Shown here: piece by piece, positions 1 to 64,000 of the stretch
How the letters are laid out: each line of letters begins with the position of its first letter
Numbering within the stretch: the first letter of the stretch is position 1
Position numbers and translations under genes: made by a program
Notes under the pieces: generated by a model
The model's database searches: none
What the model saw: only the letters and a program-made list of their open reading frames with translations
What the model was told of the DNA's origin: nothing
Assembly (NCBI RefSeq): GCF_988242995.1
Contig: NZ_OZ547043.1
DNA: 64,000 bases
Direction: 5' to 3' (one strand)

Positions 1-60
1 AATCGCCATGAATGCTATAGGATAAATGATAAAAATAATGAATTATTACAAAGGGAACAT

Positions 61-89
61 AAGAGAATCAGGGCGAAAATCGCCCTGAT
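61..89 (-). terminator. Putative rho-independent terminator downstream of ugd
   Basis: Inverted repeat atcagggcg (67-75) / cgccctgat (81-89) with 5-nt loop, 10 bp past the ugd stop; followed on the minus strand by TCTCTT. Confidence 0.45.
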
Positions 90-98
90 AACAAGATG

Positions 99-1274
<1,176 letters not shown>

Positions 1275-1455
1275 TCAGAATTAACTTAACTGTGAATCAT
1301 GATGTTTTTAGCATCCTGATAAGAGTTAAAAGTTTTAACGCTACGTCGATAGCTGGTCAACGCAACGAAAAACAATTCAGATTTTCTTTATAAGAATAGC
1401 TGATATTTATTAAGTTAATATTAAGCAGTGAAATTTAGTCTATAAGATAATTGGC

Positions 1456-1487
1456 AAAAAAAAGCCCGATGCAATATACGCCGGGCT
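1456..1487 (-). terminator. Putative rho-independent terminator downstream of gnd
   Basis: Stem agcccg (1463-1468) / cgggct (1482-1487); the plus-strand A8 run at 1456-1463 is a U-tract on the minus strand after the hairpin, just past the gnd stop. Confidence 0.5.
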
Positions 1488-1513
1488 TCAATTTTATTGT
1501 TGGTTAAATCAGA

Positions 1514-2920
1514 TTAATCCAGCCATTCAGTATGGAACACACCTTCTTTATCAGTACGCTTATAGGTATGCGCACCAAAGTAGTCACGTTGAGCCTGGAT
1601 CAGGTTAGCCGGCAATACGGCTGCACGGTAGCTGTCGTAGTAGGCAACGGCAGCAGAGAAGGTCGGTACCGGGATGCCATTTTGAACCGCGTAAGCAACA
1701 ACATCACGTAACGCCTGCTGATACTCATCAGCGATATTCTTGAAGTACGGATCCAGCAGCAGGTTAGCAATACCCGCATTCTTCGCGTAGGCATCGGTGA
1801 TCTTCTGCAGGAACTGCGCACGAATAATGCAGCCGGCACGGAAAATCTTCGCGATCTCACCGTAATTCAGATCCCAGTGGTACTCGTCAGACGCTGCGCG
1901 CAACTGAGAGAAACCTTGTGCATAGGAAACAATTTTACCGAGATACAGCGCACGGCGTACTTTCTCAATAAACTCAACTTTGTCACCCGCAGGGTGCGCT
2001 TTCGGACCAGTCAGGACCTTAGAGGCAGCAACGCGCTGATCTTTCAGTGAGGAGATGTAACGCGCAAAGACCGATTCAGTAATCAGCGACAGCGGTTCAC
2101 CGAGATCCAAAGAGCTCTGGCTGGTCCACTTACCGGTACCTTTGTTAGCCGCTTCGTCCAGAATGACATCAACAAGGTATTTACCCTCTTCATCTTTTTT
2201 GGTGAAGATGTCTTTTGTGATGTCAATCAGGTAGCTGCTCAACTCACCGTTGTTCCACTCAGTAAAGGTACTGGCCAGCTCTTCATTAGAGAGGTTCAGG
2301 CCGCCTTTCAGCAGAGAATAGGCCTCAGCGATAAGTTGCATGTCACCATATTCAATACCGTTGTGAACCATCTTCACATAGTGGCCTGCACCATCCGCAC
2401 CGATGTAAGTCACGCAAGGCTCGCCATCTTCAGCAACTGCGGCGATCTTAGTCAAAATCGGCGCAACCAGCTCGTAGGCTTCTTTCTGACCGCCCGGCAT
2501 GATAGAAGGCCCTTTCAGCGCCCCCTCTTCACCACCGGAAACGCCGGTGCCAATGAAGTTGAAACCTTCAGCGGAAAGTTCGCGGTTACGACGAATGGTG
2601 TCCTGGAAGAAAGTATTGCCACCATCAATAATGATGTCGCCTTTATCCAGATACGGTTTCAGAGAATCAATGGCTGCATCGGTACCCGCGCCTGCTTTCA
2701 CCATTAACAGGATACGACGAGGCGTTTCGAGGGATTCAACGAACTCTTTCACCGTGTAGTAAGGCACCAGTTTCTTGCCCGGGTTCTCGGCAATCACTTC
2801 TTCGGTCTTTTCACGGGAGCGGTTGAACACGGAGACGGTATAACCACGGCTCTCGATGTTGAGCGCCAGGTTGCGCCCCATCACTGCCATGCCGACGACG
2901 CCGATCTGTTGCTTGGACAT
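1514..2920 (-). CDS. gnd: 6-phosphogluconate dehydrogenase, decarboxylating
   Basis: 468-aa ORF; [30 protein letters not shown] is the conserved Gnd N-terminus; correct length. Confidence 0.95.
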
Positions 2921-3100
2921 TACATACTCCTGTCAGGTGTGGTCACCGCGCGACGTATGCGCGGCTTGAATGTATAGCAAATGTTAACCTATGTCCGTTT
3001 GAAAAAAAACGAAAATCAATTTAACGAATGTCGGAAATAGGTAACCAGTTGCTGTTTCATAACATATGCTGCGCTCCGATAAATACTTATTCTCTGTTAT

Positions 3101-3967
3101 TCACTTTCCAATTAATTGAAATAAATATTGACCATACTGTGTTTTCTCCATAATCCTGGCCTCAGTCAGGACCTGCTCCGCAGTCAGCCATTTATTGCGC
3201 AAAGCTATTTCTTCTAAGCAAGCAACTTTATATCCTTGACGCTTTTCGATAGTATGAACAAATTGAGAAGCTTCAATAAGGCTATCATGTGTTCCCGTAT
3301 CCAACCAAGCGAACCCCCTTCCCAAGAGTTCTACATTAAGCATATCCCGCTCAAGATACATTTTATTTATTGAAGTGATTTCAAGCTCACCACGAGGAGA
3401 TGGTTTAACTTGCTTTGCAAAATCCACCACCTGATTATCATAGAAATAGAGTCCAGTTATGGCCCAATTAGATTTTGGTGTTTGTGGCTTCTCTTCGACA
3501 GAGAGCACCTTAAATGATTCGTCAAATTCTACAATGCCAAATCGTTCAGGATCCATAACCTGATAGCCAAAAACTGTAGCTCCTCTTTTTCTGGAAGCCA
3601 CCTGTTCCAGTTTGCGACCGAAACTTTGACCGAAGAAAATATTATCCCCTAAAACCAGGGCACATTCATCACCAGCGATGAACTCTTCACCAATAATAAA
3701 AGCCTGCGCCAACCCATCAGGACTTGGTTGAATAGCATATTGAAGGTTAATTCCAAACCGGGATCCGTCTCCTAGCAGGCGTTTATACGATGATAAGTCC
3801 TCGGGAGTAGAAATAAGAAGTATATCTTTTATCCCTGCCAGCATTAATACTGAAATAGGGTAATATACCATTGGCTTATCATAAATAGGTAGGAGCTGTT
3901 TTGATACCCCTCGAGTAATCGGATAAAGTCGGGTACCAGAACCTCCCGCTAATATAATTCCTTTCAT
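3101..3967 (-). CDS. rmlA: Glucose-1-phosphate thymidylyltransferase
   Basis: 288 aa; [46 protein letters not shown] is the RmlA/RfbA nucleotidyltransferase signature. Confidence 0.85.
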
Positions 3968-4111
3968 TGCTTACCTTCTCTATATAATCTTCAAATATTA
4001 TCGCATTAACTTTTAAGTAAATTTTAAAAATGCAGTGCAATAAACATTCAGTTTAAATAAGCTTGACATTAGAAATATCTCCAGCTTATTTACTTGTATT
4101 AAATGTCACAT

Positions 4112-4642
4112 TTAATCTAATTTTTTTAGGTATGTCGCTGGAGTGCCGCCTACTAATTCCTTTTCACCGACATCTTTTAGAACTACAGAATTTGCTGCAA
4201 CTATAGCTCCATTGTTAATAACAATAGGTCCCAAAATAACAGATCCAGTGGCCAATATAACATCGTTGCCAATAACAGGACGAAGTTCCTTGTTATATTT
4301 CATATCAAGTGTTTTTGCACCAATAGTGACATTTTGATATATAGTGCAGTTTTCACCTATACGCGCCGCACCGATAACTATGCCAAAGGTATGTGGTATG
4401 AAAAGTCCACCTTTAATCTCACATTCAGTTGCGATCTCAATGTTAAAAATGAGGACGTTTAAAAGTGAACAACATTTTGATATTCTTCTGAATCCTTTTT
4501 CTTTTAAAGAATAGGATGTCCTATATATTACATTGGGAATCAAACGAGGGCTAAAAATTCTAAAATAGTCTTTAAATTTAAAAGCAGATTCATTCCCAAT
4601 CAATTCTTTATATCTTTGAATATCTTGTTGTATATTTTTCAT
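4112..4642 (-). CDS. Hexapeptide-repeat O-acetyltransferase (CysE/LacA/WbbJ-like)
   Basis: 176 aa; left-handed beta-helix hexapeptide repeats (IGAARIGENCTIYQNVTIGAK, IGNDVILATGSVILGPIVINNGAIVAANSVV). Confidence 0.7.
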   Translation of the reverse strand: MKNIQQDIQRYKELIGNESAFKFKDYFRIFSPRLIPNVIYRTSYSLKEKGFRRISKCCSLLNVLIFNIEIATECEIKGGLFIPHTFGIVIGAARIGENCTIYQNVTIGAKTLDMKYNKELRPVIGNDVILATGSVILGPIVINNGAIVAANSVVLKDVGEKELVGGTPATYLKKLD

Positions 4643-5699
4643 TTTTTATTCCTGCGTATCCTGCTAAAAACACCAGATATAGCCAAAACATAGGGAAAAG
4701 GAAGGTTAGTTTAAGGCAGGGGAGCAGGCATAATAACATCAATCTAAGTGAGAATCGTGAATATTTTAGGAACAATACCAGCCATGATACACTAAGGATA
4801 CTGCCTAACCAAAAGCCAAAAACGATGAAATTACTTCCGAATAACGTCATATCAAAAAGAGACTGAAAATAGTCTGGTGCATTGTCATAATACCCAACCA
4901 TACCGTGGCCAATATTAAAAACAAGAGGGCTATCAAAGAATGATTTCATCAACTCAAGTTTATATGATGTGCTACCATCACTACCAGATGAAATATAAGA
5001 CATACGCCACATAATGTTTTGATATATTATCGGAGAAACCAGTACTAACGATATTAACCCGGTTGCGATCCACTTTAGTGTCAATCTACAGGTAAGAATA
5101 AAAAATAACATAACGCAGATAACAGAGAAAGTCGAACCGGATAACACCATACACATTAATGCTATATAACTTAGTAATGAGTTATTATTAGCTACAATAT
5201 ACCTCATCACTAATAATGTGACCATATGTATAGAGAAAATACTCGGTTCGGCAAATACTCCTGTTGCTCTGTAATCGAAACCGTCATAACTGCTACGGTG
5301 TGGAGGACCTAACAAGAACTTCCCATAATCGATATCCACATTAATGATTTTGAAAGCTAAATACTGCAACAGGAAAGTAAAAATGTGAAACTTGATGCAA
5401 AAATCGATCACCTTAAGCCAGTCACAGCTTTTAATTCTTTTTACACAATAGCTATAGATTGATGGTACTGTCAATGCATAAAAGCAGCATACCAAAGTAA
5501 AAATAAATATTTTATCCACTACGCCAAAGAATACATGAAAAATAAGCGATGTGAACGATACCAGAATAAATATCAACCCTTGCGATGAAACCTTACATTT
5601 ACCCTGTATAAACACCAGAAAAAAAACGCAAAACTGAATAATAAAAAAAACCGGACTAAAAATGAAAAGAGTACCAAAAAGAAAATATATATTAGCCAT
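4608..5699 (-). CDS. wzy: O-antigen polymerase
   Basis: 363-aa very hydrophobic, AT-rich, multi-spanning membrane protein with a large internal loop, located in an O-antigen cluster; no close sequence recognised, as is typical for Wzy. Confidence 0.55.
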   Translation of the reverse strand: MANIYFLFGTLFIFSPVFFIIQFCVFFLVFIQGKCKVSSQGLIFILVSFTSLIFHVFFGVVDKIFIFTLVCCFYALTVPSIYSYCVKRIKSCDWLKVIDFCIKFHIFTFLLQYLAFKIINVDIDYGKFLLGPPHRSSYDGFDYRATGVFAEPSIFSIHMVTLLVMRYIVANNNSLLSYIALMCMVLSGSTFSVICVMLFFILTCRLTLKWIATGLISLVLVSPIIYQNIMWRMSYISSGSDGSTSYKLELMKSFFDSPLVFNIGHGMVGYYDNAPDYFQSLFDMTLFGSNFIVFGFWLGSILSVSWLVLFLKYSRFSLRLMLLCLLPCLKLTFLFPMFWLYLVFLAGYAGIKNEKYTTRYSKI

Positions 5700-6669
5700 T
5701 TCTTTCCCTTTTTGAATAACCCTCTATATAATACATAGCCAAGACTAACTTGTAAAATATTGCTCTGATTTTAAATTTATTCCTATTGTCTAACTTATTA
5801 AGAACAACCCTTACAAATTTATTAAGTTTAATACTATTAGCGCAAGACAAAGCTACTCTAAGCACAGTTGACTTCATACTACCTTTCCGCTCAGCCTGGG
5901 GAAATAGCAATTTATCTACAATTTCAGGATGTTTCTTAACCAAAAGCGGTACTGAGTACCTTGCATAAGGAATCATTCTTTCACATGCCCTATCGAGGGT
6001 AGGGGTGTCGTTATCGTAGAGTAAAGCATCGCTACAAAAGAAAAACGGAACAGAGCTTAAACGAAGCCGCGCCCCAAATTCTTCATCCTCACAACCATAA
6101 TGCCGGAATGATTCATCGAACCCTTTCTGTGCTTCAAACTCGGATTTGCTAATCAGGAAAGCATCGCTTGCAAAGTAGCGATACTCAATTTTAACAGTTC
6201 CTTTATATCTATTCCCCAAATATCGGGAGTCAAAGTAGTGTAGGTAATTGCTGTCGCGGGTTAAATCTTGCCGACATCTGACATTAGCCCTTGCTACAAA
6301 AGGCTTCTCGCAGGACAAAATCATTGAATGCAGGCTATCAAGACAACCTTGCTGGAGCAAATTGTCTATGTCGACAAAAAATAACCATTCATTGCTTGCT
6401 GATTTCGCAGCTCTATTTCGAGAAAAGGCGCGACCTTCATTTATTTCATTACGTAAGAACACTAACCGCCATTCGCGCTCATTAAATTTTTCAGAAAAGG
6501 CAATAGTTGTGTCTTCCAAATTCACCTCAGAACCGTCATCGATGATGATAAGTTCAATATTCTTTAGTATATTCTTTTGTCCATGAGTATTAGCGAGCAG
6601 AGCTGAGATGAAAGTTTCTACTTTTGATGAGCTACCGAGAACAGGGCTAATAATGCTAATCATTTGCAC
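5692..6669 (-). CDS. Family 2 glycosyltransferase
   Basis: 325 aa; N-terminal ISIISPVLGSS...ELIIIDDGS matches the GT-A nucleotide-sugar binding and DxD region. Confidence 0.75.
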   Translation of the reverse strand: MQMISIISPVLGSSSKVETFISALLANTHGQKNILKNIELIIIDDGSEVNLEDTTIAFSEKFNEREWRLVFLRNEINEGRAFSRNRAAKSASNEWLFFVDIDNLLQQGCLDSLHSMILSCEKPFVARANVRCRQDLTRDSNYLHYFDSRYLGNRYKGTVKIEYRYFASDAFLISKSEFEAQKGFDESFRHYGCEDEEFGARLRLSSVPFFFCSDALLYDNDTPTLDRACERMIPYARYSVPLLVKKHPEIVDKLLFPQAERKGSMKSTVLRVALSCANSIKLNKFVRVVLNKLDNRNKFKIRAIFYKLVLAMYYIEGYSKRERNG

Positions 6670-7918
6670 GTTCCATTAAATATTTTTTAGTTACAGTTAA
6701 ATACCAATAGATTGAAACTAATATTGAAAAGAAAAGAGAAATATATAATGCAATAAAGATGCTTGGTATCGGCGCAGTAATAGCAGAGACTTTCAATGCG
6801 CTATAGATGCTCAGACATAATAAAAATACAAGACACCATTTAATGGTGTAATAGTAGTAACTCTTTGATGCAAGGTTAGCTGCGTTGATCAAATTATCGA
6901 CAGCAAAAAATGGCAACAAAAAGACCAGAATATTATAATAATTTGCCGATGTGACATAGTCATGGCCGAAAACAAATGTAAAGATATATGGTGTAAATGG
7001 CTTTAACGAAAATGAGAATAACGAAAAAGCAGTAAACATTATTATGGATAAGACAATAAGATTTCTGTTGAAAATTTTCCACTTCTTGTTTTTGTATAAA
7101 AGGATGGGGGCCAAAACCTGTATCAATATTAAGGTTACTGAAGCTGTATTCTCATTAATCTGTGATGCAGCACTATATATACCATAATCAACTGGTGAAA
7201 TGTTACCTTTCAGTAAGAATCTGTCAATTTTCATAAATAATGCATAGGCTACAACCCCTCCCCAGATGAAAAAACTGCGTTTTAACAGGAAGCCTATATC
7301 ATTTAGTCTAACAAGACTTATTCTGGGGAACTTACAAATTGAACAACAGTACATGACTATCGCAACAAAAATGCCCTCCAGTACCCATGGCAATGCAAGG
7401 AACTTGATATCGAAATTTATCACTATAAATAAGTAATATAGTGTTAGTATCCTGATAATGCAGCCAAAGATCTGGATGATACCTGAGAGGTATAATTTCC
7501 CTTCAGATTGCCATTTTGCAAAGCCTACCATCAATGGCTCTCGTGCCAAGAGAGTAACGGACGAAAATAGCAAGTAATACCTTACAATCTCACTTTCAGC
7601 TGTAATTGCGAGGATTACACTGACAGTAGCGACTAATGATGATACAGATAATCTTGCAAAAAAAATTGTATTACAATAAATCAATTTCTTGCGTAATGAA
7701 TAGCGCGATAACTGAGGGACAACTGATTCTGACCCGCACATCCAAGTTAGTGACATTAAAATATTTGAAAAAGTAAATGCATATTGCCAAATGCCAAACT
7801 GCTCAATTGGAAGCGCTTTTGAGATAAGATGGTTAGCATAAATAGCACTAATAATCTGTACAAATCGCTCAAACAACAGGACAAGCAATCCCGCAATAAT
7901 TGATTTATTCACGAACAC
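6656..7918 (-). CDS. wzx: O-antigen flippase
   Basis: 420-aa polytopic membrane protein (about 12 hydrophobic segments) of the polysaccharide-transporter type, located in the O-antigen cluster. Confidence 0.7.
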   Translation of the reverse strand: MFVNKSIIAGLLVLLFERFVQIISAIYANHLISKALPIEQFGIWQYAFTFSNILMSLTWMCGSESVVPQLSRYSLRKKLIYCNTIFFARLSVSSLVATVSVILAITAESEIVRYYLLFSSVTLLAREPLMVGFAKWQSEGKLYLSGIIQIFGCIIRILTLYYLFIVINFDIKFLALPWVLEGIFVAIVMYCCSICKFPRISLVRLNDIGFLLKRSFFIWGGVVAYALFMKIDRFLLKGNISPVDYGIYSAASQINENTASVTLILIQVLAPILLYKNKKWKIFNRNLIVLSIIMFTAFSLFSFSLKPFTPYIFTFVFGHDYVTSANYYNILVFLLPFFAVDNLINAANLASKSYYYYTIKWCLVFLLCLSIYSALKVSAITAPIPSIFIALYISLFFSILVSIYWYLTVTKKYLMERAND

Positions 7919-8903
7919 CTTCCGGTGAGATTATTTTTTTCACCCATTGCTGTAAAGAATATTGTTCTCTATTTTTGTAATTAACATTCGGTGCGTTAAT
8001 AAAATTCTCAGGTACTATGACCTGATGTCTTTTTACTACGCAGATCATATTAGGGTCATAAAAATCGTACTTTTTTATGTCTTCATTCGTGGTAATAATT
8101 TTTTTATTTAACCCGATGCATTCTATTGTTCGCATTGTCAGACCGCGCTGCCTTGGATGATGAATATCGATGATAATTTCAGAGCACTTCATCATTTCAA
8201 CAACTTCAGATTGTGATAATGGTTCAAATTCTACGTCTGTATTTATTTTTTTTCCGCTTAATAAATTCTTCAGTTTAAAAATAATTTCATTCTGAAAATA
8301 AAAGAATGTATAAGCATTAATGTCTTTAATATTTCTTACTTCAGCAGTAATGCAATTGACCAAATCAACGCGATCTGAATGAGCTGTACCGATAAAACAA
8401 AGATCGTATTTTAGCGAATGCTCATGCTTATTGTCAAAACGCGGCGAATAAAACAGCGGAAGAAATGTTACTCCCCATTTTTCAGCATCATCACGTTCAA
8501 AGGTGAAAACCGAATCAAACTGATTTATTATTCTTTTAACTTTGGGTTTGTTATTGACCGAATCCCACAAATACATAATGAATTTACAGTGTTCATTTTT
8601 TACTTTAACGGTTTTTTTTATGGCCTGTAAAATTTCATGATCAATTGCTTCAGGATTTAAAATAAATACATTATCGATTTTTTTGTTGACAATTTGCCGT
8701 AGTAATTTTTTATAATAACTTGAGTTATACTTTTTAATCAAAATACTACAACCTAACCTTAGCAATGATTTATAAATAGCATTATTGCTCGGCCGCTCAT
8801 CCCAATAGATAACGTCATTAGTTAATTCTAATTCTTTGACTATTTCTTTTTCATAATTAAAAAACTTGGGAGAAATAAACAATACTGTATTTTTGTACCC
8901 CAT
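7905..8903 (-). CDS. Hypothetical protein, candidate glycosyltransferase of unrecognised family
   Basis: 332-aa soluble ORF, AT-rich, overlaps wzx start by 14 nt (operonic). No motif I can assign; context suggests the second sugar transferase of the O-unit. Confidence 0.45.
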   Translation of the reverse strand: MGYKNTVLFISPKFFNYEKEIVKELELTNDVIYWDERPSNNAIYKSLLRLGCSILIKKYNSSYYKKLLRQIVNKKIDNVFILNPEAIDHEILQAIKKTVKVKNEHCKFIMYLWDSVNNKPKVKRIINQFDSVFTFERDDAEKWGVTFLPLFYSPRFDNKHEHSLKYDLCFIGTAHSDRVDLVNCITAEVRNIKDINAYTFFYFQNEIIFKLKNLLSGKKINTDVEFEPLSQSEVVEMMKCSEIIIDIHHPRQRGLTMRTIECIGLNKKIITTNEDIKKYDFYDPNMICVVKRHQVIVPENFINAPNVNYKNREQYSLQQWVKKIISPEGVRE

Positions 8904-8904
8904 T

Positions 8905-9720
8905 TTATCTTCCCTGAGATTTTTTGAATTCTTTTATCATATCCACTAAATCATTCAATACATTTTTATAATGATGTGGGACTATTGAGTTAGTTTTTTG
9001 CATCGTGATAACAGGAAATGTTTCGCATGTATCATTCTTGTGCCACTGTATATTACAACCTGTTTCAGATATTAAAATGTCAGCGATGGATTTTGCTGAA
9101 ACATTATATCCAGATGCAATGTTATAAATATCTCCGGGTGAAGTTATAGATTCTGCTAGCTTATACATGACGGCAACCACATCATCTACCGATACATAAT
9201 CCTTCTCGTAGTCAGAGCTAACATACATATCGACATGATTGTTATTGATTGCATTTTTTATTATTTGCGGAAGGAATAACGGGCTATTTAGTGCGAGTCC
9301 ATAAACATTTGATGGTCGGACGACCACAACGTTCTTTTTACTTCTTAGACATAACTCTTCAGCAACCAATTTTGTCAAATTGAAAAGCTTGCGACCATCA
9401 TTGTGACAAATTTTTAGATCTGAATTTTCTGCAGAATCTCTGGAGTTCAAATATACACGAGTGGAAGAAATGTAGACTAATTTCTGGAAATTAGCTTGTG
9501 TAAGTATTACTTTTAGCTTATTGACATTTGCATCCACAACATTATAGGCATCACTTTTGCAATCGCCATAGCCTGCGCAATAAAAGACGGTACCAAGGTC
9601 AATTTCTTTGTTATAAAGATAGTCTCTGTCAGGGCAGAAACATTCTTTATTCATTGATTCTAAAAATGTTACCATATGTGAACCAATGAAACCTGAACTA
9701 CCAACGACTGTATACTTCAT
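8905..9720 (-). CDS. NAD(P)-dependent sugar epimerase/reductase (SDR family), candidate dTDP-4-keto-6-deoxyhexose 4-reductase
   Basis: 271 aa; N-terminal Rossmann motif VVGSSGFIGSHMV; lies between the rmlC-like gene and the orphan ORF; does not resemble canonical RmlD. Confidence 0.55.
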   Translation of the reverse strand: MKYTVVGSSGFIGSHMVTFLESMNKECFCPDRDYLYNKEIDLGTVFYCAGYGDCKSDAYNVVDANVNKLKVILTQANFQKLVYISSTRVYLNSRDSAENSDLKICHNDGRKLFNLTKLVAEELCLRSKKNVVVVRPSNVYGLALNSPLFLPQIIKNAINNNHVDMYVSSDYEKDYVSVDDVVAVMYKLAESITSPGDIYNIASGYNVSAKSIADILISETGCNIQWHKNDTCETFPVITMQKTNSIVPHHYKNVLNDLVDMIKEFKKSQGR

Positions 9721-9782
9721 AATACTATAGCCTTTTGCTCTATGTATTAATAATGACAGGAAGCTAATTTAAACTGTTATGC

Positions 9783-10325
9783 TTATAAGCTAGCTTCTTT
9801 AAATTCTGAAAAACTAATTAACGCGTTGTCTTTAGATGACATAATTGGCATGTCTATCGGCCATTGTATATTCAGTTCTTTGTCATTCCAGATTATCCCC
9901 CCTTCATCGGTAGGATCATAGAAGTCTGTGCATTTGTAATGGAAATCCGCATACTCACTTAATACACAAAAACCATGTGCAAATCCAGGTGGGATATAGA
10001 TTTGATTATTTTTATCCCCAGAAAGTATAACACCTACATGCTTTCCAAAAGACGAAGATCCAGGTCTTAAATCAACAGCCACATCAAAAACTTCTCCACT
10101 GATGACACTTACTAATTTACCTTGAGGATTATTTTTTTGAAAATGTAAACCTCGAAGCACATTTCTTGCTGAGCGTGATCGATTATCTTGTACAAATGCC
10201 TCAGTTATTCCTATGTCGTGATATTTCTTCTGATGCCATGCTTCCAAAAAGAAACCACGAGAGTCACCAAAGACTTTTGGCTCAATGATTACACAACCAG
10301 CAAGTGGAGTCTCAATTACCTTCAT
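9783..10325 (-). CDS. rmlC: dTDP-4-dehydrorhamnose 3,5-epimerase family protein
   Basis: 180 aa; cupin-fold RmlC motifs EPKVFGDSRGFF, NVLRGLHFQ, GFAHGF. Confidence 0.8.
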   Translation of the reverse strand: MKVIETPLAGCVIIEPKVFGDSRGFFLEAWHQKKYHDIGITEAFVQDNRSRSARNVLRGLHFQKNNPQGKLVSVISGEVFDVAVDLRPGSSSFGKHVGVILSGDKNNQIYIPPGFAHGFCVLSEYADFHYKCTDFYDPTDEGGIIWNDKELNIQWPIDMPIMSSKDNALISFSEFKEASL

Positions 10326-10396
10326 AATTATAAACCTTGTATTATATTTTTTAAATTTGCTAATTTTTGATACAATTTAGCTACCTTTATCAGTTA

Positions 10397-11479
10397 CTAA
10401 CGCATCTTGTAGTTCTGCTCAATCCAGGTTTGGTACGCCCCACTTTTGATATTTTCAACCCATGAGGTGTTTGCCAGATACCATTCAACCGTTTTGCGAA
10501 TCCCACTTTCGAACGTCTCTTGCGGTTTCCAACCGAGCTCACGGCTGATTTTATCCGCATCGATCGCGTATCGACGGTCATGGCCTGGACGATCGGCAAC
10601 ATAGGTGATTTGTTCACGGTATGACACTGCTTTAGGTACGATCTCATCCAGCAGGTCGCAGATGGTATGTACAACATCGAGATTTTTCTTCTCGTTATGG
10701 CCACCGATGTTGTAGGTCTCACCAGGGATTCCTTTCGTCACCACGGTATATAACGCACGGGCATGGTCTTCAACATAGAGCCAGTCGCGAATCTGATCGC
10801 CTTTACCATAAATGGGTAACGATTTCCCTTCGAGAGCATTGAGAATAACCAAGGGAATCAACTTTTCAGGGAAATGGTATGGGCCATAGTTATTCGAACA
10901 GTTGGTCACCATTGTTGGAAGACCGTATGTACGCAGCCAGGCACGAACGAGATGGTCGCTGGAGGCTTTTGAAGCCGAATAAGGACTACTCGGCGCATAG
11001 GCGGTTTGTTCCGTGAAGAGAGGAAGAATACTCCCCTGCGCAACCTCATCCGGATGCGGTAAATCCCCATAAACTTCATCAGTAGAGATGTGATGGAAGC
11101 GGAATGTCGCCTTTCGCGCACTATCCAGTGAGGACCAGTATTGACGGGCTGTTTCTAAAAGAACATAAGTACCCACAATATTCGTTTCAATAAATGCAGC
11201 AGGGCCTGTAATTGAACGGTCAACATGGCTTTCAGCAGCCAGGTGCATCACTGCATCCGGCTGATGCTGAGAAAAAATTCGCGCCATTGCAGCAGCATCG
11301 CAAATATCCGCATGTTCAAAAACATAGCGTTCAGAATCAGAAACATCAGCAAGTGATTCCAGGTTTCCGGCGTACGTTAATTTATCGACATTAACAACAC
11401 TATCCTGCGTATTATTTATAATGTGACGAACTACAGCAGAACCAATAAATCCTGCGCCACCAGTAACAAGTATCTTCAC
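10397..11479 (-). CDS. rmlB: dTDP-glucose 4,6-dehydratase
   Basis: 360 aa; [43 protein letters not shown] matches RmlB/RfbB almost residue-for-residue. Confidence 0.92.
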
Positions 11480-11553
11480 TTATTTATTCCATATAACTTC
11501 AGAGCATGCTGTGAAATAAGCGGCTCTTAGGTTGATTAATAGAGGTGTTAATG

Positions 11554-11592
11554 CACGCTACCGCCCCTGGCTTTACAGCTACCAGAGCACTA
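11554..11592 (-). promoter_or_regulatory. JUMPstart element with ops site (RfaH-dependent antitermination) upstream of the O-antigen operon
   Basis: Minus-strand reading is cagtgctctggtagctgtaaagccaggggcGGCGGTAGCGTG; the ops core GGCGGTAGCGTG is the reverse complement of 11554-11565. Confidence 0.8.
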
Positions 11593-11850
11593 CATGCATG
11601 TCTACGATGTGACGAGCGTTACCCACTCGCGCTAAACCCGAAAAATTCAAACGCTAATTGTCTTACCAATCCGCTCTGGAAACAAGGAAAATCCTGGAAA
11701 ACTTTGACTAAAATCCTATTGCTAACTCGTTGTTATTCTGATTGTTTATATAAAACAACGGCAGGAATATTCGCAACAAATTACTTTCGCCACGAATCTT
11801 CACTGTCGTTATAATTTTCTTATCAACCGTTACATCCGGTCAGATTTTCA

Positions 11851-12744
11851 TTATTCGCTTAACAGCTTCTCAATCCCTTTACGGAACTTCGCCCCTTCTT
11901 TGAGGTTGCGTAGTCCATACTTCACAAATGCCTGCATATAACCCATTTTTTTACCGCAGTCGTAACTGTCCCCAGTCATCAGCATGGCATCAACGGACTG
12001 TTTTTTCGCCAGCTCGGCAATAGCATCAGTCAGCTGAATACGTCCCCATGCACCAGGCTGAGTACGTTCCAGTTCCGGCCAAATATCGGCAGAAAGCACA
12101 TAGCGACCAACGGCCATGATGTCTGAGTCCAGCGTCTGCGGCTGATCCGGTTTTTCGATAAATTCGACGATGCGGCTGACTTTACCTTCACGATCCAGTG
12201 GTTCTTTGGTCTGAATGACGGAGTATTCAGAGAGGTCACCCGGCATACGTTTTGCCAGCACCTGGCTGCGGCCCGTTTCATTGAAGCGCGCAATCATGGC
12301 AGCAAGGTTGTAGCGCAGCGGGTCGGCACTGGCGTCGTCGATCACAACGTCCGGCAATACCACAACAAATGGGTTGTCACCAATGGCGGGTCGTGCACAC
12401 AAAATGGAGTGGCCTAAACCTAAAGGTTCGCCCTGACGCACGTTCATAATGGTCACGCCCGGCGGACAGATGGACTGTACTTCCGCCAGCAGCTGACGCT
12501 TCACGCGCAGTTCAAGGAGAGATTCTAATTCATAAGAGGTGTCGAAGTGGTTTTCGACCGCGTTTTTGGACGCGTGAGTTACCAGGAGGATTTCTTTGAT
12601 CCCTGCAGCCACAATCTCGTCAACAATGTACTGAATCATTGGCTTGTCGACGATCGGTAGCATCTCTTTGGGAATCGCCTTAGTAGCAGGCAACATATGC
12701 ATCCCTAGACCCGCTACAGGAATAACTGCTTTTAAATTCGTCAT
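11851..12744 (-). CDS. galF: UTP-glucose-1-phosphate uridylyltransferase-like regulatory subunit
   Basis: ORF track gives 11851-12756; conserved GalF N-terminus [44 protein letters not shown] starts at the internal Met (12744). Confidence 0.9.
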
Positions 12745-12918
12745 TATTTCATCCACCTGTAAAATGGTTGCTGAATTATAGCTTGTTCGATTTTTTTCGC
12801 CAGCATCAATTACCCTGAATTGATTACTGAATTACTTGTGATGTTACGCCGCTTCGTTGTGGATTGCAGTAGCATTGTTCCTAAGTATGGCTCCATTTTT
12901 CCAGGAATGGTCGCAAAT

Positions 12919-14313
12919 CTACTCCCTCCGTTCCGGCAATCTAAAGTTAATCTTTTCCACATTAACAATATGGTGATTTATCCTGTCGATATCGACGGAG
13001 CTTTGCCCTCTTTCATTCACCGCATGAACATTTGCAAGAGATAGCAGTGTTTCTTTTTTCGCCATAAAGACGCCGCGAACGTCTTTGCGCATGTCAAAGT
13101 TCATGCTCAATGCTGGTCCAACAGAGGATTTCTGCATCACCTTGATATTACGCATAAAAAGGTGTTGCGGTTTATTGTGTAGCTCAAGCGAGGCACGCTT
13201 CATCTCAATGTTAGTCAGTGCCACAAAGGAGACAGCATTCCCGGCGGAGATTTGGATGCCGCGCAATTTATAAGCAAGGTGAGTGTTATCCAGTTGAATA
13301 TTATTCACTCGGAAATTTTGCGGTATCGAGAGATATTTGCCTTTAATTACCCCATAGCCAATTAACATCCCGGCGCTATTAATCATTTCAATATTATCAA
13401 TCACGAATTTGTCACAACCGTAAATAGCGACTGTGGCGTTATCAATGCCTGCTTTCTTACTGAAATCCGGCGTGATATTGCGGGCTTTGATATTACGAAT
13501 AACAAAATGTTTACCATTTTCAACATGTATCAACTGCCGACAATCCGATCCCGTGATATTCGCCACGACAAAGTTTTTCACTGCCTGATCTTCCGGGTAA
13601 TTATTATCGTAAGTGCTTCCCGCAAGGCCTATGCCAATGCCCCAGTTGATTTTGCCGTTAGTACAGTTGATGCGCTCGATGACATGGTCGGAGATCAAAA
13701 TATCACTGTCGTTAATTGCCACGTTCCATTCAATGGCGTCGCCCTGTAAGTCGCTGAACTTACAGTTGGTGATGTTGGCACCGATTATCTGGTTATGAAA
13801 TCCCTGGCGTAAGATGGCGTAATTAGCGTGGCTAACGGTCAGGTTATCGATGGTCAGGTTGCGCATGACCCGTTTGTTTTTGCCGCCGATATAAATCTGC
13901 GTTACCGGACCAAAGCCGCTCATCGCCAGCCCTTTGATGGTGCAGTCAGAGCCGCGCACATCCAGGGTGATGTTATGCATACTGCCGCCCTCCTCCCCTG
14001 TCACCTGGCTGCCGTCCTGTAAGATAAATCGCCCTCTGCCGTTGCCGCGCAGGCTTCCAAGGATGTGTAACGTTTTACCTGCAGGAATGAAGATGCCGGT
14101 GTTGATATTGTCGCAAACCAATCCGGCAGGCACGACGACCGTTTGCCCTTCGCTGAAGGCTTGTTTAAATGAGGCGATCCAGTCGTGAGGGTTGTAGTCG
14201 TTAATGTTAACGCTTTGTCGGGCGGGAAGTGCGCGAGCGAAAGGGGTATGGAGGAAGGCAAGGGCCGAGCTTGCCGTCAGGAAGGTGCGTCGGGAGAGTT
14301 TTTTAAATGGCAT
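12919..14313 (-). CDS. wcaM: Colanic acid biosynthesis protein WcaM
   Basis: 464 aa; [28 protein letters not shown] is an RR-type signal peptide; position and length fit WcaM. Confidence 0.9.
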
Positions 14314-14323
14314 ACGTTCTCCT

Positions 14324-15544
14324 CTATAAAGCCTGCAACAAGCTGGCGAGTTCTCGATTAATCACCTGCTGGTTAAAATCGTGTTCGACTTTTTCGCGAG
14401 CACGTTTGATAACCGGAGCCAGTTCGTTGGTGTCCAGTTGGCTAAATGCCGCCAGGCGTTGCGCCAGTGCGCGAGCATCGTTCTCAGGCACCAGCCAGCC
14501 GGATTTATCGGCCTCAACCAGTTCTGGTATTCCGCTATGCAGAGTTGAAACAACCGGAATGCCGACCGCCATTGCTTCCATTAGCGCCACCGGAATACCT
14601 TCCATATCACCATCCGCACCTGTAACCGATGGCAACAGGAAGACATCCGCGTCGTCGAGCATCGCTTTCACTTCATGGCTCGGTTTAAAGCCCGGCATCT
14701 CCACCACATCTTCCAGTTGATATTGTTCGATGAGGGTACGCAGGCGTCGTTCCCACGGGCCAATGCCGAGGATGCGATAGCGAAATGCCATGCCCTGCTC
14801 TTTCAACTGACGGCAGGCTTCGATCGCCACATGCAGGCCTTTTTTTTCAGTTAAGCGTGCGACGGAGATGATTTCCAGCGGCGTTGCGGGCGCTTTCACC
14901 GGACGCGGGCTAAAGCGCGTCATGTCCACGCCCATACGCGATACGGCGATTTTTTCTCTGGGGCAGCCCATTTTTTGCAGCCTTCCGGCCCACAAATCGC
15001 TTATCGGTAACATCAGGTCGCCACGGCGAAACAGTTGCTGATATTCGGGAGTGTAATGGTTGAGCACTTCCCGACTGGAAATATCAATGCCGTGGAAAAT
15101 AGTGGCAATTTTGCCGCGAATGACACCCAGTTCGCGTAGTTTTGCTGCGGTTACCCCCGCCGGGCCAAAATGAGCGATGAACACATCGGCGCGAAACGGT
15201 GTTGCGACCTGGCCGCAAATGGCAGACAAAATCAGGTTCCGCGACTCGGCACCATAGCGTTTGAGGTTGAGCGCCTGCCAGGTATTTTTACGATGAATGC
15301 CGCGCAAGGTCTGACTGGCGCGGTGGCGCAGCTTCGCCACTTTGCCCGTAGGTTCGTCCTGTAACCATCGGGTTCTGGCGGCAAGGTTGTATTTCGTCCA
15401 TGCCGCGTGGGTGTTTTGTGTGTCGCCTTTTTGCAGCGCGACAATCTCCACCTCAAAGCCCATATCAATAAACGCGGTAATTTGGTTGAGGACGAAGGTT
15501 TCCGACGACAGCGGAAATTTCAGTAAAAAGAAGCCAACCTTCAT
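14324..15544 (-). CDS. wcaL: Colanic acid glycosyltransferase WcaL (GT4)
   Basis: 406 aa; [22 protein letters not shown] start; stop overlaps the wcaK start. Confidence 0.9.
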
Positions 15545-16821
15545 TTCGCCTCCCCAATGCGTTCCAGTACGGACTGCACCATCTGCATTCCTGTCTGACG
15601 CTCACGACTGACGGCTTCGCTAAGTCGTGCGTTCAGCGCCGGAAGCTGGCCTAAGGTATCCGCAACCATCGCTTGCAGGCTGCCGTCCAGTAAATGACGG
15701 ATATCAATCGCCATCTCCGGTAGTCCCAACTGCTGCATAATCCCGGCGGATTTATGTTCATAGTTGATGGCAATCGCCGGAGTAGCAAAGTTCATTGAGA
15801 TAATGGCGGAGTGCAGGCGCGTACCGACGGTGAGTTCACAGGCCCCCAGAATTTTGCCCATTTCCAGATCGTTGAGTTCATCCATCACTACGTGATAACG
15901 GGCAGGATCGCTGATGTGCTGGCGTAGGTTGAGCGCCACCATTCGGTCGTCTTTGTTATAGCTGTCGATGCCCGTACAGGTGGATAGCGCAATCACCTGA
16001 TACCCTTCGTCGAGAATGCGATTGACCACCCCGGCAAAGGCTTTTTCATACGCTTGTTGAGTGGTGCCGAGACGTTTGTCGAACGGTGCCAGTTCGCGCA
16101 GGGTAATTGCCACCGTTTTCTGTTGTGCGGCAACGTCCAGCCAGTGTTGGACGGCATAGCTGGCGGTGAAATCTTCTGTGTGGTGATCGACCAGCCACGC
16201 GGTATCGACGCCATCTTCCACTTTTGCAGTGGTGATATTGCTGCGTTTCATCAGTTCGAGACTGACCGATTCGCGCAGGATCAGCGCGTTACAGTGACCA
16301 AAAACGTAGTTCGCCAGTTGGTTAAATTGCTCATCCTGGAAGGGACCGACGCTGTGACCAATCATAAACAGCGGCTTTTTCGCCATAAATGTGCAAAGCG
16401 CATGTTCAAACTGCGGCACGCCGTAGAGATCGACAAAAAACGATCCGCCGACCTGAATAATGGCGTCGTAACCTGACAGCAGGCGCACGAAGTCGGTGAA
16501 TCCCTGGGCGATGGCGATATTACGCAGCTTGCCAGTGTCAGTGACGCGTGAGAGCAATACCTGGTGTTGATAGCGGCGACGGAGGACTTTTTTAACGCGC
16601 CCGACAACGCCCGCCGCGCTGTTGTGTTGTTTCATTTGCAGGAACAGCGGATCGCCCATTACCGGGCGGTTGAGCAGCCAGGAAGAACTGACCGGATAGC
16701 GGCTCATCACGTCCACTTCGGCTTGTGGATTGAGGATGTTGATGGCATCAAGTAAGCCGCGCAAGATGGCGCTGTCGCCACGATTGCCGCAAGTGTGGTT
16801 GCCCAGAATAAGTAATTTCAT
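15541..16821 (-). CDS. wcaK: Colanic acid pyruvyl transferase WcaK
   Basis: 426 aa; MKLLILGNHTCGNRGDSAILRGLLDAI start; polysaccharide pyruvyl-transferase family. Confidence 0.9.
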   Translation of the reverse strand: MKLLILGNHTCGNRGDSAILRGLLDAINILNPQAEVDVMSRYPVSSSWLLNRPVMGDPLFLQMKQHNSAAGVVGRVKKVLRRRYQHQVLLSRVTDTGKLRNIAIAQGFTDFVRLLSGYDAIIQVGGSFFVDLYGVPQFEHALCTFMAKKPLFMIGHSVGPFQDEQFNQLANYVFGHCNALILRESVSLELMKRSNITTAKVEDGVDTAWLVDHHTEDFTASYAVQHWLDVAAQQKTVAITLRELAPFDKRLGTTQQAYEKAFAGVVNRILDEGYQVIALSTCTGIDSYNKDDRMVALNLRQHISDPARYHVVMDELNDLEMGKILGACELTVGTRLHSAIISMNFATPAIAINYEHKSAGIMQQLGLPEMAIDIRHLLDGSLQAMVADTLGQLPALNARLSEAVSRERQTGMQMVQSVLERIGEAK

Positions 16822-16882
16822 TTTTTCCTCATAAATTTGATGCCAGGTGAGGCTGCGTTTGTTTTGTTCGTTGCCGCTTTTT

Positions 16883-17069
16883 GCCTGATGCGACGCTGAC
16901 GCGTCTTATCAGGCCTACAAGACCCGAGCACAGAACCGTAGGCCGGATAAGGCGTTCACGCCGCATCCGGCATTCAGTGCCTGATGCGACGCTGACGCGT
17001 CTTATCAGGCCTACAGGTCCCGAGCACAGAACCGTAGGATGGATAAGGCGTTTTACGCCGCATCCGGCA
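16883..17069. repeat. BIME: four alternating REP palindromes
   Basis: gcctgatgcgacgctgacgcgtcttatcaggcctaca occurs twice, alternating with inverted gtaggccggataaggcgttcacgccgcatccggca-type copies, between wcaK and wzxC. Confidence 0.85.
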
Positions 17070-17096
17070 ACCGTTGTCGGAACCGAAAACAGCAAC

Positions 17097-18575
17097 TCAC
17101 CCCGCCCGTAAAAGCATTTTCATTTTTTCGCTGCGACAAAACTGACGCTTCACTTCCACCACCAGCGGATGGCGCGACAGCACAATCATCACCACAAACG
17201 CCAGCACGCCCGCGGCTATTTGCACCGCCAGCAGCATCCCCAGCGCCAGTTGCCCTTTCAGCACAATGCCCAGCGCATAACTAACCACCAGCGTCGGCAG
17301 CGAGAGGTAAAACGGCAGCCACAAACTCAGGATGTACTGGCGATAACTGGAACCAAGAACCGGTTTAATCATCACGAAGTAACTCAGAATGGTGTTGATA
17401 ATCTGCACCAGCAGGAAACCGAGCGTGACGCCGATTGCGCCCGCCATCTGCCCACCAATAACAATCGCCGGAATAAACAGAAAGGTTTTGAATACGTTGA
17501 ATTTAAAGCTGATGTCGACCCGCGCTTTCGCCATCAGCAGCGAACCAATCGGGTTACCCACGGAGCGCAGCAGACCCACAATACACAGCAATTGCAGCAC
17601 CGGAATAATGCTGTTCCACTTTTCGCCGAATACCAGCGGTACGAAGTTATTCGACACCACCATCAGCCCCAGCAGCGCCGGAAAGTTGATAATCCCCACC
17701 ACCGACAGCAGTTTGTAGAAGTTAATACGCAGCTTTTCGGTGTCGTCCTGAATTTTGGCAAACGCCGGAAACAACACACGGGTGATGATTGGGTTCAGCT
17801 TCATCGGTGGCACAACGGCCACGTTGTACGCCAGGTTGTACCCCCCTGCCACGCTCGCGCCGAGAATACGCGCCAGCACCAGCGTTGAAAGGTTGGTATT
17901 GAGATAGTTGATGATGCTGTCCGCCGTCAGCCAGGCACCAAAGCGTAAGTTCGGTGCCACCGACGCCAGCGAGAAATGCAGACCGGGGCGATAAATTTTG
18001 CGACCAAAGTAGCCAAACAGCAGCGTTCTTACCGCACTATTGACCAGATAACCGAGGATCGCGGTCATCGCCAGCGGCCAGAAATGGGCGCTAACCACCG
18101 TAAAAGTGAAGCCCGCCAGCACCGCGCTGGTTTCGATCATGCCGATTTTGTTGAACTCCAGTTCCTTCTGCATCAACGCGCGGAACTGCTGCCCGTGGGG
18201 GATCACCACAAACGCCAGCGACAATGTTTTAATCAACGGTGCCAGGTCCGGGTTGTTCAGCACGTCGCCGATGAGATCACTCAACAAAAACACCGCCACG
18301 CACACCACAAGCCCCAGCCCGACGTTCAGCCAGTACAACGTGGTGAGTTCAAGGTGGCTGATTTCTTTTCGCTGAATAATCGAGTTAGCGATACCAAAGT
18401 CAGAAAGCGTATCTGCCAGCGCGATGATCACCAGCGACACGGTAAGCAAACCGAACTGGTGGTTGTCGATAATCCGCGCCAGCACGGTCATCTGCACCAG
18501 CCCGAGGCCGATGATGATCACCGTGGCAATCGCCGACCACTTCGCGCCGCTGATGGTTTTTTCACGTAAGCTCAT
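17097..18575 (-). CDS. wzxC: Colanic acid repeat-unit flippase
   Basis: 492-aa polytopic membrane protein starting MSLREKTISGAKWSAIATVIIIGLGL. Confidence 0.9.
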   Translation of the reverse strand: MSLREKTISGAKWSAIATVIIIGLGLVQMTVLARIIDNHQFGLLTVSLVIIALADTLSDFGIANSIIQRKEISHLELTTLYWLNVGLGLVVCVAVFLLSDLIGDVLNNPDLAPLIKTLSLAFVVIPHGQQFRALMQKELEFNKIGMIETSAVLAGFTFTVVSAHFWPLAMTAILGYLVNSAVRTLLFGYFGRKIYRPGLHFSLASVAPNLRFGAWLTADSIINYLNTNLSTLVLARILGASVAGGYNLAYNVAVVPPMKLNPIITRVLFPAFAKIQDDTEKLRINFYKLLSVVGIINFPALLGLMVVSNNFVPLVFGEKWNSIIPVLQLLCIVGLLRSVGNPIGSLLMAKARVDISFKFNVFKTFLFIPAIVIGGQMAGAIGVTLGFLLVQIINTILSYFVMIKPVLGSSYRQYILSLWLPFYLSLPTLVVSYALGIVLKGQLALGMLLAVQIAAGVLAFVVMIVLSRHPLVVEVKRQFCRSEKMKMLLRAG

Positions 18576-18576
18576 A

Positions 18577-19971
18577 TCAATATGCCGCTTTGTTAACGAA
18601 GCCTTTGAATACCGTCAGGAAAACGATTTTGATATCGAACCAGACGCTCCATTCGCGGATGTACTCAAGGTCGAACTCGACGCGTTTTTCCATTTTCTCC
18701 AGCGTGTCGGTTTCGCCGCGCCAGCCATTAATCTGCGCCCAGCCGGTAATGCCCGGTTTCACCTTATGGCGCAGCATGTAGCCTTCAATGAGCTGGCGAT
18801 ACTGTTCGTTATGCGCCACCGCGTGCGGACGTGGACCCACAATCGACATCCCCCCGGTCAGCACATTGATAAACTGCGGCAGTTCATCCAGCGAGGTGCG
18901 GCGCAGAAAGTTCCCCACTTTGGTGACGCGCGGATCGTTCTGCGTCGCCTGAGTCACCACTTTGTCGTTCTCCATCACTTTCATAGAACGGAACTTCCAC
19001 ACTTTGATCGGCTTGCCATCCATGCCGTAGCGAGTCTGGCGGAAAATAACCGGCCCCGGTGAGCTCAGTTTCACCGCCAGCGCAATGCAGCACAGCACCG
19101 GGGAGATCAGCAGCAGGATAAGCGTCGCCAGCACAATGTCTTCTGCACGTTTTATCAGACGGTTAACCCCGGAAAGCGGCGTGTCATACAGCGGCACCAC
19201 CGGTACGCCGTTCATCTCTTCGATACGGGAATGGAGAATGTTGAAGGTAAAGACATCGGGGATCAGCAGCACCGAACAGGTGGTGTCCGCCAGTTGATGG
19301 ACCAGTTTTTTCACTCGCGCGCCGTCGCACATCTGCATCGCGATATAGACGTTATGAATCTTGCCCGCTTTCGCATCCTCGACCAGTTGTTGCAGATTGC
19401 CCGCCCAGTCGTTAGAAACGCCGCCCGGTTTTGGGTCGTGGTATACGCCCACCACTTCAAACCCTAACCACGGCTGATTACGGAAGCTCTCCATCAGCAT
19501 TTGTCCGGCGGCTAAATCCCCCGCCACCGCGACCATCCGCTTGTTATAGCCATGATTACGCAGCCAGCCCGCCCCAATGCGAATACATGAACGGCAAACC
19601 ACCAGTCCGATGCTGGTCAGCCCATACCACGCCAGCCAGATTTTCAGTTGCGTGTCGAAATCATTGTTGAACGCCACCAGTCCGGCGCTGAAAATCACGC
19701 TTAAGGTCCAGTTTTGTAGCAGCAGGGCAAATTCTGTCGCGGCCCGAACACCGCGCCATGAGCGATAAAAATCGGTGATGCCGCCCAGCATCTGGAACAC
19801 CACCAGCGTAATCAGCGCCACCAACAGGTGCATGTAGAGGAATGACAGTCCGCTGACTTCGCAAACCAGCCATAGCCCGGCAAACATGATGGTGATATCT
19901 GAAAAGCGTTGCACCATAGAGATTAACGATGCATTGGTTTTCGCTCGCTCGCGCTTTTTTAGATTTGTCAT
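18577..19971 (-). CDS. wcaJ: UDP-glucose:undecaprenyl-phosphate glucose-1-phosphate transferase
   Basis: 464 aa; N-terminal membrane domain and C-terminal sugar-transferase domain (PGITGWAQINGWRGETD). Confidence 0.9.
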   Translation of the reverse strand: MTNLKKRERAKTNASLISMVQRFSDITIMFAGLWLVCEVSGLSFLYMHLLVALITLVVFQMLGGITDFYRSWRGVRAATEFALLLQNWTLSVIFSAGLVAFNNDFDTQLKIWLAWYGLTSIGLVVCRSCIRIGAGWLRNHGYNKRMVAVAGDLAAGQMLMESFRNQPWLGFEVVGVYHDPKPGGVSNDWAGNLQQLVEDAKAGKIHNVYIAMQMCDGARVKKLVHQLADTTCSVLLIPDVFTFNILHSRIEEMNGVPVVPLYDTPLSGVNRLIKRAEDIVLATLILLLISPVLCCIALAVKLSSPGPVIFRQTRYGMDGKPIKVWKFRSMKVMENDKVVTQATQNDPRVTKVGNFLRRTSLDELPQFINVLTGGMSIVGPRPHAVAHNEQYRQLIEGYMLRHKVKPGITGWAQINGWRGETDTLEKMEKRVEFDLEYIREWSVWFDIKIVFLTVFKGFVNKAAY

Positions 19972-19991
19972 CGTTGTTCCTGTTATATTGT

Positions 19992-20095
19992 CGCCTCGCC
20001 CCTCACCCCGGCCCTCTCCCCAAAGGGGCGAGGGGGAGAAGAAAGTTCCGTGCTCACTTCTCTCCGCAGGCAGTAGAGCGTCAGGGTGAGGGGGA
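19992..20095. repeat. GC-rich imperfect palindromic element
   Basis: tcgcccctcaccccggccctctcccc aaa ggggcgagggggagaag ... cagggtgaggggg; nested complementary C-rich and G-rich blocks between wcaJ and cpsG. Confidence 0.4.
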
Positions 20096-20106
20096 AAGTA
20101 ATGACA

Positions 20107-21477
20107 TTACTCGTTCAGCAACGTCAGCAGAGTTCGCGTTCGCGCTTCCATCAGCGGCACATCACCGCGCGATTCCACATTCAGGCGCACCACCGGTTCG
20201 GTGTTGGAGGAGCGCAGGTTAAAGCGCCAGTCGGCAAAGGTCATGCTGATACCATCGGTGCGATCCACCGCCAGCGCCTCACGACTAAAATGCTGTTCGA
20301 CGCGATTAATCGCCTCAACGGGTTGCGCCAGTTTGCTGTTGATCTCACCGCTTGCCGGAAACGCCGCCATCCGGTCGCGCACCAGTTCGCCCAGCGTTTT
20401 TCCTTTCAGGCACACCAGTTCGGCTACCAGCAGCCACGGGATCATGCCGCTGTCGCAGTAAGCGAAATCACGGAAGTAATGGTGAGCGCTCATTTCGCCA
20501 CCGTAGATGGCGTCTTCCTTGCGCATCCGTTCTTTAATAAAGGCGTGTCCGGTTTTCGACATTACCGGGGTGCCGCCTGCGGCAGTCACCACATCAATAG
20601 TGTTCCAGGAGAGACGCGGATCATGGATGATCTTCGCGCCGGGATTTTTTTCGAGGAACGCTTCTGCCAGCAGGCCGACAATGTAGTAGCCCTCGATAAA
20701 CTGCCCTTTTTCGTCAAACAGAAAACAGCGGTCAAAATCGCCATCAAAGGCAATGCCCATATCCGCGCCGTGTTTGATGACCGCATTGCGGGTGTCGTCG
20801 CGGCATTCCGGCAGTAGCGGGTTAGGAATACCGTTGGGGAAATTGCCGTCCGGCGTGTTGTGCACTTTGATTAATTCCACGGGTGCGCCGAGGGCGTTAA
20901 AGCGGGCTTCGATAGCGTCCACCACCGGACCCGCCGCGCCGTTCCCGGAGTTGATCACCAGCTTGAGCGGCGTGAGGTTTTTGACATTGATATAACCGAA
21001 CAGGTGATCAACGTAAGCATCACGCAGATTGATTTGCTGATAGCGACCGCGTTTGGTTTCATCGACGGGAGGAAAGTCGTTGGCTTCAGCCAGACGCTGG
21101 ACGTCGCGCAGTCCGGTATCTCCGCTGATCGGGCGAGCCCCCTCGCGAACCAGCTTCATGCCGTTATAATCCATCGGATTATGGCTGGCGGTAACTTCAA
21201 TGCCGCCATCCACGCCGAGATGGAACGTGGCGAAATAGATCTCTTCGGTGCCGGACATACCAATATCCAGCACGTCAACGCCCGCATCCTGTAAACCTTT
21301 TGCCAGCGCCAGTTTTAAGGTTTCGCTGGTGAGACGGACATCACCGCCTAACACAATGGTTTTCGGTTTGAGAAATTCGCCATAAGCGCGACCAATGCGC
21401 CAGGCAATATCTTCATTCAATTCTTCGCCTAATTTCCCGCGAATATCATAGGCTTTAAAGCAGGTTAATTTTTTCAT
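20107..21477 (-). CDS. cpsG: Phosphomannomutase
   Basis: Conserved start [35 protein letters not shown] at the internal Met (ORF track begins 16 codons upstream at 21525); TASHNP active-site motif present. Confidence 0.9.
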
Positions 21478-21567
21478 ATCGTTACCCTTTTTCAGGCAAT
21501 AGTTGGTCCTGACCGAAGCGGCCAATTTTATTTTTGTCGTTATTTACACCGCGGTTTCGCATTCATT

Positions 21568-21668
<101 letters not shown>

Positions 21669-21669
21669 T

Positions 21670-23106
21670 TTACACCCGTCCGTAGCGATCCGCGAAGCGC
21701 ACCACATCATCCTCTTCGAGATAAGAGCCGGAGCGCACTTCAATTAAATCGAGCGGAATTTTCCCCGGGTTTTCCAGGCAGTGCGTCGCCCCCAGCGGAA
21801 TATAAATGGACTCGTTTTCACCAAGCAGTTTGATATCACCGTCAATGGTGACTTTTGCCGTTCCCGCAACCACCACCCAGTGTTCCGCGCGGTGATGGTG
21901 CATCTGTACCGACAAGCCCTCGCCCGGTTTCACGGTGATGCGTTTCACCTGGTAGCGGTCGCCCGCGTCGATAGAGTCATATTTGCCCCACGGACGATAC
22001 ACTTCGCGATGCACCCGATGCTCATGGCGACCATCGGCTTTGATCTGCTCGACCACTTTTTTCACATCCTGCACCGCGTTACGGTCGGCAATCAGCACCG
22101 CATCTTTGGTCTGCACCACTACCAGATCTTTCACCCCGACGGTGGTGACCAGGCCAGATTCGGCGTACACATAGCTGTTTTCAGTTTTGTGATTAATCAC
22201 ATCTCCGTGGCAAACGTTGCCCTCGGCGGTGTGGGCGCTAATTTCCCATAATGAGGACCAGGAGCCGACATCGCTCCAGCCCGCATCCATCGGTACCACA
22301 ACGGCATCTGCCGTACGTTCCATGACCGCGTAATCCACCGACTCTTCCGGGCAGGCGAGAAACGCTTCTTCATCCACACGAATAAAATCAAGATCCGGAT
22401 CGACGGAGCTCATCGCTTTTTCACAGGCATCAAGAATATCCGGGCGATATTTTTTCAGTTCTTCGAGATAGCGTCCGGCGCGGAACAGGAACATGCCGCT
22501 GTTCCAGTAATATTCGCCGCTTGCCACATAGGCCTGAGCGGTTTCAAGATTCGGTTTTTCGACAAACTGCGCCACTTCAAAGGCCACCGTATCCTGCTCA
22601 CCCGCAGACACTTCACCGCGACGAATATAGCCATAACCGGTTTCTGGTAGATCCGGCACAATGCCAAAGGTCACCAGCTTGCCCGCTTCGGCATATGGCA
22701 TGGCATTACGCACGGCGGCACGGAACGCGTCTTCATCGGCAATCACATGATCCGCCGCCAATACCAGCATTAACGGGTCGCTCTCCGGGCTATGACGTTT
22801 TGCCGCCAGCGCCGCCAACGCAATGGCAGGTGCAGTGTTACGCCCTGCAGGTTCGAGAATAATGTTCTCGGTGAGTTTGTTCAGTTGACGCAGCTGTTCC
22901 GCGACAATAAAGCGGTGCTGCTCATTGCAAATCACCACCGGGCTTTCGCACTCCACGCCGTTTAGGCGGCAGATGGTGGTTTGCAGCATGGTGAGATCGC
23001 CTTTCAGGCATAAAAACTGCTTGGGATAAAGTACGCGGGAAAGCGGCCATAAGCGGCTACCGGAGCCACCTGCCATCACAACTGGATAGAGTTTCGACTG
23101 CGCCAT
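21670..23106 (-). CDS. cpsB: Mannose-1-phosphate guanylyltransferase
   Basis: 478 aa; [32 protein letters not shown] nucleotidyltransferase N-terminus with C-terminal cupin domain. Confidence 0.92.
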
Positions 23107-23108
23107 AA

Positions 23109-24332
23109 TTATCCCCGAATATCATTTATAAATTGACGTAACACGTTCTCTTTATCGAGCGTGCGTTCGGCATATTCACGTGCCACCGTGTTGTGTTTGG
23201 GCAGCAGGAGCGCCTGACGGATCCCCGCCACCAGCGCCTCGACCGATTCCGGTTCTACGCAAACCGCAATGCCCGGAAAGGTTTCGCAAAGCTGCCCCAG
23301 TTCTGTGTGGGCTTCTGCGGTAATCACCGCGTTACCGCCTACCGCCAGAATATTGGTCAGTTTCGACGGCAATACGGCATCTGCCGCGCCGCGTTTTTGC
23401 ACCACCAGATGGCAATCGCCCATCTTCAGCAGTGCGGGTAAAGCGTCATACGATTGCAGCGGGAAAAATTGCATGTTGCGCAGTCCACGCTGCTGCGCCA
23501 TTTTTTCCAGCCGCGCTTTGCCGCCGCCTTGCCCGACAATGGCAAAAATCAGCGGTTCATCGCGCAGGCGATCGGCAGCTTCAATAACGTTTTCCAGCCC
23601 CTGCTTTTCACCAATATTGCCGGAGTAAAGAATGATTTTTTTGTTATCCGGCAGGCCAAGCTGGTTACGAAGGGCATCAACATCGGCATCTGCAACATGC
23701 TGAAAACGGGCAATTTCCGACCAGTTGGGGAAGAAAATGACGTTTTCCGCCGCCACGCCTTTTTCGATGGCTTTATTCATCATCGAACGCGAAATCGTGG
23801 AGACGTTATCGACGTTATGCAATCCGCTACGTTCGAACGCCGTTGCCAGCTGTGCCACTTTGCCGCCTTTGCCTTTTCCGGCAAGGCCCAGCCCCAGCAT
23901 GGCGTCCACTTCGTAATCCTGAATATGCAGCACGGTACGCGCACCAGAGAGTTTCGCCAGCAGGCGCATTCCCGGCGTGCAAAACAGCGTTGGCACCACG
24001 CCGATAATGCGATCCGGCTTCCAGCGACGTTGCGCCATCAGAGGAAAGAAACTGCTGACGGCAAAACTGCTGAGATGTAACAGGCGTTTCAGGGTGCTCG
24101 GCTGTTTTGGCACGTACAGCGGGCAGCGCCACACCGTGGCGGCCCCCTCTTCTCGTTTGTAGCGCCAGGCGGAATAGTTCTCGCCCACCTGCCACTGCGG
24201 GTAGTAAGGCGGTGCGGTAATAACCCGCACCTCATGACCTTGTGCCGCCAGCCATTCCACCATCTCGCCGGTGTATTTGCCGATACCGGTTAACTCCGGC
24301 GAGTAGTTAATGCCGTAGACCAGTATTTTCAT
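23109..24332 (-). CDS. wcaI: Colanic acid glycosyltransferase WcaI (GT4)
   Basis: 407 aa; [39 protein letters not shown]. Confidence 0.9.
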
Positions 24333-24808
24333 AATCCGGGTACTCCGGCACGCTTCTCAGCGAGAAAATAGGCGCGGCTGTTAGCGTGAACATCGTTACT
24401 GGCGAGCAGCGCGTCCGGCGTCAGCCAGCGGTAATCGTCATGCTGCTCATCCGGCAGTATCAGATCTTCTTCAGCGACTCTGAAGCGAAAACCGAGCACC
24501 ACATAGTGAGTGGTGAAATCCGTGCCGGAGAAGTTATCGTCATAAAAGTGCTGCCAGACACCGTAAAACTGGCCTGCTGTTATCGGCAGACGCAGCCCCA
24601 GTTCCGCCATCGTCAGCCGCTCGAATGCGGCTTCCAGCGTTTCGTCTTTCTGCACGCGCCCTCCCGGCACAAACCAGTAACCCTGCGCCGGGCGGTTGGT
24701 TCTTTTGCCAAGCAGAAACTCGCCGCGACTGTTCTCGACAATAAAGTCGAGAGAGACAAGCGGGGTGGAGCGCACTACCGTGGCAAAGTCTTCCTGACGT
24801 AAAAACAT
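24329..24808 (-). CDS. gmm: GDP-mannose mannosyl hydrolase (Nudix)
   Basis: 159-160 aa; [24 protein letters not shown] start; Nudix box region present; overlaps wcaI stop. Confidence 0.9.
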
Positions 24809-24810
24809 CA

Positions 24811-25776
24811 TTACCCCCGAAAGCGGTCTTGATTCTCAAGGAACCACTGGTAAGTGCTGGCAAGCCCCGCTTCCAGTGAGATTTCGTGATACCAGCCAAG
24901 CTGATGCAGGCGCGTCACATCCAGCAGTTTGCGCGGCGTACCATCCGGTTTGCTGGCATCAAAAACCACCCGACCTTTGTAACCCACCACTTTGGCGATG
25001 GTTTGCGCCAGCTCGCGGATAGTGCAGTCAACGCCCGTGCCGACGTTAATGTGCGACAGCATCGGCTGGGTGTTCTCCAGCCAGACTTCGTGCGCCAGCT
25101 CCATGACATGAATGCTCGCCGCCACCATATCATCGACGTGCAGGAATTCACGCATCGGTGTACCGCTGCCCCATACCACCACGTCCGGTGCATTCTGTGC
25201 CGTCGCCTCGTGGAAGCGACGCAGCAATGCAGGGATCACATGCGAATTACTCGGGTGGAAGTTGTCATGCGGGCCATACAGGTTGGTCGGCATGACTGAG
25301 CGGTAATCGCGTCCGTACTGGCGGTTGTATGATTCGCACAGTTTGATCCCGGCGATTTTGGCAATGGCGTAAGGCTCGTTGGTCGGCTCCAGCGTGCCCT
25401 GCAATAACTCGCTTTCTGCCATCGGCTGTTTTGCCAGTTTCGGGTAGATACAGGACGATCCAAGAAACAGCAGTTTGTTCACGTCGTTCTGATGCGCGGC
25501 GTGAATGATGTTGCTCTCAATCATCATGTTCTGGTAGATGAAATCCGCCGGATAGGTGTTGTTGGCAACAATGCCGCCCACTTTCGCCGCCGCCAGATAG
25601 ACCTGGTCAATGCGTTCGCTGGCAAAGAAATCATGCACCGCGCGGCTGTCCAGCAGGTTCAGCTCGTCGCGGGTGCGTAATACCAGTTCCACATCACCGC
25701 GCTGTTCGAGCTGCCGCCTGATGGCAGAACCGACCATCCCACGATGGCCAGCGATAAAAATGCGTTGTTTACTCAT
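24811..25776 (-). CDS. fcl: GDP-L-fucose synthase
   Basis: 321 aa; [33 protein letters not shown] Rossmann N-terminus. Confidence 0.92.
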
Positions 25777-25778
25777 GC

Positions 25779-26900
25779 TTATGACTCCAGCGCGATCGCC
25801 ACGTCGTAGCCGTGAGATTTCAGCAGAGAGTGTTTTTTCGCCGCTTCGAGGTCATTAGCCACCATTTCAGACACCATCTCTCTGAGGGTGATTTCCGGTT
25901 TCCAGCCCAGTTTTTCGTGCGCTTTGGTCGGGTCGCCGAGCAGCGTTTCAACTTCTGCCGGACGGAAGTAACGCGGGTCAACGGCGATAATCACATCGCC
26001 CGGTTTAACGCCCGGCGCGTCATGCCCGGTGACGGAAACCACAATGCCCTTCTCTTCAACGCCCGTGCCTTCAAAGCGCAGTTTGATGCCCAGCTGTGCT
26101 GCCGCCATTTCCACGAACTGACGCACGGAGTACTGAACGCCGGTCGCGATAACGAAATCTTCCGGCTGTTCCTGTTGCAGCATCATCCACTGCATTTTTA
26201 CGTAGTCTTTGGCATGGCCCCAGTCACGCAGGGAATCCATATTGCCGAGGTACAGGCACGACTCCAGCCCCTGGGCGATATTGGCGATTGCGCGGGTGAT
26301 TTTGCGGGTAACGAAGGTTTCGCCGCGGCGCGGGGATTCATGGTTGAAGAGAATACCGTTACAGGCGTACATGCCGTAGGATTCGCGGTAGTTAACGGTG
26401 ATCCAGTAGGCGTACAGTTTGGCGACAGCATACGGAGAGCGTGGGTAGAACGGCGTGGTTTCTTTCTGCGGAATTTCCTGCACCAGACCATACAGTTCAG
26501 AGGTGGAAGCCTGATAGAAACGGGTTTTCTTTTCCAGACCGAGGAAGCGGATCGCCTCGAGCAGGCGCAGCGTACCCATCGCATCGACGTCTGCGGTATA
26601 TTCCGGTGACTCAAAAGAAACCGCAACGTGGCTCATTGCGCCCAGGTTGTAAACTTCATCCGGCTGCACTTCACGCAAAATGCGTGTCAGGTTGGAGGTA
26701 TCACTCAGGTCGCCATAATGCAGATGGAATTTCGGGTTGCAGGTGTGCGGATCCTGATAAATGTGATCCACGCGCTCGGTGTTGAATGACGATGCACGAC
26801 GCTTAATACCATGCACCTCGTAACCTTTTTCCAGCAGAAACTCTGCCAGGTAAGAACCGTCTTGTCCGGTTACACCGGTGATGAGAGCGACTTTTGACAT
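25779..26900 (-). CDS. gmd: GDP-mannose 4,6-dehydratase
   Basis: 373 aa; [48 protein letters not shown]. Confidence 0.95.
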
Positions 26901-26926
26901 GTCTTATTCCTCTGTATTTTTTGAAT

Positions 26927-27475
26927 TTATTCAGTTTCAACGCGTTCGCGTATCACCACTGCGGGATTCCCCCGGCAAACCACATTTGCCGGAAGCGTTT
27001 TAAAAACACTGCTTCGTGCACCCACGACGGTGCCGTCGCCAATCGTGACGCCAGGGGCAACAAAAACATCGGTTGCCAGCCAGCATTTCTCGCCAATCAC
27101 AATAGGCGTAGCATTAATGGTGAAATGTTGACTTGCATGGTCGTGGCTACCGGTGCATAAATAACTTTTTTGCGATATCACCGAATGTGCGCCAATGGTT
27201 ATTTCACCGAGGGTATATAAATTGACGTCATCGCCGACCCACGCGTAATCACCTAAGGTTAATTTCCACGGATAGGTAATTTTTACTGACGGACGAATAA
27301 CTACGTTTTTTCCTATTTTTGCGCCGAATAAACGTAATAAAAATGCCCGCCAGCGATACAATACTTGTGGCGACCAGGCAAATATTGTTGCCTGTACTGC
27401 CCACCATAATTGCACTTTAATAGCGTTGCCGCCCCGGAACCCTTTCGGCACCGAGAAACCGCTTAAATCTTGCAT
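26927..27475 (-). CDS. wcaF: Colanic acid acetyltransferase WcaF (hexapeptide repeat)
   Basis: 182 aa; MQDLSGFSVPKGFRGGNAIKVQLWW start and hexapeptide repeats. Confidence 0.9.
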   Translation of the reverse strand: MQDLSGFSVPKGFRGGNAIKVQLWWAVQATIFAWSPQVLYRWRAFLLRLFGAKIGKNVVIRPSVKITYPWKLTLGDYAWVGDDVNLYTLGEITIGAHSVISQKSYLCTGSHDHASQHFTINATPIVIGEKCWLATDVFVAPGVTIGDGTVVGARSSVFKTLPANVVCRGNPAVVIRERVETE

Positions 27476-27490
27476 CGTTTTCCCTTATAT

Positions 27491-28237
27491 TCAGCTTTTG
27501 TTATATAAGGCTTTCGTCTTTGAGGTAGTACGTTGGCGTAAATGCCAGGATAATTCTGCCCAGAAGCCAGGCACATGTAATATTTGCCGTTGGACTTTTT
27601 TGGCGTCAGCACACAATTCCATATTATTGGTGGTTGATACCCCACCCATGGAAAATTCAGACACCAGGCCATTGAGTTTTTTAAATGCATAACCGGCTTT
27701 ATACATTTTAGCCGCCAGCGCGTAATCGGAAGATACTTTATATTCCAGGTCATAACGCCATTTTTTCAAGCCGGATACCGGGAAAAATATCGCCTGATGG
27801 CTGGCGGGCAGGCTGTGATAAATATACCAGCCCGGTTTGGCGCTACGTTTAATTTTATGCCCGTCGCCAAAATCCAGCAGCGCATCGCCGGTGATCATCA
27901 TGTTATCTTTTTGCATTTTTAACTTACGGACAAAATTTGCGGCATCCTGATGAAAAATATCGCCCGAATTGAGAAACAACGCGAACTTGCCTTGTGCCAT
28001 CGTAATGCCTTTGTTCATGGCGTCGTAGATACCGTTATCTGGCTCGCTGACAAAGCGTAGGTTATAGATACCATTGAGATTTTCCAGATACTCACGGGTG
28101 CCGTCATTGGAACCGCCATCGACAACAATCCATTCGAAGCTGATATCGTCCGCCTGCGCCAGATGCGCCAGCGAGGCATGTGTTTTGACTATCCCTTCGA
28201 GGTTACGAAACGCGACAGTGATTATGCTAAGCAACAT
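27491..28237 (-). CDS. wcaE: Colanic acid glycosyltransferase WcaE (GT2)
   Basis: 248 aa; [23 protein letters not shown] with the [12 protein letters not shown]2 motif. Confidence 0.9.
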
Positions 28238-28247
28238 GTTCTTATTC

Positions 28248-29465
28248 TTACCTCGTAATATTTAACGCTTTTCGCAAAATAAACGGACAGACGATTAAAA
28301 ATGCATATTCCGGGCTAAATATCGAACCGGTAAAAAACAGCGATACCGGAGTAAAAAGATATAATTGCACGCGAAAATTGCGGTTATCACCAAAAGCGTT
28401 GATCATCATTTTTATCACTTTCCCCATGTACCACAGCGATAAAAACACTGCGAACCAGGAAAAATAAATAATCAGCAGATACAAACCATTGTCTATGGTT
28501 TTTCCGACATCCGCACCGTTAAATATTCCGAATGATGCGACGTATTCATAAAGTGAGCCAAATCTGACTACACCGTCAATATGGGTCAAAGAATAACCGA
28601 CCATCACCAGCGGACCGACAATACGATAATACGATGACGATCCTTCCGTACCTAAATCGCCCAGACGGGTGGAAATATAAGGAAACGCGATTACCACACC
28701 AACCAGGAATACAGCCAGAGAAATCAATGCCAACGGTAACTTTTTCTTAATCGCCTCTTTATTCAGATATTGAAATGCCCACTCCAGCAAATAAAACAGG
28801 ATAAAGGTCATAACCCCTGAAAACGATCCGGATAATATTATCCCTGCGAGAATCATAGCATCGGTTTTAGGCGTTTTGATACCAAACTGTTTGATGCTGA
28901 GCCAAATTGAGATTAATGCCAGAGCGAAAAATGCCGGTTCGAAATAAAGTGCTGTCGTGCGCTTGCCGCCGAATTTAATGAAATTCAGTACATAGCTGTT
29001 GCTGTAAATCAGATATTTCGAAATCGACTCCATAATACTGCTGCCACCGGTGAGGATAATTTGCGCCATCTCCACCGCCGCCAGCGCCACCACCAGCCCG
29101 ACCACCAGATAAAAGAAACGTAATATCTTGCGATGGTTGTGTGGCGAAATCGTTTTAAAGCGAATACTCCACACCATGCCAATAATGATCACAATATAGA
29201 CAAACAGCATGGTTGATGTGACGTATTTACTGGCATCCAACGACTGACCAAACAGATAGTTGAACGCCGTGAGTCCCGCACCAATCCCTAAGGCAATCAT
29301 CAATTTTTTAACGCTGATGCGTTCTAAAAACAGCAGTAACAAGACAGGTAAAAAAGTGACGATAGTGATGGGGAAACTTTCACCAAGCTGGGCGATTTTG
29401 ACGTTAACCAGCAGGTAGATCAGCGGCAGCAGCAGGTAGCTACAGATTCTGATAGAAGTTGACAT
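28248..29465 (-). CDS. wcaD: Colanic acid polymerase
   Basis: Conserved start [31 protein letters not shown] at the internal Met (ORF track extends to 29537); polytopic membrane protein of about 405 aa. Confidence 0.85.
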
Positions 29466-30657
29466 ACTCCTCCAGCATCTGTTGTCCACTGTAGGCGGCG
29501 CGGCTGCGTTGGCTGAACTCAGCCAGCGTGGTACCAAATATCGCCTGCGCGATTTCCGGTTTGCTTAACTGGACCAGTTGCAGCACGTCTTCTTCGCTGA
29601 CAGTTTTACCTCCGGATTTTTGCAGCACTTCCCGCGCCGCATCGCTATGGGTGGCGATCACCGGCACACCAATCGATAGCGCCTCACACAAAATCAGCGG
29701 GTAGTTATCGACACGAGAACTGAACACCAGCGCATCCATCTGATTGAGCGCGCTCATCAACTTGCGCTTGTCAGTTTCAAAGCCGTGATTAACCACGTTG
29801 CCAGCGGTGAACGGCGAGAACTTACCAAAGGTATGCAGTTCGATTTTGTCGCCCAGCGCCATCATCTCACGCACCAGTTGCTGGTTAGTTTTGCCGTCGT
29901 AACGCAGGTCATGCGCCACCACCGCGATTTTCGGCTTGCCCTGGGTTTCGCGCACCGGAGGCAGATCCGCCAGAATCGCTTCGGTTGCCATATCAATGCC
30001 ATTATTGATAATCCGGCAACGCCCTGGACCGTACAGGCTATTGAAAGCATCAGCCACATGCTGGCTGGGGGAAATAAACTGACAGCCCAGCGCCAGCATC
30101 TCACGAAATAACTGGCGTTTGCCCGCCACCAGCTGGTGCGCGCGATCAATCTTCACCGGCGGATAGTTATTTAAGGTCGGGCATTTCTGGCAACCCGTTT
30201 TCCAGCCTTCGCAACCGTCGGTAAAGGCGCAGCGCCCGGTTACACTCCAGTGATCGTGCAGCGTCCAGACCACAGTGACGTCCGGTTTATGGTTTTTCAC
30301 TTTTTCGCAAAAGCGCACCACGCTCTTAAGATTTAGCCAGTAGCTGTGCAGCACATGAAAATGCAGGACCACCGGACCCGGTGTGCGAGTAATGGTGCGA
30401 TATAACTCATTGAAATTGCCAAACAGATCGCGATTAAACAGACGAAACAGTGCAATGTTCGCCATCGCGATCATCCGCGGCGTATGTTTGATTACCTGCG
30501 GATAGTTTTGATGGCTGACGCTCTCTTTGCCGCCTTTGCCGTAACCGTAGACAAAATGTGACGCCAGCCCCTGTTGCAGCGCACGCTGATGGAGATCTAA
30601 CGCCACACCTGCTGCCCCGCCTTCCGCCAGTCGCACATTAAATTGCAAAATATTCAT
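29440..30657 (-). CDS. wcaC: Colanic acid glycosyltransferase WcaC (GT4)
   Basis: 405 aa; MNILQFNVRLAEGGAAGVALDLHQRALQQG. Confidence 0.9.
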   Translation of the reverse strand: MNILQFNVRLAEGGAAGVALDLHQRALQQGLASHFVYGYGKGGKESVSHQNYPQVIKHTPRMIAMANIALFRLFNRDLFGNFNELYRTITRTPGPVVLHFHVLHSYWLNLKSVVRFCEKVKNHKPDVTVVWTLHDHWSVTGRCAFTDGCEGWKTGCQKCPTLNNYPPVKIDRAHQLVAGKRQLFREMLALGCQFISPSQHVADAFNSLYGPGRCRIINNGIDMATEAILADLPPVRETQGKPKIAVVAHDLRYDGKTNQQLVREMMALGDKIELHTFGKFSPFTAGNVVNHGFETDKRKLMSALNQMDALVFSSRVDNYPLILCEALSIGVPVIATHSDAAREVLQKSGGKTVSEEDVLQLVQLSKPEIAQAIFGTTLAEFSQRSRAAYSGQQMLEEYVNFYQNL

Positions 30658-31142
30658 TTAATTACCTTCACTCGCGCTTTTTCTCCCACCACCAGCGCGT
30701 TGTCCGGGACAGAGTCGAGCACCACGCTGCCCGCACCCACGGTGACGTTGTTACCAAGCGTGATATCACCAAGAATAATGACGTTGGCACCGAGTTCGAC
30801 GCCGTTGCCAATGTGTGGACATGCCATGTTATCGGCACCACGATTGCCGATAGTGACGCCGTGGCGAATGGTGAAATCATCCCCCGCCACCACGTTTTTA
30901 TTGATCACTACGGCGTAACCGTGATGGATAGTAAAGCGGCGGCCAATGGTCGCGGCGGCCTGGATTTCATAACCGAAAAAGCATTCGGTGATAATGCGAT
31001 ACAGCACCAGCAGCGGGGCCGCCCACAGATTGTTGAGGACGTTCTTTTTGCGCCACACCGAACAAAAATGAGCGACGCGATAGGCAAGTACCATGCAGCA
31101 CGGGCGTAAACTCCAGCTGTTGGCGCGCAGATCTTCCAGCAT
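30654..31142 (-). CDS. wcaB: Colanic acid acetyltransferase WcaB
   Basis: 162 aa; MLEDLRANSWSLRPCCMVLAYRVAHFCSVW with hexapeptide repeats. Confidence 0.9.
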   Translation of the reverse strand: MLEDLRANSWSLRPCCMVLAYRVAHFCSVWRKKNVLNNLWAAPLLVLYRIITECFFGYEIQAAATIGRRFTIHHGYAVVINKNVVAGDDFTIRHGVTIGNRGADNMACPHIGNGVELGANVIILGDITLGNNVTVGAGSVVLDSVPDNALVVGEKARVKVIK

Positions 31143-31144
31143 CT

Positions 31145-31984
31145 TTAGCGCCCCCGAATACCATCAGCCAGACGTTTGCCGTTACGCACCGACAGCAGCG
31201 TCAACAAGGTGCGCCAGGTCATACGTTTATTGCGGATCTGGTAGAGGGTAAACAGCTGATATTTTTTACTGGCGCGGTCGAATTTGTCTTTGTGCTTGCG
31301 GTAAAAGTGGAAGTACCCGGAGAATTTTTTCGGTGACGAGGTGATCTGCATTTCACCGTGATTGATATGCAGGATCTGCGTCGCCTCTTCCACTTTCCAC
31401 GGTTCGCCATACTCCACCACCATCCGCAGGAAGATGTCGTAATCCTGTGCCGCTTTCAGTTCGGTATCGAACAAACACTCTTTGAAACGCCACGCCCAGG
31501 TAAAGACCTGATTGCCAATGATATTGCGTTTATAGAACAGGCGGCGTGAATACGGCGATTTGGGATACAGCGGCAAACTTGCTGGTTGGGAATAGACTTC
31601 GCCCTGGCAAACGTAGTCGTTAGCGTACAAAAAGGCGTGAGTGACCAGTTGCTGTTTATGGGCGAGGAAGACGCTCAGACGGTTGGGTGTCCATTCATCA
31701 TCATCATCGATCCCGGTGATGTATTCCCCTTGCGCCAGCATAATCGCCTGGTTACGTACCGCGCACGCCCCGCTGTTAATATCGTTGTGAATGTAGGTAA
31801 TACGCGGATCGTTGAGGGCGGTGACGTACTGTTGCAGTTGTTCCCAGGAGGTGGAGCAATCATCCACGATGATCATCTCCCAGTTGCTGTAGTCCTGGCG
31901 CAGGACCGATTTTATCGCCCGAATCGCCAGTTGTTGGCGGTTCCAGGTTGGCATATAGATTGAGATCAGCGGATTATCTTTCAT
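31145..31984 (-). CDS. wcaA: Colanic acid glycosyltransferase WcaA (GT2)
   Basis: 279 aa; MKDNPLISIYMPTWNRQQLAIRAIKSVLRQDYSNWEMIIVDDCS. Confidence 0.9.
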   Translation of the reverse strand: MKDNPLISIYMPTWNRQQLAIRAIKSVLRQDYSNWEMIIVDDCSTSWEQLQQYVTALNDPRITYIHNDINSGACAVRNQAIMLAQGEYITGIDDDDEWTPNRLSVFLAHKQQLVTHAFLYANDYVCQGEVYSQPASLPLYPKSPYSRRLFYKRNIIGNQVFTWAWRFKECLFDTELKAAQDYDIFLRMVVEYGEPWKVEEATQILHINHGEMQITSSPKKFSGYFHFYRKHKDKFDRASKKYQLFTLYQIRNKRMTWRTLLTLLSVRNGKRLADGIRGR

Positions 31985-32046
31985 AGGTTGTTCTCCCGGA
32001 GTGTCGAGATGTTCTGCCGGTTTATAAGCTTGTTTACGGGTTCTGT

Positions 32047-32151
32047 TGCCGGATGCGGCGTGAGCGCCTTATCCGGCCTACGGAGCTGGTTTGCTTGCCG
32101 GATGCGGCGTGAAGGTAGGTCGGATAAGATGCGTCAGCATCGCATCCGACA
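32047..32151. repeat. REP/BIME palindromic repeats
   Basis: tgccggatgcggcgtgagcgccttatccggcctac and gccggatgcggcgtgaaggtaggtcggataagatgcgtcagcatcgcatccgaca between wcaA and wzc. Confidence 0.8.
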
Positions 32152-32161
32152 GCGGATGTCG

Positions 32162-34324
32162 TTATTTCGCATCCGACTTATATTCGTATTCGTAATAGCC
32201 ATAATCCTGATACGCGCTGGCGCGGCGGAAGATGGAGTTCAGAATCACCCCTTTCACCGGAATACCGTTTTGCTCAAAGCGGCTCAGACTGGTTTCCACT
32301 TCTTTCAAGGTGTTGACCGCATAACGCGCCACCATTAACGTGGTTCCGACATGACGACCAACAATTGCCGCATCGGTCACTGCCAGAATCGGCGGCGTAT
32401 CAATCAACACCAGGTCATAGTTTTTACTCGCCCAGTTCACCAGTTCGGCAAAGCGTTCGCTCATCAACAGTTCAGAAGGATTTGGCGGCACCTGACCGCG
32501 CGGGATCAGGTCAAATTTGGCAATAGAGGTCGGTTTAGCAGCGGTAGTAATATCGCCCTGACCAATCAGAATTTCCGACAGGCCATTAACGTTATTAGTG
32601 CCCAGCAGCTCGTGGGTGTAGCCTTTGCGCATATCGCAGTCGATCAACAACACCCGTTTATTGGTCTGGCTGATCACCGCCGCCAGGTTGGCGCAGACAA
32701 AGGTTTTACCGATTGACGGGCTAACCCCGGTCATCATCAACACATTGTTCTGTGCCTGCATCATCGCGAAGTGCAAACTGGTACGCAGACTGCGGATGGC
32801 TTCAATCGCCAGATCGGTTGGATTCCCCATCGCCAGTAGCTGGCTCTGTTTATAGCGTTTAATCCCTTTGATGGTTTTGACGCTATCGCGCGCTTTCTGC
32901 CATTCCGACAGCGGGATGCTGGCATAGACGCTGATACCGTGTTCTTCCAGCACCTGCGGGCTTTCGATGCCGCGATTAAACAACGAGCGCAGCAGCACAC
33001 CCACGATAGAAAGCATCAGGCCAAGGATAATCGCGCCGAGGATAATCAGCCCTTTCTTCGGTTTCAGCACGCCAGGCTGGGTGATTGCCGGGTCAACAAT
33101 GCGCACATCGCCGACGGTGCTGGCTTCGGTGATTTTCAGCTCCTGCTCTTTATTCAGCAGTTGCATATAGACCTGCTGACCAGACTCGACATCGCGGGTC
33201 AGGCGCACAATCTCCTGCTGGGTTTTCGGCATCGCCGTTACGCGACCGTTAAGTTTGGCTTTCTCTTCTTCCAGCGCCTGACGTTTCTCCAGCAGCGTGC
33301 GGTACGCCGGGTGAACTTTGGTGTACAGCTTGGAGATTTCCGCCTCTTTAAAGGTCAGTTCGTTCAACTGCGCGTCGATGTTCACCATCGAATCGAGCAC
33401 CGCTTTCGCTTCCAGCGGCAGATCAACAGAATCTTTATCCTGACGGAAGGCATTCAGTTTGTTTTCGGCAACATCGAGGCGGCTACGTACTTCCGGTAAC
33501 TGTTGCGCGAGGAAAGCGAGGCTTTTCGACGCTTCCGCCGATTTGCGCTCAATATTTTGTTCCTGATAGTTACGGGCGATGCTGTTAAGAATGTCGCGGA
33601 TCTGTTCGCGATCTTCACCGGTATAAGTCAGGCTCAGTACGCCTGCGTCTTTGCCGTTCTCCGTTACCGTCAGGCTGTTTTGCAGTTGGTTGATCATCCC
33701 CAACGTGGAGTATTTGGTGACGGCAAACTCACTGCCCGGGCGGGCGTGAATGGCTTCAACCATCAGCGTGACGCCTTCTTTTTTCAGCATCTGGCCCGCT
33801 TGCCCACGGGCGCTAAAGCCGCCATCACTGCTCAGGGTGTAGTTTTTATTGTCCAGCACATTAAGCGTAAACACCTGGTCCGCCATCTCTTTCGGGCGGT
33901 TAAAGGTGGTCACTTTCACCGTCTCGTTCTGACGTCCCATCAAACGATCCCAGCCCGCACCGAAAATCGGGAACGTGTTTTTGCTCACCGCAATATCGAG
34001 GTCGAGATCGTCCACCGTTTTACCAAGCACCAGGCGCGAACGAATCAACTGGATCTCGGCGTCCGATGCAGGCGGTTTGTTGGCTAATGCCGAACCAATG
34101 TCCTGCACTAACGAATTGCCGCTGTTTTGCTCGATTTGTACCAGTGCGTCGGCACTATAAATCGGCGTGGCGAAGAAGGTGTAAACCACGGCACAGAGGG
34201 CAAATACAGCGGTGATGCCAATCACCCACCAGCGCGCTTCAATGACGGTGCCGACCAGGCGACCAATATCGATTTCATCACTGCCCGTTACCGGAGCGGC
34301 ATGTTGTTTTACTTTTTCTGTCAT
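32162..34324 (-). CDS. wzc: Tyrosine autokinase / polysaccharide co-polymerase
   Basis: Conserved start MTEKVKQHAAPVTGSDEIDIGRLVGTV at the internal Met (ORF track starts 12 codons upstream); Walker A region VSPSIGKT; C-terminal Tyr-rich tail YQDYGYYEYEYKSDAK. Confidence 0.92.
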   Translation of the reverse strand: MTEKVKQHAAPVTGSDEIDIGRLVGTVIEARWWVIGITAVFALCAVVYTFFATPIYSADALVQIEQNSGNSLVQDIGSALANKPPASDAEIQLIRSRLVLGKTVDDLDLDIAVSKNTFPIFGAGWDRLMGRQNETVKVTTFNRPKEMADQVFTLNVLDNKNYTLSSDGGFSARGQAGQMLKKEGVTLMVEAIHARPGSEFAVTKYSTLGMINQLQNSLTVTENGKDAGVLSLTYTGEDREQIRDILNSIARNYQEQNIERKSAEASKSLAFLAQQLPEVRSRLDVAENKLNAFRQDKDSVDLPLEAKAVLDSMVNIDAQLNELTFKEAEISKLYTKVHPAYRTLLEKRQALEEEKAKLNGRVTAMPKTQQEIVRLTRDVESGQQVYMQLLNKEQELKITEASTVGDVRIVDPAITQPGVLKPKKGLIILGAIILGLMLSIVGVLLRSLFNRGIESPQVLEEHGISVYASIPLSEWQKARDSVKTIKGIKRYKQSQLLAMGNPTDLAIEAIRSLRTSLHFAMMQAQNNVLMMTGVSPSIGKTFVCANLAAVISQTNKRVLLIDCDMRKGYTHELLGTNNVNGLSEILIGQGDITTAAKPTSIAKFDLIPRGQVPPNPSELLMSERFAELVNWASKNYDLVLIDTPPILAVTDAAIVGRHVGTTLMVARYAVNTLKEVETSLSRFEQNGIPVKGVILNSIFRRASAYQDYGYYEYEYKSDAK

Positions 34325-34326
34325 TC

Positions 34327-34770
34327 TTATACCTGCTCTGCGTTCAATGCCTGCGCCCACTGGCGGGCAGACCGTTCAAGTAATGTGTACACCGCTGCAA
34401 ACGTTTCCCGGCTTTTGCGATACGGATCGGGGATTTCACATTCGTTATCCCAGTGACCAAACAGCATCACTTTGCCGCGCATCTCAGGTGCCATCTCGCA
34501 TAAGCGTTCGATATGGCGCTTTTCCATGGTCAAAATCAGGTCGTAGTTGCGACACAGACGGCGGCTGATTTGACGGGCACAGTGACCTTCCAGAGACAGT
34601 TGATGTTCTGCGGCGACGCTGATAGCGGTAGGATCAGCGCCCTTACCGACCAGCGCGCCGAGTCCAGCGGACTCCACTTTCAGCTCCGGGTGATAACGTT
34701 GCAGTAAGCGTTCCGCCGTCGGGGAACGGCAAATATTGCCGACACAGACAACTAAGATGTTGTTAAACAT
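34327..34770 (-). CDS. wzb: Low-molecular-weight protein-tyrosine phosphatase
   Basis: 147 aa; MFNNILVVCVGNICRSPTAERLL contains the CX5R P-loop (CVGNICRS). Confidence 0.92.
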   Translation of the reverse strand: MFNNILVVCVGNICRSPTAERLLQRYHPELKVESAGLGALVGKGADPTAISVAAEHQLSLEGHCARQISRRLCRNYDLILTMEKRHIERLCEMAPEMRGKVMLFGHWDNECEIPDPYRKSRETFAAVYTLLERSARQWAQALNAEQV

Positions 34771-34775
34771 GACGA

Positions 34776-35915
34776 TTACCAGTTATGAATGTCGCTGGCT
34801 GTATCCGTCATGTAACGGACACCGCTAATAGTTGGCAGCAACTGATTGATCAGACGGTTCCAGCGGGAAACCGGGGCGGTGGTGACATACACCACGTCAT
34901 AAGGTTGCAGGCGGAATTCTGTCGCCATCACCAGCGACGTGGCATCGGACATATCCAGCTGGTAGATATTGGCAATCTTGCCGTTACGCCCGCCCTCGCC
35001 TTTCAGCGGACGAATGACAAAGATGCCGCTGGCGTTGGAGGTGGTCATGTCGATGCCTTCAGCATTGCCCAGGGCTTCGGTCAGGGTCATGCCGCTAAAG
35101 TCCATTTTCAGGGTGCTCTGTTTCTTCACTTCACCCATCACAAATACTTTCAGATCATCATTACGTGGCACGTAGAGAATATCGCCGGGGTAAAGCAGGC
35201 GATTCTGGTTGAGGTCGCCGTTTTGCATCAGCGCCTGCAAAGAAATGCGTTCTTCACGACCATTGTGTGTTAACACCACGTTGCGCCAGTCAGCGGTGTC
35301 GGTCAGGCCACCTGCGGCGTTGATGGCGTCGAGAATAGTCAGTGGCACGTTGGTGATCGCCTGTTGACCGGATTTATTCACCTGACCGGAGATATAGGCC
35401 TTTTGTGAGCGGAAGGCGGCGATATTAACGTCCACCTGCGGGTCAGCGATGTACGTCGCTAAGCGCCCGGTAATATCACTGCGGATTTCAGCGAGCGTTT
35501 TCCCGACTACGTGAACCTTGCCGATATACGGGTAGAACATAGTGCCGTCAGGCTGTACCCAGTTGCCGGTGTCGCTGGAGCTGCGGTACTGACCAGCTGG
35601 CGTGGTGAGTTCCGGGTGATCCCAGACGGTGACATTAAGAACGTCGCCCGGCCCGACGCGATACTGGTAATTCGCGATCTCACTTTCCAGCGTCATATTG
35701 GGGCGCGCTACATTCGGGCGTGGGCGTAATTGGTCAATCAGGCGCGGGGTCAACGGATAAACATTCACCATTTTGTCGAGATCGAAATCAGCGTCCTGCT
35801 GTTTGATGACGTCTTTGCCCATCGTCGACATATTGCTGCCCGGAAGTACTGTGCAACCGCTTATCAAGGTTACTGACACCAATAATGGCATCAATTTCAT
35901 TTTGGATTTCATCAT
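34776..35915 (-). CDS. wza: Outer-membrane polysaccharide export lipoprotein
   Basis: 379 aa; [21 protein letters not shown] lipoprotein signal with lipobox LISGC. Confidence 0.92.
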
Positions 35916-36093
35916 TGTTTATTTATCACTTTGGCAGAGTAATTATCCTGTGCACTATTAATAGCAATGTCGCCATGCACATTTACCTTGCAGTTAATTG
36001 AATAAAAATTTAACTGGCATCAGTCCTAAAAAAATTGATTTCATCCGCAGGCTATTGACAGAATAATTCAGACTGGTCTTTCAGGCATCCAGA

Positions 36094-36132
36094 CACGCTA
36101 CCGCCCCTGGCTTTTTAGCTACCAATACACTG
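36094..36132 (-). promoter_or_regulatory. JUMPstart element with ops site in the colanic acid operon leader
   Basis: Minus-strand reading is cagtgtattggtagctaaaaagccaggggcGGCGGTAGCGTG; near-identical to the O-antigen JUMPstart at 11554-11592. Confidence 0.8.
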
Positions 36133-36572
36133 ATTTAGCTTAATTTTTCAAACCCTCTCTGCATACAATCGTTGATGAGAAAGGGTTATTGCGGAAATTA
36201 ACTTCCGAATATAAGGTGACATTATGGTAATTGAATATTGGCTCTCCAATAATGCAGGAGGAAGTGTTACAGCTAACGGAATAGCAGGCAAGGTAACAAT
36301 TCGGCAATTGGCTATTTTTAAGAATTATATTAAGTGTCATTCAATATGGTTTTTAGGAGTTTCTTTAGGTTGACAATATTTAATATTGCGTCTCCACATG
36401 CGATATTTCTTAAATATGTTTTATTATTACCACTTTTAATTCAGGGATAATGTGAGGTTATTACCCTCAAATAATATGAGATAAATAGTGCTGCAACATT
36501 GCATTTTTGCCCCGATTTATCCATGATCGAATTGTGACATTTGTCATACAACGAATAGGTTTTGTACTTACT

Positions 36573-38156
36573 ATGGAATGGATTGCCGATCCGTCTATCT
36601 GGGCCGGGTTAATCACGCTGATTGTGATCGAACTGGTCCTCGGCATTGATAACCTGGTCTTTATTGCCATCCTCGCCGAAAAACTACCGCCGAAGCAGCG
36701 CGACCGCGCACGGGTTACCGGGCTGTTGCTGGCGATGTTAATGCGCCTGTTACTGCTGGCGTCAATCTCCTGGCTGGTCACCCTGACGCAACCGCTGTTC
36801 AGCTTCCGCTCGTTTACCTTTAGCGCCCGCGACTTAATCATGCTGTTTGGTGGTTTCTTCCTGTTGTTCAAAGCCACGATGGAGCTGAACGAACGGCTGG
36901 AAGGGAAAGACAGCAATAATCCCACACAACGCAAAGGTGCGAAGTTCTGGGGGGTGGTGACACAAATTGTGGTACTGGACGCCATCTTCTCTCTCGACTC
37001 AGTGATTACCGCCGTCGGGATGGTCGACCATTTACTGGTCATGATGGCCGCCGTGGTTATCGCTATCAGCCTGATGTTGATGGCCAGCAAGCCGTTAACG
37101 CAATTTGTTAACAGTCACCCGACCATCGTTATTCTCTGCTTAAGCTTCCTGTTGATGATTGGCTTTAGCCTGGTGGCAGAAGGTTTCGGCTTCGTCATTC
37201 CGAAAGGCTACCTGTACGCTGCTATTGGTTTCTCGGTGATGATCGAGGCGCTCAATCAGTTGGCTATCTTTAACCGGCGACGTTTTCTTTCCGCTAACCA
37301 GACGCTGCGCCAGCGGACTACCGAAGCGGTAATGCGCCTGCTTAGCGGGCAAAAAGAAGATGCGGAACTGGACGCCGAAACCGCGTCCATGCTGGTGGAT
37401 CATGGTAACCAGCAGATCTTTAATCCGCAGGAACGGCGGATGATTGAGCGGGTACTTAATCTTAACCAGCGTACCGTCAGCAGCATTATGACGTCGCGCC
37501 ACGATATTGAGCATATCGATCTCAACGCGCCGGAAGAAGAAATCCGCCAGTTACTGGAGCGAAACCAGCATACGCGGCTGGTGGTTACCGACGGTGATGA
37601 CGCAGAAGATTTGCTCGGTGTTGTTCACGTTATCGACCTGCTACAACAGTCACTGCGCGGCGAACCGCTCAACCTGCGGGTGTTGATTCGCCAGCCGCTG
37701 GTGTTCCCGGAAACCTTGCCGTTGTTACCTGCCCTGGAGCAGTTCCGTAATGCCCGCACACACTTTGCTTTTGTGGTGGATGAGTTTGGCTCGGTGGAAG
37801 GGATTGTGACATTAAGTGACGTCACTGAAACCATTGCCGGTAACTTACCGAACGAAGTGGAAGAGATCGACGCCCGCCATGATATTCAGAAGAATGCGGA
37901 CGGTTCCTGGACGGCGAATGGTCATATGCCGCTGGAAGATCTGGTGCAATATGTGCCGTTGCCGCTGGATGAAAAACGTGAATATCACACCATTGCCGGG
38001 CTATTGATGGAATATTTGCAACGTATTCCAAAACCTGGCGAAGAAGTTCAGGTGGGGGATTATTTGCTTAAAACGTTGCAGGTGGAAAGCCATCGCGTGC
38101 AGAAGGTGCAGATTATTCCGCTGCGTAAGGATGGCGAGATGGAGTACGAGGTGTGA
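36573..38156 (+). CDS. yegH: TerC-family integral membrane protein with CBS/CorC domains
   Basis: Conserved start [39 protein letters not shown] at the internal Met (ORF track begins at 36507), giving 527 aa. Confidence 0.85.
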
Positions 38157-38162
38157 TGGCAT

Positions 38163-38205
38163 GTAGGCCTGATAAGACGCGTAAAGCGTCGCATCAGGCC
38201 TACAG
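38163..38205. repeat. REP palindrome
   Basis: tgtaggcctgataagacgcgtaaagcgtcgcatcaggcctaca, a perfect inverted repeat between the convergent yegH and asmA. Confidence 0.85.
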
Positions 38206-38223
38206 GACAGGTCACCTGGTAAC

Positions 38224-40077
38224 CTACATCTTCTCCAGCAACTTCTTCACATCTTTGCCATTGCGGGAATCTTTATTCCGCTCGGCCCAGTCGTTAAGAC
38301 GGCGTTTTGCTTCATCCTGTAGATGTTTACGCAGTAACTGATCCACTTGCAGGCTGTAATTAAGTTGCTGCCAGTTGCCATAAACCCGCAGCGGTACTGG
38401 CGTTTCTTTGAGGAAATCAATCAGTTTGCTTTCCCCGTTCCAGCCCCCCACGACCCGAATATCAAACTGGGTGTCACAGGTTTGATCTGCCAGATTCAAC
38501 ATGCCTTCCCCTGTCAGCACCAGCACAGGCGATTGACCTTGCATGTCGTTTAACGTCACGACGCCATCCTTCAACGTCAAATCGGTGGTAAAGCGGTCAA
38601 GACGCGTCACGTTATCGAAGTTTTCAGCGGCCTTCACATCACCACCATTACGTTCTACCGCTTGCTGAATCATCTGCTGGAAGTTCATCCCTTCCATGCG
38701 TGTATCAGTCATTTCGACATGTGCCTGCCCTTGCCAGTTGTGGCGGAATGCGTCGGCATCTATGTCAGCACCGGAGAAATCACCAGCCAGTGACATCTTT
38801 CCGGTCAACGAAATCGGATAGTTAAACGCCTTCAGAATGGTGCCAATCTCAACGTTTTCCAGCCGTGGCTGGAAGTTTATCCGCGGATTTATTGATGTCG
38901 CGTCCAACGTGCCCGGCAGTGAAACCTGTCCACCGTTAAGTTTGCCCTGCAGTTGAGTAATTTCCAGCAAACCCGACTTGTTGGTCATTTGCGTGGCAAC
39001 ATCTGTAAAATTCATTCCGCGCCAGCGCACGTTACTGGCCTGCAACAAAATATCAGCCGTAAAGCCTTGCAGTCCCTGATAGGCCGGTTCATCAATACGC
39101 GAAGAAATGACCGGGCGCGGCAACGTTGATTGGCTCTGCCCTTGCTGCGCGGCACCGTTCTCACCGTTCGCTGTTTCATTAAGGGGGATGAGGTTGTCAA
39201 GATTCAGTTGCGGGAATTGCAGTCTCAGCTGCCATTCCGGTTTCTCTGTCAACGTGACCTGTGCTTGCCCGCTCAGCGTACTGTCATTGGCGGTCAAACT
39301 AATTTGGTTAAATGAAAGGCGTTTATGTGACTCCTGCCACTGGACCTGGAAACTCCCCTGCCCCTGAATACCTTGTTTTGGTAAATCTGCACCCTGCAAC
39401 TGCCAGTTAACTTGTTCAATAGCCGCCGTTAAATCATGCGGATAATCAGAAGCATCTACCGTACCGTTAAGGGATATCGTGAGATCGCGCTGATCGCGAT
39501 TAACCCGCCCGGAGAACTCAAATGAACCACGATGTTGGGGATCTTGTTCCATTTGCAGGCGAATATTGCGGATTGTCACCTGCTCGTCATCTTCATGCTG
39601 GAACACCAGCACGCTGTCCGCCACCTTAAGACTGGATATATCAAACGACCATCCGCGATCGTCTGACAGATCCGGCAAGGTATTGTCGCGTGGTGCAACC
39701 GGGGCATCTTCACTGCGTACCGCTTCCGTCTGCGGCGTCAGTTGGATCACTGCCCCTTTTAGCATCACCTGCTTAACGCTCAGTTGATGACTCAGCAGTG
39801 GTAAAAGCGCCACGTCCAGACGCATGTTGTCTGCGCGAACCAGTGGCTGGCTCGCGCCCTGGGCAGTGAGAGACATTCGCCCGGAGAGGATACTAAGCTG
39901 CGGCCAGACGTGCCAACGCAGTGGCCCGTCGAGCTGCAATTGATAACCGCTACGTGCAGCAACTTGCTTGACCATATAGTCGCGGAAATCATTCGGATTC
40001 ACCAGCAACACTAACGCAGATAACCCGGCCACCAGCACGACCAGGAGTATCATCAGCGTCGTCAGAAATCGTCTCAT
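38224..40077 (-). CDS. asmA: Outer-membrane assembly protein AsmA
   Basis: 617 aa; MRRFLTTLMILLVVLVAGLSALVLLVNPNDFRDYMVKQV N-terminal anchor. Confidence 0.9.
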   Translation of the reverse strand: MRRFLTTLMILLVVLVAGLSALVLLVNPNDFRDYMVKQVAARSGYQLQLDGPLRWHVWPQLSILSGRMSLTAQGASQPLVRADNMRLDVALLPLLSHQLSVKQVMLKGAVIQLTPQTEAVRSEDAPVAPRDNTLPDLSDDRGWSFDISSLKVADSVLVFQHEDDEQVTIRNIRLQMEQDPQHRGSFEFSGRVNRDQRDLTISLNGTVDASDYPHDLTAAIEQVNWQLQGADLPKQGIQGQGSFQVQWQESHKRLSFNQISLTANDSTLSGQAQVTLTEKPEWQLRLQFPQLNLDNLIPLNETANGENGAAQQGQSQSTLPRPVISSRIDEPAYQGLQGFTADILLQASNVRWRGMNFTDVATQMTNKSGLLEITQLQGKLNGGQVSLPGTLDATSINPRINFQPRLENVEIGTILKAFNYPISLTGKMSLAGDFSGADIDADAFRHNWQGQAHVEMTDTRMEGMNFQQMIQQAVERNGGDVKAAENFDNVTRLDRFTTDLTLKDGVVTLNDMQGQSPVLVLTGEGMLNLADQTCDTQFDIRVVGGWNGESKLIDFLKETPVPLRVYGNWQQLNYSLQVDQLLRKHLQDEAKRRLNDWAERNKDSRNGKDVKKLLEKM

Positions 40078-40098
40078 GGTATCCTCAATGGGCCTGAA

Positions 40099-40680
40099 TT
40101 AGTCTTTATCGATTCGGCTGGCTACCGCGCCCTGCTGGTTGCGATATTTCGCATCTTCACGGCGGTTGTAAGGTCGCGCCGCCGGGCCGGAAAGCGGCTC
40201 AAAGCTCAGCGCACCAATTAACATGCCCGGACGCAGCGCCAGCGGCAGCTTACCGGAGTTGTAGAACTCCAGCACAATACAGCCAGACCAGCCCGGATCG
40301 ATACGGTGCGCGGTGACGTGCACCATCAGCCCCAGACGCGCCAGTGAGGAACGACCGTCCAGCCATCCCACCAGATCGGCTGGCAGCGTCACCGACTCCA
40401 GCGTCACCGCCAGCGCCAGCTCTCCTGGGTGAAGATAAAACGCCTCGCTTTCATCGAGTACGATCTCATCGCTCATCACGCGGTCAAGCGCGGCGCTCAC
40501 TTCATCTTTGGGACCGCTCAGATCGATAAACGCTGCCGTGTGACCACGGAAGGTACGAAATTTATTGCCCAGGCGCACATCCACCGTCGCGCCATTAATA
40601 CGCTCCACTGGCGGACGTGGGTTGATCGACAAACGGCCTTCATCAAGCCAGGCTTCAATATCTCGGTCACACAGACGCAT
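40099..40680 (-). CDS. dcd: dCTP deaminase
   Basis: 193 aa; [44 protein letters not shown]. Confidence 0.95.
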
Positions 40681-40771
40681 GGCATTTTCTCCTTTCGTGC
40701 ATCACTCCCTTAACGCCAATTACGTCAAGGGCATACCAGGTTATCACTGAACGGTACACAATTTATCAAGC

Positions 40772-41413
40772 TTATTCAAAGAACTGACTTATTTTCGCTT
40801 TCAATATATCGATGGCGATGCGGTTTTTCCCGCCGCGCGGCACGATAATGTCCGCATATTGTTTAGAAGGCTCAATGAATTGCAGGAACATCGGGCGCAC
40901 GGTTTTTTGATATTGCGCCATCACTGAATCCATTGAACGCCCACGCTCGTTAACGTCACGCTTGATGCGGCGCATCAGGCAGATATCCAGCGGGGTATCA
41001 ACGAAAATGGAGAAGTTAAGTTCGTCACGCAAACGCGCATCTGTCAGCAACAAAATGCCTTCGAGAATGATGACCTTCTTCGGCTCAACCGTCACCGTTT
41101 CTTTCATTCGCGTATGTTCAACATAGCTGTAAACCGGCAGGTCAATTGCCGAGCCGCGTTTCAACGCTTGTAAATGCTCAAGCAACAGGCTGTGATCCAT
41201 CGCGCTGGGATGGTCGTAGTTGGTCTTAACGCGTTCTTCCATCGACAGATGGCTTTGATCTTTGTAATAGCAGTCTTCGGGAATTACGCCGATGTGTTCA
41301 TCACCGACTTGCTCACGTAATTCACGATAAAGGGTACTGGCAATAAGACTCTTGCCGGAAGCCGATGCGCCAGCGATACCGATAATGACGCACTGATGAG
41401 ACTGATCAGTCAT
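40772..41413 (-). CDS. udk: Uridine/cytidine kinase
   Basis: Conserved start [26 protein letters not shown] (Walker A) at the internal Met (ORF track extends to 41476), giving 213 aa. Confidence 0.95.
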
Positions 41414-41730
41414 ATATTTAGCGACCTGATTAACCTGGATGTTAGGAAGGGGGCGACGAAGCGCCAAACGCGGCAATTATAGGGATTTCATCCGCCTGAT
41501 ACCAGTCGAATAGCGTTGCCGCGCGCTCAGAGTTAATTGTTGACGAAGAATTCCCGGTGGCAAATTACGTTGATCAGTTTTATACAAGGTAAAAATTGTT
41601 ATACGCAGTTGCGCAAATTATCCGCCTTTACGTCACTTTATGAGCAATTCGCATATAAAATGTAAAACTTTTGTACTAGCATAAACACAGAAACGAATAC
41701 TGGCGACCTGGTCTTGCGGATAAAGCGGTA

Positions 41731-44700
41731 ATGAGCAAACAATCACAGCATGTATTAATTGCCCTGCCCCACCCGCTGCTTCACCTGGTCAGTTTAGGTT
41801 TAGTCTCGTTTATCTTTACCCTTTTCTCGCTTGAGCTTTCGCAGTTTGGCACCCAACTCGCCCCACTGTGGTTCCCGACGTCCATCATGATGGTGGCGTT
41901 TTATCGCCATGCCGGGCGCATGTGGCCGGGGATTGCGCTGAGCTGCTCGCTGGGAAATATCGCCGCATCCATCCTGCTTTTTTCCACCAGCTCGCTGAAC
42001 ATGACCTGGACGACCATCAATATTGTTGAAGCCGTGGTCGGGGCAGTGCTACTACGTAAATTGCTGCCGTGGTATAACCCATTGCAAAATCTGGCTGACT
42101 GGCTGCGTCTGGCACTCGGCAGCGCCATTGTTCCACCTCTGTTGGGGGGTGTTCTGGTTATCCTGCTGACGCCCGGAGACGATCCTCTCAGGGCATTTTT
42201 GATATGGGTACTGTCAGAATCCATCGGCGCACTGGCACTGGTGCCGCTGGGATTGTTATTTAAACCACACTATCTGCTGCGCCATCGCAACCCACGGTTG
42301 CTTTTTGAGTCGCTGCTCACGTTAGCCATCACACTGACGTTAAGCTGGCTTTCGATGCTGTATCTGCCGTGGCCTTTTACTTTCATTATTGTGCTGTTGA
42401 TGTGGAGCGCCGTGCGCCTGCCACGAATGGAAGCCTTTTTGATCTTCCTTACCACGGTGATGATGGTGTCACTGATGATGGCCGCTGATCCCTCCCTGCT
42501 TGCTACGCCGCGTACATACCTGATGAGCCATATGCCGTGGCTACCGTTTTTGCTGATCCTGCTGCCCGCCAACATCATGACCATGGTGATGTATGCCTTT
42601 CGTGCGGAACGCAAACACATTTCCGAAAGCGAAACCCGTTTTCGTAATGCCATGGAATATTCCGCCATCGGCATGGCATTAGTGGGCACCGAGGGACAAT
42701 GGCTGCAATCCAACAAAGCGCTCTGCCAGTTTCTCGGTTACAGTCAGGAAGAACTGCGCGGACTCACCTTTCAGCAACTGACCTGGCCGGAGGATCTCAA
42801 TAAAGATCTGCAACAGGTTGAAAAGCTGATCAGCGGTGAAATAAACACCTATTCAATGGAAAAACGCTACTACAACCGCAATGGCGATGTTGTCTGGGCG
42901 TTGCTTGCCGTCTCACTGGTGCGCCACACGGATGGCACGCCGCTCTATTTTATCGCTCAGATTGAAGACATTAACGAGCTAAAACGCACCGAACAGGTGA
43001 ACCAGCAACTGATGGAGCGCATCACGCTGGCTAACGAAGCGGGCGGGATTGGCATCTGGGAGTGGGAGCTAAAGCCGAATATTTTTAGCTGGGATAAGCG
43101 GATGTTCGAGCTGTATGAAATTCCTCCGCATATCAAACCGAACTGGCAGGTGTGGTACGAGTGCGTGCTGCCGGAAGATCGCCAGCATGCCGAAAAAGTG
43201 ATTCGTGATTCGTTGCAATCACGCTCGCCCTTTAAGCTGGAATTTCGCATTGCCGTGAAAGATGGCATCCGCCATATCCGCGCCCTCGCCAACCGGGTAC
43301 TGAATAAAGAAGGCGAAGTCGAACGTCTGCTCGGCATTAATATGGATATGACCGAGGTTAAACAGCTTAACGAGGCATTGTTTCAGGAAAAAGAGCGCCT
43401 GCACATTACGCTGGATTCCATCGGCGAAGCCGTGGTTTGTATTGATATGGCAATGAAAATTACCTTTATGAATCCGGTGGCGGAGAAGATGAGCGGCTGG
43501 ACGCAGGAAGAAGCGTTAGGTGTTCCACTCCTGACGGTGTTGCATATTACTTTTGGCGACAACGGACCATTAATGGAGAACATTTACAGTGCCGACACCT
43601 CACGTTCCGCGATTGAACAAGATGTGGTGTTGCACTGCCGAAGCGGCGGCAGCTACGACGTGCATTACAGTATTACGCCGTTAAGTACTCTGGACGGCAG
43701 CAATATTGGTTCGGTTCTGGTGATTCAGGACGTCACCGAATCGCGCAAAATGCTGCGCCAGCTGAGCTACAGCGCCTCCCATGATGCACTGACGCATCTC
43801 GCCAATCGCGCCAGTTTTGAGAAGCAACTGCGTATCCTGCTGCAAACGGTAAATAGTACGCACCAGCGACATGCCCTGGTGTTTATCGATCTTGATCGCT
43901 TTAAAGCGGTGAATGACAGCGCCGGGCACGCCGCTGGCGACGCTTTACTGCGCGAACTGGCGTCATTGATGCTGAGTATGCTGCGCTCCAGCGACGTGCT
44001 GGCGCGACTCGGTGGCGATGAATTTGGTCTGCTGCTGCCAGATTGTAATGTCGAAAGTGCGCGTTTTATCGCTACACGCATTATCAGCGCCGTGAATGAC
44101 TATCACTTTATCTGGGAAGGACGTGTACATCGGGTAGGTGCCAGTGCCGGGATTACCTTGATTGATGACAACAATCATCAGGCGGCTGAAGTGATGTCGC
44201 AGGCTGATATCGCCTGTTATGCCTCCAAAAATGGTGGCCGGGGCCGGGTGACGATTTACGAACCGCAGCAAGCTGCCGCACATAGCGAACGGGCGGCGAT
44301 GTCGCTTGATGAACAGTGGCGGATGATTAAAGAGAATCAGTTGATGATGATCGCCCACGGTGTCGCTTCGCCGCGGATCCCGCAAGCGCGTAATTTGTGG
44401 CTGATTTCACTTAAGCTCTGGAGTTGCGAAGGCGAGATTATTGATGAACAAACATTTCGTCGTAGCTTCAGCGATCCGGCACTTAGCCATGCTCTTGACC
44501 GACGGGTATTCCACGATTTTTTCCAGCAGGCCGCCAAAGCGGTTGCCAGTAAAGGTATAAGCATCGCCCTCCCGCTTTCCGTTGCCGGTTTGAGTAGCGC
44601 CACGCTGGTGAATGAACTAATTGAGCAGCTGGAAAATAGCCCTCTACCACCACGGTTATTACATCTGATTATTCCGGCAGACGCGATTTTAGATCACGCA

Positions 44701-45048
44701 GAAAGCGTGCAAAAACTGCGGCTGGCGGGATGTCGGATCGTATTCAGTCAGGTGGGCCGCGATCTGCAAATCTTCAACTCGCTGAAAGCGAATATGGCAG
44801 ATTACCTGCTACTTGATGGTGAGTTATGCGCCAACGTGCAGGGAAATTTGATGGATGAGATGCTGATTACGATCATTCAGGGGCACGCTCAGCGGCTCGG
44901 GATGAAGACCATCGCCGGGCCAGTAGTTTTACCCCTGGTGATGGATACGCTTTCTGGCATCGGCGTCGATCTGATTTATGGCGATGTGATTGCCGATGCC
45001 CAACCGCTGGATTTGCTGGTGAATAGCAGTTATTTCGCGATTAACTGA
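41731..45048 (+). CDS. dgcE: Diguanylate cyclase DgcE: membrane sensor with PAS domains, GGDEF and a degenerate EAL domain
   Basis: 1105 aa; hydrophobic N-terminal domain, an intact GGDEF motif (ARLGGDEFGLLLPD), and no recognisable EAL motif in the C-terminal domain. Confidence 0.9.
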   Translation: MSKQSQHVLIALPHPLLHLVSLGLVSFIFTLFSLELSQFGTQLAPLWFPTSIMMVAFYRHAGRMWPGIALSCSLGNIAASILLFSTSSLNMTWTTINIVEAVVGAVLLRKLLPWYNPLQNLADWLRLALGSAIVPPLLGGVLVILLTPGDDPLRAFLIWVLSESIGALALVPLGLLFKPHYLLRHRNPRLLFESLLTLAITLTLSWLSMLYLPWPFTFIIVLLMWSAVRLPRMEAFLIFLTTVMMVSLMMAADPSLLATPRTYLMSHMPWLPFLLILLPANIMTMVMYAFRAERKHISESETRFRNAMEYSAIGMALVGTEGQWLQSNKALCQFLGYSQEELRGLTFQQLTWPEDLNKDLQQVEKLISGEINTYSMEKRYYNRNGDVVWALLAVSLVRHTDGTPLYFIAQIEDINELKRTEQVNQQLMERITLANEAGGIGIWEWELKPNIFSWDKRMFELYEIPPHIKPNWQVWYECVLPEDRQHAEKVIRDSLQSRSPFKLEFRIAVKDGIRHIRALANRVLNKEGEVERLLGINMDMTEVKQLNEALFQEKERLHITLDSIGEAVVCIDMAMKITFMNPVAEKMSGWTQEEALGVPLLTVLHITFGDNGPLMENIYSADTSRSAIEQDVVLHCRSGGSYDVHYSITPLSTLDGSNIGSVLVIQDVTESRKMLRQLSYSASHDALTHLANRASFEKQLRILLQTVNSTHQRHALVFIDLDRFKAVNDSAGHAAGDALLRELASLMLSMLRSSDVLARLGGDEFGLLLPDCNVESARFIATRIISAVNDYHFIWEGRVHRVGASAGITLIDDNNHQAAEVMSQADIACYASKNGGRGRVTIYEPQQAAAHSERAAMSLDEQWRMIKENQLMMIAHGVASPRIPQARNLWLISLKLWSCEGEIIDEQTFRRSFSDPALSHALDRRVFHDFFQQAAKAVASKGISIALPLSVAGLSSATLVNELIEQLENSPLPPRLLHLIIPADAILDHAESVQKLRLAGCRIVFSQVGRDLQIFNSLKANMADYLLLDGELCANVQGNLMDEMLITIIQGHAQRLGMKTIAGPVVLPLVMDTLSGIGVDLIYGDVIADAQPLDLLVNSSYFAIN

Positions 45049-45064
45049 GGCGTGCTTCCCCATC

Positions 45065-45090
45065 GCCTGATGCGGCGTATCAGGCCTACA
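45065..45090. repeat. REP palindrome
   Basis: gcctgatgcggcgtatcaggcctaca between dgcE and the alkA stop. Confidence 0.6.
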
Positions 45091-45943
45091 ATTCGTCCGT
45101 TCCGTCTGGTTGCCAGCCTTCCGTATACCAGATATGCAACAGCGCATAAGAACGCCAGGGCTTCCAGCGTTCGGCATAACGGCGGATTTGTGCCGGTGTC
45201 ATTCCCGGAAATCGCTGTTTAATCAGATAATCATCCGGCAGGAAAACATCTTTCGCCTGCCAGCCACGTAAGGCGAAATAATTCGCCGTCCAGCGCCCGA
45301 TACCCGGAAAAGTTTGCAGCGTTTTCATCGCTTGCTCTACGTCGCCCGGAATTGTCATTGGTAAGGTGCCCTCCAGCGCCGCATTTGCCAGATTAATCAG
45401 CGCCTCTGCCCGTTTCAACGGCATACCTAACGCTTTTAATGCCTGCGGGTCGGCTGCAGCCAGCCGCTGAGGCGTGGGGAAGCAGACATAATCCGGAAAA
45501 TCATCCAGCCGTTCGCCATAAAGCTGTGCCACTCTGGCGGTCAATTTTGCCGCCATCGCCACGCTCACCAGTTGGCCTAAAATCGCCCGCACGCCCTGCT
45601 CAAAAGCATCAACACTGCCGGGTAAACGCAATCCGGGCCGCGCCGCGCCTAACTTGCCCAACGCACCGTTAACAATCTGCGGGTTACATTGCAGATCAAA
45701 CAGGCGGCTCATTTTCGCCAGACACTCTGCGGCAACAGGTTCTAAACCTGCACTTAAATTTATGTGCAGAGTATGGCGGGCTATATCCGGAATAGCAGTC
45801 ACCACGCCGCGATATTCGCCCACCGCCAGACTACGGGCATAATAATCGTCAGCGACCGTTTCCACACCGTTCACCGCACGGGCGGCGAGAAATCCCAACA
45901 TCCACGACCAGTCATACGGCGGCTGCCAGTTCAGGGTATACAT
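45086..45943 (-). CDS. alkA: 3-methyladenine DNA glycosylase II
   Basis: 285 aa; MYTLNWQPPYDWSWMLGFLAARAV start. Confidence 0.9.
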   Translation of the reverse strand: MYTLNWQPPYDWSWMLGFLAARAVNGVETVADDYYARSLAVGEYRGVVTAIPDIARHTLHINLSAGLEPVAAECLAKMSRLFDLQCNPQIVNGALGKLGAARPGLRLPGSVDAFEQGVRAILGQLVSVAMAAKLTARVAQLYGERLDDFPDYVCFPTPQRLAAADPQALKALGMPLKRAEALINLANAALEGTLPMTIPGDVEQAMKTLQTFPGIGRWTANYFALRGWQAKDVFLPDDYLIKQRFPGMTPAQIRRYAERWKPWRSYALLHIWYTEGWQPDGTDEL

Positions 45944-45990
45944 CGCATCTCCTTGTTAATCCGCTTTCAGCATAAACGTTATTCAGACGT

Positions 45991-46005
45991 TACGCTTTGC
46001 TTTCA
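45991..46005 (-). promoter_or_regulatory. Candidate Ada box in the alkA promoter
   Basis: Minus-strand tgAAAgcAAAGCGta, about 50 bp upstream of the alkA start, resembles the Ada consensus AAAnnAAAGCGCA. Confidence 0.4.
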
Positions 46006-46076
46006 TATTCCGGTTGTCGCGACGGCAACATTTCGCTAAAGTCACGCCCCTTCTTCACCGGCATGGGGATTATTTC

Positions 46077-47429
46077 GTGTTTATTGGTTTTGATTACGGT
46101 ACAGCAAACTGTTCAGTGGCGGTCATGCGCGACGGTAAGCCGCAATTACTGAAAATGGAAAACGACAGCACGCTGCTGCCTTCAATGCTTTGCGCGCCAA
46201 CGCGTGAAGCGGTAAGCGAATGGCTGTACCGCCATCATGATGTTCCGGCAGACGACGATGAAACGCAGGCGCTGTTGCGTCGGGCGATTCGTTATAACCG
46301 CGAAGAAGATATCGATGTTACGGCGAAAAGCGTGCAGTTCGGTCTTTCCTCACTGGCACAGTACATTGATGATCCAGAAGAAGTGTGGTTTGTGAAATCA
46401 CCAAAATCGTTCCTCGGTGCCAGCGGCTTAAAACCGCAGCAGGTAGCGCTGTTTGAGGATCTGGTCTGCGCAATGATGTTGCACATTCGCCAGCAGGCGC
46501 AGGCACAGCTGCCAGAAGCGATTACTCAGGCGGTGATTGGTCGCCCTATCAACTTCCAGGGGCTTGGCGGCGATGAAGCAAACACCCAGGCGCAGGGGAT
46601 TCTGGAACGCGCGGCGAAGCGTGCCGGGTTTAAGGATGTGGTATTCCAGTACGAGCCGGTCGCGGCTGGGCTGGATTACGAAGCCACCTTGCAGGAAGAA
46701 AAACGGGTGCTGGTGGTGGATATCGGCGGTGGTACGACTGACTGTTCATTGCTGCTGATGGGGCCGCAGTGGCGTTCGCGTCTCGATCGTGAAGCCAGCC
46801 TGCTGGGTCACAGTGGTTGCCGTATTGGCGGTAACGATCTGGATATCGCGCTGGCGTTTAAAAACCTGATGCCGTTACTGGGCATGGGTGGCGAAACCGA
46901 AAAAGGCATCGCCCTGCCTATTCTGCCGTGGTGGAATGCGGTTGCCATCAACGACGTTCCTGCACAGAGTGATTTCTACAGTAGTGCCAACGGTCGTCTG
47001 CTTAACGACCTGGTACGCGATGCCCGCGAACCGGAAAAAGTGGCCCTGTTACAGAAAGTCTGGCGTCAGCGTTTAAGCTATCGCCTGGTACGTAGCGCAG
47101 AAGAGAGCAAAATTGCGCTTTCAAGCGTAGCGGAAACCCGCGCCTCACTGCCGTTTATCAGCGATGAACTGGCTACGCTGATTAGCCAGCAAGGGCTGGA
47201 AAGCGCCCTCAGCCAGCCACTGGCGCGGATTCTGGAACAGGTGCAACTGGCGCTGGATAACGCCCAGGAAAAACCGGATGTTATCTATCTGACCGGCGGT
47301 AGCGCCCGTTCACCGCTGATTAAAAAAGCGCTGACAGAACAGTTGCCGGGCATTCCGATTGCAGGTGGCGATGACTTTGGCTCCGTCACCGCCGGGCTCG
47401 CACGCTGGGCGGAAGTGGTGTTTCGTTAA
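46077..47429 (+). CDS. yegD: Hsp70/actin-fold ATPase YegD
   Basis: Conserved N-terminus FIGFDYGTANCSVAVMRDGKP begins at an in-frame GTG (46077), giving 450 aa; ORF track starts at 46014. Confidence 0.85.
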   Translation: MFIGFDYGTANCSVAVMRDGKPQLLKMENDSTLLPSMLCAPTREAVSEWLYRHHDVPADDDETQALLRRAIRYNREEDIDVTAKSVQFGLSSLAQYIDDPEEVWFVKSPKSFLGASGLKPQQVALFEDLVCAMMLHIRQQAQAQLPEAITQAVIGRPINFQGLGGDEANTQAQGILERAAKRAGFKDVVFQYEPVAAGLDYEATLQEEKRVLVVDIGGGTTDCSLLLMGPQWRSRLDREASLLGHSGCRIGGNDLDIALAFKNLMPLLGMGGETEKGIALPILPWWNAVAINDVPAQSDFYSSANGRLLNDLVRDAREPEKVALLQKVWRQRLSYRLVRSAEESKIALSSVAETRASLPFISDELATLISQQGLESALSQPLARILEQVQLALDNAQEKPDVIYLTGGSARSPLIKKALTEQLPGIPIAGGDDFGSVTAGLARWAEVVFR

Positions 47430-47441
47430 TTGAAAACTGGT

Positions 47442-49391
47442 TCAGCAACGGCTTAAATCAGCCTGCGCCTGAGCCAGTTTTTCTGCCGCCTGACGTAACG
47501 GTTCCATCAACGGCATGGTCCGTGCTGGAGCATGAAGGCGGAATCGCTGCAACTCTGTCGCACCGACAGTCAACGCCGATTCCAGCCGATGTCGTTTGGC
47601 GGCCATTTTTGCCATTACCGCTTGTCTGTCTGCAGGCGTTACCGCTTCGTTCGGCCTGAAAACAAAACGGCGTTCGCAACTCGCTTTCCAGTCGATAACC
47701 GCCTGGGTCAGATGATCACCAAAACCTTTCACTTGCTTAACGCTCCGTCGGGTAACGTCTGCCGCCGTTTCAATACCAAAGGACCGTAACGCAGCTTTAC
47801 GCGCAGGGCCAACGCCGGGAATAGAGGCAACATCAATAAAAAATCCCTCCAGAAACTTCTGCTTCTGCCGTTCCCTTGCGGTGTCCTGAAGTGCTGCCAG
47901 AGCGCGTTTCTCTTCTTCCGGTAACCCGAGCATTTCGTCCTTCATTTTTTCGAGCATCGTCCGTTTGGCGATAAAACCTTCCAGCCCGCCCAACCGTTGG
48001 ATCTGGCTGACTAAATGGTCATAGTCCATTTTCGCGCGATTAAACGCCTCACGGCGTTGCTGGATTTCTGCTTTGTACGCTTTGCTTGTCAGGCTGCCAA
48101 TAATCCAGATAGCCGCCAGCACAGGAACCAAAATAATATAACGCGGTTCTGCCTGAAGGCCGCAAAGCAACAGCGATAACGCTGACAGTGCGATCTCAAT
48201 CAGAATGATGTATTCGCGCCGTAACAGGCCTAAAGGAAGCGGCCTGCCAGTCAGTTGGAAATGATCGGGTAATGGCAGTTGCAATGCTGGCGGTGCTACT
48301 GACGCCATCACCATCGCCCAGACTTTCGCCAGCACAAAATCACCGCTGGTGGTAATGACCTCTTCGCCGAGATCAATAAAATAGATAACGCCTTGATTAT
48401 CCAGCGCACACCACGGGCAGTCAGTCAAATGACCGGGGTAAACATGCATTGCCGAAACGGTACATTTCTTTAACTGTTGGCGTAGTAAATCAAGTGCCGC
48501 AACCCACGCTTTTGCCGTCGGACGCCCGGTTGCCACGCCACTTTCCGTGAATGCCTGCTGAAACATGGTTTCAACATCGCCCGGTAACATCGACAGCGGA
48601 ATAGATCGTGGCGGCGGTTTTAAACCACGTCGCTGATTATCTGACGCGTAGGCATAACGGAAATGGGCAATATCCGTCTCCAGTGCATTACCCGCATCAG
48701 AGACAAGCGGTACACCGGAATAAGGATGCCGCCCACCAAACAAGACGTGAAAAATCAGCAACGCAAGGCCAAAATTATCGTGATTCGCGGTGCGTTCAAA
48801 GCCGACAAATGATGGCAAGGTTTGCAGCTCTGGCGGCGTAAAATGCGACACGCCGACTTCGCATAAATGCAGCGTGCCATTGGCGTTAATCTGAAAGGAG
48901 TCGCTATCAATCAACACCACTTTGCTGTCGCGACCTACCATAAAACTGTTCTGGTTTACGTCACCCACGACGTGCCCGTGCTCGTGAACCGTAGCAAAAG
49001 ATGAAGCAATATTGCGCGCAACATAGAGTAGAAAATCCCACGCACAATGAGGGTAACGTTGACGACGATGTGCCGGGCTATAGATCATATGAATCGGTTC
49101 TTTACCAGAAACTTTTGGCATCATAAAACCGATAACTTTTCCGCCTCGTCCACCGTGAAGCGTTGCCTGCGGCCAGGCGACATAATTCAACAATTGCGCG
49201 TCAGCTGTCGCAGCCATAAAGGCAAGTTTGTCCTGTTTTAAGGCGGGTGGCGGCGTGTGATAAATCTTGGCGACGCTATCGACAAACTCATTGATATCAT
49301 AAACCGCGCCTTCACCGCCTTTGCCCAGTTCACGGCCTGGCGTAACGCACTCACCAGTAGCAGTATATAAAGTGGGTTTCATGGTAACCAC
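47442..49391 (-). CDS. yegI: Eukaryotic-like Ser/Thr protein kinase with C-terminal membrane and coiled-coil regions
   Basis: 649 aa (or 646 from the Met at 49382); kinase-like N-terminal half (GKGGEGAVY glycine loop, HGHVVGDVNQNSF catalytic region), central hydrophobic segments; start overlaps the yegK stop. Confidence 0.85.
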   Translation of the reverse strand: MVTMKPTLYTATGECVTPGRELGKGGEGAVYDINEFVDSVAKIYHTPPPALKQDKLAFMAATADAQLLNYVAWPQATLHGGRGGKVIGFMMPKVSGKEPIHMIYSPAHRRQRYPHCAWDFLLYVARNIASSFATVHEHGHVVGDVNQNSFMVGRDSKVVLIDSDSFQINANGTLHLCEVGVSHFTPPELQTLPSFVGFERTANHDNFGLALLIFHVLFGGRHPYSGVPLVSDAGNALETDIAHFRYAYASDNQRRGLKPPPRSIPLSMLPGDVETMFQQAFTESGVATGRPTAKAWVAALDLLRQQLKKCTVSAMHVYPGHLTDCPWCALDNQGVIYFIDLGEEVITTSGDFVLAKVWAMVMASVAPPALQLPLPDHFQLTGRPLPLGLLRREYIILIEIALSALSLLLCGLQAEPRYIILVPVLAAIWIIGSLTSKAYKAEIQQRREAFNRAKMDYDHLVSQIQRLGGLEGFIAKRTMLEKMKDEMLGLPEEEKRALAALQDTARERQKQKFLEGFFIDVASIPGVGPARKAALRSFGIETAADVTRRSVKQVKGFGDHLTQAVIDWKASCERRFVFRPNEAVTPADRQAVMAKMAAKRHRLESALTVGATELQRFRLHAPARTMPLMEPLRQAAEKLAQAQADLSRC

Positions 49392-50140
49392 AGCGCCAGT
49401 GCCAACGTTTTATCATCATCCGTACGCTCGTTTACCGCCGGGCTGGACAAAAACTGCTTTAACAATTCAGGTAATAAATCGAGTTGTTCCTGCGTTGCTG
49501 ACGCCAGTCCATTGAAAAACGGGGTAAAGAAAGGTACATGAGGAGAATTATCCAGCATATTTAACGCCAGTCGCTGGATACCATCCGTAAATGCTGCAAC
49601 TTTGTGCGCACGCCCAGTGCTGGTGAAAGTTTCCAGTCTGGAAACGGCATCTTCGTCGGTAATGAAGTGCGTCATATTGGCATATTCACCCACCATCGGC
49701 GTGAGAGGCAATTGCAGACCGTGACCCAAATCTACCACCATGCCGCCATCGCCAATCTGCATAATCAAGGTGCCGTCAGGCGATGAAATCAGTCCCAGAA
49801 ATGTACAGGCAAAATCGCGAACCGCTAATTCTTTGGCTTCCGCCTCGGCAAAAAGTCGTTGACGAATGGTCAGCACAATATCCGTGGCGAGGACATCATT
49901 AAGCCCCAATTCCCCGCCCTGCACTTTTTGCGACATATAAGCCATCGCTTCATTGACGGCGAGCATCGCGCCTTCGCCACCCTGCGAGACACTGCCTGCG
50001 CCATCAGCGACAAATACCGACAATAATGGCTGCTGGTCATTTAACCAGGCAACCTGCATCTGGCAGGCATCCTGGCAAGGCAAGTCCGCGCTGATGTGCG
50101 ACGTTCCAACGGTTGATGCATAGACCAGACGCCAGCTCAC
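49379..50140 (-). CDS. pphC: PP2C-family Ser/Thr phosphatase
   Basis: 253 aa; [27 protein letters not shown] and [16 protein letters not shown] match the PP2C fold; also known as yegK. Confidence 0.85.
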
Positions 50141-50796
50141 ACTGACGTCCAGCCTTTTGGCGCTTCCAGCACAACTTCCGTTCCCGGCGTGGAGCGGGAA
50201 ACCGAACGCAGCGAACTGGATAACCAGCTAAACAGTTCACGGAATTGTAATCCCTGCAGTGGCAAAGGCTGACGAACGCTGATTTGTGCCAGCGTCTTCA
50301 TATCCGCCCCCTGTACACCAATGGTAAAGAAGGCAAACTTCTTATCTTCTTCCCCCTGAAACACTTTGTTGGCGGCAGCCTGCCACTCATCGGTTGGAGC
50401 GCCATCGGTGATCAGGAAAATCCACGGGCGATAATAGGAAATACCATTTGCACGATACTCACGTTTCCGCTCCTCTACCATATCCAGGGCTTTGGTAATG
50501 GCAGCGCCCATTGGTGTATCGCCCTGGGCAAACAGGATGGGCGGGAAAAAATTAGCGGCGCTGGTAAAGGGTTGTTCCACATGCACCGGGCCGAACGTCA
50601 CAATGCCGAGTTCCACTCTTTTTAAGGCTAGCGAATCGGCAAGCAGTTCATCGCGAAAGGTAACCAATCCGGCGTTAAGTTCATTAATAGGTCTACCACT
50701 CATCGAACCAGAAACATCCAACAGCAAAATGCAGGGGCAACGTGGTTCCGGGTTACTGGCAAAATCGCTGGTGGCAAACGTGATTTGTTCGCTCAT
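50137..50796 (-). CDS. yegL: von Willebrand factor A domain protein
   Basis: 219 aa; [22 protein letters not shown] contains the vWA MIDAS motif DxSxS; overlaps the yegK start by 4 nt. Confidence 0.85.
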
Positions 50797-50977
50797 AAGA
50801 AATCCTTTCTTAGAGAATTATCGAGGTCCGGTATCATACCGATTGCAATAATGAAATAAGAGCAAACGAAGAAACTTTCAGAATTAGGCCCGGCGGCGCA
50901 GAAAATTTTGCTATTCGCCTCGCAAGAACGGAGAGCCGTCGATTGACACTAAGGGCGGAGTGACATAATTTCAGGAG

Positions 50978-51125
50978 TGAGGGTTAGGGAGAGGTTTCCC
51001 CCTCCCCCTGGTGTTCTTAGTAAGCCTGGAAGCTAATCACTAAGAGTATCACCAGTATGATGACGTGCTTCATCATAACCCTTTCCTTATTAAAAGCCCT
51101 CTTCTCCGGGAGAGGGTTTCCCGTT
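50978..51125 (+). ncRNA. sibA: Sib antitoxin sRNA, unit 1 (SibA-like)
   Basis: Sigma70-like promoter TTGACA (50943-50948), 17-nt spacer, TAATTT (50966-50971); terminator stem ccctct (51097-51102) / agaggg (51111-51116) followed by TTTCCCGTTT; fully antisense to ibsA. Ends are approximate. Confidence 0.6.
51017..51076 (-). CDS. ibsA: Type I toxin Ibs, 19-aa hydrophobic peptide
   Basis: Minus-strand ORF atgatgaagcacgtcatcatactggtgatactcttagtgattagcttccaggcttactaa = MMKHVIILVILLVISFQAY; SD-like aaggaaaggg upstream; not in the ORF track (below 60 aa). Confidence 0.75.
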   Translation of the reverse strand: MMKHVIILVILLVISFQAY

Positions 51126-51312
51126 TCAGCGTCCCGCTGAAATCGTCGGCTTACCTCCTTTCGCCCTGAATGCAGTCTATCGCTAACGCGTGAACAAAAT
51201 AGTTTCCTCTGTGATTATTGCGTAACGACTCGCAAAGAATATTTGCTGGCAGGATCGCAGACTGCAAAGCCTGCGGATTGACAATCTTATCGTGAAGGCA
51301 TAATTTCAGGAG

Positions 51313-51454
51313 TGAGGGTAGAGCGGGGTTTCCCCCGCCCTGGTAGTCTTAGTAAGCGGGGAAGCTTATGACTAAGAGCACCACGATGATGAGTAGCTTC
51401 ATCATGACCCTTTCCTTATTTAAGGCCCCTTCCTCGGGAGGGGCTTTCCCGTTT
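51313..51454 (+). ncRNA. sibB: Sib antitoxin sRNA, unit 2 (SibB-like)
   Basis: TTGACA (51278-51283), 17-nt spacer, TAATTT (51301-51306); terminator stem gcccct (51425-51430) / aggggc (51439-51444) plus T-tract; antisense to ibsB. Ends are approximate. Confidence 0.6.
51349..51405 (-). CDS. ibsB: Type I toxin Ibs, 18-aa hydrophobic peptide
   Basis: Minus-strand ORF atgatgaagctactcatcatcgtggtgctcttagtcataagcttccccgcttactaa = MMKLLIIVVLLVISFPAY. Confidence 0.75.
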   Translation of the reverse strand: MMKLLIIVVLLVISFPAY

Positions 51455-51640
51455 CAGCGTCCCGCTGAAATCGTCGACTTACCTCCTTTCGCCCTGTATG
51501 CAGTCTATCGCTGACTTGCGGATAAAATAGTTTCCAGTGTGATTATTGCGTAACGTCTCGCAAAGAATATTTGCTGGCAGGATCGCAGACTGCAAAGCCT
51601 GCAGATTGACAATCTTATCGTGAAGGCATACTTTCAGGAG

Positions 51641-51782
51641 TGAGGGTAGAGCGGGGTTTCCCCCGCCCTGGTAGTCTTAGTATGCTGGGTAGCTAATCAC
51701 TAAGAGCACCACGATGATGATCCACTTCATCATGACCCTTTCCTTATTTAAGGCCCCTTCCTCGGGAGGGGCTTTCCCGTTT
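51641..51782 (+). ncRNA. Sib-family antitoxin sRNA, unit 3
   Basis: TTGACA (51606-51611), 17-nt spacer, TACTTT (51629-51634); terminator stem gcccct (51753-51758) / aggggc (51767-51772) plus T-tract; antisense to the third ibs ORF. Ends are approximate. Confidence 0.55.
51677..51733 (-). CDS. Ibs-family type I toxin, divergent third copy (18 aa)
   Basis: Minus-strand ORF atgatgaagtggatcatcatcgtggtgctcttagtgattagctacccagcatactaa = MMKWIIIVVLLVISYPAY; same ATGATGAAG start and SD context as units 1 and 2. Confidence 0.65.
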   Translation of the reverse strand: MMKWIIIVVLLVISYPAY

Positions 51783-51940
51783 CAGCGTCCCGCTGAAATC
51801 GTCGGCTTACCTCCTTTCGCCATGCAAGCAGTCTATCGCTAACGCGTAGATAAAATAGTTTCATGTGTTATTACTGGATGCGTGCTCGCAAATGTGCCCG
51901 TCATTCAGACGATTCCCGACAGTGTTTCATAATTCCTCCA

Positions 51941-51958
51941 TTTTTCTCCCTTATTGGC
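51941..51958 (+). promoter_or_regulatory. BaeR box in the mdtA promoter
   Basis: TTTTTCTCCCTTATTGGC matches the BaeR consensus TTTTTCTCCATDATTGGC at 16 of 18 positions, about 55 bp upstream of the mdtA start; preceded by a second TTCTCCA half-site. Confidence 0.6.
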
Positions 51959-52011
51959 TGGCTACACTAGTATCATTCCGCGAAACGTTTCAGGAAGAGA
52001 AACTCTTAACG

Positions 52012-53259
52012 ATGAAAGGCAGTTATAAATCCCGTTGGGTAATCGTAATCGTGGTGGTTATCGCCGCCATCGCCGCATTCTGGTTCTGGCAAGGCCGCAA
52101 TGACTCCCGGAGTGCAGCCCCAGGGGCGACGAAACAAGCGCAGCAATCGCCAGCGGGTGGTCGCCGTGGTATGCGTTCCGGCCCATTAGCCCCGGTTCAG
52201 GCGGCGACCGCCGTAGAACAGGCTGTTCCGCGTTACCTCACCGGGCTTGGCACCATTACCGCCGCTAATACTGTTACGGTGCGCAGCCGCGTGGACGGTC
52301 AACTGATGGCGTTACATTTCCAGGAAGGCCAGCAGGTCAAAGCAGGCGATTTACTGGCAGAAATTGACCCCAGCCAGTTCAAAGTTGCATTAGCACAAGC
52401 CCAGGGCCAACTGGCAAAAGATAAAGCCACGCTTGCCAACGCCCGCCGTGACCTGGCGCGTTATCAGCAACTGGCAAAAACCAATCTCGTATCTCGTCAG
52501 GAACTGGATGCCCAACAAGCGCTGGTCAGTGAAACCGAAGGCACCATTAAGGCTGATGAAGCAAGCGTCGCCAGCGCGCAGCTGCAACTCGACTGGAGCC
52601 GCATCACCGCACCAGTCGATGGTCGCGTTGGTCTCAAGCAGGTTGATGTTGGTAACCAAATCTCCAGTGGTGATACCACCGGGATTGTGGTGATCACCCA
52701 GACGCATCCTATCGATTTGCTCTTTACCCTGCCGGAAAGCGATATCGCTACCGTAGTACAGGCGCAAAAAGCCGGAAAACCGCTGGTTGTTGAAGCCTGG
52801 GATCGCACCAACTCGAAGAAATTAAGTGAAGGCACGCTGTTAAGTCTCGATAACCAAATCGATGCCACTACCGGTACGATTAAAGTGAAAGCACGCTTTA
52901 ATAATCAGGATGATGCGCTGTTTCCCAATCAGTTTGTTAACGCGCGTATGTTAGTCGACACCGAACAAAACGCCGTGGTGATCCCCACCGCCGCTCTGCA
53001 AATGGGCAACGAAGGCCATTTTGTCTGGGTGCTGAATAGCGAAAACAAGGTCAGCAAACATCTGGTGACGCCGGGCATTCAGGACAGTCAGAAAGTGGTG
53101 ATCCGCGCAGGTATTTCTGCGGGCGACCGCGTAGTGACAGACGGCATTGATCGCCTGACCGAAGGGGCGAAAGTGGAAGTAGTGGAAGCCCAGAGCGCCA
53201 CCACTCCGGAAGAGAAAGCCACCAGCCGCGAATACGCGAAAAAAGGAGCACGCTCCTGA
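52012..53259 (+). CDS. mdtA: Multidrug efflux RND membrane fusion protein
   Basis: Conserved start [28 protein letters not shown] at the internal Met (ORF track begins at 51865), giving 415 aa. Confidence 0.92.
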
Positions 53260-56200
53260 TGCAGGTGTTACCCCCGAGCAGCACAGGCGGCCCGTCGCGC
53301 CTGTTTATTATGCGTCCTGTCGCCACCACGCTGCTGATGGTGGCGATCTTACTCGCCGGGATTATCGGTTATCGCGCCCTGCCCGTTTCGGCGCTGCCGG
53401 AAGTGGACTATCCGACCATTCAGGTAGTCACGCTCTACCCAGGTGCGAGCCCGGATGTCATGACCTCTGCCGTTACCGCGCCGCTTGAACGCCAGTTTGG
53501 GCAGATGTCTGGCCTGAAACAGATGTCGTCGCAAAGTTCCGGCGGTGCGTCAGTTATCACCTTACAGTTCCAGCTAACATTACCGCTCGATGTCGCCGAG
53601 CAGGAAGTGCAGGCCGCGATTAACGCTGCGACCAACTTGTTGCCGAGCGATCTGCCTAACCCGCCGGTTTACAGCAAAGTGAACCCGGCAGATCCACCAA
53701 TCATGACGCTCGCCGTCACCTCAACCGCCATGCCAATGACGCAAGTGGAAGATATGGTGGAAACCCGCGTCGCGCAGAAAATCTCGCAGATTTCCGGTGT
53801 CGGCCTGGTGACGCTTTCCGGCGGCCAGCGTCCGGCTGTTCGCGTCAAACTTAACGCTCAGGCGATTGCCGCCCTCGGCCTGACCAGCGAAACCGTACGC
53901 ACCGCTATTACCGGCGCTAACGTTAACTCGGCAAAAGGTAGCCTCGACGGCCCTTCCCGTGCGGTCACACTTTCCGCGAACGACCAGATGCAATCCGCCG
54001 AAGAGTATCGCCAGCTGATCATCGCCTACCAGAACGGCGCGCCGATTCGTCTGGGCGATGTCGCAACCGTAGAGCAAGGTGCAGAAAACAGCTGGCTCGG
54101 CGCATGGGCGAATAAAGAACAGGCCATTGTGATGAATGTTCAGCGCCAGCCCGGTGCTAACATTATCTCCACCGCCGACAGCATCCGGCAGATGCTGCCA
54201 CAGCTCACCGAGAGTCTGCCGAAATCGGTGAAGGTGACGGTACTTTCTGACCGTACCACCAATATCCGCGCATCCGTCGATGATACCCAGTTTGAACTGA
54301 TGATGGCTATCGCGCTGGTAGTCATGATTATCTACCTGTTTTTGCGCAATATTCCGGCGACCATCATTCCTGGCGTCGCAGTGCCGCTGTCGTTAATTGG
54401 CACCTTTGCGGTTATGGTGTTTCTCGATTTTTCAATCAATAACCTGACGCTGATGGCGTTAACTATCGCCACCGGATTCGTGGTCGATGACGCCATCGTG
54501 GTGATCGAGAACATTTCGCGCTATATCGAAAAAGGCGAAAAACCGCTGGCGGCGGCGCTCAAAGGCGCAGGTGAAATCGGCTTTACCATTATCTCGCTGA
54601 CCTTCTCACTGATTGCAGTGTTGATCCCACTGCTATTTATGGGCGATATCGTCGGGCGACTGTTCCGCGAATTTGCAATTACTCTGGCAGTCGCGATTTT
54701 GATCTCAGCCGTGGTGTCGCTGACCCTGACACCGATGATGTGTGCGCGGATGCTCAGCCAGGAGTCGCTGCGTAAACAGAACCGCTTCTCCCGTGCCTCG
54801 GAAAAAATGTTCGACAGGATAATCGCCGCCTATGGTCAGGGACTTGCGAAAGTGCTGAATCATCCGTGGCTGACCTTAAGCGTGGCGCTCAGCACGCTGC
54901 TGCTTAGCGTGCTGTTGTGGGTGTTCATTCCGAAAGGTTTCTTCCCGGTACAGGACAACGGCATTATTCAGGGCACTTTGCAGGCACCGCAATCCAGCTC
55001 CTTTACCAATATGGCCCAGCGGCAACGCCAGGTCGCGGATGTGATTTTGCAAGATCCGGCGGTGCAAAGTCTGACCTCATTTGTTGGCGTTGATGGCACT
55101 AACCCGTCGCTGAACAGTGCGCGTTTGCAGATCAACCTCAAACCGTTGGATGAACGTGATGATCGGGTGCAAAAAGTCATCGCCCGTCTGCAAACGGCGG
55201 TGGATAAAGTGCCGGGCGTCGATCTCTTCCTGCAACCAACGCAGGACCTGACCATCGATACTCAGGTCAGCCGCACCCAGTACCAGTTTACCTTGCAGGC
55301 CACGTCACTGGATGCGCTCAGTACCTGGGTGCCACAGTTGATGGAAAAACTCCAGCAACTGCCACAGCTTTCTGATGTCTCCAGCGACTGGCAGGACAAA
55401 GGGCTGGTGGCGTATGTCAATGTTGATCGCGACAGCGCCAGCCGTCTGGGGATCAGCATGGCGGACGTCGATAACGCCCTGTACAACGCGTTTGGTCAGC
55501 GACTGATTTCCACTATTTATACTCAGGCCAACCAGTATCGCGTGGTGCTGGAGCACAACACCGAAAATACTCCTGGGCTTGCGGCGCTGGATACTATTCG
55601 CCTGACCAGCAGCGACGGCGGCGTGGTGCCGCTAAGCTCAATTGCCAAAATTGAGCAGCGTTTTGCGCCGCTTTCCATCAACCATCTGGATCAGTTCCCG
55701 GTAACGACCATCTCCTTTAACGTGCCGGATAACTATTCGCTGGGCGATGCGGTGCAGGCGATTATGGACACCGAAAAGACGCTGAATCTGCCGGTGGATA
55801 TCACCACGCAGTTCCAGGGCAGCACCCTCGCCTTCCAGTCGGCGTTGGGCAGCACTGTCTGGCTGATTGTCGCGGCGGTGGTGGCGATGTATATCGTGCT
55901 CGGCATTCTGTACGAGAGCTTTATTCACCCGATCACCATTCTCTCGACGCTACCCACCGCAGGGGTCGGCGCACTGCTGGCGTTACTGATTGCCGGTAGC
56001 GAGCTGGATGTGATTGCGATTATCGGCATTATTTTGCTGATCGGTATCGTGAAGAAGAACGCCATCATGATGATCGACTTCGCGCTGGCTGCTGAGCGCG
56101 AGCAAGGCATGTCGCCGCGCGAGGCAATCTACCAGGCTTGTCTGTTACGTTTTCGTCCGATCCTGATGACCACTCTGGCGGCTCTGCTTGGCGCGCTGCC

Positions 56201-56381
56201 GCTGATGTTGAGTACCGGGGTCGGCGCGGAACTGCGTCGTCCGTTAGGTATCGGCATGGTCGGCGGTCTGATTGTCAGCCAGGTGCTGACGCTGTTCACC
56301 ACGCCGGTGATTTATCTGCTGTTCGACCGCCTGGCATTGTGGACCAAAAGTCGCTTTGCTCGCCATGAAGAGGAGGCGTAA
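53259..56381 (+). CDS. mdtB: Multidrug efflux RND permease subunit
   Basis: 1040 aa; [34 protein letters not shown]; AcrB-type 12-TM transporter; start overlaps the mdtA stop. Confidence 0.95.
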
Positions 56382-59300
56382 GTGAAGTTTTTTGCCCTCT
56401 TCATTTACCGCCCGGTGGCGACGATTTTACTGTCGGTCGCCATTACCCTGTGCGGCATACTGGGCTTCCGTATGCTGCCGGTCGCCCCACTGCCGCAGGT
56501 CGATTTTCCGGTGATTATGGTCAGCGCCTCGCTGCCCGGTGCGTCACCAGAAACAATGGCGTCTTCCGTTGCCACGCCGCTGGAACGTTCGCTTGGGCGC
56601 ATTGCCGGGGTTAGTGAAATGACCTCCAGCAGTTCGCTCGGCAGCACGCGCATTATTTTGCAGTTTGATTTTGACCGCGATATCAACGGCGCAGCGCGCG
56701 ATGTGCAAGCGGCGATCAACGCCGCGCAAAGTTTGCTGCCCAGCGGGATGCCAAGCCGTCCGACCTATCGCAAAGCGAACCCGTCGGATGCGCCAATAAT
56801 GATCCTGACGCTGACGTCCGATACTTATTCGCAGGGTGAACTGTACGATTTCGCCTCGACGCAGTTGGCTCCGACGATTTCGCAAATCGACGGTGTCGGT
56901 GATGTCGATGTTGGCGGCAGCTCGCTGCCCGCCGTACGCGTCGGGCTGAATCCGCAGGCGCTGTTTAATCAGGGCGTGTCGCTGGACGATGTGCGCAGCG
57001 CCATCAGCAATGCCAACGTGCGTAAACCGCAGGGGGCGCTGGAAGATAGCACTCACCGCTGGCAGATCCAGACCAACGATGAGCTAAAAACCGCCGCTGA
57101 ATATCAGCCGTTGATTATTCATTACAACAACGGCGGCGCGGTTCGTCTGGGCGATGTGGCGACGGTGACCGACTCGGTGCAGGATGTGCGCAACGCCGGG
57201 ATGACCAACGCCAAACCGGCTATTTTGCTGATGATCCGCAAGCTGCCGGAAGCCAATATTATCCAGACGGTTGACAGCATCCGGGCAAAATTACCGGAGT
57301 TGCAGGAGACCATTCCGGCGGCGATTGATCTGCAAATTGCCCAGGATCGCTCCCCCACTATTCGCGCCTCGCTGGAGGAAGTAGAGCAAACGCTGATTAT
57401 CTCGGTGGCGCTGGTCATTCTGGTGGTCTTTTTATTCCTGCGCTCGGGTCGCGCCACTATTATTCCCGCCGTTGCGGTGCCGGTTTCGCTGATTGGTACG
57501 TTTGCGGCGATGTACCTGTGCGGTTTCAGTCTCAATAACCTGTCGTTAATGGCGCTCACTATTGCTACTGGTTTCGTGGTGGATGACGCCATCGTGGTGC
57601 TGGAAAACATTGCCCGTCACCTGGAAGCGGGGATGAAACCACTACAGGCCGCACTGCAAGGTACTCGCGAAGTCGGTTTTACGGTGCTGTCGATGAGTCT
57701 GTCACTAGTGGCGGTGTTCCTGCCGCTGCTGTTGATGGGCGGATTGCCGGGCCGACTGTTACGCGAATTTGCCGTGACGCTTTCTGTTGCCATTGGGATT
57801 TCGTTGCTGGTTTCCCTGACGCTAACGCCGATGATGTGCGGCTGGATGCTAAAAGCCAGCAAGCCGCGCGAGCAAAAGCGACTGCGTGGTTTTGGTCGCA
57901 TGTTGGTAGCCCTGCAACAAGGCTATGGCAAGTCGCTGAAATGGGTGCTCAATCATACCCGTCTGGTGGGCGTGGTGCTGCTTGGCACCATTGCGCTGAA
58001 TATCTGGCTATATATCTCGATCCCGAAAACCTTCTTCCCGGAGCAGGACACCGGCGTGTTGATGGGCGGGATACAGGCGGATCAGAGTATTTCGTTTCAG
58101 GCGATGCGCGGTAAGTTGCAGGATTTTATGAAAATTATCCGTGACGATCCGGCGGTGGATAATGTCACCGGCTTTACCGGCGGTTCGCGGGTGAACAGTG
58201 GGATGATGTTTATCACCCTCAAGCCACGCGACGAACGCAGCGAAACGGCGCAGCAAATTATCGACCGTCTGCGCGTAAAACTGGCGAAAGAACCGGGGGC
58301 GAATCTGTTCCTGATGGCGGTACAGGATATTCGCGTTGGCGGACGTCAGTCGAACGCCAGTTACCAGTACACGTTGTTATCCGACGACCTGGCGGCACTG
58401 CGCGAATGGGAGCCGAAAATCCGCAAAAAACTGGCAACGTTGCCGGAACTGGCGGACGTGAACTCCGATCAGCAGGATAACGGCGCGGAGATGAATCTGG
58501 TTTACGACCGCGACACCATGGCGCGGCTGGGAATCGACGTGCAGGCCGCCAACAGCCTGTTAAATAACGCCTTCGGTCAGCGGCAAATCTCGACCATTTA
58601 CCAGCCGATGAACCAGTACAAAGTGGTGATGGAAGTGGATCCGCGCTATACCCAGGACATCAGCGCGCTGGAAAAAATGTTCGTTATCAATAACGAAGGA
58701 AAAGCGATCCCGCTGTCGTATTTCGCTAAATGGCAACCGGCGAATGCTCCGCTGTCGGTGAATCATCAGGGATTATCGGCGGCCTCGACCATTTCGTTTA
58801 ACCTGCCGACCGGGAAATCGCTCTCGGACGCCAGTGCGGCGATCGATCGCGCAATGACCCAGCTTGGTGTGCCTTCGACGGTGCGCGGTAGTTTTGCCGG
58901 CACGGCGCAGGTGTTCCAGGAGACGATGAACTCGCAGGTGATCCTGATTATCGCCGCCATCGCCACGGTGTATATCGTGCTGGGTATCCTTTACGAGAGT
59001 TACGTACATCCGCTGACGATTCTCTCCACCCTGCCCTCGGCGGGCGTTGGAGCGCTGTTGGCGCTGGAGCTGTTCAATGCCCCGTTCAGCCTAATCGCCC
59101 TGATAGGGATCATGCTATTAATCGGCATCGTGAAGAAAAACGCCATTATGATGGTCGATTTTGCGCTTGAAGCCCAACGGCACGGTAACCTGACGCCGCA
59201 GGAAGCTATTTTCCAGGCCTGTCTGCTGCGTTTTCGCCCGATTATGATGACTACCCTGGCGGCGCTGTTTGGTGCGCTGCCGCTGGTATTGTCGGGCGGT

Positions 59301-59459
59301 GACGGCTCGGAGTTGCGGCAACCATTGGGGATCACCATTGTCGGCGGTCTGGTCATGAGCCAGCTTCTGACGCTGTATACCACGCCGGTGGTGTATCTCT
59401 TTTTCGACCGTCTGCGGCTGCGTTTTTCGCGTAAACCTAAACAAGCGGTAACCGAGTAA
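56382..59459 (+). CDS. mdtC: Multidrug efflux RND permease subunit
   Basis: 1025 aa; GTG start preceded by gaggagg; [29 protein letters not shown]. Confidence 0.95.
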
Positions 59460-60875
59460 ATGACAGATCTTCCCGACAGCACCCGCTGGCAATTGTGGAT
59501 TGTGGCTTTCGGCTTCTTTATGCAGTCGCTGGACACCACCATCGTTAACACCGCGCTTCCCTCAATGGCGCAAAGCCTCGGGGAAAGTCCGTTGCATATG
59601 CACATGGTCATTGTCTCTTATGTACTGACCGTGGCGGTGATGTTGCCTGCCAGCGGCTGGCTGGCGGACAAAGTCGGCGTACGCAATATTTTCTTTACCG
59701 CCATCGTGCTGTTTACTCTCGGTTCACTGTTTTGCGCGCTTTCCGGCACGCTGAACGAACTGTTGCTGGCACGCGCGTTACAGGGCGTTGGCGGTGCGAT
59801 GATGGTGCCGGTCGGCAGATTGACGGTGATGAAAATCGTACCGCGCGAGCAATATATGGCGGCGATGACCTTTGTCACACTGCCCGGTCAGGTCGGTCCG
59901 CTGCTGGGTCCGGCGCTCGGCGGTCTGCTGGTGGAGTACGCATCGTGGCACTGGATCTTTTTGATCAACATTCCGGTGGGGATTATCGGTGCGATCGCAA
60001 CACTAATGTTGATGCCGAACTACACCATGCAGACGCGGCGCTTCGATCTCTCCGGCTTTTTATTGCTGGCGGTTGGTATGGCGGTATTAACCCTGGCGCT
60101 GGACGGCAGTAAAGGTACAGGTTTATCGCCGCTGGCGATTGCTGGCCTGGTCGCAGTTGGCGTGGTAGCACTGGTGCTTTATTTGCTGCACGCCAGAAAT
60201 AACAACCGCGCCCTGTTCAGTCTGAAACTGTTCCGCACTCGTACCTTTTCGCTGGGCCTGGCGGGGAGTTTTGCCGGACGTATCGGTAGCGGCATGTTGC
60301 CCTTTATGACGCCGGTTTTCCTGCAAATTGGCCTTGGCTTCTCACCGTTTCATGCCGGACTGATGATGATCCCGATGGTGCTTGGCAGCATGGGGATGAA
60401 GCGAATTGTTGTACAGGTGGTGAATCGCTTTGGTTATCGTCGGGTGCTGGTGGCGACCACGCTGGGTCTGTCGCTGGTCACCCTGTTGTTTATGACCACC
60501 GCGCTGCTGGGCTGGTACTACGTTTTACCGTTCGTCCTGTTTTTACAAGGAATGGTCAACTCAACGCGTTTCTCCTCCATGAACACCCTGACGCTGAAAG
60601 ATCTCCCGGACAATCTGGCGAGCAGCGGAAACAGCCTGCTGTCGATGATTATGCAATTGTCGATGAGTATCGGCGTCACCATCGCCGGGCTGTTGCTGGG
60701 GCTTTTTGGTTCGCAGCATGTCAGCGTCGACAGCGGCACCACACAAACCGTCTTTATGTACACCTGGCTTAGCATGGCGTTTATCATCGCCCTTCCGGCG
60801 TTCATCTTTGCCAGAGTGCCGAACGATACGCATCAAAATGTAGCTATTTCGCGGCGAAAAAGGAGCGCGCAATGA
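59460..60875 (+). CDS. mdtD: MFS-family efflux transporter
   Basis: 471 aa; [41 protein letters not shown] (14-TM MFS). Confidence 0.92.
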
Positions 60876-62275
60876 AGTTCTGGCGACCCGGTATTACCGG
60901 CAAACTGTTTCTGGCGATTTTCGCCACCTGCATTGTCTTGCTGATCAGTATGCACTGGGCGGTGCGTATCAGTTTTGAGCGTGGCTTTATTGATTACATC
61001 AAGCATGGTAATGAACAGCGATTACAACTGTTAAGTGATGCGCTTGGCGAGCAGTATGCGCAGCATGGCAACTGGCGCTTCCTGCGCAACAATGATCGCT
61101 TTGTCTTTCAGATCCTGCGTTCATTTGAACACGAAAATTCGGAAGATAAACCCGGCCCGGGTATGCCGCCGCACGGCTGGCGTACCCAGTTCTGGGTGGT
61201 TGATCAAAACAACAAAGTGCTGGTTGGTCCGCGAGCGCCGATTCCACCTGACGGTACACGGCGACCCATTCTGGTCAACGGTGCGGAAGTGGGTGCGGTG
61301 ATTGCCTCCCCTGTTGAGCGACTGACCCGCAATACTGATATCAATTTCGATAAACAACAGCGGCAAACCAGCTGGCTGATTGTCGCCCTGGCTACGTTAC
61401 TCGCGGCACTCGCCACCTTTCTGCTGGCGCGTGGTCTGTTGGCCCCGGTCAAACGGCTGGTGGACGGCACGCACAAACTGGCGGCGGGCGATTTCACTAC
61501 CCGCGTGACACCCACCAGTGAAGATGAACTGGGCAAACTGGCGCAAGACTTCAACCAGCTTGCCAGCACGCTGGAGAAAAACCAGCAAATGCGGCGCGAT
61601 TTTATGGCCGATATTTCTCACGAACTGCGTACGCCATTAGCGGTGCTGCGCGGTGAACTGGAAGCCATTCAGGATGGCGTGCGTAAATTCACGCCGGAGA
61701 CGGTGGCGTCTTTACAGGCGGAGGTCGGTACACTGACCAAACTGGTTGACGATCTCCATCAGTTGTCGATGTCTGATGAAGGCGCTCTCGCCTATCAAAA
61801 AGCACCGGTAGATTTGATCCCACTGCTGGAAGTAGCGGGCGGCGCATTTCGCGAACGATTCGCCAGCCGTGGCCTGAAACTGCAATTTTCCCTGCCAGAC
61901 AGTATTACCGTATTTGGCGATCGCGACCGTTTAATGCAGTTATTCAATAACTTACTGGAAAACAGCCTGCGCTACACTGACAGCGGCGGTAGCCTGAAAA
62001 TCTCTGCCGAGCAGCACGACAAAACGGTGCGACTGACCTTTGCCGACAGCGCGCCGGGCGTCAGTGACGATCAGCTACAAAAATTGTTTGAACGTTTTTA
62101 TCGCACCGAAGGTTCCCGCAACCGAGCCAGCGGCGGTTCCGGGCTGGGGCTGGCGATTTGCCTGAACATTGTTGAAGCACATAATGGTCGCATTATTGCT
62201 GCCCATTCGCCTTTTGGCGGGGTAAGCATTACAGTAGAGTTACCGCTGGAACGGGATTTACAGAGAGAAGTATGA
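60872..62275 (+). CDS. baeS: Envelope-stress sensor histidine kinase
   Basis: 467 aa; two TM segments, HAMP region, H-box ISHELRTPL, ATPase G-box GGSGLGLAI; overlaps the mdtD stop by 4 nt. Confidence 0.92.
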
Positions 62276-62994
62276 CCGAGTTACCAATCGACGAGAACAC
62301 ACCGCGTATTTTGATCGTGGAAGATGAACCAAAGCTGGGGCAGTTGCTCATTGATTATCTGCGTGCTGCGAGCTATGCGCCGACGCTTATCAGCCACGGC
62401 GATCAGGTACTGCCGTATGTGCGCCAGACACCACCGGATCTGATCCTGCTGGATCTGATGCTCCCTGGCACCGATGGCCTGACGCTGTGCCGGGAAATTC
62501 GTCGTTTTTCTGACATTCCGATCGTGATGGTGACAGCAAAAATCGAAGAGATCGACCGCCTGCTGGGGCTGGAAATTGGCGCTGATGACTACATCTGCAA
62601 ACCGTACAGCCCACGGGAAGTGGTAGCGCGCGTCAAAACCATTTTGCGCCGTTGCAAACCGCAGCGTGAGTTGCAGCAACAGGATGCTGAAAGCCCGTTG
62701 ATTATCGACGAAGGTCGTTTTCAGGCTTCCTGGCGCGGAAAAATGCTTGACCTGACGCCTGCGGAATTTCGTCTGTTGAAAACGCTCTCTCATGAACCAG
62801 GAAAAGTGTTCTCCCGCGAGCAATTGCTCAATCATCTTTATGACGACTACCGCGTAGTAACCGACCGCACCATCGACAGCCACATTAAAAACCTGCGTCG
62901 CAAGCTGGAATCTCTCGACGCCGAACAGTCCTTTATCCGTGCCGTTTACGGCGTCGGTTACCGCTGGGAAGCCGACGCCTGCCGCATCGTTTAA
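62272..62994 (+). CDS. baeR: OmpR-family response regulator
   Basis: 240 aa; receiver domain ([14 protein letters not shown]...[14 protein letters not shown]) with winged-helix C-terminus; overlaps the baeS stop by 4 nt. Confidence 0.95.
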
Positions 62995-63004
62995 CATTTT
63001 TACC

Positions 63005-63038
63005 TGCCGGAGAAGGCATTCACGCCGCATCCGGCAAC
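63005..63038. repeat. REP-like palindrome downstream of baeR
   Basis: gccggagaaggcattcacgccgcatccggcaa. Confidence 0.55.
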
Positions 63039-63173
63039 ATTATCCCGCGCATGGTCAGCAAACTGACATTATCTCTCCGCCCTGGCAACCGCCTGAAAAT
63101 CGCTCATACTTTAATCGGTAAACAGTTCTTTTAGATGCTGTTTTCGATACGCAATTTCAATCAAGGAGTCATT

Positions 63174-63506
63174 ATGGCTGGTTGGTTTGAACTCAGTAAG
63201 AGCAGTGATAATCAGTTCCGGTTTGTGCTAAAAGCGGGCAATGGTGAGACTATCCTCACCAGCGAGCTATATACCTCAAAAGCCTCTGCGGAAAAGGGTA
63301 TCGCGTCGGTGCGTAGCAACAGCCCGCAAGAAGAACGCTATGAGAAAAAAACGGCAAGCAACGGCAAATTCTATTTCAATCTGAAAGCCGCCAATCATCA
63401 AATTATCGGCTCCAGCCAGATGTACGCCACCGCGCAATCTCGTGAAACCGGAATTGCCTCCGTTAAAGCCAATGGCACAAGCCAGACGGTGAAAGACAAT
63501 ACGTAA
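63174..63506 (+). CDS. yegP: Small conserved protein with two tandem DUF1508-type repeats
   Basis: Conserved start MAGWFELSKSSDNQFRFVLKAGNGE at the internal Met with SD aaggag (ORF track begins at 63135), giving 110 aa; two ~50-aa halves share F.L.A.N...I..S..Y.....E.GIASV. Confidence 0.85.
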   Translation: MAGWFELSKSSDNQFRFVLKAGNGETILTSELYTSKASAEKGIASVRSNSPQEERYEKKTASNGKFYFNLKAANHQIIGSSQMYATAQSRETGIASVKANGTSQTVKDNT

Positions 63507-63653
63507 TTACGATGCCGGGCGTGGGTTGTTGGCGTCCGGCGCTTTACCAGCTCCCCCCTACAGCGCTACAATGCCCGCCCTTAAAGTGGGGGCACTCCCC
63601 TGGCCGCTTCATCAGGTGAAGCGGATCTGACCTGTCATCAGAACGAGAGAATT

Positions 63654-64000
63654 ATGTTTAAACCGGAACTCCTTTCCCCGGCGGGAACGCTGAAAAATAT
63701 GCGTTACGCTTTCGCTTATGGCGCAGATGCTGTTTATGCGGGCCAGCCGCGTTACTCCCTGCGTGTGCGCAACAACGAATTTAACCACGAAAATCTTCAG
63801 CTCGGCATCAATGAAGCCCACGCGCTGGGGAAAAAGTTTTATGTCGTGGTCAACATTGCACCGCACAACGCCAAGCTGAAAACCTTTATCCGTGACCTGA
63901 AACCGGTGGTGGAAATGGGGCCGGATGCGCTGATTATGTCTGATCCAGGGCTGATTATGCTGGTGCGCGAGCACTTCCCTGAAATGCCGATCCATCTCTC
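63654..64000 (+). CDS. yegQ: U32-family peptidase/tRNA hydroxylation protein, 5' partial (runs off the window)
   Basis: Open frame from ATG 63654 with SD gagag: MFKPELLSPAGTLKNMRYAFAYGADAVYAGQPRYSLRVRNNEF...; no stop before the window end, so absent from the ORF track. Confidence 0.8.
   Translation, partial: MFKPELLSPAGTLKNMRYAFAYGADAVYAGQPRYSLRVRNNEFNHENLQLGINEAHALGKKFYVVVNIAPHNAKLKTFIRDLKPVVEMGPDALIMSDPGLIMLVREHFPEMPIHL

Follow-up and report, generated by a model that had tools for sequence, protein, structure and literature searches.

The window analysed here is a 64,000-nucleotide stretch of contig NZ_OZ547043.1 (assembly GCF_988242995.1). Nine tightly packed minus-strand genes (3101-11479), bracketed by gnd and galF, were found near its low-coordinate end, where the following features were annotated:

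1514..2920, minus strand: gnd, 6-phosphogluconate dehydrogenase, the low-coordinate conserved flank (ORF; so annotated by RefSeq in S88, where the sequence is identical)
3101..3967, minus strand: rmlA (rfbA), glucose-1-phosphate thymidylyltransferase, closing the operon (TIGR01207, 504 bits, cut-off 360.65; Pfam NTP_transferase)
4112..4642, minus strand: O-acetyltransferase (OAcT) of the hexapeptide-repeat (left-handed beta-helix) type, candidate 6dTal 2-O-acetyltransferase (Pfam Hexapep, 36.5 bits; substrate presumed)
4608..5699, minus strand: putative wzy, O-antigen polymerase (363 aa, at least 7 hydrophobic segments, a 109-residue loop; RefSeq "O-antigen polymerase Wzy")
5692..6663, minus strand: GT2-family glycosyltransferase, candidate glucosyltransferase adding Glc to 6dTal (Pfam Glycos_transf_2, 49.1 bits, and Glyco_tranf_2_2, 45.5 bits; acceptor and donor presumed)
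6656..7918, minus strand: wzx, O-unit flippase (420 aa, about 11 hydrophobic segments; RefSeq name)
7905..8903, minus strand: WaaS/CpsH-family glycosyltransferase, candidate 6-deoxy-L-talosyltransferase (NCBIfam NF053598, full length, 295 bits, cut-off 60)
8905..9720, minus strand: SDR of 271 aa, candidate Tll (Pfam Epimerase, 70.1 bits; rmlC-adjacent homologues in O45, O66 and O109)
9783..10325, minus strand: rmlC (rfbC), dTDP-4-dehydrorhamnose 3,5-epimerase (TIGR01221, 247.6 bits, cut-off 155.75; Pfam dTDP_sugar_isom, 232.9 bits)
10397..11479, minus strand: rmlB (rfbB), dTDP-glucose 4,6-dehydratase, opening the operon with a GTG start (NF007490, 773 bits, cut-off 649)
11554..11592, minus strand: JUMPstart element with ops (Rfam RF01707, 56.8 bits, gathering score 35, E = 1.4e-10)
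11851..12744, minus strand: galF, the high-coordinate conserved flank (TIGR01105, 685 bits, cut-off 659.2; RefSeq annotation)

The original prediction, made from the letters of the sequence, was of a horizontally exchanged, AT-rich O-antigen cassette of overlapping genes between gnd and galF, headed by a JUMPstart/ops leader, and each of these elements was borne out. The proposed windowed comparison gave a GC content of 36.6% for positions 3101-11592 and of 34.4% for the core (4112-9720), against 50.4%-56.5% in every one of the 8.5-kb windows to the right of galF; gnd stands at 51.4%, and rmlB (47%) lies above the rest of the cluster. Four overlaps were measured within the operon, namely 35 nt (OAcT/wzy), 8 nt (wzy/GT2), 8 nt (GT2/wzx) and 14 nt (wzx and the WaaS/CpsH-family gene), and the last of these genes lies 1 nt from the SDR gene. 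The start codon of the GT2 gene follows RefSeq, the longest open reading frame reaching 6669. The JUMPstart match begins, at its 5' end, on position 11592, exactly where the predicted island had been ended, and contains the ops octamer GGCGGTAG at 11558-11565 on the minus strand, within an exact GGCGGTAGCGTG at 11554-11565. Transcription of the operon would start between galF and rmlB and pass through this leader, with ops serving as the loading site of RfaH and thereby allowing RNA polymerase to read through the whole of the ~8.4 kb operon.

The nucleotide sequence of the cluster is 100% identical over 8,901 nt to that of E. coli S88 and other genomes. A comparison of wzx and wzy with known serogroups had been proposed beforehand, an exact match being taken as the mark of a known cluster; since the whole region matches S88 exactly, the cluster is a known one. 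The region very probably represents the E. coli operon for O-antigen biosynthesis of the O45(S88) type, which was first reported from S88, a neonatal-meningitis strain (O45:K1:H7, ST95). This cluster was reportedly described in S88, together with gene assignments and mutant phenotypes, by Plainvert et al. (2007, J Bacteriol 189:8528); it is thus an already described cluster and not a new system. A passage in PMC5343136 that credits Plainvert 2007 recognises two distinct clusters for O45, and the label O45S88 is in use in a passage of PMC6337857. Hence the serogroup, initially called unidentified, can be assigned, and the island is useful for typing. Nor does the description "strain-specific" hold: of the 5,426 complete E. 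coli genomes, 36, obtained from a variety of hosts, contain 80% or more of the cluster, which is lineage-restricted instead. For the gene content that sets the island apart from K-12, the prediction draws on what is established about the K-12 rfb region.

The assignment of rmlA, rmlB and rmlC relies on scores above curated equivalog or subfamily cut-offs. The first two genes had been named correctly, while the third, predicted as "rmlC-like", keeps its name and loses the qualifier, its product being a genuine RmlC. RmlA shares 81% amino acid sequence identity with its reference O45 counterpart and 93% with that of Proteus mirabilis, and RmlB is 86-89% identical to RmlB of E. coli O45 and O66. 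Together, RmlA, RmlB and RmlC would convert glucose-1-phosphate to dTDP-6-deoxy-L-lyxo-4-hexulose. The SDR may then take the place of RmlD and reduce C4 to yield dTDP-6-deoxy-L-talose (Tll activity), the stereochemistry being presumed.

Pfam and NCBIfam agree with the predicted SDR reductase. In the O45, O66 and O109 clusters, the gene immediately following rmlC encodes a homologue of the SDR (49-58% identical), and 6-deoxy-L-talose (6dTal) is present in the O antigens of O45 and O66 according to passages in PMC7685785 and PMC3989065 that cite Jann 1995. A structure search returned no close solved structure for the SDR. Genomic context makes Tll, the reductase that forms 6-deoxy-L-talose, the most likely identity of the SDR. 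The same known cluster could alternatively employ the SDR as a non-orthologous replacement of RmlD, the deoxyhexose then being O-acetyl-L-rhamnose, which we regard as improbable. The precursor made by RmlA, RmlB and RmlC is common to rhamnose and 6-deoxy-L-talose, the SDR does show a weak match to Pfam RmlD_sub_bind (25.4 bits, the cut-off being 27), and its partner glycosyltransferase is a member of the WaaS/CpsH family; WaaS, from which the family takes its name, has been connected with the addition of rhamnose to the K-12 core. However, no match of the SDR to the rmlD equivalog model TIGR01214 was detected in the NCBIfam profile search, its homologues among E. coli clusters occur in 6dTal serogroups (documented for O45 and O66), and the cross-reaction with O45 is most simply explained by a common 6dTal2Ac.

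On the 6-deoxy-L-talose reading, the remaining enzymes can be placed as well. The product of 7905-8903, initially listed as an orphan ORF, turned out to be a WaaS/CpsH-family glycosyltransferase. Homologues of this protein (36-47% identity) accompany the SDR in all three of the O45, O66 and O109 clusters, and because of this co-occurrence 6dTal is its likely donor sugar. The predicted GT2 enzyme is supported by both Pfam and NCBIfam. So is the hexapeptide family of the predicted O-acetyltransferase, whose best NCBIfam matches, to acetyltransferases of the EpsC/CysE type and to WcaB, all fall short of the respective cut-offs, and which is 51% identical to the acetyltransferase of O109.

The short O unit with an O-acetylated, dTDP-derived 6-deoxyhexose that had been foreseen agrees with this inventory of RmlA/B/C, a non-RmlD 4-reductase, a hexapeptide acetyltransferase and two glycosyltransferases. 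The Wzx/Wzy route is predicted to produce a trisaccharide unit, Glc-6dTal2Ac-GlcNAc; three sugars fit because there are two glycosyltransferases and no gene for an initiating transferase in the nine-gene cluster. WecA, encoded elsewhere, would start the unit by placing GlcNAc-P on undecaprenyl phosphate, whereupon the WaaS/CpsH-type enzyme may add 6dTal and the GT2 enzyme glucose, donors and acceptors being presumed in both cases. The talose would be O-acetylated by the cytoplasmic hexapeptide acetyltransferase, and the trisaccharide unit flipped by Wzx and polymerised by Wzy, with chain length set by WzzB and ligation to the core carried out by WaaL, both from outside the cluster. Jann et al. 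(1995) are said to have reported the structure of an "O45-related" polysaccharide, which we take to be the S88 antigen. The predicted unit would differ from that of reference O45 (Glc-6dTal2Ac-FucNAc; given as FucNAc-6dTal2Ac-Glc in passages of PMC12093740 and PMC7685785) in the initiating sugar only, which would explain the cross-reactivity with O45. The Glc-6dTal2Ac part is probably common to both.

RefSeq names the wzx product "S88 variant O45 family O-antigen flippase", and the protein has no Pfam or NCBIfam profile match; its identity to the reference O45 flippase is 27% (E = 3e-28). Wzy likewise yields no Pfam or NCBIfam match, even at E<=10, shows no detectable similarity to Wzy of O45 or O66, and has only 5 relatives among 5.8 billion proteins, found in E. 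coli, P. mirabilis (78%) and Buttiauxella (69%) and named "polymerase". Its topology, position and database names suggest that it is the polymerase.

It is extremely unlikely that the region is the classical (reference) O45 cluster of STEC O45:H2 and the O45 type strain. That cluster follows the same logic and nearly the same gene order (in 2011C-4251, rmlB ... rmlC-SDR-wzx-GT-wzy-OAcT-GT-rmlA, with the WaaS-like glycosyltransferase placed differently), it has counterparts of all protein classes except Wzy, and strains with the S88 cluster have been serologically typed as O45, as a passage of PMC5343136 has it. The counterparts are distant, however (SDR 49%, OAcT 43%, GT2 41%, WaaS-type glycosyltransferase 36%, down to the Wzx value above), and the nucleotide alignment covers only ~200 nt of the SDR gene, at 71%. 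In addition, four genes lying between rmlB and rmlC in reference O45 are absent here, encoding an SDR, an MraY-type initiating transferase, a hypothetical protein and a polysaccharide biosynthesis protein; reference O45 thus has its own initiating transferase for FucNAc (PMC7685785), whereas the S88-type cluster lacks FucNAc and initiating-transferase genes. A new, unassigned O serogroup, to which the missing profile matches of Wzx and Wzy and the rarity of Wzy might point, can be dismissed just as firmly in view of the exact match to the sequenced and published S88, the presence of the cluster in 35 more complete genomes, the dedicated RefSeq product name and the established literature label.

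The O45(S88) operon of the window resides in a background different from that of S88. Compared with S88, positions 1-13,407 contain no mismatch, one is found at 13,408, and mismatches are dense from 13,951 (27 per 500 nt), which delimits the following feature:

13408..13951, no strand: recombination junction inside wcaM (left side 100% identical to S88, right side about 95-97%)

The part of the window to the right of the junction is ~97% identical to S88 overall. The galF allele is shared with S88 and has a match of at least 99% in only 26 complete genomes. Among draft E. coli assemblies the chimeric WcaM turns up again, in every case beside the O45(S88) cluster. The right-hand junctions differ among other carriers of the cassette, indicating that it has recombined into several backgrounds, and the presence of an identical cassette in different backgrounds with differing crossover points upholds the predicted horizontal exchange.

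S88 itself is the closest known system, with the same sequence over 1-13,407, gene order, leader and galF-gnd position. The host of the window is nevertheless not S88, as the background differs to the right of the wcaM junction and the window lacks the 745-bp RelE/ParE toxin-antitoxin module that S88 carries between yegH and asmA.

Outside E. coli, a collinear relative of the rmlC-to-rmlA block was observed in P. mirabilis (Logan SRR22051871 contig). All eight genes of the block are found at this locus in unchanged order (rmlC-SDR-GT-wzx-GT2-wzy-OAcT-rmlA), aligning at 76.8% nucleotide identity across 7,266 nt and encoding proteins 73-93% identical; the locus is much closer to the present cluster than any other E. 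coli serogroup. It occupies a different chromosomal site (cpxA-secB instead of galF-gnd), has a lower GC content (29%), carries extra glf and DUF707 genes upstream, and is devoid of rmlB, which is usual for Proteus (PMC5560731). More diverged (~67% nucleotide identity) is Buttiauxella sp. A111 (GCA_014189855.1), where the six-gene core SDR-GT-wzx-GT2-wzy-OAcT lies between galF and gnd and encodes proteins 60-69% identical, with rmlB and rmlA downstream of gnd and no rmlC between galF and gnd. As for the deoxyhexose, Nakano et al. (2000) reportedly described the dTDP-6-deoxy-L-talose pathway with Tll in Aggregatibacter actinomycetemcomitans serotype c. As here, that pathway combines RmlA, RmlB and RmlC with a non-RmlD 4-reductase, and it is by genomic context that the SDR is likened to Tll, the enzyme definition of which is cited in a passage of PMC7198725.

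The original prediction of a compact, AT-rich operon between gnd and galF is confirmed by the ORF listing, in which nine minus-strand ORFs (3101-11479), bracketed by these two genes, follow one another in the order rmlB-rmlC-SDR-GT-wzx-GT2-wzy-OAcT-rmlA (SDR, the reductase gene after rmlC; OAcT, hexapeptide acetyltransferase) and coincide with the RefSeq features of strain S88 (E. coli O45:K1:H7, ST95; NC_011742.1). In the windowed comparison with the flanks, the GC content of the island (3101-11592) amounts to 36.6%, and that of its core (4112-9720) to 34.4%, whereas all equally long segments to the right of galF have 50.4% or more. Overlaps, likewise foreseen, occur in four gene pairs (35, 8, 8 and 14 nt), and the members of a fifth pair are separated by 1 nt. 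The features considered below are the following:

1514-2920, minus strand: gnd, low-coordinate flank
4112-4642, minus strand: hexapeptide-repeat acetyltransferase (OAcT; Pfam/NCBIfam)
4608-5699, minus strand: wzy, 363-aa polytopic membrane protein with one large loop
5692-6663, minus strand: GT2 glycosyltransferase (Pfam/NCBIfam)
6656-7918, minus strand: wzx, 420-aa polytopic membrane protein
7905-8903, minus strand: WaaS/CpsH-family glycosyltransferase, full length (295 bits against an NCBIfam cut-off of 60)
8905-9720, minus strand: SDR, 271 aa, extended SDR (Pfam Epimerase, 70 bits)
11554-11592, minus strand: JUMPstart element (Rfam RF01707, 56.8 bits against a gathering score of 35)
11558-11565, minus strand: ops octamer GGCGGTAG, inside the JUMPstart leader
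11851-12744, minus strand: galF, high-coordinate flank
12919-14313, minus strand: wcaM, containing the junction at 13408-13951

The expected leader was recovered as a covariance-model match which includes the ops octamer and lies 75 nt upstream of the rmlB start; the boundary of the island originally placed at 11592 is the exact 5' end of this element. Judging from these motifs, the leader is of the JUMPstart/ops type and is predicted to be RfaH-dependent. Consensus scans of positions 2800-12000 were uninformative, as the numbers of promoter-like sites (35 found, 35.6 expected) and terminator-like sites (9 found, 6.0 +/- 2.5 expected) did not exceed those of shuffled sequence. Three other elements were detected elsewhere in the window, namely a second JUMPstart/ops element (36094-36132, minus strand; RF01707, 57.3 bits) upstream of wza, where it is expected, since wza heads the colanic acid operon, and two RNA motifs scoring above their Rfam gathering scores: the REP-type element naRNA4 in the wcaK-wzxC spacer (16941-17011, plus strand; 79.7 bits) and an algC RNA motif in the cpsB-cpsG spacer (21482-21531, minus strand; 72.8 bits).

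The serogroup, which the original prediction had left unassigned, follows from an exact match: over 8,901 nt the cluster region matches S88 and many other genomes with 100% identity, and positions 1-13,407 of the window show zero mismatches to NC_011742.1. As judged by this identity, the cluster is the already known O45(S88) type and not a new system, and the window is typable as O45 (S88 variant); the RefSeq name of the S88 wzx product is "S88 variant O45 family O-antigen flippase". At least 80% of the cluster is present in 36 of the 5,426 complete E. coli genomes, the carriers originating from human, poultry, swine, mink, goose, panda, bovine, river and wastewater sources. The O45(S88) cluster was published by Plainvert et al. 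in 2007 (J Bacteriol 189:8528). O45 agglutination and O-antigen expression of S88-type strains are reported indirectly, in papers citing that work (PMC5343136, PMC6337857). In the second of these, the label O45S88 denotes the meningitis clone of ST95, a clone believed to have exchanged its O-antigen cluster.

In two carriers, NR3736 (NZ_AP040205.1) and 51489 (NZ_CM135151.1), the match to the cluster is split in two and extends over 9,678 bp rather than 8,901 bp; the insertion of ∼0.78 kb is about as long as a small IS element. Judged by the annotated names, the interrupted gene seems to be wzy in one strain and rfbB in the other; both strains may be O-rough.

The part identical to S88 runs from ugd and gnd through the cluster and galF into the 3' part of wcaM, and ends at a sharp recombination junction inside this gene (13408-13951), to the left of which the identity to S88 is 100% and to the right ∼95%. 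From position 13,951 on, there are ∼50 differences per kb, and the identity over the remaining 50 kb is ∼97%. No complete E. coli genome reaches 99% identity in the 14-34 kb and 39-64 kb regions, the best match to the mdtABCD block being 98.3%, and zero relatives of the window lineage at 99% or above exist among the 5,426 complete genomes; among the GTDB species representatives, a 120-nt pattern had no exact occurrence. The WcaM encoded across the junction is a chimeric protein, the exact sequence of which recurs in SRA runs and in draft assemblies of E. coli, each time next to the O45(S88) cluster, and in no complete genome; over positions 2919-24313, the assemblies GCA_050090315.1 and GCA_014478255.1 are 99.99% identical to the window. 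The window lineage thus does exist, carries the label E. coli and is absent from the complete-genome set.

Other carriers part from the window at other points. On the left side XJ5.2, EC19, AMSCJX02, 2D and S88 are all identical to the window as far as position 1, the left-hand junction with S88 being outside the window; on the right they diverge at ∼11,474 (XJ5.2), ∼11,528 (EC19), ∼11,776 (AMSCJX02 and 2D) and 13,408-13,951 (S88), and at 14-16 kb XJ5.2 returns to near-identity with the window. The right flank has the mosaic structure that a recombination hot spot would lead one to expect, and the combination of an identical cassette with different right-hand crossovers shows independent recombination into several backgrounds, in line with the predicted horizontal exchange of the cassette.

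It was also considered whether the allele of galF and the 5' part of wcaM that S88 has in common with the window is indigenous to ST95, with the window lineage being the recipient from an ST95 donor. This was rejected on account of the allele distribution: only 26 complete genomes carry the allele at 99% identity or above, and these are O45(S88) carriers, porcine ETEC (UMNK88, for example) and some other strains, with none of the familiar ST95 reference strains of another serogroup among them. The allele was therefore an import in S88 as well.

Further local differences from S88 were noted in the remainder of the window. Between yegH and asmA, S88 carries a 745-bp module coding for a RelE/ParE-type toxin and an HTH antitoxin (locus L002, 24560-25304), whereas the same site of the window (38158-38224) consists of 67 bp only. 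Two stretches are much less similar to S88 than their surroundings, namely 51000-52000, with Ibs/Sib toxin-antitoxin repeats upstream of mdtA (91.9% identity), and 61000-62000, in baeS (88.2%); both are probably further recombination patches.

With regard to gene content, the nucleotide sugar genes RmlB (773 bits against an NCBIfam cut-off of 649), RmlC (247.6 against 155.75) and RmlA (504 against 360.65) of the dTDP-6-deoxy-L-talose pathway are all present, each scoring above its curated cut-off. The ORF at 7905-8903, regarded as an orphan in the original prediction, turned out to be a WaaS/CpsH-family glycosyltransferase. The SDR gives no match to the RmlD equivalog model of NCBIfam and scores below the threshold of the Pfam model RmlD_sub_bind; among solved structures it resembles remote SDRs only (best, MoeE5 with 38.8 bits), which are uninformative on C4 stereochemistry, and all names of its homologues among 5.8 billion proteins are generic, such as "NAD-dependent epimerase/dehydratase", with none named Tll (dTDP-6-deoxy-L-talose-forming reductase). 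Searches of Pfam and NCBIfam with a limit as loose as E<=10 returned no profile for either Wzx or Wzy. Among the 5.8 billion proteins, Wzy has five relatives only, the one of P. mirabilis being encoded in the O-antigen locus described below, and it shows no similarity to the other Wzy proteins compared; the product of 4608-5699 was assigned as Wzy from topology, position, elimination and database names. No ABC-transporter genes (wzm/wzt) are present among the nine ORFs, all of which are accounted for.

Tll is described as the reductase that makes dTDP-6-deoxy-L-talose (dTDP-6dTal) from the RmlC product (Nakano 2000, as cited in PMC7198725). From its context, the SDR of the cluster is a candidate Tll that would replace RmlD. 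By the same reasoning, the WaaS-type enzyme is a candidate talosyltransferase, the GT2 enzyme a candidate glucose-adding transferase and the hexapeptide enzyme a candidate for the acetylation of talose, while WecA would initiate the unit with GlcNAc. The predicted O unit is the trisaccharide Glc-6dTal2Ac-GlcNAc. Both this structure and the enzyme roles are proposed because of homologies to 6dTal clusters and because the initiating transferase of reference O45 is missing. The same structure was reportedly described for "O45rel" by Jann et al.

The O45(S88) antigen is a marker of a highly virulent clone causing neonatal meningitis and urosepsis, for the virulence of which it is reported to be important. 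Since it also occurs in a different, poorly sampled E. coli lineage, the ST95 clone is not identifiable by serogroup alone. One and the same cassette with varying junctions illustrates in textbook fashion how homologous recombination within the galF/wca and gnd flanks brings about O-antigen switching; current understanding is left unchanged, and the value of the finding lies in typing and in the illustration of O-antigen exchange between lineages.

When the specific core (5750-9720) served as query in a sensitive nucleotide search, the 36 carriers were recovered at 99% or above and otherwise only weak matches of ∼71%, covering the SDR with or without the WaaS-type gene, in STEC O45:H2 strains, NCTC9066 (wzx annotated as O66) and strains with wzx annotated as O109. 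In the O45, O66 and O109 clusters alike, an SDR homologue lies directly downstream of rmlC and a WaaS-type homologue is present. Compared with the reference O45 cluster of STEC O45:H2 strain 2011C-4251 (locus L003), protein identity is 86% for RmlB, 81% for RmlA and 74% for RmlC, but falls to 49% for SDR, 43% for OAcT, 41% for GT2, 36% for the WaaS-type enzyme and 27% for Wzx, which is still recognizable as a homologue of the reference flippase (E = 3e-28), while Wzy has no match in this strain. By these values, wzx and wzy of the window cluster are not the alleles of the O45 reference type, represented here by 2011C-4251, in which the two genes are annotated as "O45 family" flippase and polymerase. 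The reference cluster also has four extra genes between rmlB and rmlC which are absent from the window cluster, the genes in this interval including those of the FucNAc pathway and the initiating transferase of the MraY family (wbhQ). According to the literature, an MraY-type transferase is proposed to start the reference O45 unit with FucNAc (PMC7685785), the unit being FucNAc-6dTal2Ac-Glc (PMC7685785, PMC12093740), and the 6dTal-containing E. coli O antigens are O45, "O45-related" and O66 (Jann 1995, cited in PMC7685785 and PMC3989065). An rmlC-SDR-WaaS-type-hexapeptide acetyltransferase module with 47-64% protein identity was also observed in the O109-type strain HCM-28C-2 (locus L005, 8318-11223). 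By homology, the O109 O antigen is predicted to contain O-acetylated 6-deoxytalose; a literature search for O109 together with 6dTal found nothing.

Outside E. coli, the O-antigen locus of Proteus mirabilis, situated between cpxA and secB (locus L010, 5359-12601), has the same eight-gene order rmlC-SDR-GT-wzx-GT2-wzy-OAcT-rmlA and is 76.8% identical over 7,266 nt, its proteins being 73-93% identical to those of the window cluster. A six-gene core between galF and gnd of Buttiauxella sp. A111 (locus L013, 5977-11585) shows 60-69% protein and ∼67% nucleotide identity, and an SDR fragment of Morganella morganii is 89% identical to the SDR of the window. The accessible text of a survey of 60 Proteus serotypes (PMC5560731) makes no mention of a 6dTal cluster, and neither the Proteus relationship nor the multiple junctions were found described in the accessible literature, the primary cluster paper (Plainvert 2007) being outside it. 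Unlike the window cluster, the Proteus block lacks rmlB, as Proteus O-antigen clusters generally do (PMC5560731). Since the block, with a GC content of 29%, is even more AT-rich than its own flanks, Proteus is not obviously the source. The rmlB of the window, on the other hand, has a GC content of 47% and shares 86-89% identity with further rmlB genes of E. coli, which points to a composite cluster, in which a resident rmlB became fused to eight genes brought in as a module. The P. mirabilis and Buttiauxella copies are much closer to the window cluster than is any other E. coli serogroup, and with moderate confidence the cluster can be regarded as a 6-deoxytalose module mobile across families, collinear from rmlC to rmlA with its Proteus and Buttiauxella counterparts, which is joined to an E. 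coli-type rmlB and, counting the window's own lineage, has recombined unchanged, with different right-hand crossovers, into at least four E. coli backgrounds.

Follow-up and report, generated by a model that had tools for sequence, protein, structure and literature searches.

The terminal rmlA of an Escherichia coli S88-variant O45 O-antigen operon and its probable origin as the end gene of an rmlB-less block

Two genes of dTDP-sugar synthesis lie at opposite ends of the O-antigen operon described here – rmlB opens it and rmlA closes it – and the question is how rmlA came to be there. The first-pass annotation of the window (the whole stretch of 64,000 nucleotides that was analysed) placed rmlA at the 3' end of the operon beside gnd, about 6 kb from rmlB, and took it to have been displaced from a contiguous rmlBDAC set in the course of mosaic assembly by recombination. 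The placement is correct: an intact RmlA, recognised by TIGR01207, is encoded 6,429 nt after the rmlB stop codon, and gnd begins 180 nt downstream of rmlA. The reading that we favour, with a probability of roughly 80%, is that this is the S88-variant operon, that rmlA is last in it as the end gene of an rmlB-less eight-gene cassette, and that the cassette most likely arrived by a two-step transfer.

Throughout the leftmost 17 kb of the window, every gene runs on the minus strand. The features that bear on the question are as follows, from the upstream flank to the downstream flank.

Upstream of galF, minus strand: wcaK, wcaL and wcaM
11851–12744, minus strand: galF, the E. coli-type upstream flank (TIGR01105, 685 bits; 91–99% nucleotide identity to O109 and O45 strains)
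11555–11565, minus strand: ops element GGCGGTAGCGT (JUMPstart) in the operon leader, an exact match 76 nt upstream of rmlB
10397–11479, minus strand: rmlB, directly after galF and the ops element (PRK10084, 773 bits; body 95–99% identical to contig L011)
11198–11213: crossover 1, from E. coli-type to Citrobacter-like sequence inside rmlB (informative sites)
10405–10409: junction between Citrobacter-like rmlB and the Morganellaceae-related block (three-way alignment)
3078–10404, minus strand: imported eight-gene O-unit block from rmlC to rmlA, without rmlB (blastn collinearity)
9783–10325, minus strand: rmlC, dTDP-4-dehydrorhamnose 3,5-epimerase (TIGR01221, 247.6 bits)
8905–9720, minus strand: 271-aa Tll-like SDR reductase (PF01370)
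7905–8903, minus strand: WaaS/CpsH-family glycosyltransferase (NF053598, 295 bits)
6656–7918, minus strand: wzx flippase, S88 variant O45 family (RefSeq annotation of S88)
5692–6663, minus strand: family 2 glycosyltransferase, GT2 (PF00535; RefSeq annotation)
4608–5699, minus strand: wzy O-antigen polymerase (RefSeq annotation)
4112–4642, minus strand: hexapeptide-repeat O-acetyltransferase (PF00132; NF041874, 114 bits, under the cut-off)
3101–3967, minus strand: rmlA, glucose-1-phosphate thymidylyltransferase (TIGR01207, 504 bits)
2945–3077, minus strand: orphan spacer from the end of the block to the gnd leader, matching no comparator in the alignment
1514–2920, minus strand: gnd, Citrobacter amalonaticus-like except for its last ~35 nt (nucleotide identity to contig L020)
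1541–1554: crossover 2, where the 3' end of gnd turns from Citrobacter-like to E. coli-type (informative sites)
99–1265, minus strand: ugd, the E. coli-type downstream flank (nucleotide identity to O45 and O109 strains)

The gene content thus agrees with the first-pass annotation in having rmlB first, rmlA last, and wzx, wzy and transferases between them, but that account overlooked rmlC, the Tll-like reductase and the acetyltransferase, and there is no rmlD. Within the block, adjacent genes overlap or are separated by at most 71 nt, except for the acetyltransferase and rmlA, which are 144 nt apart.

The operon differs from the canonical rmlBDAC set of E. coli, Salmonella and Citrobacter in more than the position of rmlA. 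The two share RmlA, RmlB and RmlC, which carry out the first three pathway steps, and rmlB and rmlC are adjacent here, but rmlA is 6.4 kb from rmlB, rmlD is missing – no protein reaches TIGR01214, and there is no rmlD remnant – and a Tll-like reductase is encoded instead. This 271-aa SDR protein scores 25.4 on PF04321 (the RmlD substrate-binding domain), under the cut-off of 27, and has 49% and 58% amino acid identity to the reductases encoded beside rmlC in O45 and O109, respectively; one source names it 'dTDP-6-deoxy-D-xylo-4-hexulose reductase'. With a Tll-type 4-reductase gene beside rmlC and no rmlD, this is a cluster of the dTDP-6-deoxy-L-talose type rather than a rhamnose set, and its sugar product is predicted to be dTDP-6-deoxy-L-talose, giving 6-deoxy-L-talose in place of the L-rhamnose of the canonical set. 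RmlA would convert Glc-1-P to dTDP-Glc, RmlB would dehydrate this to dTDP-4-keto-6-deoxy-Glc, RmlC would epimerise it to dTDP-6-deoxy-L-lyxo-4-hexulose, and the Tll-like reductase would then yield dTDP-6-deoxy-L-talose. Because these are soluble enzymes working in sequence, gene order is irrelevant to the chemistry, and the position of rmlA should be functionally neutral. The O45 antigen contains 6-deoxy-L-talose (PMC7685785); an 'O45-related' 6dTal polysaccharide is credited to Jann et al. 1995 (cited in PMC7685785), and the definition of Tll function to Nakano et al. 2000 (cited in PMC7198725).

The locus is the known S88-variant O45 O-antigen operon. Window positions 2921–11850 (8,930 nt) are 100% identical to E. 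coli S88 (O45:K1:H7; NC_011742), so that there is no sequence difference from the S88 variant O45 cluster, and S88 carries the same set of genes between galF and gnd (given as ten). Both the gene content and the serotype-specific wzx and wzy are those of the S88 variant. The complete cluster is present in 36 of the 5426 complete E. coli genomes and is identical in all 36, so the arrangement is not an accident of assembly. Plainvert et al. 2007 (J Bacteriol 189:8528, as cited in PMC7685785 and PMC3416823) already made the sequence and the order of its genes public, and the position of rmlA is therefore not new. The O antigen that the cluster encodes is that of a neonatal-meningitis clone. In its abstract, the original 2007 description is said to have judged from gnd that the cluster was acquired at least partly from another member of the Enterobacteriaceae, and its title reportedly gives the O antigen a key role in virulence. 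What is added here to the published cluster is modest – the mosaic and its breakpoints mapped at base resolution (E. coli / Citrobacter-like / Morganellaceae-related / Citrobacter-like / E. coli), a C. amalonaticus-like source for the body of rmlB and for gnd, and relatives of the central block in Morganella and Proteus. A mosaic of three sources with such relatives is a useful refinement of a well-understood kind.

Gene order in other E. coli clusters was compared by means of a published survey (PMC4732683) and direct inspection of O45 and O109. [quoted passage not shown] Separation of rmlA from rmlB is thus common, and a terminal rmlA recurs within the 6-deoxy-talose family. The reference O45 cluster (strain 2011C-4251) reads rfbB, four FucNAc-related genes, rfbC, tll, wzx, a glycosyltransferase gene, wzy, an acetyltransferase gene, a second glycosyltransferase gene, rfbA, glycosyl-hydrolase remnants and gnd. 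Like the S88 cluster, it has rmlB first and rmlA last, with rmlA 11 kb from rmlB, and it shares with S88 and with the Enterobacter cloacae complex the module order rmlC-tll-wzx-GT-wzy-acetyltransferase. Unlike S88, it has four extra genes after rmlB, including one for the MraY-family initiating transferase for D-FucNAc, and glycosyl-hydrolase remnants between rfbA and gnd; its WaaS-type glycosyltransferase gene follows the acetyltransferase gene, whereas that of S88 follows tll. The amino acid identity between the two is 81% for RmlA, 74% for RmlC, 49% for Tll, 43% for the O-acetyltransferase, 41% for GT2, 36% for the other glycosyltransferase and 27% for Wzx, and wzy is the only gene without a homolog. 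With sequence identities this low, S88 and reference O45 are distant relatives, not variants of one cluster.

One E. cloacae-complex genome has the O45-type order with rmlA last, and its hydrolase gene is intact; E. cloacae O16 and E. coli O45 are described as near-identical in gene order (PMC7198725). Other relatives are arranged differently. The O109 cluster begins with rfbB-rfbA and has rfbC-tll near its 3' end, while Buttiauxella sp. A111 and one further enterobacterial contig share the core from tll to the acetyltransferase gene and have rmlB-rmlA after gnd.

Relatives of the block as a whole are found in the Morganellaceae. The block has eight genes in the order rmlC-tll-GT-wzx-GT2-wzy-acetyltransferase-rmlA, and all eight recur in Morganella morganii and Proteus mirabilis with their order and sizes kept, rmlA being last in both. 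By blastn, window positions 10400–3078 align to M. morganii (contigs L008 and L010) as one collinear block at 90.06% identity over 7,323 nt, and positions 10338–3113 align collinearly to P. mirabilis (L004 and L007) at 76.8% over 7,266 nt. Gene by gene, nucleotide identity to Morganella ranges only from 0.887 to 0.919, with rmlA at 0.918, and this evenness indicates that rmlA has diverged together with its neighbours in the block. A search of the Morganella and Proteus loci with RmlB (tblastn) found neither rmlB nor a remnant of it, which rules out a simple truncation of rmlB there. This fits what is known of Proteus, in which 60 O-antigen gene clusters were surveyed and rmlB was found in none (Yu et al. 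2017, PMC5560731); the Proteus clusters for dTDP-sugars have rmlA and rmlC but never rmlB (PMC5560731).

The genomic settings of the two copies differ. The P. mirabilis block is in the native O-locus between cpxA and secB, beside ugd, cysE, gpsA and secB – a different chromosomal locus from that of S88, with no adjoining rmlB or gnd, and with a lower GC content (0.29). In M. morganii the block and a wzz gene lie on an island with AlpA and IS genes at one end, a P4-type integrase at the opposite end, and no tRNA nearby. The GC content of the block there is 0.33, against 0.46 in the flanks, and on both grounds the block looks foreign in M. morganii. Being only 90% identical to the Morganella copy, the block cannot have come directly from either Morganella or Proteus as the immediate donor. 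Relatives of Wzy were few: the only homologs were those of P. mirabilis (78%) and Buttiauxella (69%), together with one further sequence cluster (57%), and a scan of contigs with Wzy found no relatives in a collection with one genome per species, in which serotype-specific clusters are easily missed.

In the window, this block is set between sequences of two other origins, and three sharp breakpoints were mapped. Identity to an E. coli O109-type strain is 91–100% in 100-nt windows across galF and on into rmlB for ~270 nt; from nucleotide ~275 of rmlB to its end, identity is instead to a Citrobacter-like contig, L011 (92–99% in 100-nt windows). The GC3 of rmlB does not form the simple gradient that was expected, with 0.29 in the E. 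coli-type 5' segment and 0.49 in the Citrobacter-like body. Among the E. coli genomes, only the 36 of S88 type match the 3' 804 nt of rmlB at 99% identity or more; against every other E. coli rfbB, the identity of this segment does not exceed 78.5%. The closest RmlB proteins (94–96% amino acid identity) include sequences from Citrobacter amalonaticus, and the contigs that encode these closest proteins, L011 included, carry a canonical galF-rmlB-rmlD-rmlA-rmlC cluster.

At the other end, gnd is mostly 97–100% identical in 100-nt windows to L020, a contig of the same Citrobacter-like genome as L011, with four windows at 0.86–0.93, whereas its identity to the E. coli O45 and O109 strains is only 80–92%; in 5,342 E. 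coli genomes, gnd is 80–90% identical to this one. Beyond gnd, ugd is again like that of the O45 and O109 strains (86–100% per 100-nt window, mostly 94–100%). Informative sites switch cleanly between the two types at 11213/11198 in rmlB and at 1554/1541 in the 3' end of gnd. The Citrobacter-like contigs are only 92% identical to the contig encoding the RmlB that NCBI names C. amalonaticus, so the source can be labelled no more finely than C. amalonaticus-like.

The third breakpoint is at the end of rmlB. Identity to L011 ends at ...CAGAACTA, window position 10409, and identity to M. morganii L008 starts at ~10406 (...ATG.GTTAGTAACTG), 6–12 nt before the rmlB stop codon. The Citrobacter-like homology stops where the Morganella homology starts, which points to a single illegitimate joint, and the last three codons of rmlB together with its stop codon thus derive from the left edge of the block. 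The Morganella homology ends 23 nt past the rmlA stop codon, at 3078. The next ~130 nt (3077–2945) match no comparator, with matches in other E. coli starting only near 2988, and the Citrobacter-like gnd leader starts next.

From the gene identities, collinearity, breakpoints and composition, all of which are directly observed, we infer the direction and order of the transfers. In the first step, the cassette would have been joined to a resident rmlB by illegitimate recombination in a C. amalonaticus-like enterobacterium, at a joint 6–12 nt before the rmlB stop codon, and would have replaced everything between rmlB and gnd. In the second step, the hybrid (~9.66 kb, from window position ~11205 to ~1548) would have entered E. 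coli by homologous recombination, with crossovers at nucleotide ~275 of rmlB and ~35 nt before the gnd stop codon. The first step is reconstructed from the flanks only, since the complete hybrid cluster did not turn up in any Citrobacter genome. The fuller history – a Morganellaceae-type rmlB-less cassette crossing between families to meet a Citrobacter rmlB, and the hybrid then passing into the E. coli ST95 meningitis lineage – has about an even chance of being right; if it is, the locus would offer a tangible instance of an O-antigen cassette that is portable but draws on the rmlB of its recipient. The locus is an example of the rebuilding of O-antigen loci out of modules that need an rmlB already in place.

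The transfer could also have run the other way. The cluster, rmlB included, could have arisen at the galF-gnd locus of an Enterobacteriaceae member, with the Morganellaceae later taking only the stretch from rmlC to rmlA and dropping rmlB because they kept an rmlB elsewhere in the genome. The foreign look of the block in M. morganii (IS elements, AlpA, an integrase, and GC of 0.33 against 0.46) would suit such a history, as would the wide distribution of related 6dTal clusters in the Enterobacteriaceae (O45, O109, the E. cloacae complex and Buttiauxella). However, the Citrobacter identity ends at 10409 and the Morganella identity starts at ~10406, which is expected of one joining event but would be a coincidence under later excision. 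The GC content of the block, 0.31–0.41, is also far under that of the Citrobacter-like flanks (a GC3 of 0.49 in the rmlB body and 0.57 in gnd) and is nearest to that of the Proteus copy in its native locus, and O-antigen clusters lacking rmlB are the rule in Proteus (PMC5560731). The reverse direction is therefore unlikely, although it is the strongest of the alternatives.

Composition also ties rmlA to the block. Its GC3 is 0.325, next to 0.318 for the genes from rmlC through the acetyltransferase gene, and compared with 0.487 in the rmlB body, 0.571 in gnd and 0.588 in the E. coli flank. Its relative synonymous codon usage (RSCU) correlates with that of the central block (r = 0.63) and not with that of the rmlB body (0.07), gnd (−0.03) or the E. 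coli flank (−0.17). GC3 and RSCU agree in putting rmlA with the central genes, not with rmlB. The comparison of GC and codon usage that the first-pass annotation had proposed thus separates rmlA from rmlB, and its broader suggestion of a mosaic made by recombination is borne out by this contrast of rmlA and the block with the rmlB body and gnd, and by the three breakpoints. It had set against a mosaic the possibility that the arrangement is common among typed clusters and that the genes share one compositional signature. On these terms the outcome is split: the order does recur, in reference O45, the E. cloacae complex, Proteus and Morganella, yet the compositional signature of rmlA is not that of rmlB.

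Within the block, the 144-nt gap before rmlA is wider than the other junctions (at most 71 nt), and the overall GC content of rmlA (0.41) is above that of its neighbours (0.31–0.39), which might mean that rmlA joined the end of the cassette on its own and later than the other genes, possibly with a promoter of its own. However, M. morganii has 140 nt at this place and P. mirabilis 143 nt, so that any separate addition predates all three copies; the divergence of rmlA equals that of the block; no promoter consensus turned up on the coding strand when the gap was scanned; and genes for conserved enzymes are usually higher in GC, as is also seen in O45 rfbA. A separate addition is highly improbable.

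No more credible is a local rearrangement, in which insertion of wzx, wzy and transferase genes would have split an E. coli rmlBDAC or rmlBA set and pushed rmlA to the 3' end: rmlBDAC is the commonest set in E. coli (49 clusters; PMC4732683) and the 5' end of rmlB is typical E. coli sequence, but rmlA is less than 70% identical in nucleotide sequence to all other E. coli rmlA and rffH copies, is collinear and equally diverged with the seven genes upstream of it in rmlB-less Morganella and Proteus loci, and has the codon usage of the central block rather than that of rmlB, and there is neither rmlD nor a remnant of it.

The rmlA allele itself encodes a full-length RmlA of 288 aa, which TIGR01207 scores at 504.4 bits (cut-off 360.65; residues 2–286 on model positions 1–285 of 286) and PF00483 at 258 bits. 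On the enterobacterial RfbA sub-model PRK15480 (NF012024), it scores 454.8 bits, under the cut-off of 588, which fits a divergent allele of non-E. coli type. Among complete E. coli genomes, the 36 of S88 type alone carry the allele at 99% nucleotide identity or above. The nearest RmlA proteins in a large protein collection are those of M. morganii (94% amino acid identity) and P. mirabilis (93%). The claim that rmlA was displaced from an rmlBDAC set is thus not upheld – there is no rmlD, the gene is unlike the E. coli copies, and it is terminal in the Morganella and Proteus block – and the terminal position appears to have been inherited with a mobile cassette lacking rmlB. A departure from the rmlBDAC order need not mean a local rearrangement, and caution is needed in reading one from it.

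The operon has the leader expected of RfaH-regulated clusters. The ops element, which works in RfaH antitermination, is on the coding strand between galF and rmlB, and the rml and tll genes are probably co-transcribed from a promoter upstream of ops/JUMPstart. Expression of the distal rmlA is accordingly expected to depend on read-through from this leader. An independent rmlA promoter in the 144-nt gap was considered and dropped, since the scan there was empty and the gap is kept in Morganella and Proteus as well. Around rmlA as a whole, the scan found neither a promoter nor a terminator consensus on the coding strand, only one weak intragenic hairpin. Every complete E. coli genome with a match to rmlA also has at least one further rmlA-like gene, presumably the rffH of the ECA cluster, and with a second such gene in every matching genome, some redundancy of rmlA is likely.

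The eight-gene O-unit block of the window, rmlC to rmlA, is also found in Morganella morganii (L008:1–13517 and L009), together with wzz. There the block and wzz are flanked by AlpA, IS3 and IS110-remnant genes and by a P4-type integrase, and the locus adjoins pepE, an rfaH-like gene and tatC. The GC content of the block is 0.33, versus 0.46 in the flanks, and there is no tRNA within 20 kb. The M. morganii locus looks like an O-antigen cassette carried by an integrative island.

A short spacer lies near gnd in the window cluster:

Window 2945–3077: spacer that follows the Morganella-type block and precedes the Citrobacter-like gnd leader.

These ca. 130 nt have no match to any of the comparator sequences, and by megablast, similarity to other E. 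coli starts only near window position 2988. The spacer may be the scar of an intermediate host or of an earlier cluster.

In the E. coli reference O45 cluster, the interval between rfbA and gnd contains fragments of a family-1 glycosyl hydrolase (GH1) gene (L002:21386–22500). At this position, a genome of the Enterobacter cloacae complex whose cluster is ordered in the same way encodes an intact GH1 protein of 490 amino acids (L022:10934–12406) – a difference that suggests an Enterobacter-like donor for the reference O45 cluster as well.

Buttiauxella sp. A111 (L016:5977–15254) and another enterobacterial contig (L021:411–10867) carry a related 6-deoxy-talose-type gene set, which in Buttiauxella has the gene order of the window cluster: tll, a glycosyltransferase gene, wzx, GT2, wzy and an acetyltransferase gene. 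In both, rmlB-rmlA lies downstream of gnd, which is a third placement of the rml genes within one cluster family.

The 5’ ca. 280 nt of rmlB (window 11198–11479), common to other E. coli, have a GC3 of just 0.29, compared with the higher value of 0.49 in the Citrobacter-like rmlB body; this widely shared 5’ end is thus itself compositionally atypical. In E. coli strain 51489 (H126; NZ_CM135151.1 2706844–2708703), an S88-type rmlB is interrupted by an IS1A insertion, and the strain may be O-rough or reliant on rffG.

A further perfect ops element in the window probably belongs to the colanic acid operon leader, which precedes the wca genes:

Window 36095–36105, minus strand: second perfect ops element, GGCGGTAGCGT.

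Follow-up and report, generated by a model that had tools for sequence, protein, structure and literature searches.

Which enzyme adds the second sugar of the O-unit is the question raised by an O-antigen gene cluster in the 64,000-nucleotide stretch of DNA analysed here (contig NZ_OZ547043.1 of NCBI RefSeq assembly GCF_988242995.1; hereafter the window). The GT2 protein encoded at 5692-6669 is the only glycosyltransferase of this cluster recognisable with Pfam. A first-pass annotation made from the sequence had already called it the only recognisable one, and singled out an open reading frame (ORF) at 7905-8903 as the best candidate for a missing transferase of an unrecognised family. The first part of this proposal is borne out, in that fold, family HMM and genomic context all support the ORF as the second, otherwise absent, transferase of a three-sugar O-unit. 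The second part has to be corrected: the family is covered by the NCBIfam model NF053598, and RefSeq already names the protein.

The ORF and Its Cluster

The features of the cluster, all genes lying on the minus strand, are as follows.
3101-3967, minus strand: rfbA (rmlA), glucose-1-phosphate thymidylyltransferase (TIGR01207, 504 bits; RefSeq)
4112-4642, minus strand: hexapeptide (serine-type) O-acetyltransferase, predicted 6-deoxytalose (6dTal) O-acetylase (Hexapep and EpsC/CysE-like matches)
4608-5699, minus strand: wzy, O-antigen polymerase (RefSeq annotation; multiple hydrophobic segments)
5692-6669, minus strand: GT2, predicted beta-glucosyltransferase acting on 6dTal (PF00535)
6656-7918, minus strand: wzx, flippase, "S88 variant O45 family" (RefSeq annotation; hydrophobic profile)
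7905-8903, minus strand: WaaS/CpsH-family GT-B glycosyltransferase, 332 aa, predicted dTDP-6-deoxy-L-talose:HexNAc-PP-undecaprenol 6-deoxytalosyltransferase
8085-8168, minus strand: codons of residues 246-273, D..HP.Q.GLTMRTIE......KK.ITTN, C-terminal-domain motif in common with K-12 WaaS
8559-8567, minus strand: codons of W113-D114-S115, N-terminal-domain motif
8905-9720, minus strand: short SDR, 271 aa, predicted Tll-type dTDP-6-deoxy-L-lyxo-4-hexulose 4-reductase yielding dTDP-6-deoxy-L-talose (Epimerase-family match)
9783-10325, minus strand: rfbC (rmlC), dTDP-4-dehydrorhamnose 3,5-epimerase (TIGR01221, 247.6 bits; RefSeq rfbC)
10397-11479, minus strand: rfbB (rmlB), dTDP-glucose 4,6-dehydratase (NF007490, 773 bits; RefSeq)
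11558-11565, minus strand: ops element GGCGGTAG upstream of rfbB (found as an exact match in the galF-rfbB interval)

The ORF has the position and length first given for it, 332 codons from an ATG to a TAA, and lies on the minus strand, which had been left unstated. At its 3' end it shares with wzx, counted from the annotated GTG start at 7918, the 14 nt reported at first pass; a second in-frame wzx GTG at 7912 is better spaced from a Shine-Dalgarno-like GGAAGG, and a start there would shrink the overlap to 8 nt. At the other end the ATG follows the TAA of the upstream SDR gene by 1 nt and is preceded by AGGGAAG. The ORF had been described as AT-rich and free of membrane segments, and indeed its GC content of 30.6% is the lowest of the cluster (window, 50.4%) and its maximal 19-residue Kyte-Doolittle mean reaches 0.73, whereas wzx and wzy score 2.3-2.7. 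The predicted product is basic (pI 8.9) and most likely a soluble or peripheral protein. This is no chance reading frame: a word-indexed search found 660 homologs of its product, an exhaustive HMMER search found 7,112 family representatives at 50% identity, and 36 complete E. coli genomes annotate it as a CDS.

The encoded protein is exactly RefSeq WP_000540836.1 of E. coli S88, which carries the name "WaaS/CpsH family glycosyltransferase", and the cluster is the S88 variant-O45 O-antigen cluster, reportedly published by Plainvert et al. in 2007. Since the ORF is already catalogued there, the first-pass finding holds up but is for the most part unremarkable: this is an already annotated O-antigen gene and no new kind of system. 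In the passage of the Liu et al. review that cites Plainvert 2007, S88 is an O45:K1:H7 neonatal-meningitis clone with the O-antigen cluster as a key virulence determinant. The ops element GGCGGTAG, as defined elsewhere (PMC6358824), would mark the leader of an RfaH-dependent operon. The cluster contains no initiating transferase, and no rmlD according to Pfam, NCBIfam and RefSeq annotation.

Family, Fold, and Conserved Motifs

NF053598 matches the ORF product over residues 6-325 (profile positions 1-317 of 318) with 295.2 bits (E 8.4e-88), the curated cutoff being 60 bits. A Pfam scan at E <= 0.01 returned no match, including to Glycos_transf_1/GT4, Glycos_transf_2 (PF00535), Glyco_trans_1_2 and DUF3880/CgeB; at E <= 10 the sub-threshold matches to DUF3880 (13 bits) and Glyco_trans_1_2 (17.5 bits) were confined to the O45 and O66 homologs described below. 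The profile search suggested by the first-pass annotation thus gives two answers, and its remark that the protein has no placeable motif holds for Pfam but not for NCBIfam, where the match is full-length. A PDB sequence search gave a single chance match and no close solved structure. The fold, also proposed as a check, is GT-B, with a cleft separating two Rossmann-like alpha/beta domains and a helix at the C-terminus that crosses back, and its best matches are all true glycosyltransferases, mostly UDP-Glc or UDP-GlcNAc enzymes. Fold, family HMM and context together support the assignment as a glycosyltransferase. Identity to a characterised O-antigen glycosyltransferase, also raised at first pass, was found in so far as the annotated S88 product is the same protein, but our literature search found no in vitro-characterised family member and no biochemical or genetic test of the ORF product or of any O-antigen member; most members of the WaaS/CpsH family still carry the label "hypothetical protein".

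Two motifs stand out. In the C-terminal domain D246, Q252, G254, T256, R258, E261, K268, T271 and N273 are invariant in 13 sequences including WaaS (alignment, BLASTP), and residues 246-273 presumably form the nucleotide-sugar donor site. W113-D114-S115 in the N-terminal domain is invariant in a 38-sequence alignment (A1), at least 90% conserved in a second one (A2) and missing from K-12 WaaS, and is a candidate acceptor-side or catalytic-base motif.

K-12 WaaS (RfaS, b3629) is described as the LPS-core rhamnosyl transferase (L-Rha) of glycoforms with a third Kdo (PMC6358824). It resembles the ORF product in its full-length NF053598 match (179 bits versus 295) and in the C-terminal motif D..Q.G.T.R..E......K..T.N, but the two share only about 20-25% identity, and WaaS has neither the WDS nor the GTxHS motif of the N-terminal half. 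WaaS is encoded in the waa core operon and not in an O-antigen cluster, and its acceptor would be Kdo on lipid A-core (as we infer from PMC6358824) in place of an undecaprenyl-PP-linked HexNAc. The GT4-like GT-B enzymes PimA, BshA, WaaG, PglA and GumK share only 9-13% identity with it: the ORF product has no Glycos_transf_1 match and no E-x7-E motif at E261, and GT4 enzymes are generally known to retain configuration whereas its own reaction is predicted to be inverting.

Association With 6-Deoxytalose Genes

The window holds the gene set of the dTDP-6-deoxy-L-talose pathway, namely rfbA, rfbB and rfbC with a Tll-like SDR and without rmlD; L-Rha and 6-deoxy-L-talose differ solely at C4 (PMC3989065). 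The 271-aa SDR matches no equivalog model at all and shares 49-58% identity with the SDR encoded after rfbC in each of the O45, O66 and O109 clusters. Source names are all generic and none says Tll; the context predicts a Tll-type reductase.

A DNA search with the SDR gene across 5,426 E. coli genomes detected four cluster types: S88-type, O109, classic O45 and O66. All four encode a WaaS/CpsH protein (33-47% mutual identity; NF053598, 276-295 bits), and each lacks rmlD and has, besides rfbC and a short Tll-like SDR, an acetyl- or acyltransferase. Searching at the DNA level with the ORF itself detected the S88-type and O109 clusters only, and the O45 and O66 homologs were reached through the SDR search and protein comparison. 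The comparison with typed serogroups that had been suggested at first pass therefore yields full-length homologs in O109 (WP_021547028.1, 47% identical), classic O45 (WP_000865877.1, 36%) and O66 (WP_126315325.1, 37%), two of the three still being "hypothetical protein" in RefSeq. Unlike in S88, the O45 and O66 genes are placed after the acetyltransferase, and in classic O45 the predicted acceptor is FucNAc-PP-undecaprenol with WbhQ as the initiating transferase. S88 and O45 have homologs in common for the SDR (49%), the acetyltransferase (43%), the GT2 (41%) and the WaaS/CpsH protein (36%). The GT2 at 5692-6669 is 24% identical to its O66 counterpart and has no match in O109; across the four clusters the GT2s are unconserved (41%, 23-24% and no match). 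The classic O45 polysaccharide contains Glc, 6d-L-Tal2Ac and FucNAc (PMC12093740), and the title of Jann 1995 reports 6dTal for O66 and for O45rel. Our literature searches found no confirmation of 6dTal in O109, the terms O109 with 6dTal and "O45rel" occurring only in reference lists.

The association extends beyond E. coli. In 13 sampled loci of the wider family an acetyl- or acyltransferase always lies beside the glycosyltransferase gene or in its cluster, and in seven (Shewanella, Bacillus, Aeromonas, Dendrosporobacter, Ghiorsea and two unassigned contigs) the glycosyltransferase directly follows an SDR of ~378 aa. Among themselves these SDRs show 58-97% identity; they resemble WbpP and have close relatives named "dTDP-L-rhamnose 4-epimerase" by JGI. 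The epimerase model matches them in two parts, with a break at about 138-175, and a similar split or insertion has been described for M. abscessus Tle (PMC11549994). They appear to be Tle-like dTDP-L-rhamnose 4-epimerases, and in other phyla the homolog comes directly after such a gene and an acetyltransferase. An FnlB/CapF-like identity of these ~377-378-aa SDRs, which would imply an L-PneNAc donor, was considered and rejected given the missing FnlB/WbjC equivalog match, the likeness to WbpP/WbgU 4-epimerases, the Tle-like insertion and the JGI names. Bacillus and Dendrosporobacter have rmlABCD in the same locus. In the Aliarcobacter locus neither a Tll- nor a Tle-like gene lies within 9 kb. 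In rare fusions the family glycosyltransferase is joined to an initiating Bac_transf phosphoglycosyltransferase. Fusions of this kind, on metagenome contigs, could be gene-calling artefacts.

Proposed Role in O-Unit Assembly

By its gene content the S88 O-antigen would be Glc-6dTal2Ac-GlcNAc, the structure that Jann et al. reportedly gave for "O45rel" in 1995. We infer the donor, acceptor, linkage and inversion that follow, and think it probable that the ORF product is an inverting dTDP-6-deoxy-L-talose:HexNAc-PP-undecaprenol transferase catalysing the second O-unit step of the S88-type "O45" antigen. An initiating transferase is missing from the cluster, so WecA, encoded elsewhere, would presumably make GlcNAc-PP-undecaprenol. 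RmlA, RmlB and RmlC with the adjacent Tll-like reductase would supply dTDP-beta-6-deoxy-L-talose, from which the ORF product would move 6-deoxy-L-talose to the lipid-linked HexNAc with inversion; the Bac_transf fusions fit such action on the first lipid-linked sugar. The GT2 would then add glucose, the hexapeptide acetyltransferase would O-acetylate the talose, and Wzx and Wzy would flip and polymerise the unit.

WbbL-type GT2 enzymes are alpha-1,3-rhamnosyltransferases acting on GlcNAc-PP-lipid, and for this reason the two roles could be swapped, with the GT2 at 5692-6669 as a WbbL-like 6-deoxytalosyltransferase on GlcNAc-PP-undecaprenol and the ORF product as a glucosyltransferase placing Glc onto 6dTal. 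WbbL is itself mentioned as a user of dTDP-L-Rha (PMC11549994), and the reaction predicted for the ORF product is analogous (dTDP-6-deoxy-L-hexose donor, lipid-PP-GlcNAc acceptor, second step, inverting), although WbbL is a GT2 of GT-A fold and the ORF product is GT-B and has no GT2 HMM match (no PF00535). The prevalence of UDP-Glc and UDP-GlcNAc enzymes among the fold neighbours would suit this exchange, as would the conservation of both transferases in S88 and O45, whose units have Glc-6dTal in common. We nevertheless regard it as unlikely: it is the WaaS/CpsH protein and not the GT2 that is kept in all four Tll-type clusters of E. coli, its gene directly adjoins Tll-like or Tle-like genes across phyla, and WaaS, the only relative with a described function, is called a rhamnosyltransferase. 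The Bac_transf fusion fits a second-step enzyme, and a GT2 inverting UDP-alpha-Glc to beta-Glc would fit the O45 structure.

It is less probable still that the ORF product is an L-rhamnosyltransferase like WaaS, the adjacent SDR being a divergent RmlD and the O-unit containing L-rhamnose in place of 6-deoxy-L-talose. Membership of one family with WaaS, the role of rfbB, rfbC and rfbA as the trunk of both pathways and the unspecific annotation of the SDR would all accommodate this, but the rmlD equivalog models do not pick up the SDR, which is about 23% identical to a bona fide RmlD, and classic O45, with 6dTal2Ac and no Rha in its polysaccharide, has no 4-reductase candidate other than the ortholog of this SDR (49% identity). 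S88 moreover cross-reacts as O45, a cross-reaction reflected in the RefSeq name "S88 variant O45". Least credible of all is a non-glycosyltransferase with a GT-B-like fold (a sugar-nucleotide 2-epimerase, a pyruvyl or glycerophosphate transferase, or a CgeB-like protein) that modifies the O-unit otherwise, given that the best fold matches are true glycosyltransferases throughout, that WaaS is assigned a transferase role, that a three-sugar unit requires two non-initiating transferases of which one other is encoded, and that the sole substituent of the O45 unit is an O-acetyl group explained by the hexapeptide acetyltransferase.

Discussion

The only talosyltransferases found in our literature search were mycobacterial Gtf1 and a rhizobial GDP-6dTal enzyme. 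Gtf1/GtfA, the glycopeptidolipid 6-deoxytalosyltransferase, uses the donor predicted here and the talose that it transfers is later O-acetylated, but its acceptor is the D-allo-Thr of a lipopeptide (PMC11549994), the comparison being one of published descriptions. Identifying the enzyme that installs 6-deoxytalose in S88-type strains would aid the glycoengineering of O45-type conjugate antigens and serodiagnostics, work that for classic O45 is already in progress (PMC12093740), and new names could be given to the homologs in classic O45 and O66.

The analysis also yields a donor-sugar prediction for a large family, whose core clade has thousands of members in Proteobacteria, Firmicutes and other phyla and neither a Pfam model nor a solved structure. 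We see even chances that this clade is a dedicated inverting GT-B family for dTDP-6-deoxy-L-talose, or more broadly for dTDP-6-deoxy-L-hexoses, which acts on the first undecaprenyl-PP-linked HexNAc and is carried, together with a Tll or Tle enzyme and an O-acetyltransferase, on a mobile cassette. If this is true, a family sequence in a genome would flag acetylated 6-deoxytalose among the surface glycans of that bacterium.

Results

On the minus strand the ORF runs from an ATG at 8903 to a TAA at 7905 and encodes 332 aa. An AGGGAAG sequence precedes its ATG, which follows the stop codon of the SDR gene upstream by 1 nt; at the other end, its last 14 nt overlap wzx as annotated from the GTG at 7918. 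The GC content of 30.6% is the lowest in the cluster (50.4% for the window). The product has a predicted pI of 8.9, no hydrophobic segment in a 19-residue Kyte-Doolittle scan (maximum mean 0.73 versus 2.3-2.7 for wzx and wzy) and no match in Pfam, the gene at 5692-6669 (GT2) being the only Pfam-recognisable glycosyltransferase (GT) in the cluster. The ORF is a real gene, and its coupling to wzx, AT-richness, lack of a membrane segment and company of a single recognisable GT, all described in the first-pass annotation, are borne out. A GGAAGG Shine-Dalgarno-like sequence directly abuts the annotated wzx GTG (7905-7918); the real start may be another in-frame GTG, at 7912, with a better spacing of about 5 nt and an overlap of 8 rather than 14 nt.

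Window positions 3000-11600 are 100% identical to the chromosome of the E. coli O45:K1:H7 meningitis clone S88, and the whole cluster is present in 36 of 5,426 complete E. coli genomes. According to papers citing it, this is the S88 O-antigen cluster published by Plainvert et al. (2007). RefSeq names the ORF product WP_000540836.1, "WaaS/CpsH family glycosyltransferase".

Features of the S88-type cluster (RefSeq gene order)
Minus strand, first part: galF, rfbB, rfbC, 271-aa NAD-dependent epimerase/dehydratase, the ORF
Minus strand, after the ORF: wzx ("S88 variant O45 family"), GT2, wzy, serine-type O-acetyltransferase
Minus strand, end, after the O-acetyltransferase: rfbA, gnd, ugd, wzzB
11558-11565: ops element GGCGGTAG, between galF and rfbB, exact match

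Five further exact ops-like octamers occur at 23339-23346, 36098-36105, 36684-36691 (-), 47295-47302, 61985-61992 (+), making six in the window versus 1.5 expected, and a single shuffle out of 100 reached six. Other RfaH-dependent operons, e.g., the colanic acid cluster, may account for some of these octamers and chance for others. Two of the 36 S88-type genomes, strain 3359 (a blood isolate) and EC21Z-063 (genome match H41), carry an ORF copy 1 nt shorter (998 nt), annotated in strain 3359 (L020 301-1298) as two CDSs, 301-603 and 627-1298; the missing nucleotide reflects either a natural frameshift that knocks out the transferase or a sequencing error in a homopolymer. In strain NR3736 an IS1 element splits wzy (L019 2168-2865) in an otherwise identical cluster, so that this human isolate is predicted to have semi-rough LPS (single O-unit).

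Residues 6-325 of the ORF product score 295 bits against NCBIfam model NF053598, "WaaS/CpsH family glycosyltransferase" (cutoff 60 bits; K-12 WaaS, 179 bits). A word-indexed search returned 660 homologs, none with a precomputed Pfam domain, and exhaustive HMMER returned 7,112 representatives at 50% identity (E<=1e-3), 2,203 of them reaching E<=1e-30. A sequence search of the PDB gave no match; the AlphaFold2 model, built on an alignment of 38 sequences, is confident (pLDDT 93.5, pTM 0.90). The product is thus a GT-B glycosyltransferase of a family recognised by NCBI, not by Pfam, and without a close solved structure; that it is a GT of the WaaS/CpsH family is almost certain, and a non-GT enzyme with a GT-B-like fold is the less likely reading. 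The missing transferase of an unrecognised family proposed in the first-pass annotation is therefore indeed a glycosyltransferase, of a family that NCBIfam already covers. Identical or homologous proteins are named inconsistently in RefSeq ("hypothetical protein", "CgeB family protein", "DUF3880 domain-containing protein", "WaaS/CpsH family glycosyltransferase").

Of the Rml enzymes the cluster has RmlA, RmlB and RmlC, together with a short SDR; neither profile matches nor RefSeq annotation identify an RmlD. A DNA search with the 271-aa SDR found four E. coli cluster types, S88-type, O109, classic STEC O45 and O66 (NCTC9066). In each of the four, a 270-277-aa SDR comes after rfbC, rmlD is missing and a WaaS/CpsH-family protein is encoded: the O109 homolog is 47% identical to the ORF product, and those of classic O45 (WP_000865877.1; 36%, 287 bits on NF053598) and O66 (WP_126315325.1; 37%, 276 bits) are both labelled "hypothetical protein". 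The SDRs are 47-67% identical among themselves and only about 23% to true RmlD; that the ORF product is a rhamnosyltransferase paired with a divergent RmlD is less likely than a talosyl transfer. The GT2s are not conserved across the cluster types (S88 versus O45, 41%; to O66, 23-24%; no match in O109), and an exchange of roles between GT2 and the ORF product is likewise the less likely arrangement. We consider dTDP-6-deoxy-L-talose the probable donor of the ORF product.

FucNAc, 2-O-acetyl-6-deoxytalose and glucose make up the O45 unit (PMC12093740), and the title of Jann (1995) reports 6-deoxytalose in O66 and O45rel. Classic O45 and S88 have in common all four "Glc-6dTal2Ac" homologs (SDR 49%, GT2 41%, acetyltransferase 43%, ORF 36%), whereas S88 has neither the genes for FucNAc synthesis nor wbhQ, the initiating transferase of classic O45, so that the S88 O-unit fits a GlcNAc-initiated variant, which would match the "O45rel" structure. 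Between rfbA and gnd of classic O45 strain 2011C-4251 (L008 17512-18626), family 1 glycosyl hydrolase gene fragments and small hypothetical ORFs appear to be what is left of an earlier insertion or recombination junction at the cluster end.

Among 13 further loci sampled, 12 have a Tll-like (4-reductase) or Tle-like (dTDP-L-rhamnose 4-epimerase) SDR, either next to the GT or elsewhere in its cluster; the Aliarcobacter locus has neither within 9 kb. Buttiauxella (62% identity) and Kluyvera (57%) clusters are syntenic with S88. The GT (about 37-40% identity) directly follows a 376-378-aa SDR in seven loci, those of Shewanella, Bacillus, Aeromonas, Dendrosporobacter, Ghiorsea and two unassigned contigs; in five of the seven a hexapeptide acetyltransferase precedes this SDR. 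These SDRs (58-97% mutual identity) resemble the WbpP and WbgU 4-epimerases, and their epimerase-family match breaks at about residues 138-175; for M. abscessus Tle, a dTDP-L-rhamnose 4-epimerase characterised by experiment, a WbpP-like sequence with residues 128-165 inserted has been described (PMC11549994). Close relatives of the Bacillus SDR are labelled "dTDP-L-rhamnose 4-epimerase" by JGI, and the Bacillus and Dendrosporobacter loci have full rml gene sets. Since Tll and Tle are the known routes to dTDP-6-deoxy-L-talose (PMC11549994), these neighbours associate the GT with both routes and with an acetyltransferase.

At one locus (L014 7794-8950) the Tle-like SDR was called as only 286 aa; the frame is open from an upstream ATG, and the call, not the gene, is truncated. 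Between GT/acetyltransferase and initiating transferase, the Aliarcobacter polysaccharide cluster (L013 10594-15893) contains an AAA_15 ATPase (686 aa), an RVT_1 reverse transcriptase (356 aa) and a PemK toxin, along with small ORFs, a set suggestive of an inserted defence island. In Proteus mirabilis and Morganella morganii (P0005, P0241, P0243) both the GT (72% identity, partial) and the SDR (78-89%) have close homologs, which suggests horizontal sharing of the S88-type 6-deoxy-L-talose module among Enterobacterales.

Discussion

In the best-supported mechanism the ORF product would transfer 6-deoxy-L-talose from dTDP-beta-6-deoxy-L-talose to GlcNAc-PP-undecaprenol with inversion, GT2 would next add glucose, and the hexapeptide acetyltransferase would O-acetylate the talose. 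Three representatives of the family are fusions (Bac_transf + GT; Bac_transf + SDR + GT; GT + SDR), Bac_transf being a small initiating phosphoglycosyltransferase. Loci of the Aeromonas and Shewanella types carry, downstream of the GT, a 314-335-aa SDR, Bac_transf and a WbpM/PglF-like dehydratase, a stretch resembling the FucNAc/QuiNAc-initiating module of classic O45. Because of the Bac_transf fusions and the initiating module next to the GT, a second-step enzyme acting on the first lipid-linked HexNAc fits.

K-12 WaaS has been described as the rhamnosyl transferase of LPS glycoforms with a third Kdo (PMC6358824). Its identity to the ORF product is only about 20-25%; it retains the C-terminal motif (D246, Q252, G254, T256, R258, E261, K268, T271 and N273, ORF numbering) but not the N-terminal motifs W113-D114-S115 and G172-T-x-H175-S. 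GT-B enzymes usually bind the nucleotide sugar with the C-terminal domain and the acceptor with the N-terminal domain; given these roles, the motif pattern would fit two enzymes that share a dTDP-6-deoxy-L-hexose donor and differ in acceptor.

Public annotation and the literature already cover the gene, the name of its family and the cluster. What is added here is a specific donor-sugar prediction for the ORF product, the O45 and O66 homologs as unrecognised members of the WaaS/CpsH family, and an acetyltransferase/SDR/GT cassette that recurs across phyla.

Follow-up and report, generated by a model that had tools for sequence, protein, structure and literature searches.

A putative Tll-type reductase in place of RmlD in the O45(S88) O-antigen cluster of Escherichia coli, and its probable product dTDP-6-deoxy-L-talose

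The window described here, a single 64-kb stretch of DNA (64,000 nucleotides), contains a nine-gene block of low GC content, encoded on the minus strand and flanked by galF (11851-12756) and gnd (1514-2920). GC content is 33-36% within this O-antigen block and 52-56% further along the window. E. coli S88 (NC_011742.1) and 35 other complete genomes carry the 8.6-kb block with 100% identity. The locus has been published as the O-antigen cluster of S88, a meningitis clone of E. coli with the serotype O45:K1:H7; the first description of this ‘O45S88’ cluster of the neonatal meningitis clone is that of Plainvert et al. 2007 (J Bacteriol 189:8528).

All nine genes of the cluster lie on the minus strand. 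The first of them is rmlB (rfbB; 10397-11479), which encodes dTDP-glucose 4,6-dehydratase and scores 773 bits on NF007490 and 513 bits on TIGR01181. It is annotated as rfbB in NC_011742.1, and its product has 85-90% amino acid identity to other E. coli RmlB proteins. It is followed by rmlC (rfbC; 9783-10325, matching TIGR01221), for the 180-aa dTDP-4-keto-6-deoxy-D-glucose 3,5-epimerase, and by a gene at 8905-9720 for a 271-aa extended SDR, a putative Tll-type dTDP-6-deoxy-L-lyxo-4-hexulose 4-reductase whose N-terminus begins MKYTVVGSSGFIGSHMV. The coordinates that the first-pass annotation had given span exactly these two open reading frames. Then come a WaaS/CpsH-family glycosyltransferase (7905-8903; NF053598, 295 bits), the O-unit flippase gene wzx (6656-7918), which RefSeq names ‘S88 variant O45 family O-antigen flippase’, a GT2-family glycosyltransferase (5692-6669; PF00535, 49 bits), the O-antigen polymerase gene wzy (4608-5699), identified from its RefSeq annotation and its polytopic membrane protein sequence, and a hexapeptide-repeat O-acetyltransferase (4112-4642; PF00132, and NF041874 with 114 bits). 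The last gene of the cluster, adjoining gnd, is rmlA (rfbA; 3101-3967), for glucose-1-phosphate thymidylyltransferase. Its product scores 504 bits on TIGR01207 (cutoff 360.65) and shares 92.6% amino acid identity with the homologue in a Proteus mirabilis O-locus (our L015).

A pattern search of the galF-rmlB intergenic region, upstream of rmlB, gives an exact match to the ops element (GGCGGTAG), which is part of the JUMPStart region, at 11558-11565 on the minus strand. The ops element acts in RfaH-dependent antitermination. A scan for promoters and terminators across the cluster gave results no better than those obtained with shuffled sequence.

The products of rmlB, rmlC and rmlA each score above the equivalog cutoffs of their models. 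For the 180-aa epimerase, the TIGR01221 rmlC model gives 247.6 bits (equivalog cutoff 155.75) and PF00908 gives 232.9 bits (cutoff 27), and comparison with solved RmlC structures returns E-values of 1e-57 for 1dzr and 5e-58 for 6ndr. In the printed alignment, the active-site motifs RGLH, QGKLVSV and Y-K-C-T-D of the solved RmlC are identical in the 180-aa protein. Judged on its sequence, this protein is a canonical RmlC.

The 271-aa SDR does not resemble RmlD. It matches PF01370 (Epimerase) with 70 bits and reaches 25.4 bits on PF04321 (RmlD_sub_bind), under the cutoff of 27. The rmlD model TIGR01214 produced no match to it at E ≤ 0.01, in a scan in which RmlB scored 42.9 bits, and BLASTP against RfbD of E. 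coli K-12 found no significant similarity (E = 2.1). The position of the Tyr in the RmlD-type Thr/Ser-Tyr-Lys triad is occupied by F113, with S86 and K117 present. A tblastn search of the whole 64-kb window with K-12 RfbD returned a single weak match (E = 7e-4; 26415-26720), which falls within an open reading frame at 25779-26900 in the colanic-acid region. We take that open reading frame to be Gmd. These searches show that RmlD is absent from the 64-kb window. The first-pass annotation had described a cluster with rmlB, rmlA and an RmlC-family epimerase, no RmlD, and in its place an SDR unlike RmlD; the model scores and the RfbD search bear out the gene content, while the profile and BLASTP results, together with the separate clade in the tree described below, agree with it on the SDR.

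We searched 5.8 billion proteins with the S88 SDR and obtained 498 homologues at E ≤ 1e-5. Nearly all of those listed have lengths of 263-280 aa, and they bear no functional names; they come from Proteus (78% identity), Morganella, Buttiauxella, Enterobacter, Cedecea, Cronobacter, Aeromonas (52% identity), Vibrio, Shewanella and relatives. An exhaustive HMMER search gave 156 clusters, at the 50% identity level, with E ≤ 1e-30. Distant members of the family (33-39% identity) adjoin RmlC-like epimerases, 4,6-dehydratases, and C- and O-methyltransferases, and their position beside RmlC-like epimerases fits a 4-ketoreductase role after epimerisation. Pasteurellaceae do not appear among the best 120 of the 498 homologues listed for the S88 SDR, nor among the matches listed in a second search with a 270-aa relative (P0123) as query; the clusters of 20 family representatives come from Vibrio, Enterobacter, Acinetobacter, Niastella and Bacteriovoracaceae only, again with no Pasteurellaceae.

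Within E. coli, a distant blastn search located homologues of the SDR in four other O-loci. Immediately after rfbC there is a 272-aa SDR in O45 (strain RM13752; 49% identity to the S88 SDR), a 277-aa SDR in O66 (NCTC9066; 52%) and a 270-aa SDR in O109 (58%), and the fourth homologue, with 46% identity, belongs to an untyped O-locus of strain 1916D18. No rfbD was found in any of these four clusters, and there is no second candidate 4-reductase in the S88, O66 or O109 clusters. The only other SDR of the O45 cluster is a 314-aa protein that adjoins a WbpM-like dehydratase and an MraY-family initiating transferase, that is, the D-FucNAc genes. Overall, the SDR is encoded together with rmlB, rmlA and rmlC in S88, O45, O66, O109, 1916D18, the Proteus locus L015 and the loci L013, L016 and L019. 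The SDR family does not always replace RmlD, since in the related locus L016/L017 an RmlD-like gene coexists with a member of the family. We also considered a role in the UDP-L-RhaNAc3NAc pathway for the O109 homologue, whose gene comes after that of a PF02719 dehydratase. This was rejected as the main reading on the grounds that O109 has rfbB and rfbA, lacks rfbD and carries the same glycosyltransferase/acetyltransferase cassette.

In a neighbour-joining tree of 29 sugar-nucleotide SDRs (100 bootstraps), the S88 SDR belongs to a clade of 13 members with 100% bootstrap support, among them the O45, O66 and O109 proteins. This clade is nested in the ~270-aa family with 84% support, and K-12 RfbD pairs with the RmlD-like protein of L017, apart from the S88 SDR clade. 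A phylogeny of this type had been proposed in the first-pass annotation, and in it the SDR does not cluster within canonical RmlD. The AlphaFold model of the SDR (pLDDT 88) has an extended-SDR fold; its closest solved structures are GalE-type 4-epimerases, RMD and RmlB, and RmlD is not among its top 50 structural neighbours.

The chemistry of the polysaccharides made by related clusters points to the function of the SDR. The O45 and O66 O-antigens contain 6-deoxy-L-talose (6dTal) and no rhamnose, and the O45 O-antigen carries 6dTal2Ac. The Enterobacter cloacae O16 cluster encodes products with 84-97% identity to those encoded by the E. coli O45 cluster, and there the 819-bp gene after rmlC, the counterpart of the O45 gene, has been published as ‘tll’; its product shares 56% identity with Tll (ABX39499.1) of Aeromonas AH-3 (O34). 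In Haemophilus parainfluenzae strain 30, Tll has 270 aa, the same length as in Aggregatibacter actinomycetemcomitans, and is 87% identical to D11S_1703 of that species; the RmlD of strain 30 has 294 aa. Tll is reported to act on dTDP-6-deoxy-L-lyxo-4-hexulose, reducing its C4 to give the talo epimer (Nakano et al. 2000). The 271 aa of the S88 SDR match the ~270 aa of Tll and are distinct from the length of RmlD. We infer from this that the SDR is a Tll-type reductase, its tie to the assayed A. actinomycetemcomitans Tll running through published annotations and protein length. The cell very probably makes dTDP-6-deoxy-L-talose in place of L-rhamnose, with the Tll-type reductase replacing RmlD.

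We are therefore confident, though short of certain, that rmlB, rmlA and rmlC together with the Tll-type SDR make dTDP-6-deoxy-L-talose in the O45(S88) cluster; in the account that follows, the stereochemistry, the cofactor and the roles of the transferases are deduced. RmlA would make dTDP-glucose, which RmlB would dehydrate to dTDP-4-keto-6-deoxy-D-glucose, and RmlC would epimerise this at C3 and C5 to give dTDP-6-deoxy-L-lyxo-4-hexulose. [quoted passage not shown] The WaaS/CpsH-type glycosyltransferase probably places 6dTal on WecA-primed GlcNAc-PP-undecaprenol, glucose is probably added by the GT2 enzyme, and 6dTal is probably O-acetylated by the hexapeptide acetyltransferase. The finished O-unit would be flipped by Wzx and polymerised by Wzy.

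The assignments of the neighbouring enzymes draw on comparison between clusters. Every SDR-bearing E. coli cluster compared (O45, O66, O109 and 1916D18) has a homologue of the WaaS/CpsH-type glycosyltransferase, with 34-47% identity, and the K-12 rhamnose cluster has none. Because of this co-occurrence with the SDR and its absence from K-12, the WaaS/CpsH-family enzyme is the likely candidate for the 6-deoxy-L-talosyltransferase. The GT2 enzyme, 38% identical to a glycosyltransferase of the O45 cluster, is probably a glucosyltransferase, with a presumed donor and acceptor. The hexapeptide O-acetyltransferase is 42% identical to its O45 homologue and 51% identical to its O109 homologue, and is a candidate 6dTal 2-O-acetyltransferase, with 6dTal as its presumed substrate. 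Two glycosyltransferases and one O-acetyltransferase, with no FucNAc genes, fit a WecA-initiated trisaccharide unit, Glc-6dTal(OAc)-GlcNAc. Such a unit reportedly matches the structure that Jann et al. 1995 described as ‘O45rel’, which is presumably tied to S88-type strains.

Four of these genes, namely rmlC and those for the SDR, a WaaS/CpsH-like glycosyltransferase of ~330 aa and a hexapeptide acetyltransferase of ~176 aa, recur widely as a cassette. It is present in S88, O45 and O109, in an O-locus of Proteus mirabilis and in several metagenomic contigs, either complete or, on short contigs, in part. The Proteus mirabilis O-locus is collinear with the block from rmlC to rmlA, with 77% nucleotide identity.

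The SDR differs from canonical members of its superfamily at the active site. F113 aligns with residue 145 of PDB 8rdi, the Y145F mutant of Pyrococcus horikoshii Gal4E, and K117 aligns with the triad Lys of the same structure, so that the canonical YxxxK reads FxxxK in the S88 SDR; the dinucleotide-binding GxxGxxG motif is intact. Phe stands in for the canonical SDR catalytic Tyr throughout the Tll-like clade (S86-F113-K117), which also has a clade-specific Tyr171 and Arg88. The clade with Phe includes the proteins of E. coli O45, O66, O109 and S88 and homologues from Aeromonas, Vibrio, Shewanella, Enterobacter and Proteus. Each of the 243 homologues with 40% identity or more has the same S86, F113, K117, R88 and Y171 (243/243), whereas 80 of the 142 relatives at 30-40% identity have S-Y-K with S171. 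Such invariance indicates strong purifying selection on these five residues. We found no mention of the Tyr-to-Phe replacement in the Tll clade in the literature that we searched.

Since the SDR lacks the canonical Tyr, textbook SDR chemistry cannot be assumed for it. The Phe form must nevertheless be active, given that this Phe is also present in the enzymes of O45 and O66 and that 6dTal is a component of both O-antigens. One speculative explanation, which we think rather unlikely as it stands, is that the Tll clade consists of atypical SDR ketoreductases in which the catalytic acid has been relocated, with Tyr171 or an Arg88/Ser86/water relay as the proton donor. By comparison with GalE and RmlB, position 171 would be close to the diphosphate-binding Arg/Lys and not to C4. 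If the catalytic acid has indeed been relocated, the rearrangement could set talo rather than manno stereochemistry.

The first-pass annotation had left the product as either dTDP-6-deoxy-L-talose or the outcome of a divergent rhamnose pathway. In the latter, the SDR would be a non-orthologous replacement for RmlD that converts the same 4-keto intermediate to dTDP-L-rhamnose. In its favour, the substrate would be shared, sequence alone does not fix the face of hydride delivery, and the coexistence with an RmlD-like gene in L016/L017 can be taken to mean that the products need not be mutually exclusive. That same coexistence, seen also in A. actinomycetemcomitans serotype c, argues more for a different product than for redundancy; moreover, the O45 and O66 homologues sit in clusters whose O-antigens have 6dTal and no L-Rha, and the rhamnose-containing O16 antigen of K-12 is made with RfbD, in a cluster without a homologue of either the SDR or its glycosyltransferase. 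We consider dTDP-L-rhamnose a very unlikely product. The talose half of the earlier statement stands, supported by the clade with the O45 and O66 SDRs and by the orthologue published as tll, and the divergent rhamnose half found no support.

A different sugar could arise at the preceding step if the RmlC-like protein epimerised one centre, or if the SDR used another intermediate, so as to give a sugar of the 6-deoxy-allose or 6-deoxy-altrose type. Mono-epimerases with the RmlC fold do exist, and NovW and GDP-heptose 3-epimerases are among the weaker PDB matches of the 180-aa protein, but the mono-epimerases score 1e-22 to 1e-29 where authentic RmlC gives 1e-57, and the rmlC equivalog score of 247.6 bits is above its cutoff of 155.75. 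Likewise, distant SDR members do occur in C-/O-methyltransferase clusters that make other sugars, but the nearest relatives of the S88 SDR belong to 6dTal-containing serogroups, and such a product seems to us more improbable still. The least credible reading is that the SDR is catalytically dead, or is itself an epimerase, and that the reductase is encoded elsewhere. The loss of the YxxxK Tyr, at the position mutated in Y145F Gal4E, and the 4-epimerases at the top of the list of structural neighbours would be in keeping with this, yet the five invariant residues and the intact GxxGxxG motif speak against it; a dTDP-L-Rha 4-epimerase route would require RmlD, which is absent from the window, and the S88, O66 and O109 clusters offer no other candidate 4-reductase.

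With dTDP-6-deoxy-L-talose as the preferred product, the arrangement follows the standard rmlBAC+tll route. Gene logic, sugar, cluster, serogroup and enzyme family have all been published, and none of them is new. The O45(S88) O-antigen has been reported as a key virulence determinant of the neonatal-meningitis E. coli clone, in a review citing Plainvert 2007. Its distinctive sugar, probably 6-deoxy-L-talose made through a putative Tll-type reductase, bears on serotyping and on glycoconjugate design, and a Tll-type enzyme represents a pathway step without a mammalian counterpart. The invariant Tyr-to-Phe replacement across the Tll clade is the only element perhaps worth follow-up, as it raises a question about protonation of the C4 oxygen and about stereochemistry.

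A functional counterpart is RmlD (RfbD), with which the SDR presumably shares its substrate, its NAD(P)H-dependent 4-ketoreduction and its position in the pathway, and with which it has a shortened Rossmann domain in common. RmlD differs in its length (299 aa against 271 aa), falls in a separate clade and would act with the opposite C4 stereochemistry, and in the SDR the triad Tyr is replaced by Phe. The dTDP-L-rhamnose 4-epimerases Tle and WbiB, which provide the other route to dTDP-6dTal, share the extended SDR fold and the end product. However, they need dTDP-L-Rha made by RmlD and the canonical S-Y-K triad, whereas the S88 window is without RmlD and the SDR is without the triad Tyr; in Tle, Y181 is required.

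The known Tll systems, in A. actinomycetemcomitans, Aeromonas AH-3 (O34), E. cloacae O16 and E. coli O45/O66, are closer. Here as there, an extended SDR of ~270 aa, not RmlD-like, is partnered with rmlB, rmlA and rmlC, and genes annotated as tll occur in clusters for 6dTal-containing polysaccharides. The A. actinomycetemcomitans tll lies alongside rmlD in an ABC-transporter cluster, whereas in S88 the SDR is the sole 4-reductase of a Wzx/Wzy cluster. Compared with the O45 reference (RM13752), S88 lacks the D-FucNAc genes, i.e. the WbpM-like dehydratase, the 314-aa SDR and the MraY-family initiating transferase, and outside rmlB, rmlC and rmlA the proteins of the two clusters are 25-49% identical, with no match found for wzy. 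The two clusters nevertheless share rmlB, rmlC, the Tll-type SDR, the WaaS/CpsH-like glycosyltransferase, the GT2 enzyme, the hexapeptide O-acetyltransferase and rmlA, a common gene set that fits a common Glc-6dTal2Ac epitope and the serological typing of S88 as O45.

The SDR encoded at 8905-9720 of the window, a 271-aa putative reductase of the Tll type, carries an FNxxK motif where a canonical SDR has YxxxK. When the protein is aligned with PDB 8rdi, a mutant of Pyrococcus horikoshii Gal4E, F113 pairs with the Y145F position. In our alignment of its homologues (A1), the residues of note are S86, R88, F113, K117 and Y171. Every one of the 243 homologues that are at least 40% identical shows S-F-K, R88 and Y171 in A1, and most relatives at 30-40% identity have S-Y-K with S171.

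The gene for this SDR belongs to a recurrent cassette, in which rmlC and the gene for a Tll-like SDR are accompanied by genes for a WaaS/CpsH-like glycosyltransferase (~330 aa) and a hexapeptide O-acetyltransferase (~176 aa). In the window it occupies 4112-4642 (the O-acetyltransferase) and 7905-10325 (the other three genes), and it also occurs, whole or in part on short contigs, in the compared loci L003, L005, L013, L015, L016, L019 and L020. Its distribution takes in E. coli O45, O109 and S88, Proteus and metagenomic contigs. The cassette is probably a portable ‘O-acetyl-6-deoxytalose’ module. Since the E. coli O109 cluster (L005/L010, NZ_CP180632.1) has rfbB, rfbA and rfbC with a Tll-like SDR and lacks rfbD, we predict that O109 would contain 6-deoxy-L-talose, or another product of its Tll-like reductase. 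For the diamino sugar of O109, the cluster also encodes a PF02719 dehydratase and two aminotransferases of the DegT type.

From rmlC to rmlA, positions 3113-10338 of the window are collinear with 8379-15622 of the O-antigen locus L015 on Proteus mirabilis contig DBDLHC010000009.1. The gene order is identical in the two, with a nucleotide identity of 76.7% and amino-acid identities of 73-93%. The rmlB of the window is typical of E. coli, being 85-90% identical to other E. coli RmlB, and the Proteus block has no counterpart of it. Taken together, these sequence comparisons suggest that the cluster is a mosaic with an ancestry in common with an O-locus of Proteus or Morganella. Over the central O-antigen genes (4001-10000) the GC content falls to 33-36%, compared with 43-47% on the two flanks (rmlB and rmlA) and 52-57% across the colanic-acid region, as is usual for O-antigen clusters gained by lateral transfer. 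The ops-like octamer GGCGGTAG has six exact matches in the window vs 1.5 expected by chance: at 11558-11565 (-), the galF-rmlB JUMPStart position, and at 23339-23346 (-), 36098-36105 (-), 36684-36691 (-), 47295-47302 (+) and 61985-61992 (+).

A further family member, of 270 aa and 47% identical, is encoded in a gammaproteobacterial capsule or O-locus (L016/L017, 9001-16360), where it occurs together with rmlA, rmlC, rmlB and an RmlD-like gene of 296 aa. The arrangement, tll plus rmlD, is the same as the one described in serotype c of A. actinomycetemcomitans.

Follow-up and report, generated by a model that had tools for sequence, protein, structure and literature searches.

The tight gene junctions of the wca, yeg and mdt-bae regions are real and conserved across genera, yet ordinary, because overlapping or nearly touching reading frames are the commonest, textbook arrangement of abutting genes in bacterial operons. 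In the window, by which is meant the whole 64,000-nucleotide stretch of DNA analysed here (contig NZ_OZ547043.1 of RefSeq assembly GCF_988242995.1), they are best read as the normal intra-operon junctions of three long Escherichia coli operons, wza-wcaM, yegL-yegK-yegI and mdtABCD-baeSR, at which translational coupling is likely, a joint reading to which we assign a probability of roughly 0.7. The phenomenon itself is already known.

Gene starts were taken from RefSeq annotation transferred onto the window from three E. coli genomes, and all 38 transferred coding sequences translate cleanly. With these RefSeq-consistent starts, all nine junctions named in the first-pass annotation (wcaL/wcaK, wcaI/gmm, gmm/fcl, wcaC/wcaB, wzc/wzb, yegL/yegK, mdtA/mdtB, mdtD/baeS and baeS/baeR) are indeed tight, each being an overlap or a gap of at most 2 nt. 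Their description as ATGA-type overlaps or short gaps is right for the spacing and needs amending at yegL/yegK, which is GTGA and not ATGA; likewise, the interval given for them, 12919-35915, takes in the wca cluster but not the yeg junctions (49379-50140) or those of mdt-bae (53257-62275). Beyond the nine there are eight further tight junctions: yegK>yegI, mdtB>mdtC, mdtC>mdtD, wcaJ>wzxC, wcaI>cpsB, gmd>fcl, wcaA>wcaB and wcaC>wcaD. From galF to yegP, 17 of 30 same-strand neighbour pairs are spaced between -8 and +6 nt (negative values denote overlaps), compared with 24% of pairs (707/2,987) in the E. coli genome as a whole (PMC10666635), an excess with a binomial p of 1e-4. Spacing lies between -4 and +2 at 16 junctions, and only wcaC>wcaD, at -26, falls outside the range of about -4 to +3 that is typical of coupled pairs.

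The colanic acid cluster lies on the minus strand with all of its coding sequences intact, in the order wza-wzb-wzc-wcaABCDEF-gmd-fcl-gmm-wcaI-cpsBG-wcaJ-wzxC-wcaKLM, and its junctions were compared across 80 Enterobacteriaceae wca loci. Three ATGA overlaps of -4 are almost invariant: wcaK/wcaL (15541..15544; -4 in 63/63 related loci, with a Shine-Dalgarno (SD) dG of -11.4 kcal/mol), wcaB/wcaC (30654..30657; 63/64) and gmm/wcaI (24329..24332; 72/79, comprising 69 ATGA and 3 GTGA). In two further junctions a TAA stop is followed by a 2-nt gap and an ATG, namely gmd/fcl (25774..25781; +2 or +3 in 72/73 loci) and fcl/gmm (TAAtgATG, 24806..24813; +2 or +3 in 79/79). Taking the first ATG of TAATGATG, one codon upstream and in frame, as the gmm start would bring the latter spacing to -1; a start codon occurs there in only 9/80 related loci, however, and the MFLRQ start is kept in 80/80. 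The 26-nt overlap between the 3' end of wcaC and the 5' end of wcaD (29440..29465) is retained at -26 in 65/66 loci, is near-invariant in sequence and carries a strong SD, GGAGGAG (dG -9.3 kcal/mol).

Other junctions in the cluster vary more. A TAA stop, a 2-nt gap and an ATG (+2) also make up wcaA/wcaB (31140..31147; -1 in 43 loci of other genera and +2 in 20) and, as placed by the transferred annotation, wzb/wzc (34322..34329; +2 in 41, -4 in 14, -1 in 4 and +1 in 1) and wcaI/cpsB (23104..23111; +3 in 38, -4 in 18, -1 in 8, +2 in 7 and +1 in 2), so that across the 80 loci these three switch among -4, -1, +1, +2 and +3 only. At wcaJ/wzxC (18573..18579) the TGA stop and the ATG are separated by 1 nt, and the spacing elsewhere is +9 (27 loci), +1 (20) or +10/+11; the transferred annotation also places the TAA of wza 5 nt before the ATG of wzb (34768..34778, +5). 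The loose spacers of the same loci (wzc>wcaA, cpsB>cpsG, cpsG>wcaJ and wzxC>wcaK), by contrast, are anywhere between about 14 and more than 300 nt long. A scan of the wca operon from 16500 to 36400 found no promoter-like or terminator-like sites above shuffled sequence, and the overlapping junctions leave no space for either element between the two reading frames.

The mdtABCD-baeSR junctions, on the plus strand, behave similarly. The mdtA stop and mdtB start share TGATG (53257..53261) at a spacing of -1 that recurs in 5/5 other genera, and the mdtB TAA directly abuts the mdtC GTG (56379..56384), a spacing of 0 also found in 5/5, the mdtC start having the strongest SD of the set (dG -12.0 kcal/mol). 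The TAA of mdtC abuts the ATG of mdtD (59457..59462, 0; -4, +1, +2, +2 and -1 in the other genera), mdtD and baeS overlap by ATGA according to the transferred annotation (60872..60875, -4; elsewhere -4 four times, as three GTGA and one ATGA, and -1 once), and baeS and baeR overlap by ATGA (62272..62275) at the -4 seen in 5/5 other genera. All of these junctions stay within -4 to +2 in the five other genera. In the yeg trio, on the minus strand, yegL/yegK is a GTGA overlap of -4 (50137..50140) that is GTGA in 5/5 distant modules, and YegK homologues have a uniform length of 253 aa. The transferred annotation gives yegK (pphC)/yegI as an ATGA overlap of -4 (49379..49382); in the open reading frame (ORF) list yegI begins 9 nt further upstream, at a GTG, giving -13, and distant homologous modules show +6, +7, -4, -13 and -4.

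These spacings depend on the choice of start codons, and it has to be considered whether the overlaps are artefacts of annotation, the true starts lying either further downstream, with no overlap, or upstream, at the longer starts of the ORF list. Automated annotation does prefer starts close to upstream stops. Nevertheless, this possibility is very improbable, as the aligned starts of orthologues, family profiles, YegH homologues and a BaeR peptide all favour the trimmed starts. All nine ORFs that the first-pass annotation had considered 5'-overextended (galF, cpsG, wcaD, wzc, yegH, udk, yegD, mdtA and yegP) are longer than the annotated genes, as are two more, gmm (1 codon longer) and yegI (3 codons longer); in all, the longest-ORF track over-extends 11/38 genes in the window, which is an artefact of its rule of taking the first ATG, GTG or TTG after a stop and not biology. 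The trimmed starts agree with orthologue N-termini and with family profiles, the comparison by which they were to be judged: for galF, cpsG, wcaD, wzc and yegD the NCBIfam profile starts on the trimmed Met, for udk and mdtA it starts 1-3 residues from it, residue 1 of YegH homologues aligns with query residue 23, and the trimmed Met of YegP is also where a homologue from Shewanella begins. Among the ten tight wca starts, nine have a start codon at aligned residue 1 in at least 94% of the 63-80 orthologous loci compared, and counts for individual genes include 63/63 for wcaL, 66/68 for wcaC, 77/79 for wcaI, 64/65 for wzc, 66/67 for wcaD and 72/72 for cpsG. The exception is wcaB, which starts one codon upstream in 41/64 loci, making the junction -1 instead of +2 and still tight. 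An N-terminal peptide of BaeR appears among the E. coli K-12 data of the PMC13245402 supplement; among the experimental N-termini listed in the TRAINSPOTTER supplement, BaeR is the only entry from the region, the entries listed including none for udk, yegD, galF, yegP, mdtA, b2042, b2065, b2066, b2069, b2078 or b2080.

Two further observations could be taken to favour the long forms. A start codon occurs at the long-ORF position in 62/64 loci for wzc and in 48/66 for wcaD, but frame-specific substitution analysis traces this conservation to wzb and wcaC, whose coding frames overlap the extensions: substitutions in both extensions follow the frame of the upstream gene only, the wcaD extension has a translation identity of 0.65 in its own frame compared with 0.83 in that of wcaC, and its variability is concentrated at wcaC third positions, although the signal for wzc is weak. 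The structure of YegP (PDB 2K8E) represents the long ORF of 123 aa, which is discounted as a native N-terminus since the construct was designed from an old annotation. The long cpsG start, a TTG at 21525, falls within an algC RNA motif (Rfam RF02929; 21482..21531, minus strand; score 72.8 bits, gathering score 33.8) that directly precedes the cpsG ATG (21477), and an upstream in-frame start is absent from 30/72 loci. Moreover, the SDs of the long starts are poorer than those of the trimmed starts in 10/11 cases. The RefSeq-style starts in the region are sound.

Overlap alone is no proof of coupling, and of the proposal that widespread overlaps indicate coupled translation, what is borne out is the description of the sequence and the trimming of the starts. 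By analogy with published tests on other gene pairs, coupling at the tight junctions is the standard reading and a likely one. According to this reading, a ribosome completing the upstream gene would open the local mRNA and terminate beside the downstream start, where that same ribosome, or a nearby one caught by the embedded SD, could initiate, such that downstream output would follow upstream output. Spacings of -4 and -1 are the most frequent in E. coli, and coupling is most efficient at -4 to +3 nt, decaying by about +20 nt (PMC6728339, PMC10666635; reviewed in PMC12548453). In reporter tests of native E. coli -4 pairs, four of five were coupled, the other, bioBF, initiating de novo (PMC6728339). 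Ribosome profiling speaks against re-initiation being the principal route in E. coli, since depleting ribosome recycling factor (RRF) left coupling unchanged across the genome (PMC7538156). A systematic study found coupling to be absent at an overlap of the size seen in wcaC/wcaD (reviewed in PMC12548453), and wcaD probably initiates de novo at its own strong SD. Among the papers searched, none reports a test of any of these junctions or treats coupling in wca or mdt-bae, the sole related remark concerning the paralogous gfc operon.

An unlikely, if credible, alternative is that genome compaction, and the ease with which NTGA and TAATG junctions arise, produced the overlaps as a side effect, downstream genes initiating independently and spacing having no regulatory effect. 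SD strength speaks to both sides of this question. The 17 tight starts have a median SD complementarity of -6.1 kcal/mol, compared with -2.2 for 1,627 internal ATG/GTG decoys (p=1.8e-8), and a dG of -5 kcal/mol or lower is reached by 13/17 of them (76%) and by 10% of decoys, the four weak cases being wzxC (-1.9), yegI (-2.2), mdtD (-3.0) and baeR (-3.6). Most of the tight starts have their SD embedded in the 3' end of the upstream ORF, and in strength tight and other starts do not differ significantly (p=0.22); the 13 strong SDs are as good as those of starts with their own leaders, and any tight start with a good SD could initiate independently. The de novo start of bioBF despite its -4 overlap and the indifference of coupling to RRF depletion also suit this alternative, as does the view that the abundance of -4 probably reflects easy evolution (PMC12548453), in which case inertia could account for part of the conservation. 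Against it stand the four of five tested E. coli pairs that are coupled and the retention of tight junctions at -4 to +3 in 60-80 species of many genera while adjacent loose spacers change freely. Predicted structure is also relaxed around starts that have their own leaders and initiate independently (-4.9 kcal/mol) but not around tight starts (-9.4; p=0.011), and the higher predicted stability at the latter fits dependence on an upstream ribosome, although it may merely reflect position within coding sequence, random coding windows (-10.3 kcal/mol) resembling the tight starts. Because tight spacing is conserved across genera while loose spacers drift, and because the SDs are embedded upstream, the evidence fits selection for tight spacing, and coupling remains the favoured reading.

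A more specific proposal concerns yegL/yegK, where a predicted 14-bp mRNA hairpin with GUGA in its loop would force coupling by hiding the ribosome-binding region of yegK until translation of yegL opens the stem. For the window and for K-12 and O158 strains the predicted minimum free energy is -22.6 to -25.3 kcal/mol, five G-U pairs in the stem make the hairpin RNA-specific, and 14/14 pairs are retained in E. coli-like metagenomic copies. Even so, the proposal is improbable: dinucleotide shuffles give it a z-score of only -1.8, and the arms are set by conserved residues, GW(T/A)SV* in YegL and xWR(L/V)V in YegK. A family sample was drawn as 30 metagenomic copies with a pattern that leaves synonymous sites free, and in the 23 distinct sequences aligned pairing occurs in 76.4% of cells, compared with 76.3% in column shuffles, covariation is no higher than in the control and the stem is absent from RNAalifold output. 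With pairing equal to the shuffle control and no covariation, the hairpin is rejected as a family-wide coupling device. That within the E. coli lineage this predicted G-U-rich structure makes YegK synthesis strictly dependent on YegL translation is a shade less probable again; were it true, the hairpin would lock two proteins of a mobile vWA-phosphatase-kinase module into an obligatory stoichiometry.

These results have little importance beyond annotation hygiene. They do provide a clean example of tight junctions held at -4 to +3 nt across the Enterobacteriaceae while loose spacers of the same operon drift. Coupling, if true, would help to account for the balanced production of MdtB/MdtC, of BaeS/BaeR, of Wzb/Wzc and of the GDP-fucose enzymes, and would confirm an expectation and reveal nothing new.

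In comparison with known systems, the window matches the colanic acid (wca/cps) cluster of E. coli K-12 in gene order and content, has a JUMPstart element upstream of wza as K-12 does, and shares the spacing of each tight junction with MG1655. Three loose spacers, on the other hand, are shorter in K-12 (54 compared with 135 nt at cpsG-wcaJ, 104 with 192 at cpsB-cpsG and 92 with 177 at wzc-wcaA), and identity of the window to any complete E. coli genome is at most 98.8%. All five mdtABCD-baeSR spacings (-1, 0, 0, -4, -4) match those of O158:H23, and those from mdtA to mdtD, the extent of the region compared, match K-12; among Enterobacteriaceae, mdtC>mdtD (0/-4/+1/+2/-1) and mdtD>baeS (-4/-1) vary by genus. 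The yegL-yegK-yegI trio, in which K-12 carries yegJ inserted between yegK and yegI, travels as a unit between unrelated genomic settings. Anantharaman, Iyer and Aravind (2012) reportedly described, as the 'TerY-P triad', three-gene modules that encode a Ser/Thr kinase together with a vWA protein and a PP2C phosphatase, and the yeg trio has in common with this triad the vWA and PP2C genes (Pfam assigns vWA to yegL and PP2C_2 to yegK) and joint travel. It differs at the third gene, as YegI of the window has no Pfam kinase domain match, only a weak match to HHH_5, and is called a kinase solely through its RefSeq name. Finally, the junctions of the window share with known coupled pairs (-4 NTGA and -1 TRATG; PMC6728339, PMC10666635, PMC12548453) the spacings of -4, -1 and 0 to +3, an SD embedded in the upstream ORF, conserved spacing and, in MdtB/MdtC, BaeS/BaeR, Wzb/Wzc and Gmd/Fcl, products that interact or act in one pathway, and the two sets show no structural difference, coupling in the window being read from spacing and SD.

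The window, which E. coli chromosomes match from end to end, carries an O-antigen cluster (1-11.5 kb) followed by galF, the minus-strand colanic acid wca cluster (12919-35915), then yegH, asmA, dcd, udk, dgcE, alkA and yegD in that order, minus-strand yegI-yegK(pphC)-yegL (47442-50796), three Sib/Ibs loci between yegL and mdtA, and plus-strand mdtABCD-baeSR (52012-62994), after which come yegP and yegQ. RefSeq CDS coordinates were carried over from E. coli strains 52F4, O158:H23 and K-12, and each of the 38 CDS so transferred is of the right length in the window, with a start codon and one terminal stop. Spacings are given as nucleotides of stop/start overlap (negative) or gap (positive), and junctions from -4 to +2 nt in the window, together with the -26 wcaC>wcaD overlap, are termed tight.

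Between galF and yegP, neighbouring genes on the same strand form 30 pairs, and the junction sequence of each was taken from the window. The first-pass annotation had named nine junctions of the wca, yeg and mdt-bae operons as ATGA-type overlaps or 1-3-nt gaps, and all nine proved tight in the extracted sequences, with three caveats: yegL/yegK is GTGA rather than ATGA; fcl/gmm has a 2-nt gap when the conserved start is used and a 1-nt overlap only with an extra upstream ATG; and the interval assigned to them, 12919-35915, holds wca alone, the yeg and mdt-bae junctions lying at 49-63 kb. Another eight tight junctions were found, namely yegK>yegI (-4, ATGA at 49379-49382), mdtB>mdtC and mdtC>mdtD (both 0), wcaJ>wzxC (+1), wcaI>cpsB, gmd>fcl and wcaA>wcaB (each +2), and the 26-nt wcaC/wcaD overlap. 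Spacings of -8 to +6 nt occur in 17 of the 30 pairs, compared with 707 of 2,987 (24%) across the E. coli genome (Huber et al., PMC10666635), an excess (binomial p=1e-4) that is expected for a window dominated by three long operons. The O45-type O-antigen genes (4608-8905, minus strand) have spacings of -35, -8, -8, -14 and +1 by the S88 annotation, their overlaps being longer than those of wca.

Conservation of the wca junctions was followed in 80 loci obtained from one Gmm scan of species-representative genomes (Enterobacter, Citrobacter, Leclercia, Lelliottia, Kosakonia, Kluyvera, Salmonella, Franconibacter, Siccibacter and other genera), on which window proteins were placed by tblastn and run to the stop, the start codon closest to aligned residue 1 being chosen. 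Some junctions vary little: wcaK>wcaL is -4 in 63/63 loci, wcaB>wcaC -4 in 63/64, gmm>wcaI -4 in 72/79 and wcaC>wcaD -26 in 65/66 with almost invariant sequence, while gmd>fcl and fcl>gmm are +2 or +3 in 72/73 and 79/79. Others switch between short forms, including wzb>wzc (+2 in 41 loci, -4 in 14, -1 in four, +1 in one), wcaA>wcaB (-1 in 43, +2 in 20) and wcaI>cpsB (+3 in 38, -4 in 18, -1 in eight, +2 in seven, +1 in two). Across the same loci the loose junctions wzc>wcaA, cpsB>cpsG, cpsG>wcaJ, wzxC>wcaK, wcaD>wcaE, wcaE>wcaF and wcaF>gmd take dozens of lengths; thus it is tightness itself that is conserved, whereas its exact form changes. The cpsG-wcaJ, cpsB-cpsG and wzc-wcaA spacers are 80-90 nt longer in the window than in K-12, and the 275-nt wzxC-wcaK spacer contains a match to REP-derived naRNA4 (Rfam RF02564; 16941-17011, plus strand). 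JUMPstart elements lie on the minus strand upstream of wza (36094-36132) and upstream of rfbB, where the O-antigen operon starts (11554-11592).

The mdt-bae junctions were compared in five other loci (a Salmonella/Citrobacter-type sequence, Yokenella, Enterobacter, Trabulsiella and Leclercia), in all of which mdtA>mdtB is -1, mdtB>mdtC 0 and baeS>baeR -4; mdtD>baeS is -1 in one and -4 in the remaining four, and mdtC>mdtD takes -4, +1, +2, +2 and -1. In yeg-module homologues from Serratia fonticola, Piscinibacter, Klebsiella spallanzanii, Pseudaquabacterium and E. marmotae, yegL>yegK is GTGA in all five, and yegK>yegI is, in the same order, +6, +7, -4, -13 and -4. These genes encode a vWA protein, a PP2C phosphatase and a putative kinase, although no Pfam match to a kinase domain was obtained in YegI. 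In K-12 an opposite-strand yegJ sits between yegK and yegI (K-12 locus L003, 38986-39712), and YegI is a 648-aa protein with an N-terminus unlike that in the window. Copies of the trio with 60-65% identity are found in Serratia, Klebsiella and two Burkholderiales genera (loci L090-L093), adjoining an integrase, IS66 transposase or BrxR regulator, and five other enterobacterial genera lack it at this position; the three genes thus seem to form a mobile module. The yegL-mdtA interval also holds three tandem SIB antitoxin RNAs (Rfam RF00113, 139-150 bits; 50943-51091, 51278-51420 and 51606-51748, plus strand), at a place where K-12 has two (sibA, sibB) and three Ibs toxins are annotated in O158:H23.

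At yegL/yegK (50093-50126, minus strand), a 14-bp stem that includes five G-U pairs is predicted by RNAfold (-22.6 to -25.3 kcal/mol), with GUGA in the loop. Among 30 metagenomic copies fetched by a pattern that left synonymous sites free, E. coli-like copies hold 14/14 stem pairs and distant copies just 7-13. In the 23 distinct sequences pairing equals the shuffle control (76.4 vs 76.3%), covariation does not exceed that of the control and the stem fails to reappear in the RNAalifold prediction; against shuffles the z-score is only -1.8, and the arms are set by conserved residues of both YegL and YegK. The hairpin, stable in E. coli but without family-wide covariation, is therefore not claimed as a functional element.

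Nine ORFs (galF, cpsG, wcaD, wzc, yegH, udk, yegD, mdtA and yegP) had been called 5'-overextended and trimmed to conserved starts. All nine are indeed longer in the ORF list than in annotation, as are gmm and yegI; the list takes the first ATG/GTG/TTG after a stop, so the over-extension is mechanical. The trimming is right. The trimmed Met is where NCBIfam equivalog profiles start in galF, cpsG, wcaD, wzc and yegD, and for udk and mdtA they start within 1-3 residues of it; gene calls put YegD at 450 aa in five other genera and E. marmotae, and MdtA at 411-416 aa in those five and at 415 aa in E. marmotae. Orthologue alignment agrees, since YegH relatives overwhelmingly align query residue 23 to their own residue 1 (1.84 billion representative proteins searched) and a Shewanella YegP homologue (2K49) has the trimmed Met as its first residue. 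The NMR structure of E. coli YegP (2K8E) used the long 123-residue ORF (63135-63506, plus strand), which exceeds the current 110-aa annotation by 13 residues and is also longer than expected from the Shewanella start. The long cpsG start falls within an algC RNA motif, and 30/72 loci have no upstream in-frame start. That motif (Rfam RF02929, 72.8 bits; 21482-21531, minus strand), directly 5' of the cpsG start in the 192-nt cpsB-cpsG spacer, suggests that phosphomannomutase is controlled separately inside the wca operon. Long-position start codons of wzc and wcaD are widespread across loci, but were rejected as starts, substitutions there following the overlapping wzb and wcaC frames (clearly for wcaD, weakly for wzc). 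The Shine-Dalgarno (SD) sequence is better at the trimmed start in 10/11 cases. A 12-residue BaeR N-terminal peptide, the sole direct experimental N-terminus retrieved for genes of this region, falls at the annotated ATG in the ATGA overlap (PMC13245402 supplement).

Over window positions 1-13407, which comprise the O-antigen cluster, galF and the 3' portion of wcaM, identity to E. coli S88 (whose cluster is the S88 variant of O45) is 100%; the first mismatch is at 13408 and identity thereafter is ~97.7%, which puts a recombination breakpoint within wcaM. The remainder of the window is no more than 98.8% identical to any complete E. coli genome among 5,426. The yegH-asmA spacer is an insertion hot spot, being 67 nt in the window (38157-38223), 273 nt in K-12 and ~451 nt in 52F4 and O158:H23, and carrying a RelE/ParE-type toxin-antitoxin pair in S88.

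Hybridisation energy to the 16S 3' end within 16 nt upstream has a median of -6.1 kcal/mol at the 17 tight starts, -5.5 at the other 21 and -2.2 at 1,627 internal ATG/GTG decoys (tight vs decoy p=1.8e-8); tight starts thus hold real SDs embedded in upstream coding sequence. Folding from -30 to +17 is more stable at tight than at own-leader starts (medians -9.4 vs -4.9, p=0.011), which is compatible with a need for the upstream ribosome to open the site; it may, however, reflect only the coding context, random coding windows folding at -10.3, near the tight-start median.

Tight spacing in these operons is correct as observed and non-random, and translational coupling, its standard reading, probably holds for most junctions from -4 to +3. 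Spacings of -4 and -1 are by far the commonest for unidirectional pairs in E. coli and prokaryotes overall (PMC10666635; review PMC12548453), coupling efficiency peaks at -4 to +3 nt and fades within about 20-40 nt (review PMC12548453), and reporter assays showed coupling for four of five native -4 pairs of E. coli, bioBF being the exception (PMC6728339). Two mechanisms are candidates, in which the terminating ribosome re-initiates or structure is unmasked; RRF depletion was without effect on coupling (PMC7538156). A systematic study saw no coupling at a -25 overlap (review PMC12548453); as the conserved -26 wcaC/wcaD junction has an SD among the strongest of the set, wcaD probably initiates de novo. 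Our literature search found no paper testing coupling in wca or mdt-bae. Stop/start overlap is a thoroughly known phenomenon, and for the paralogous gfc capsule operon coupling has been proposed in the same way, from 1-4-bp overlaps.
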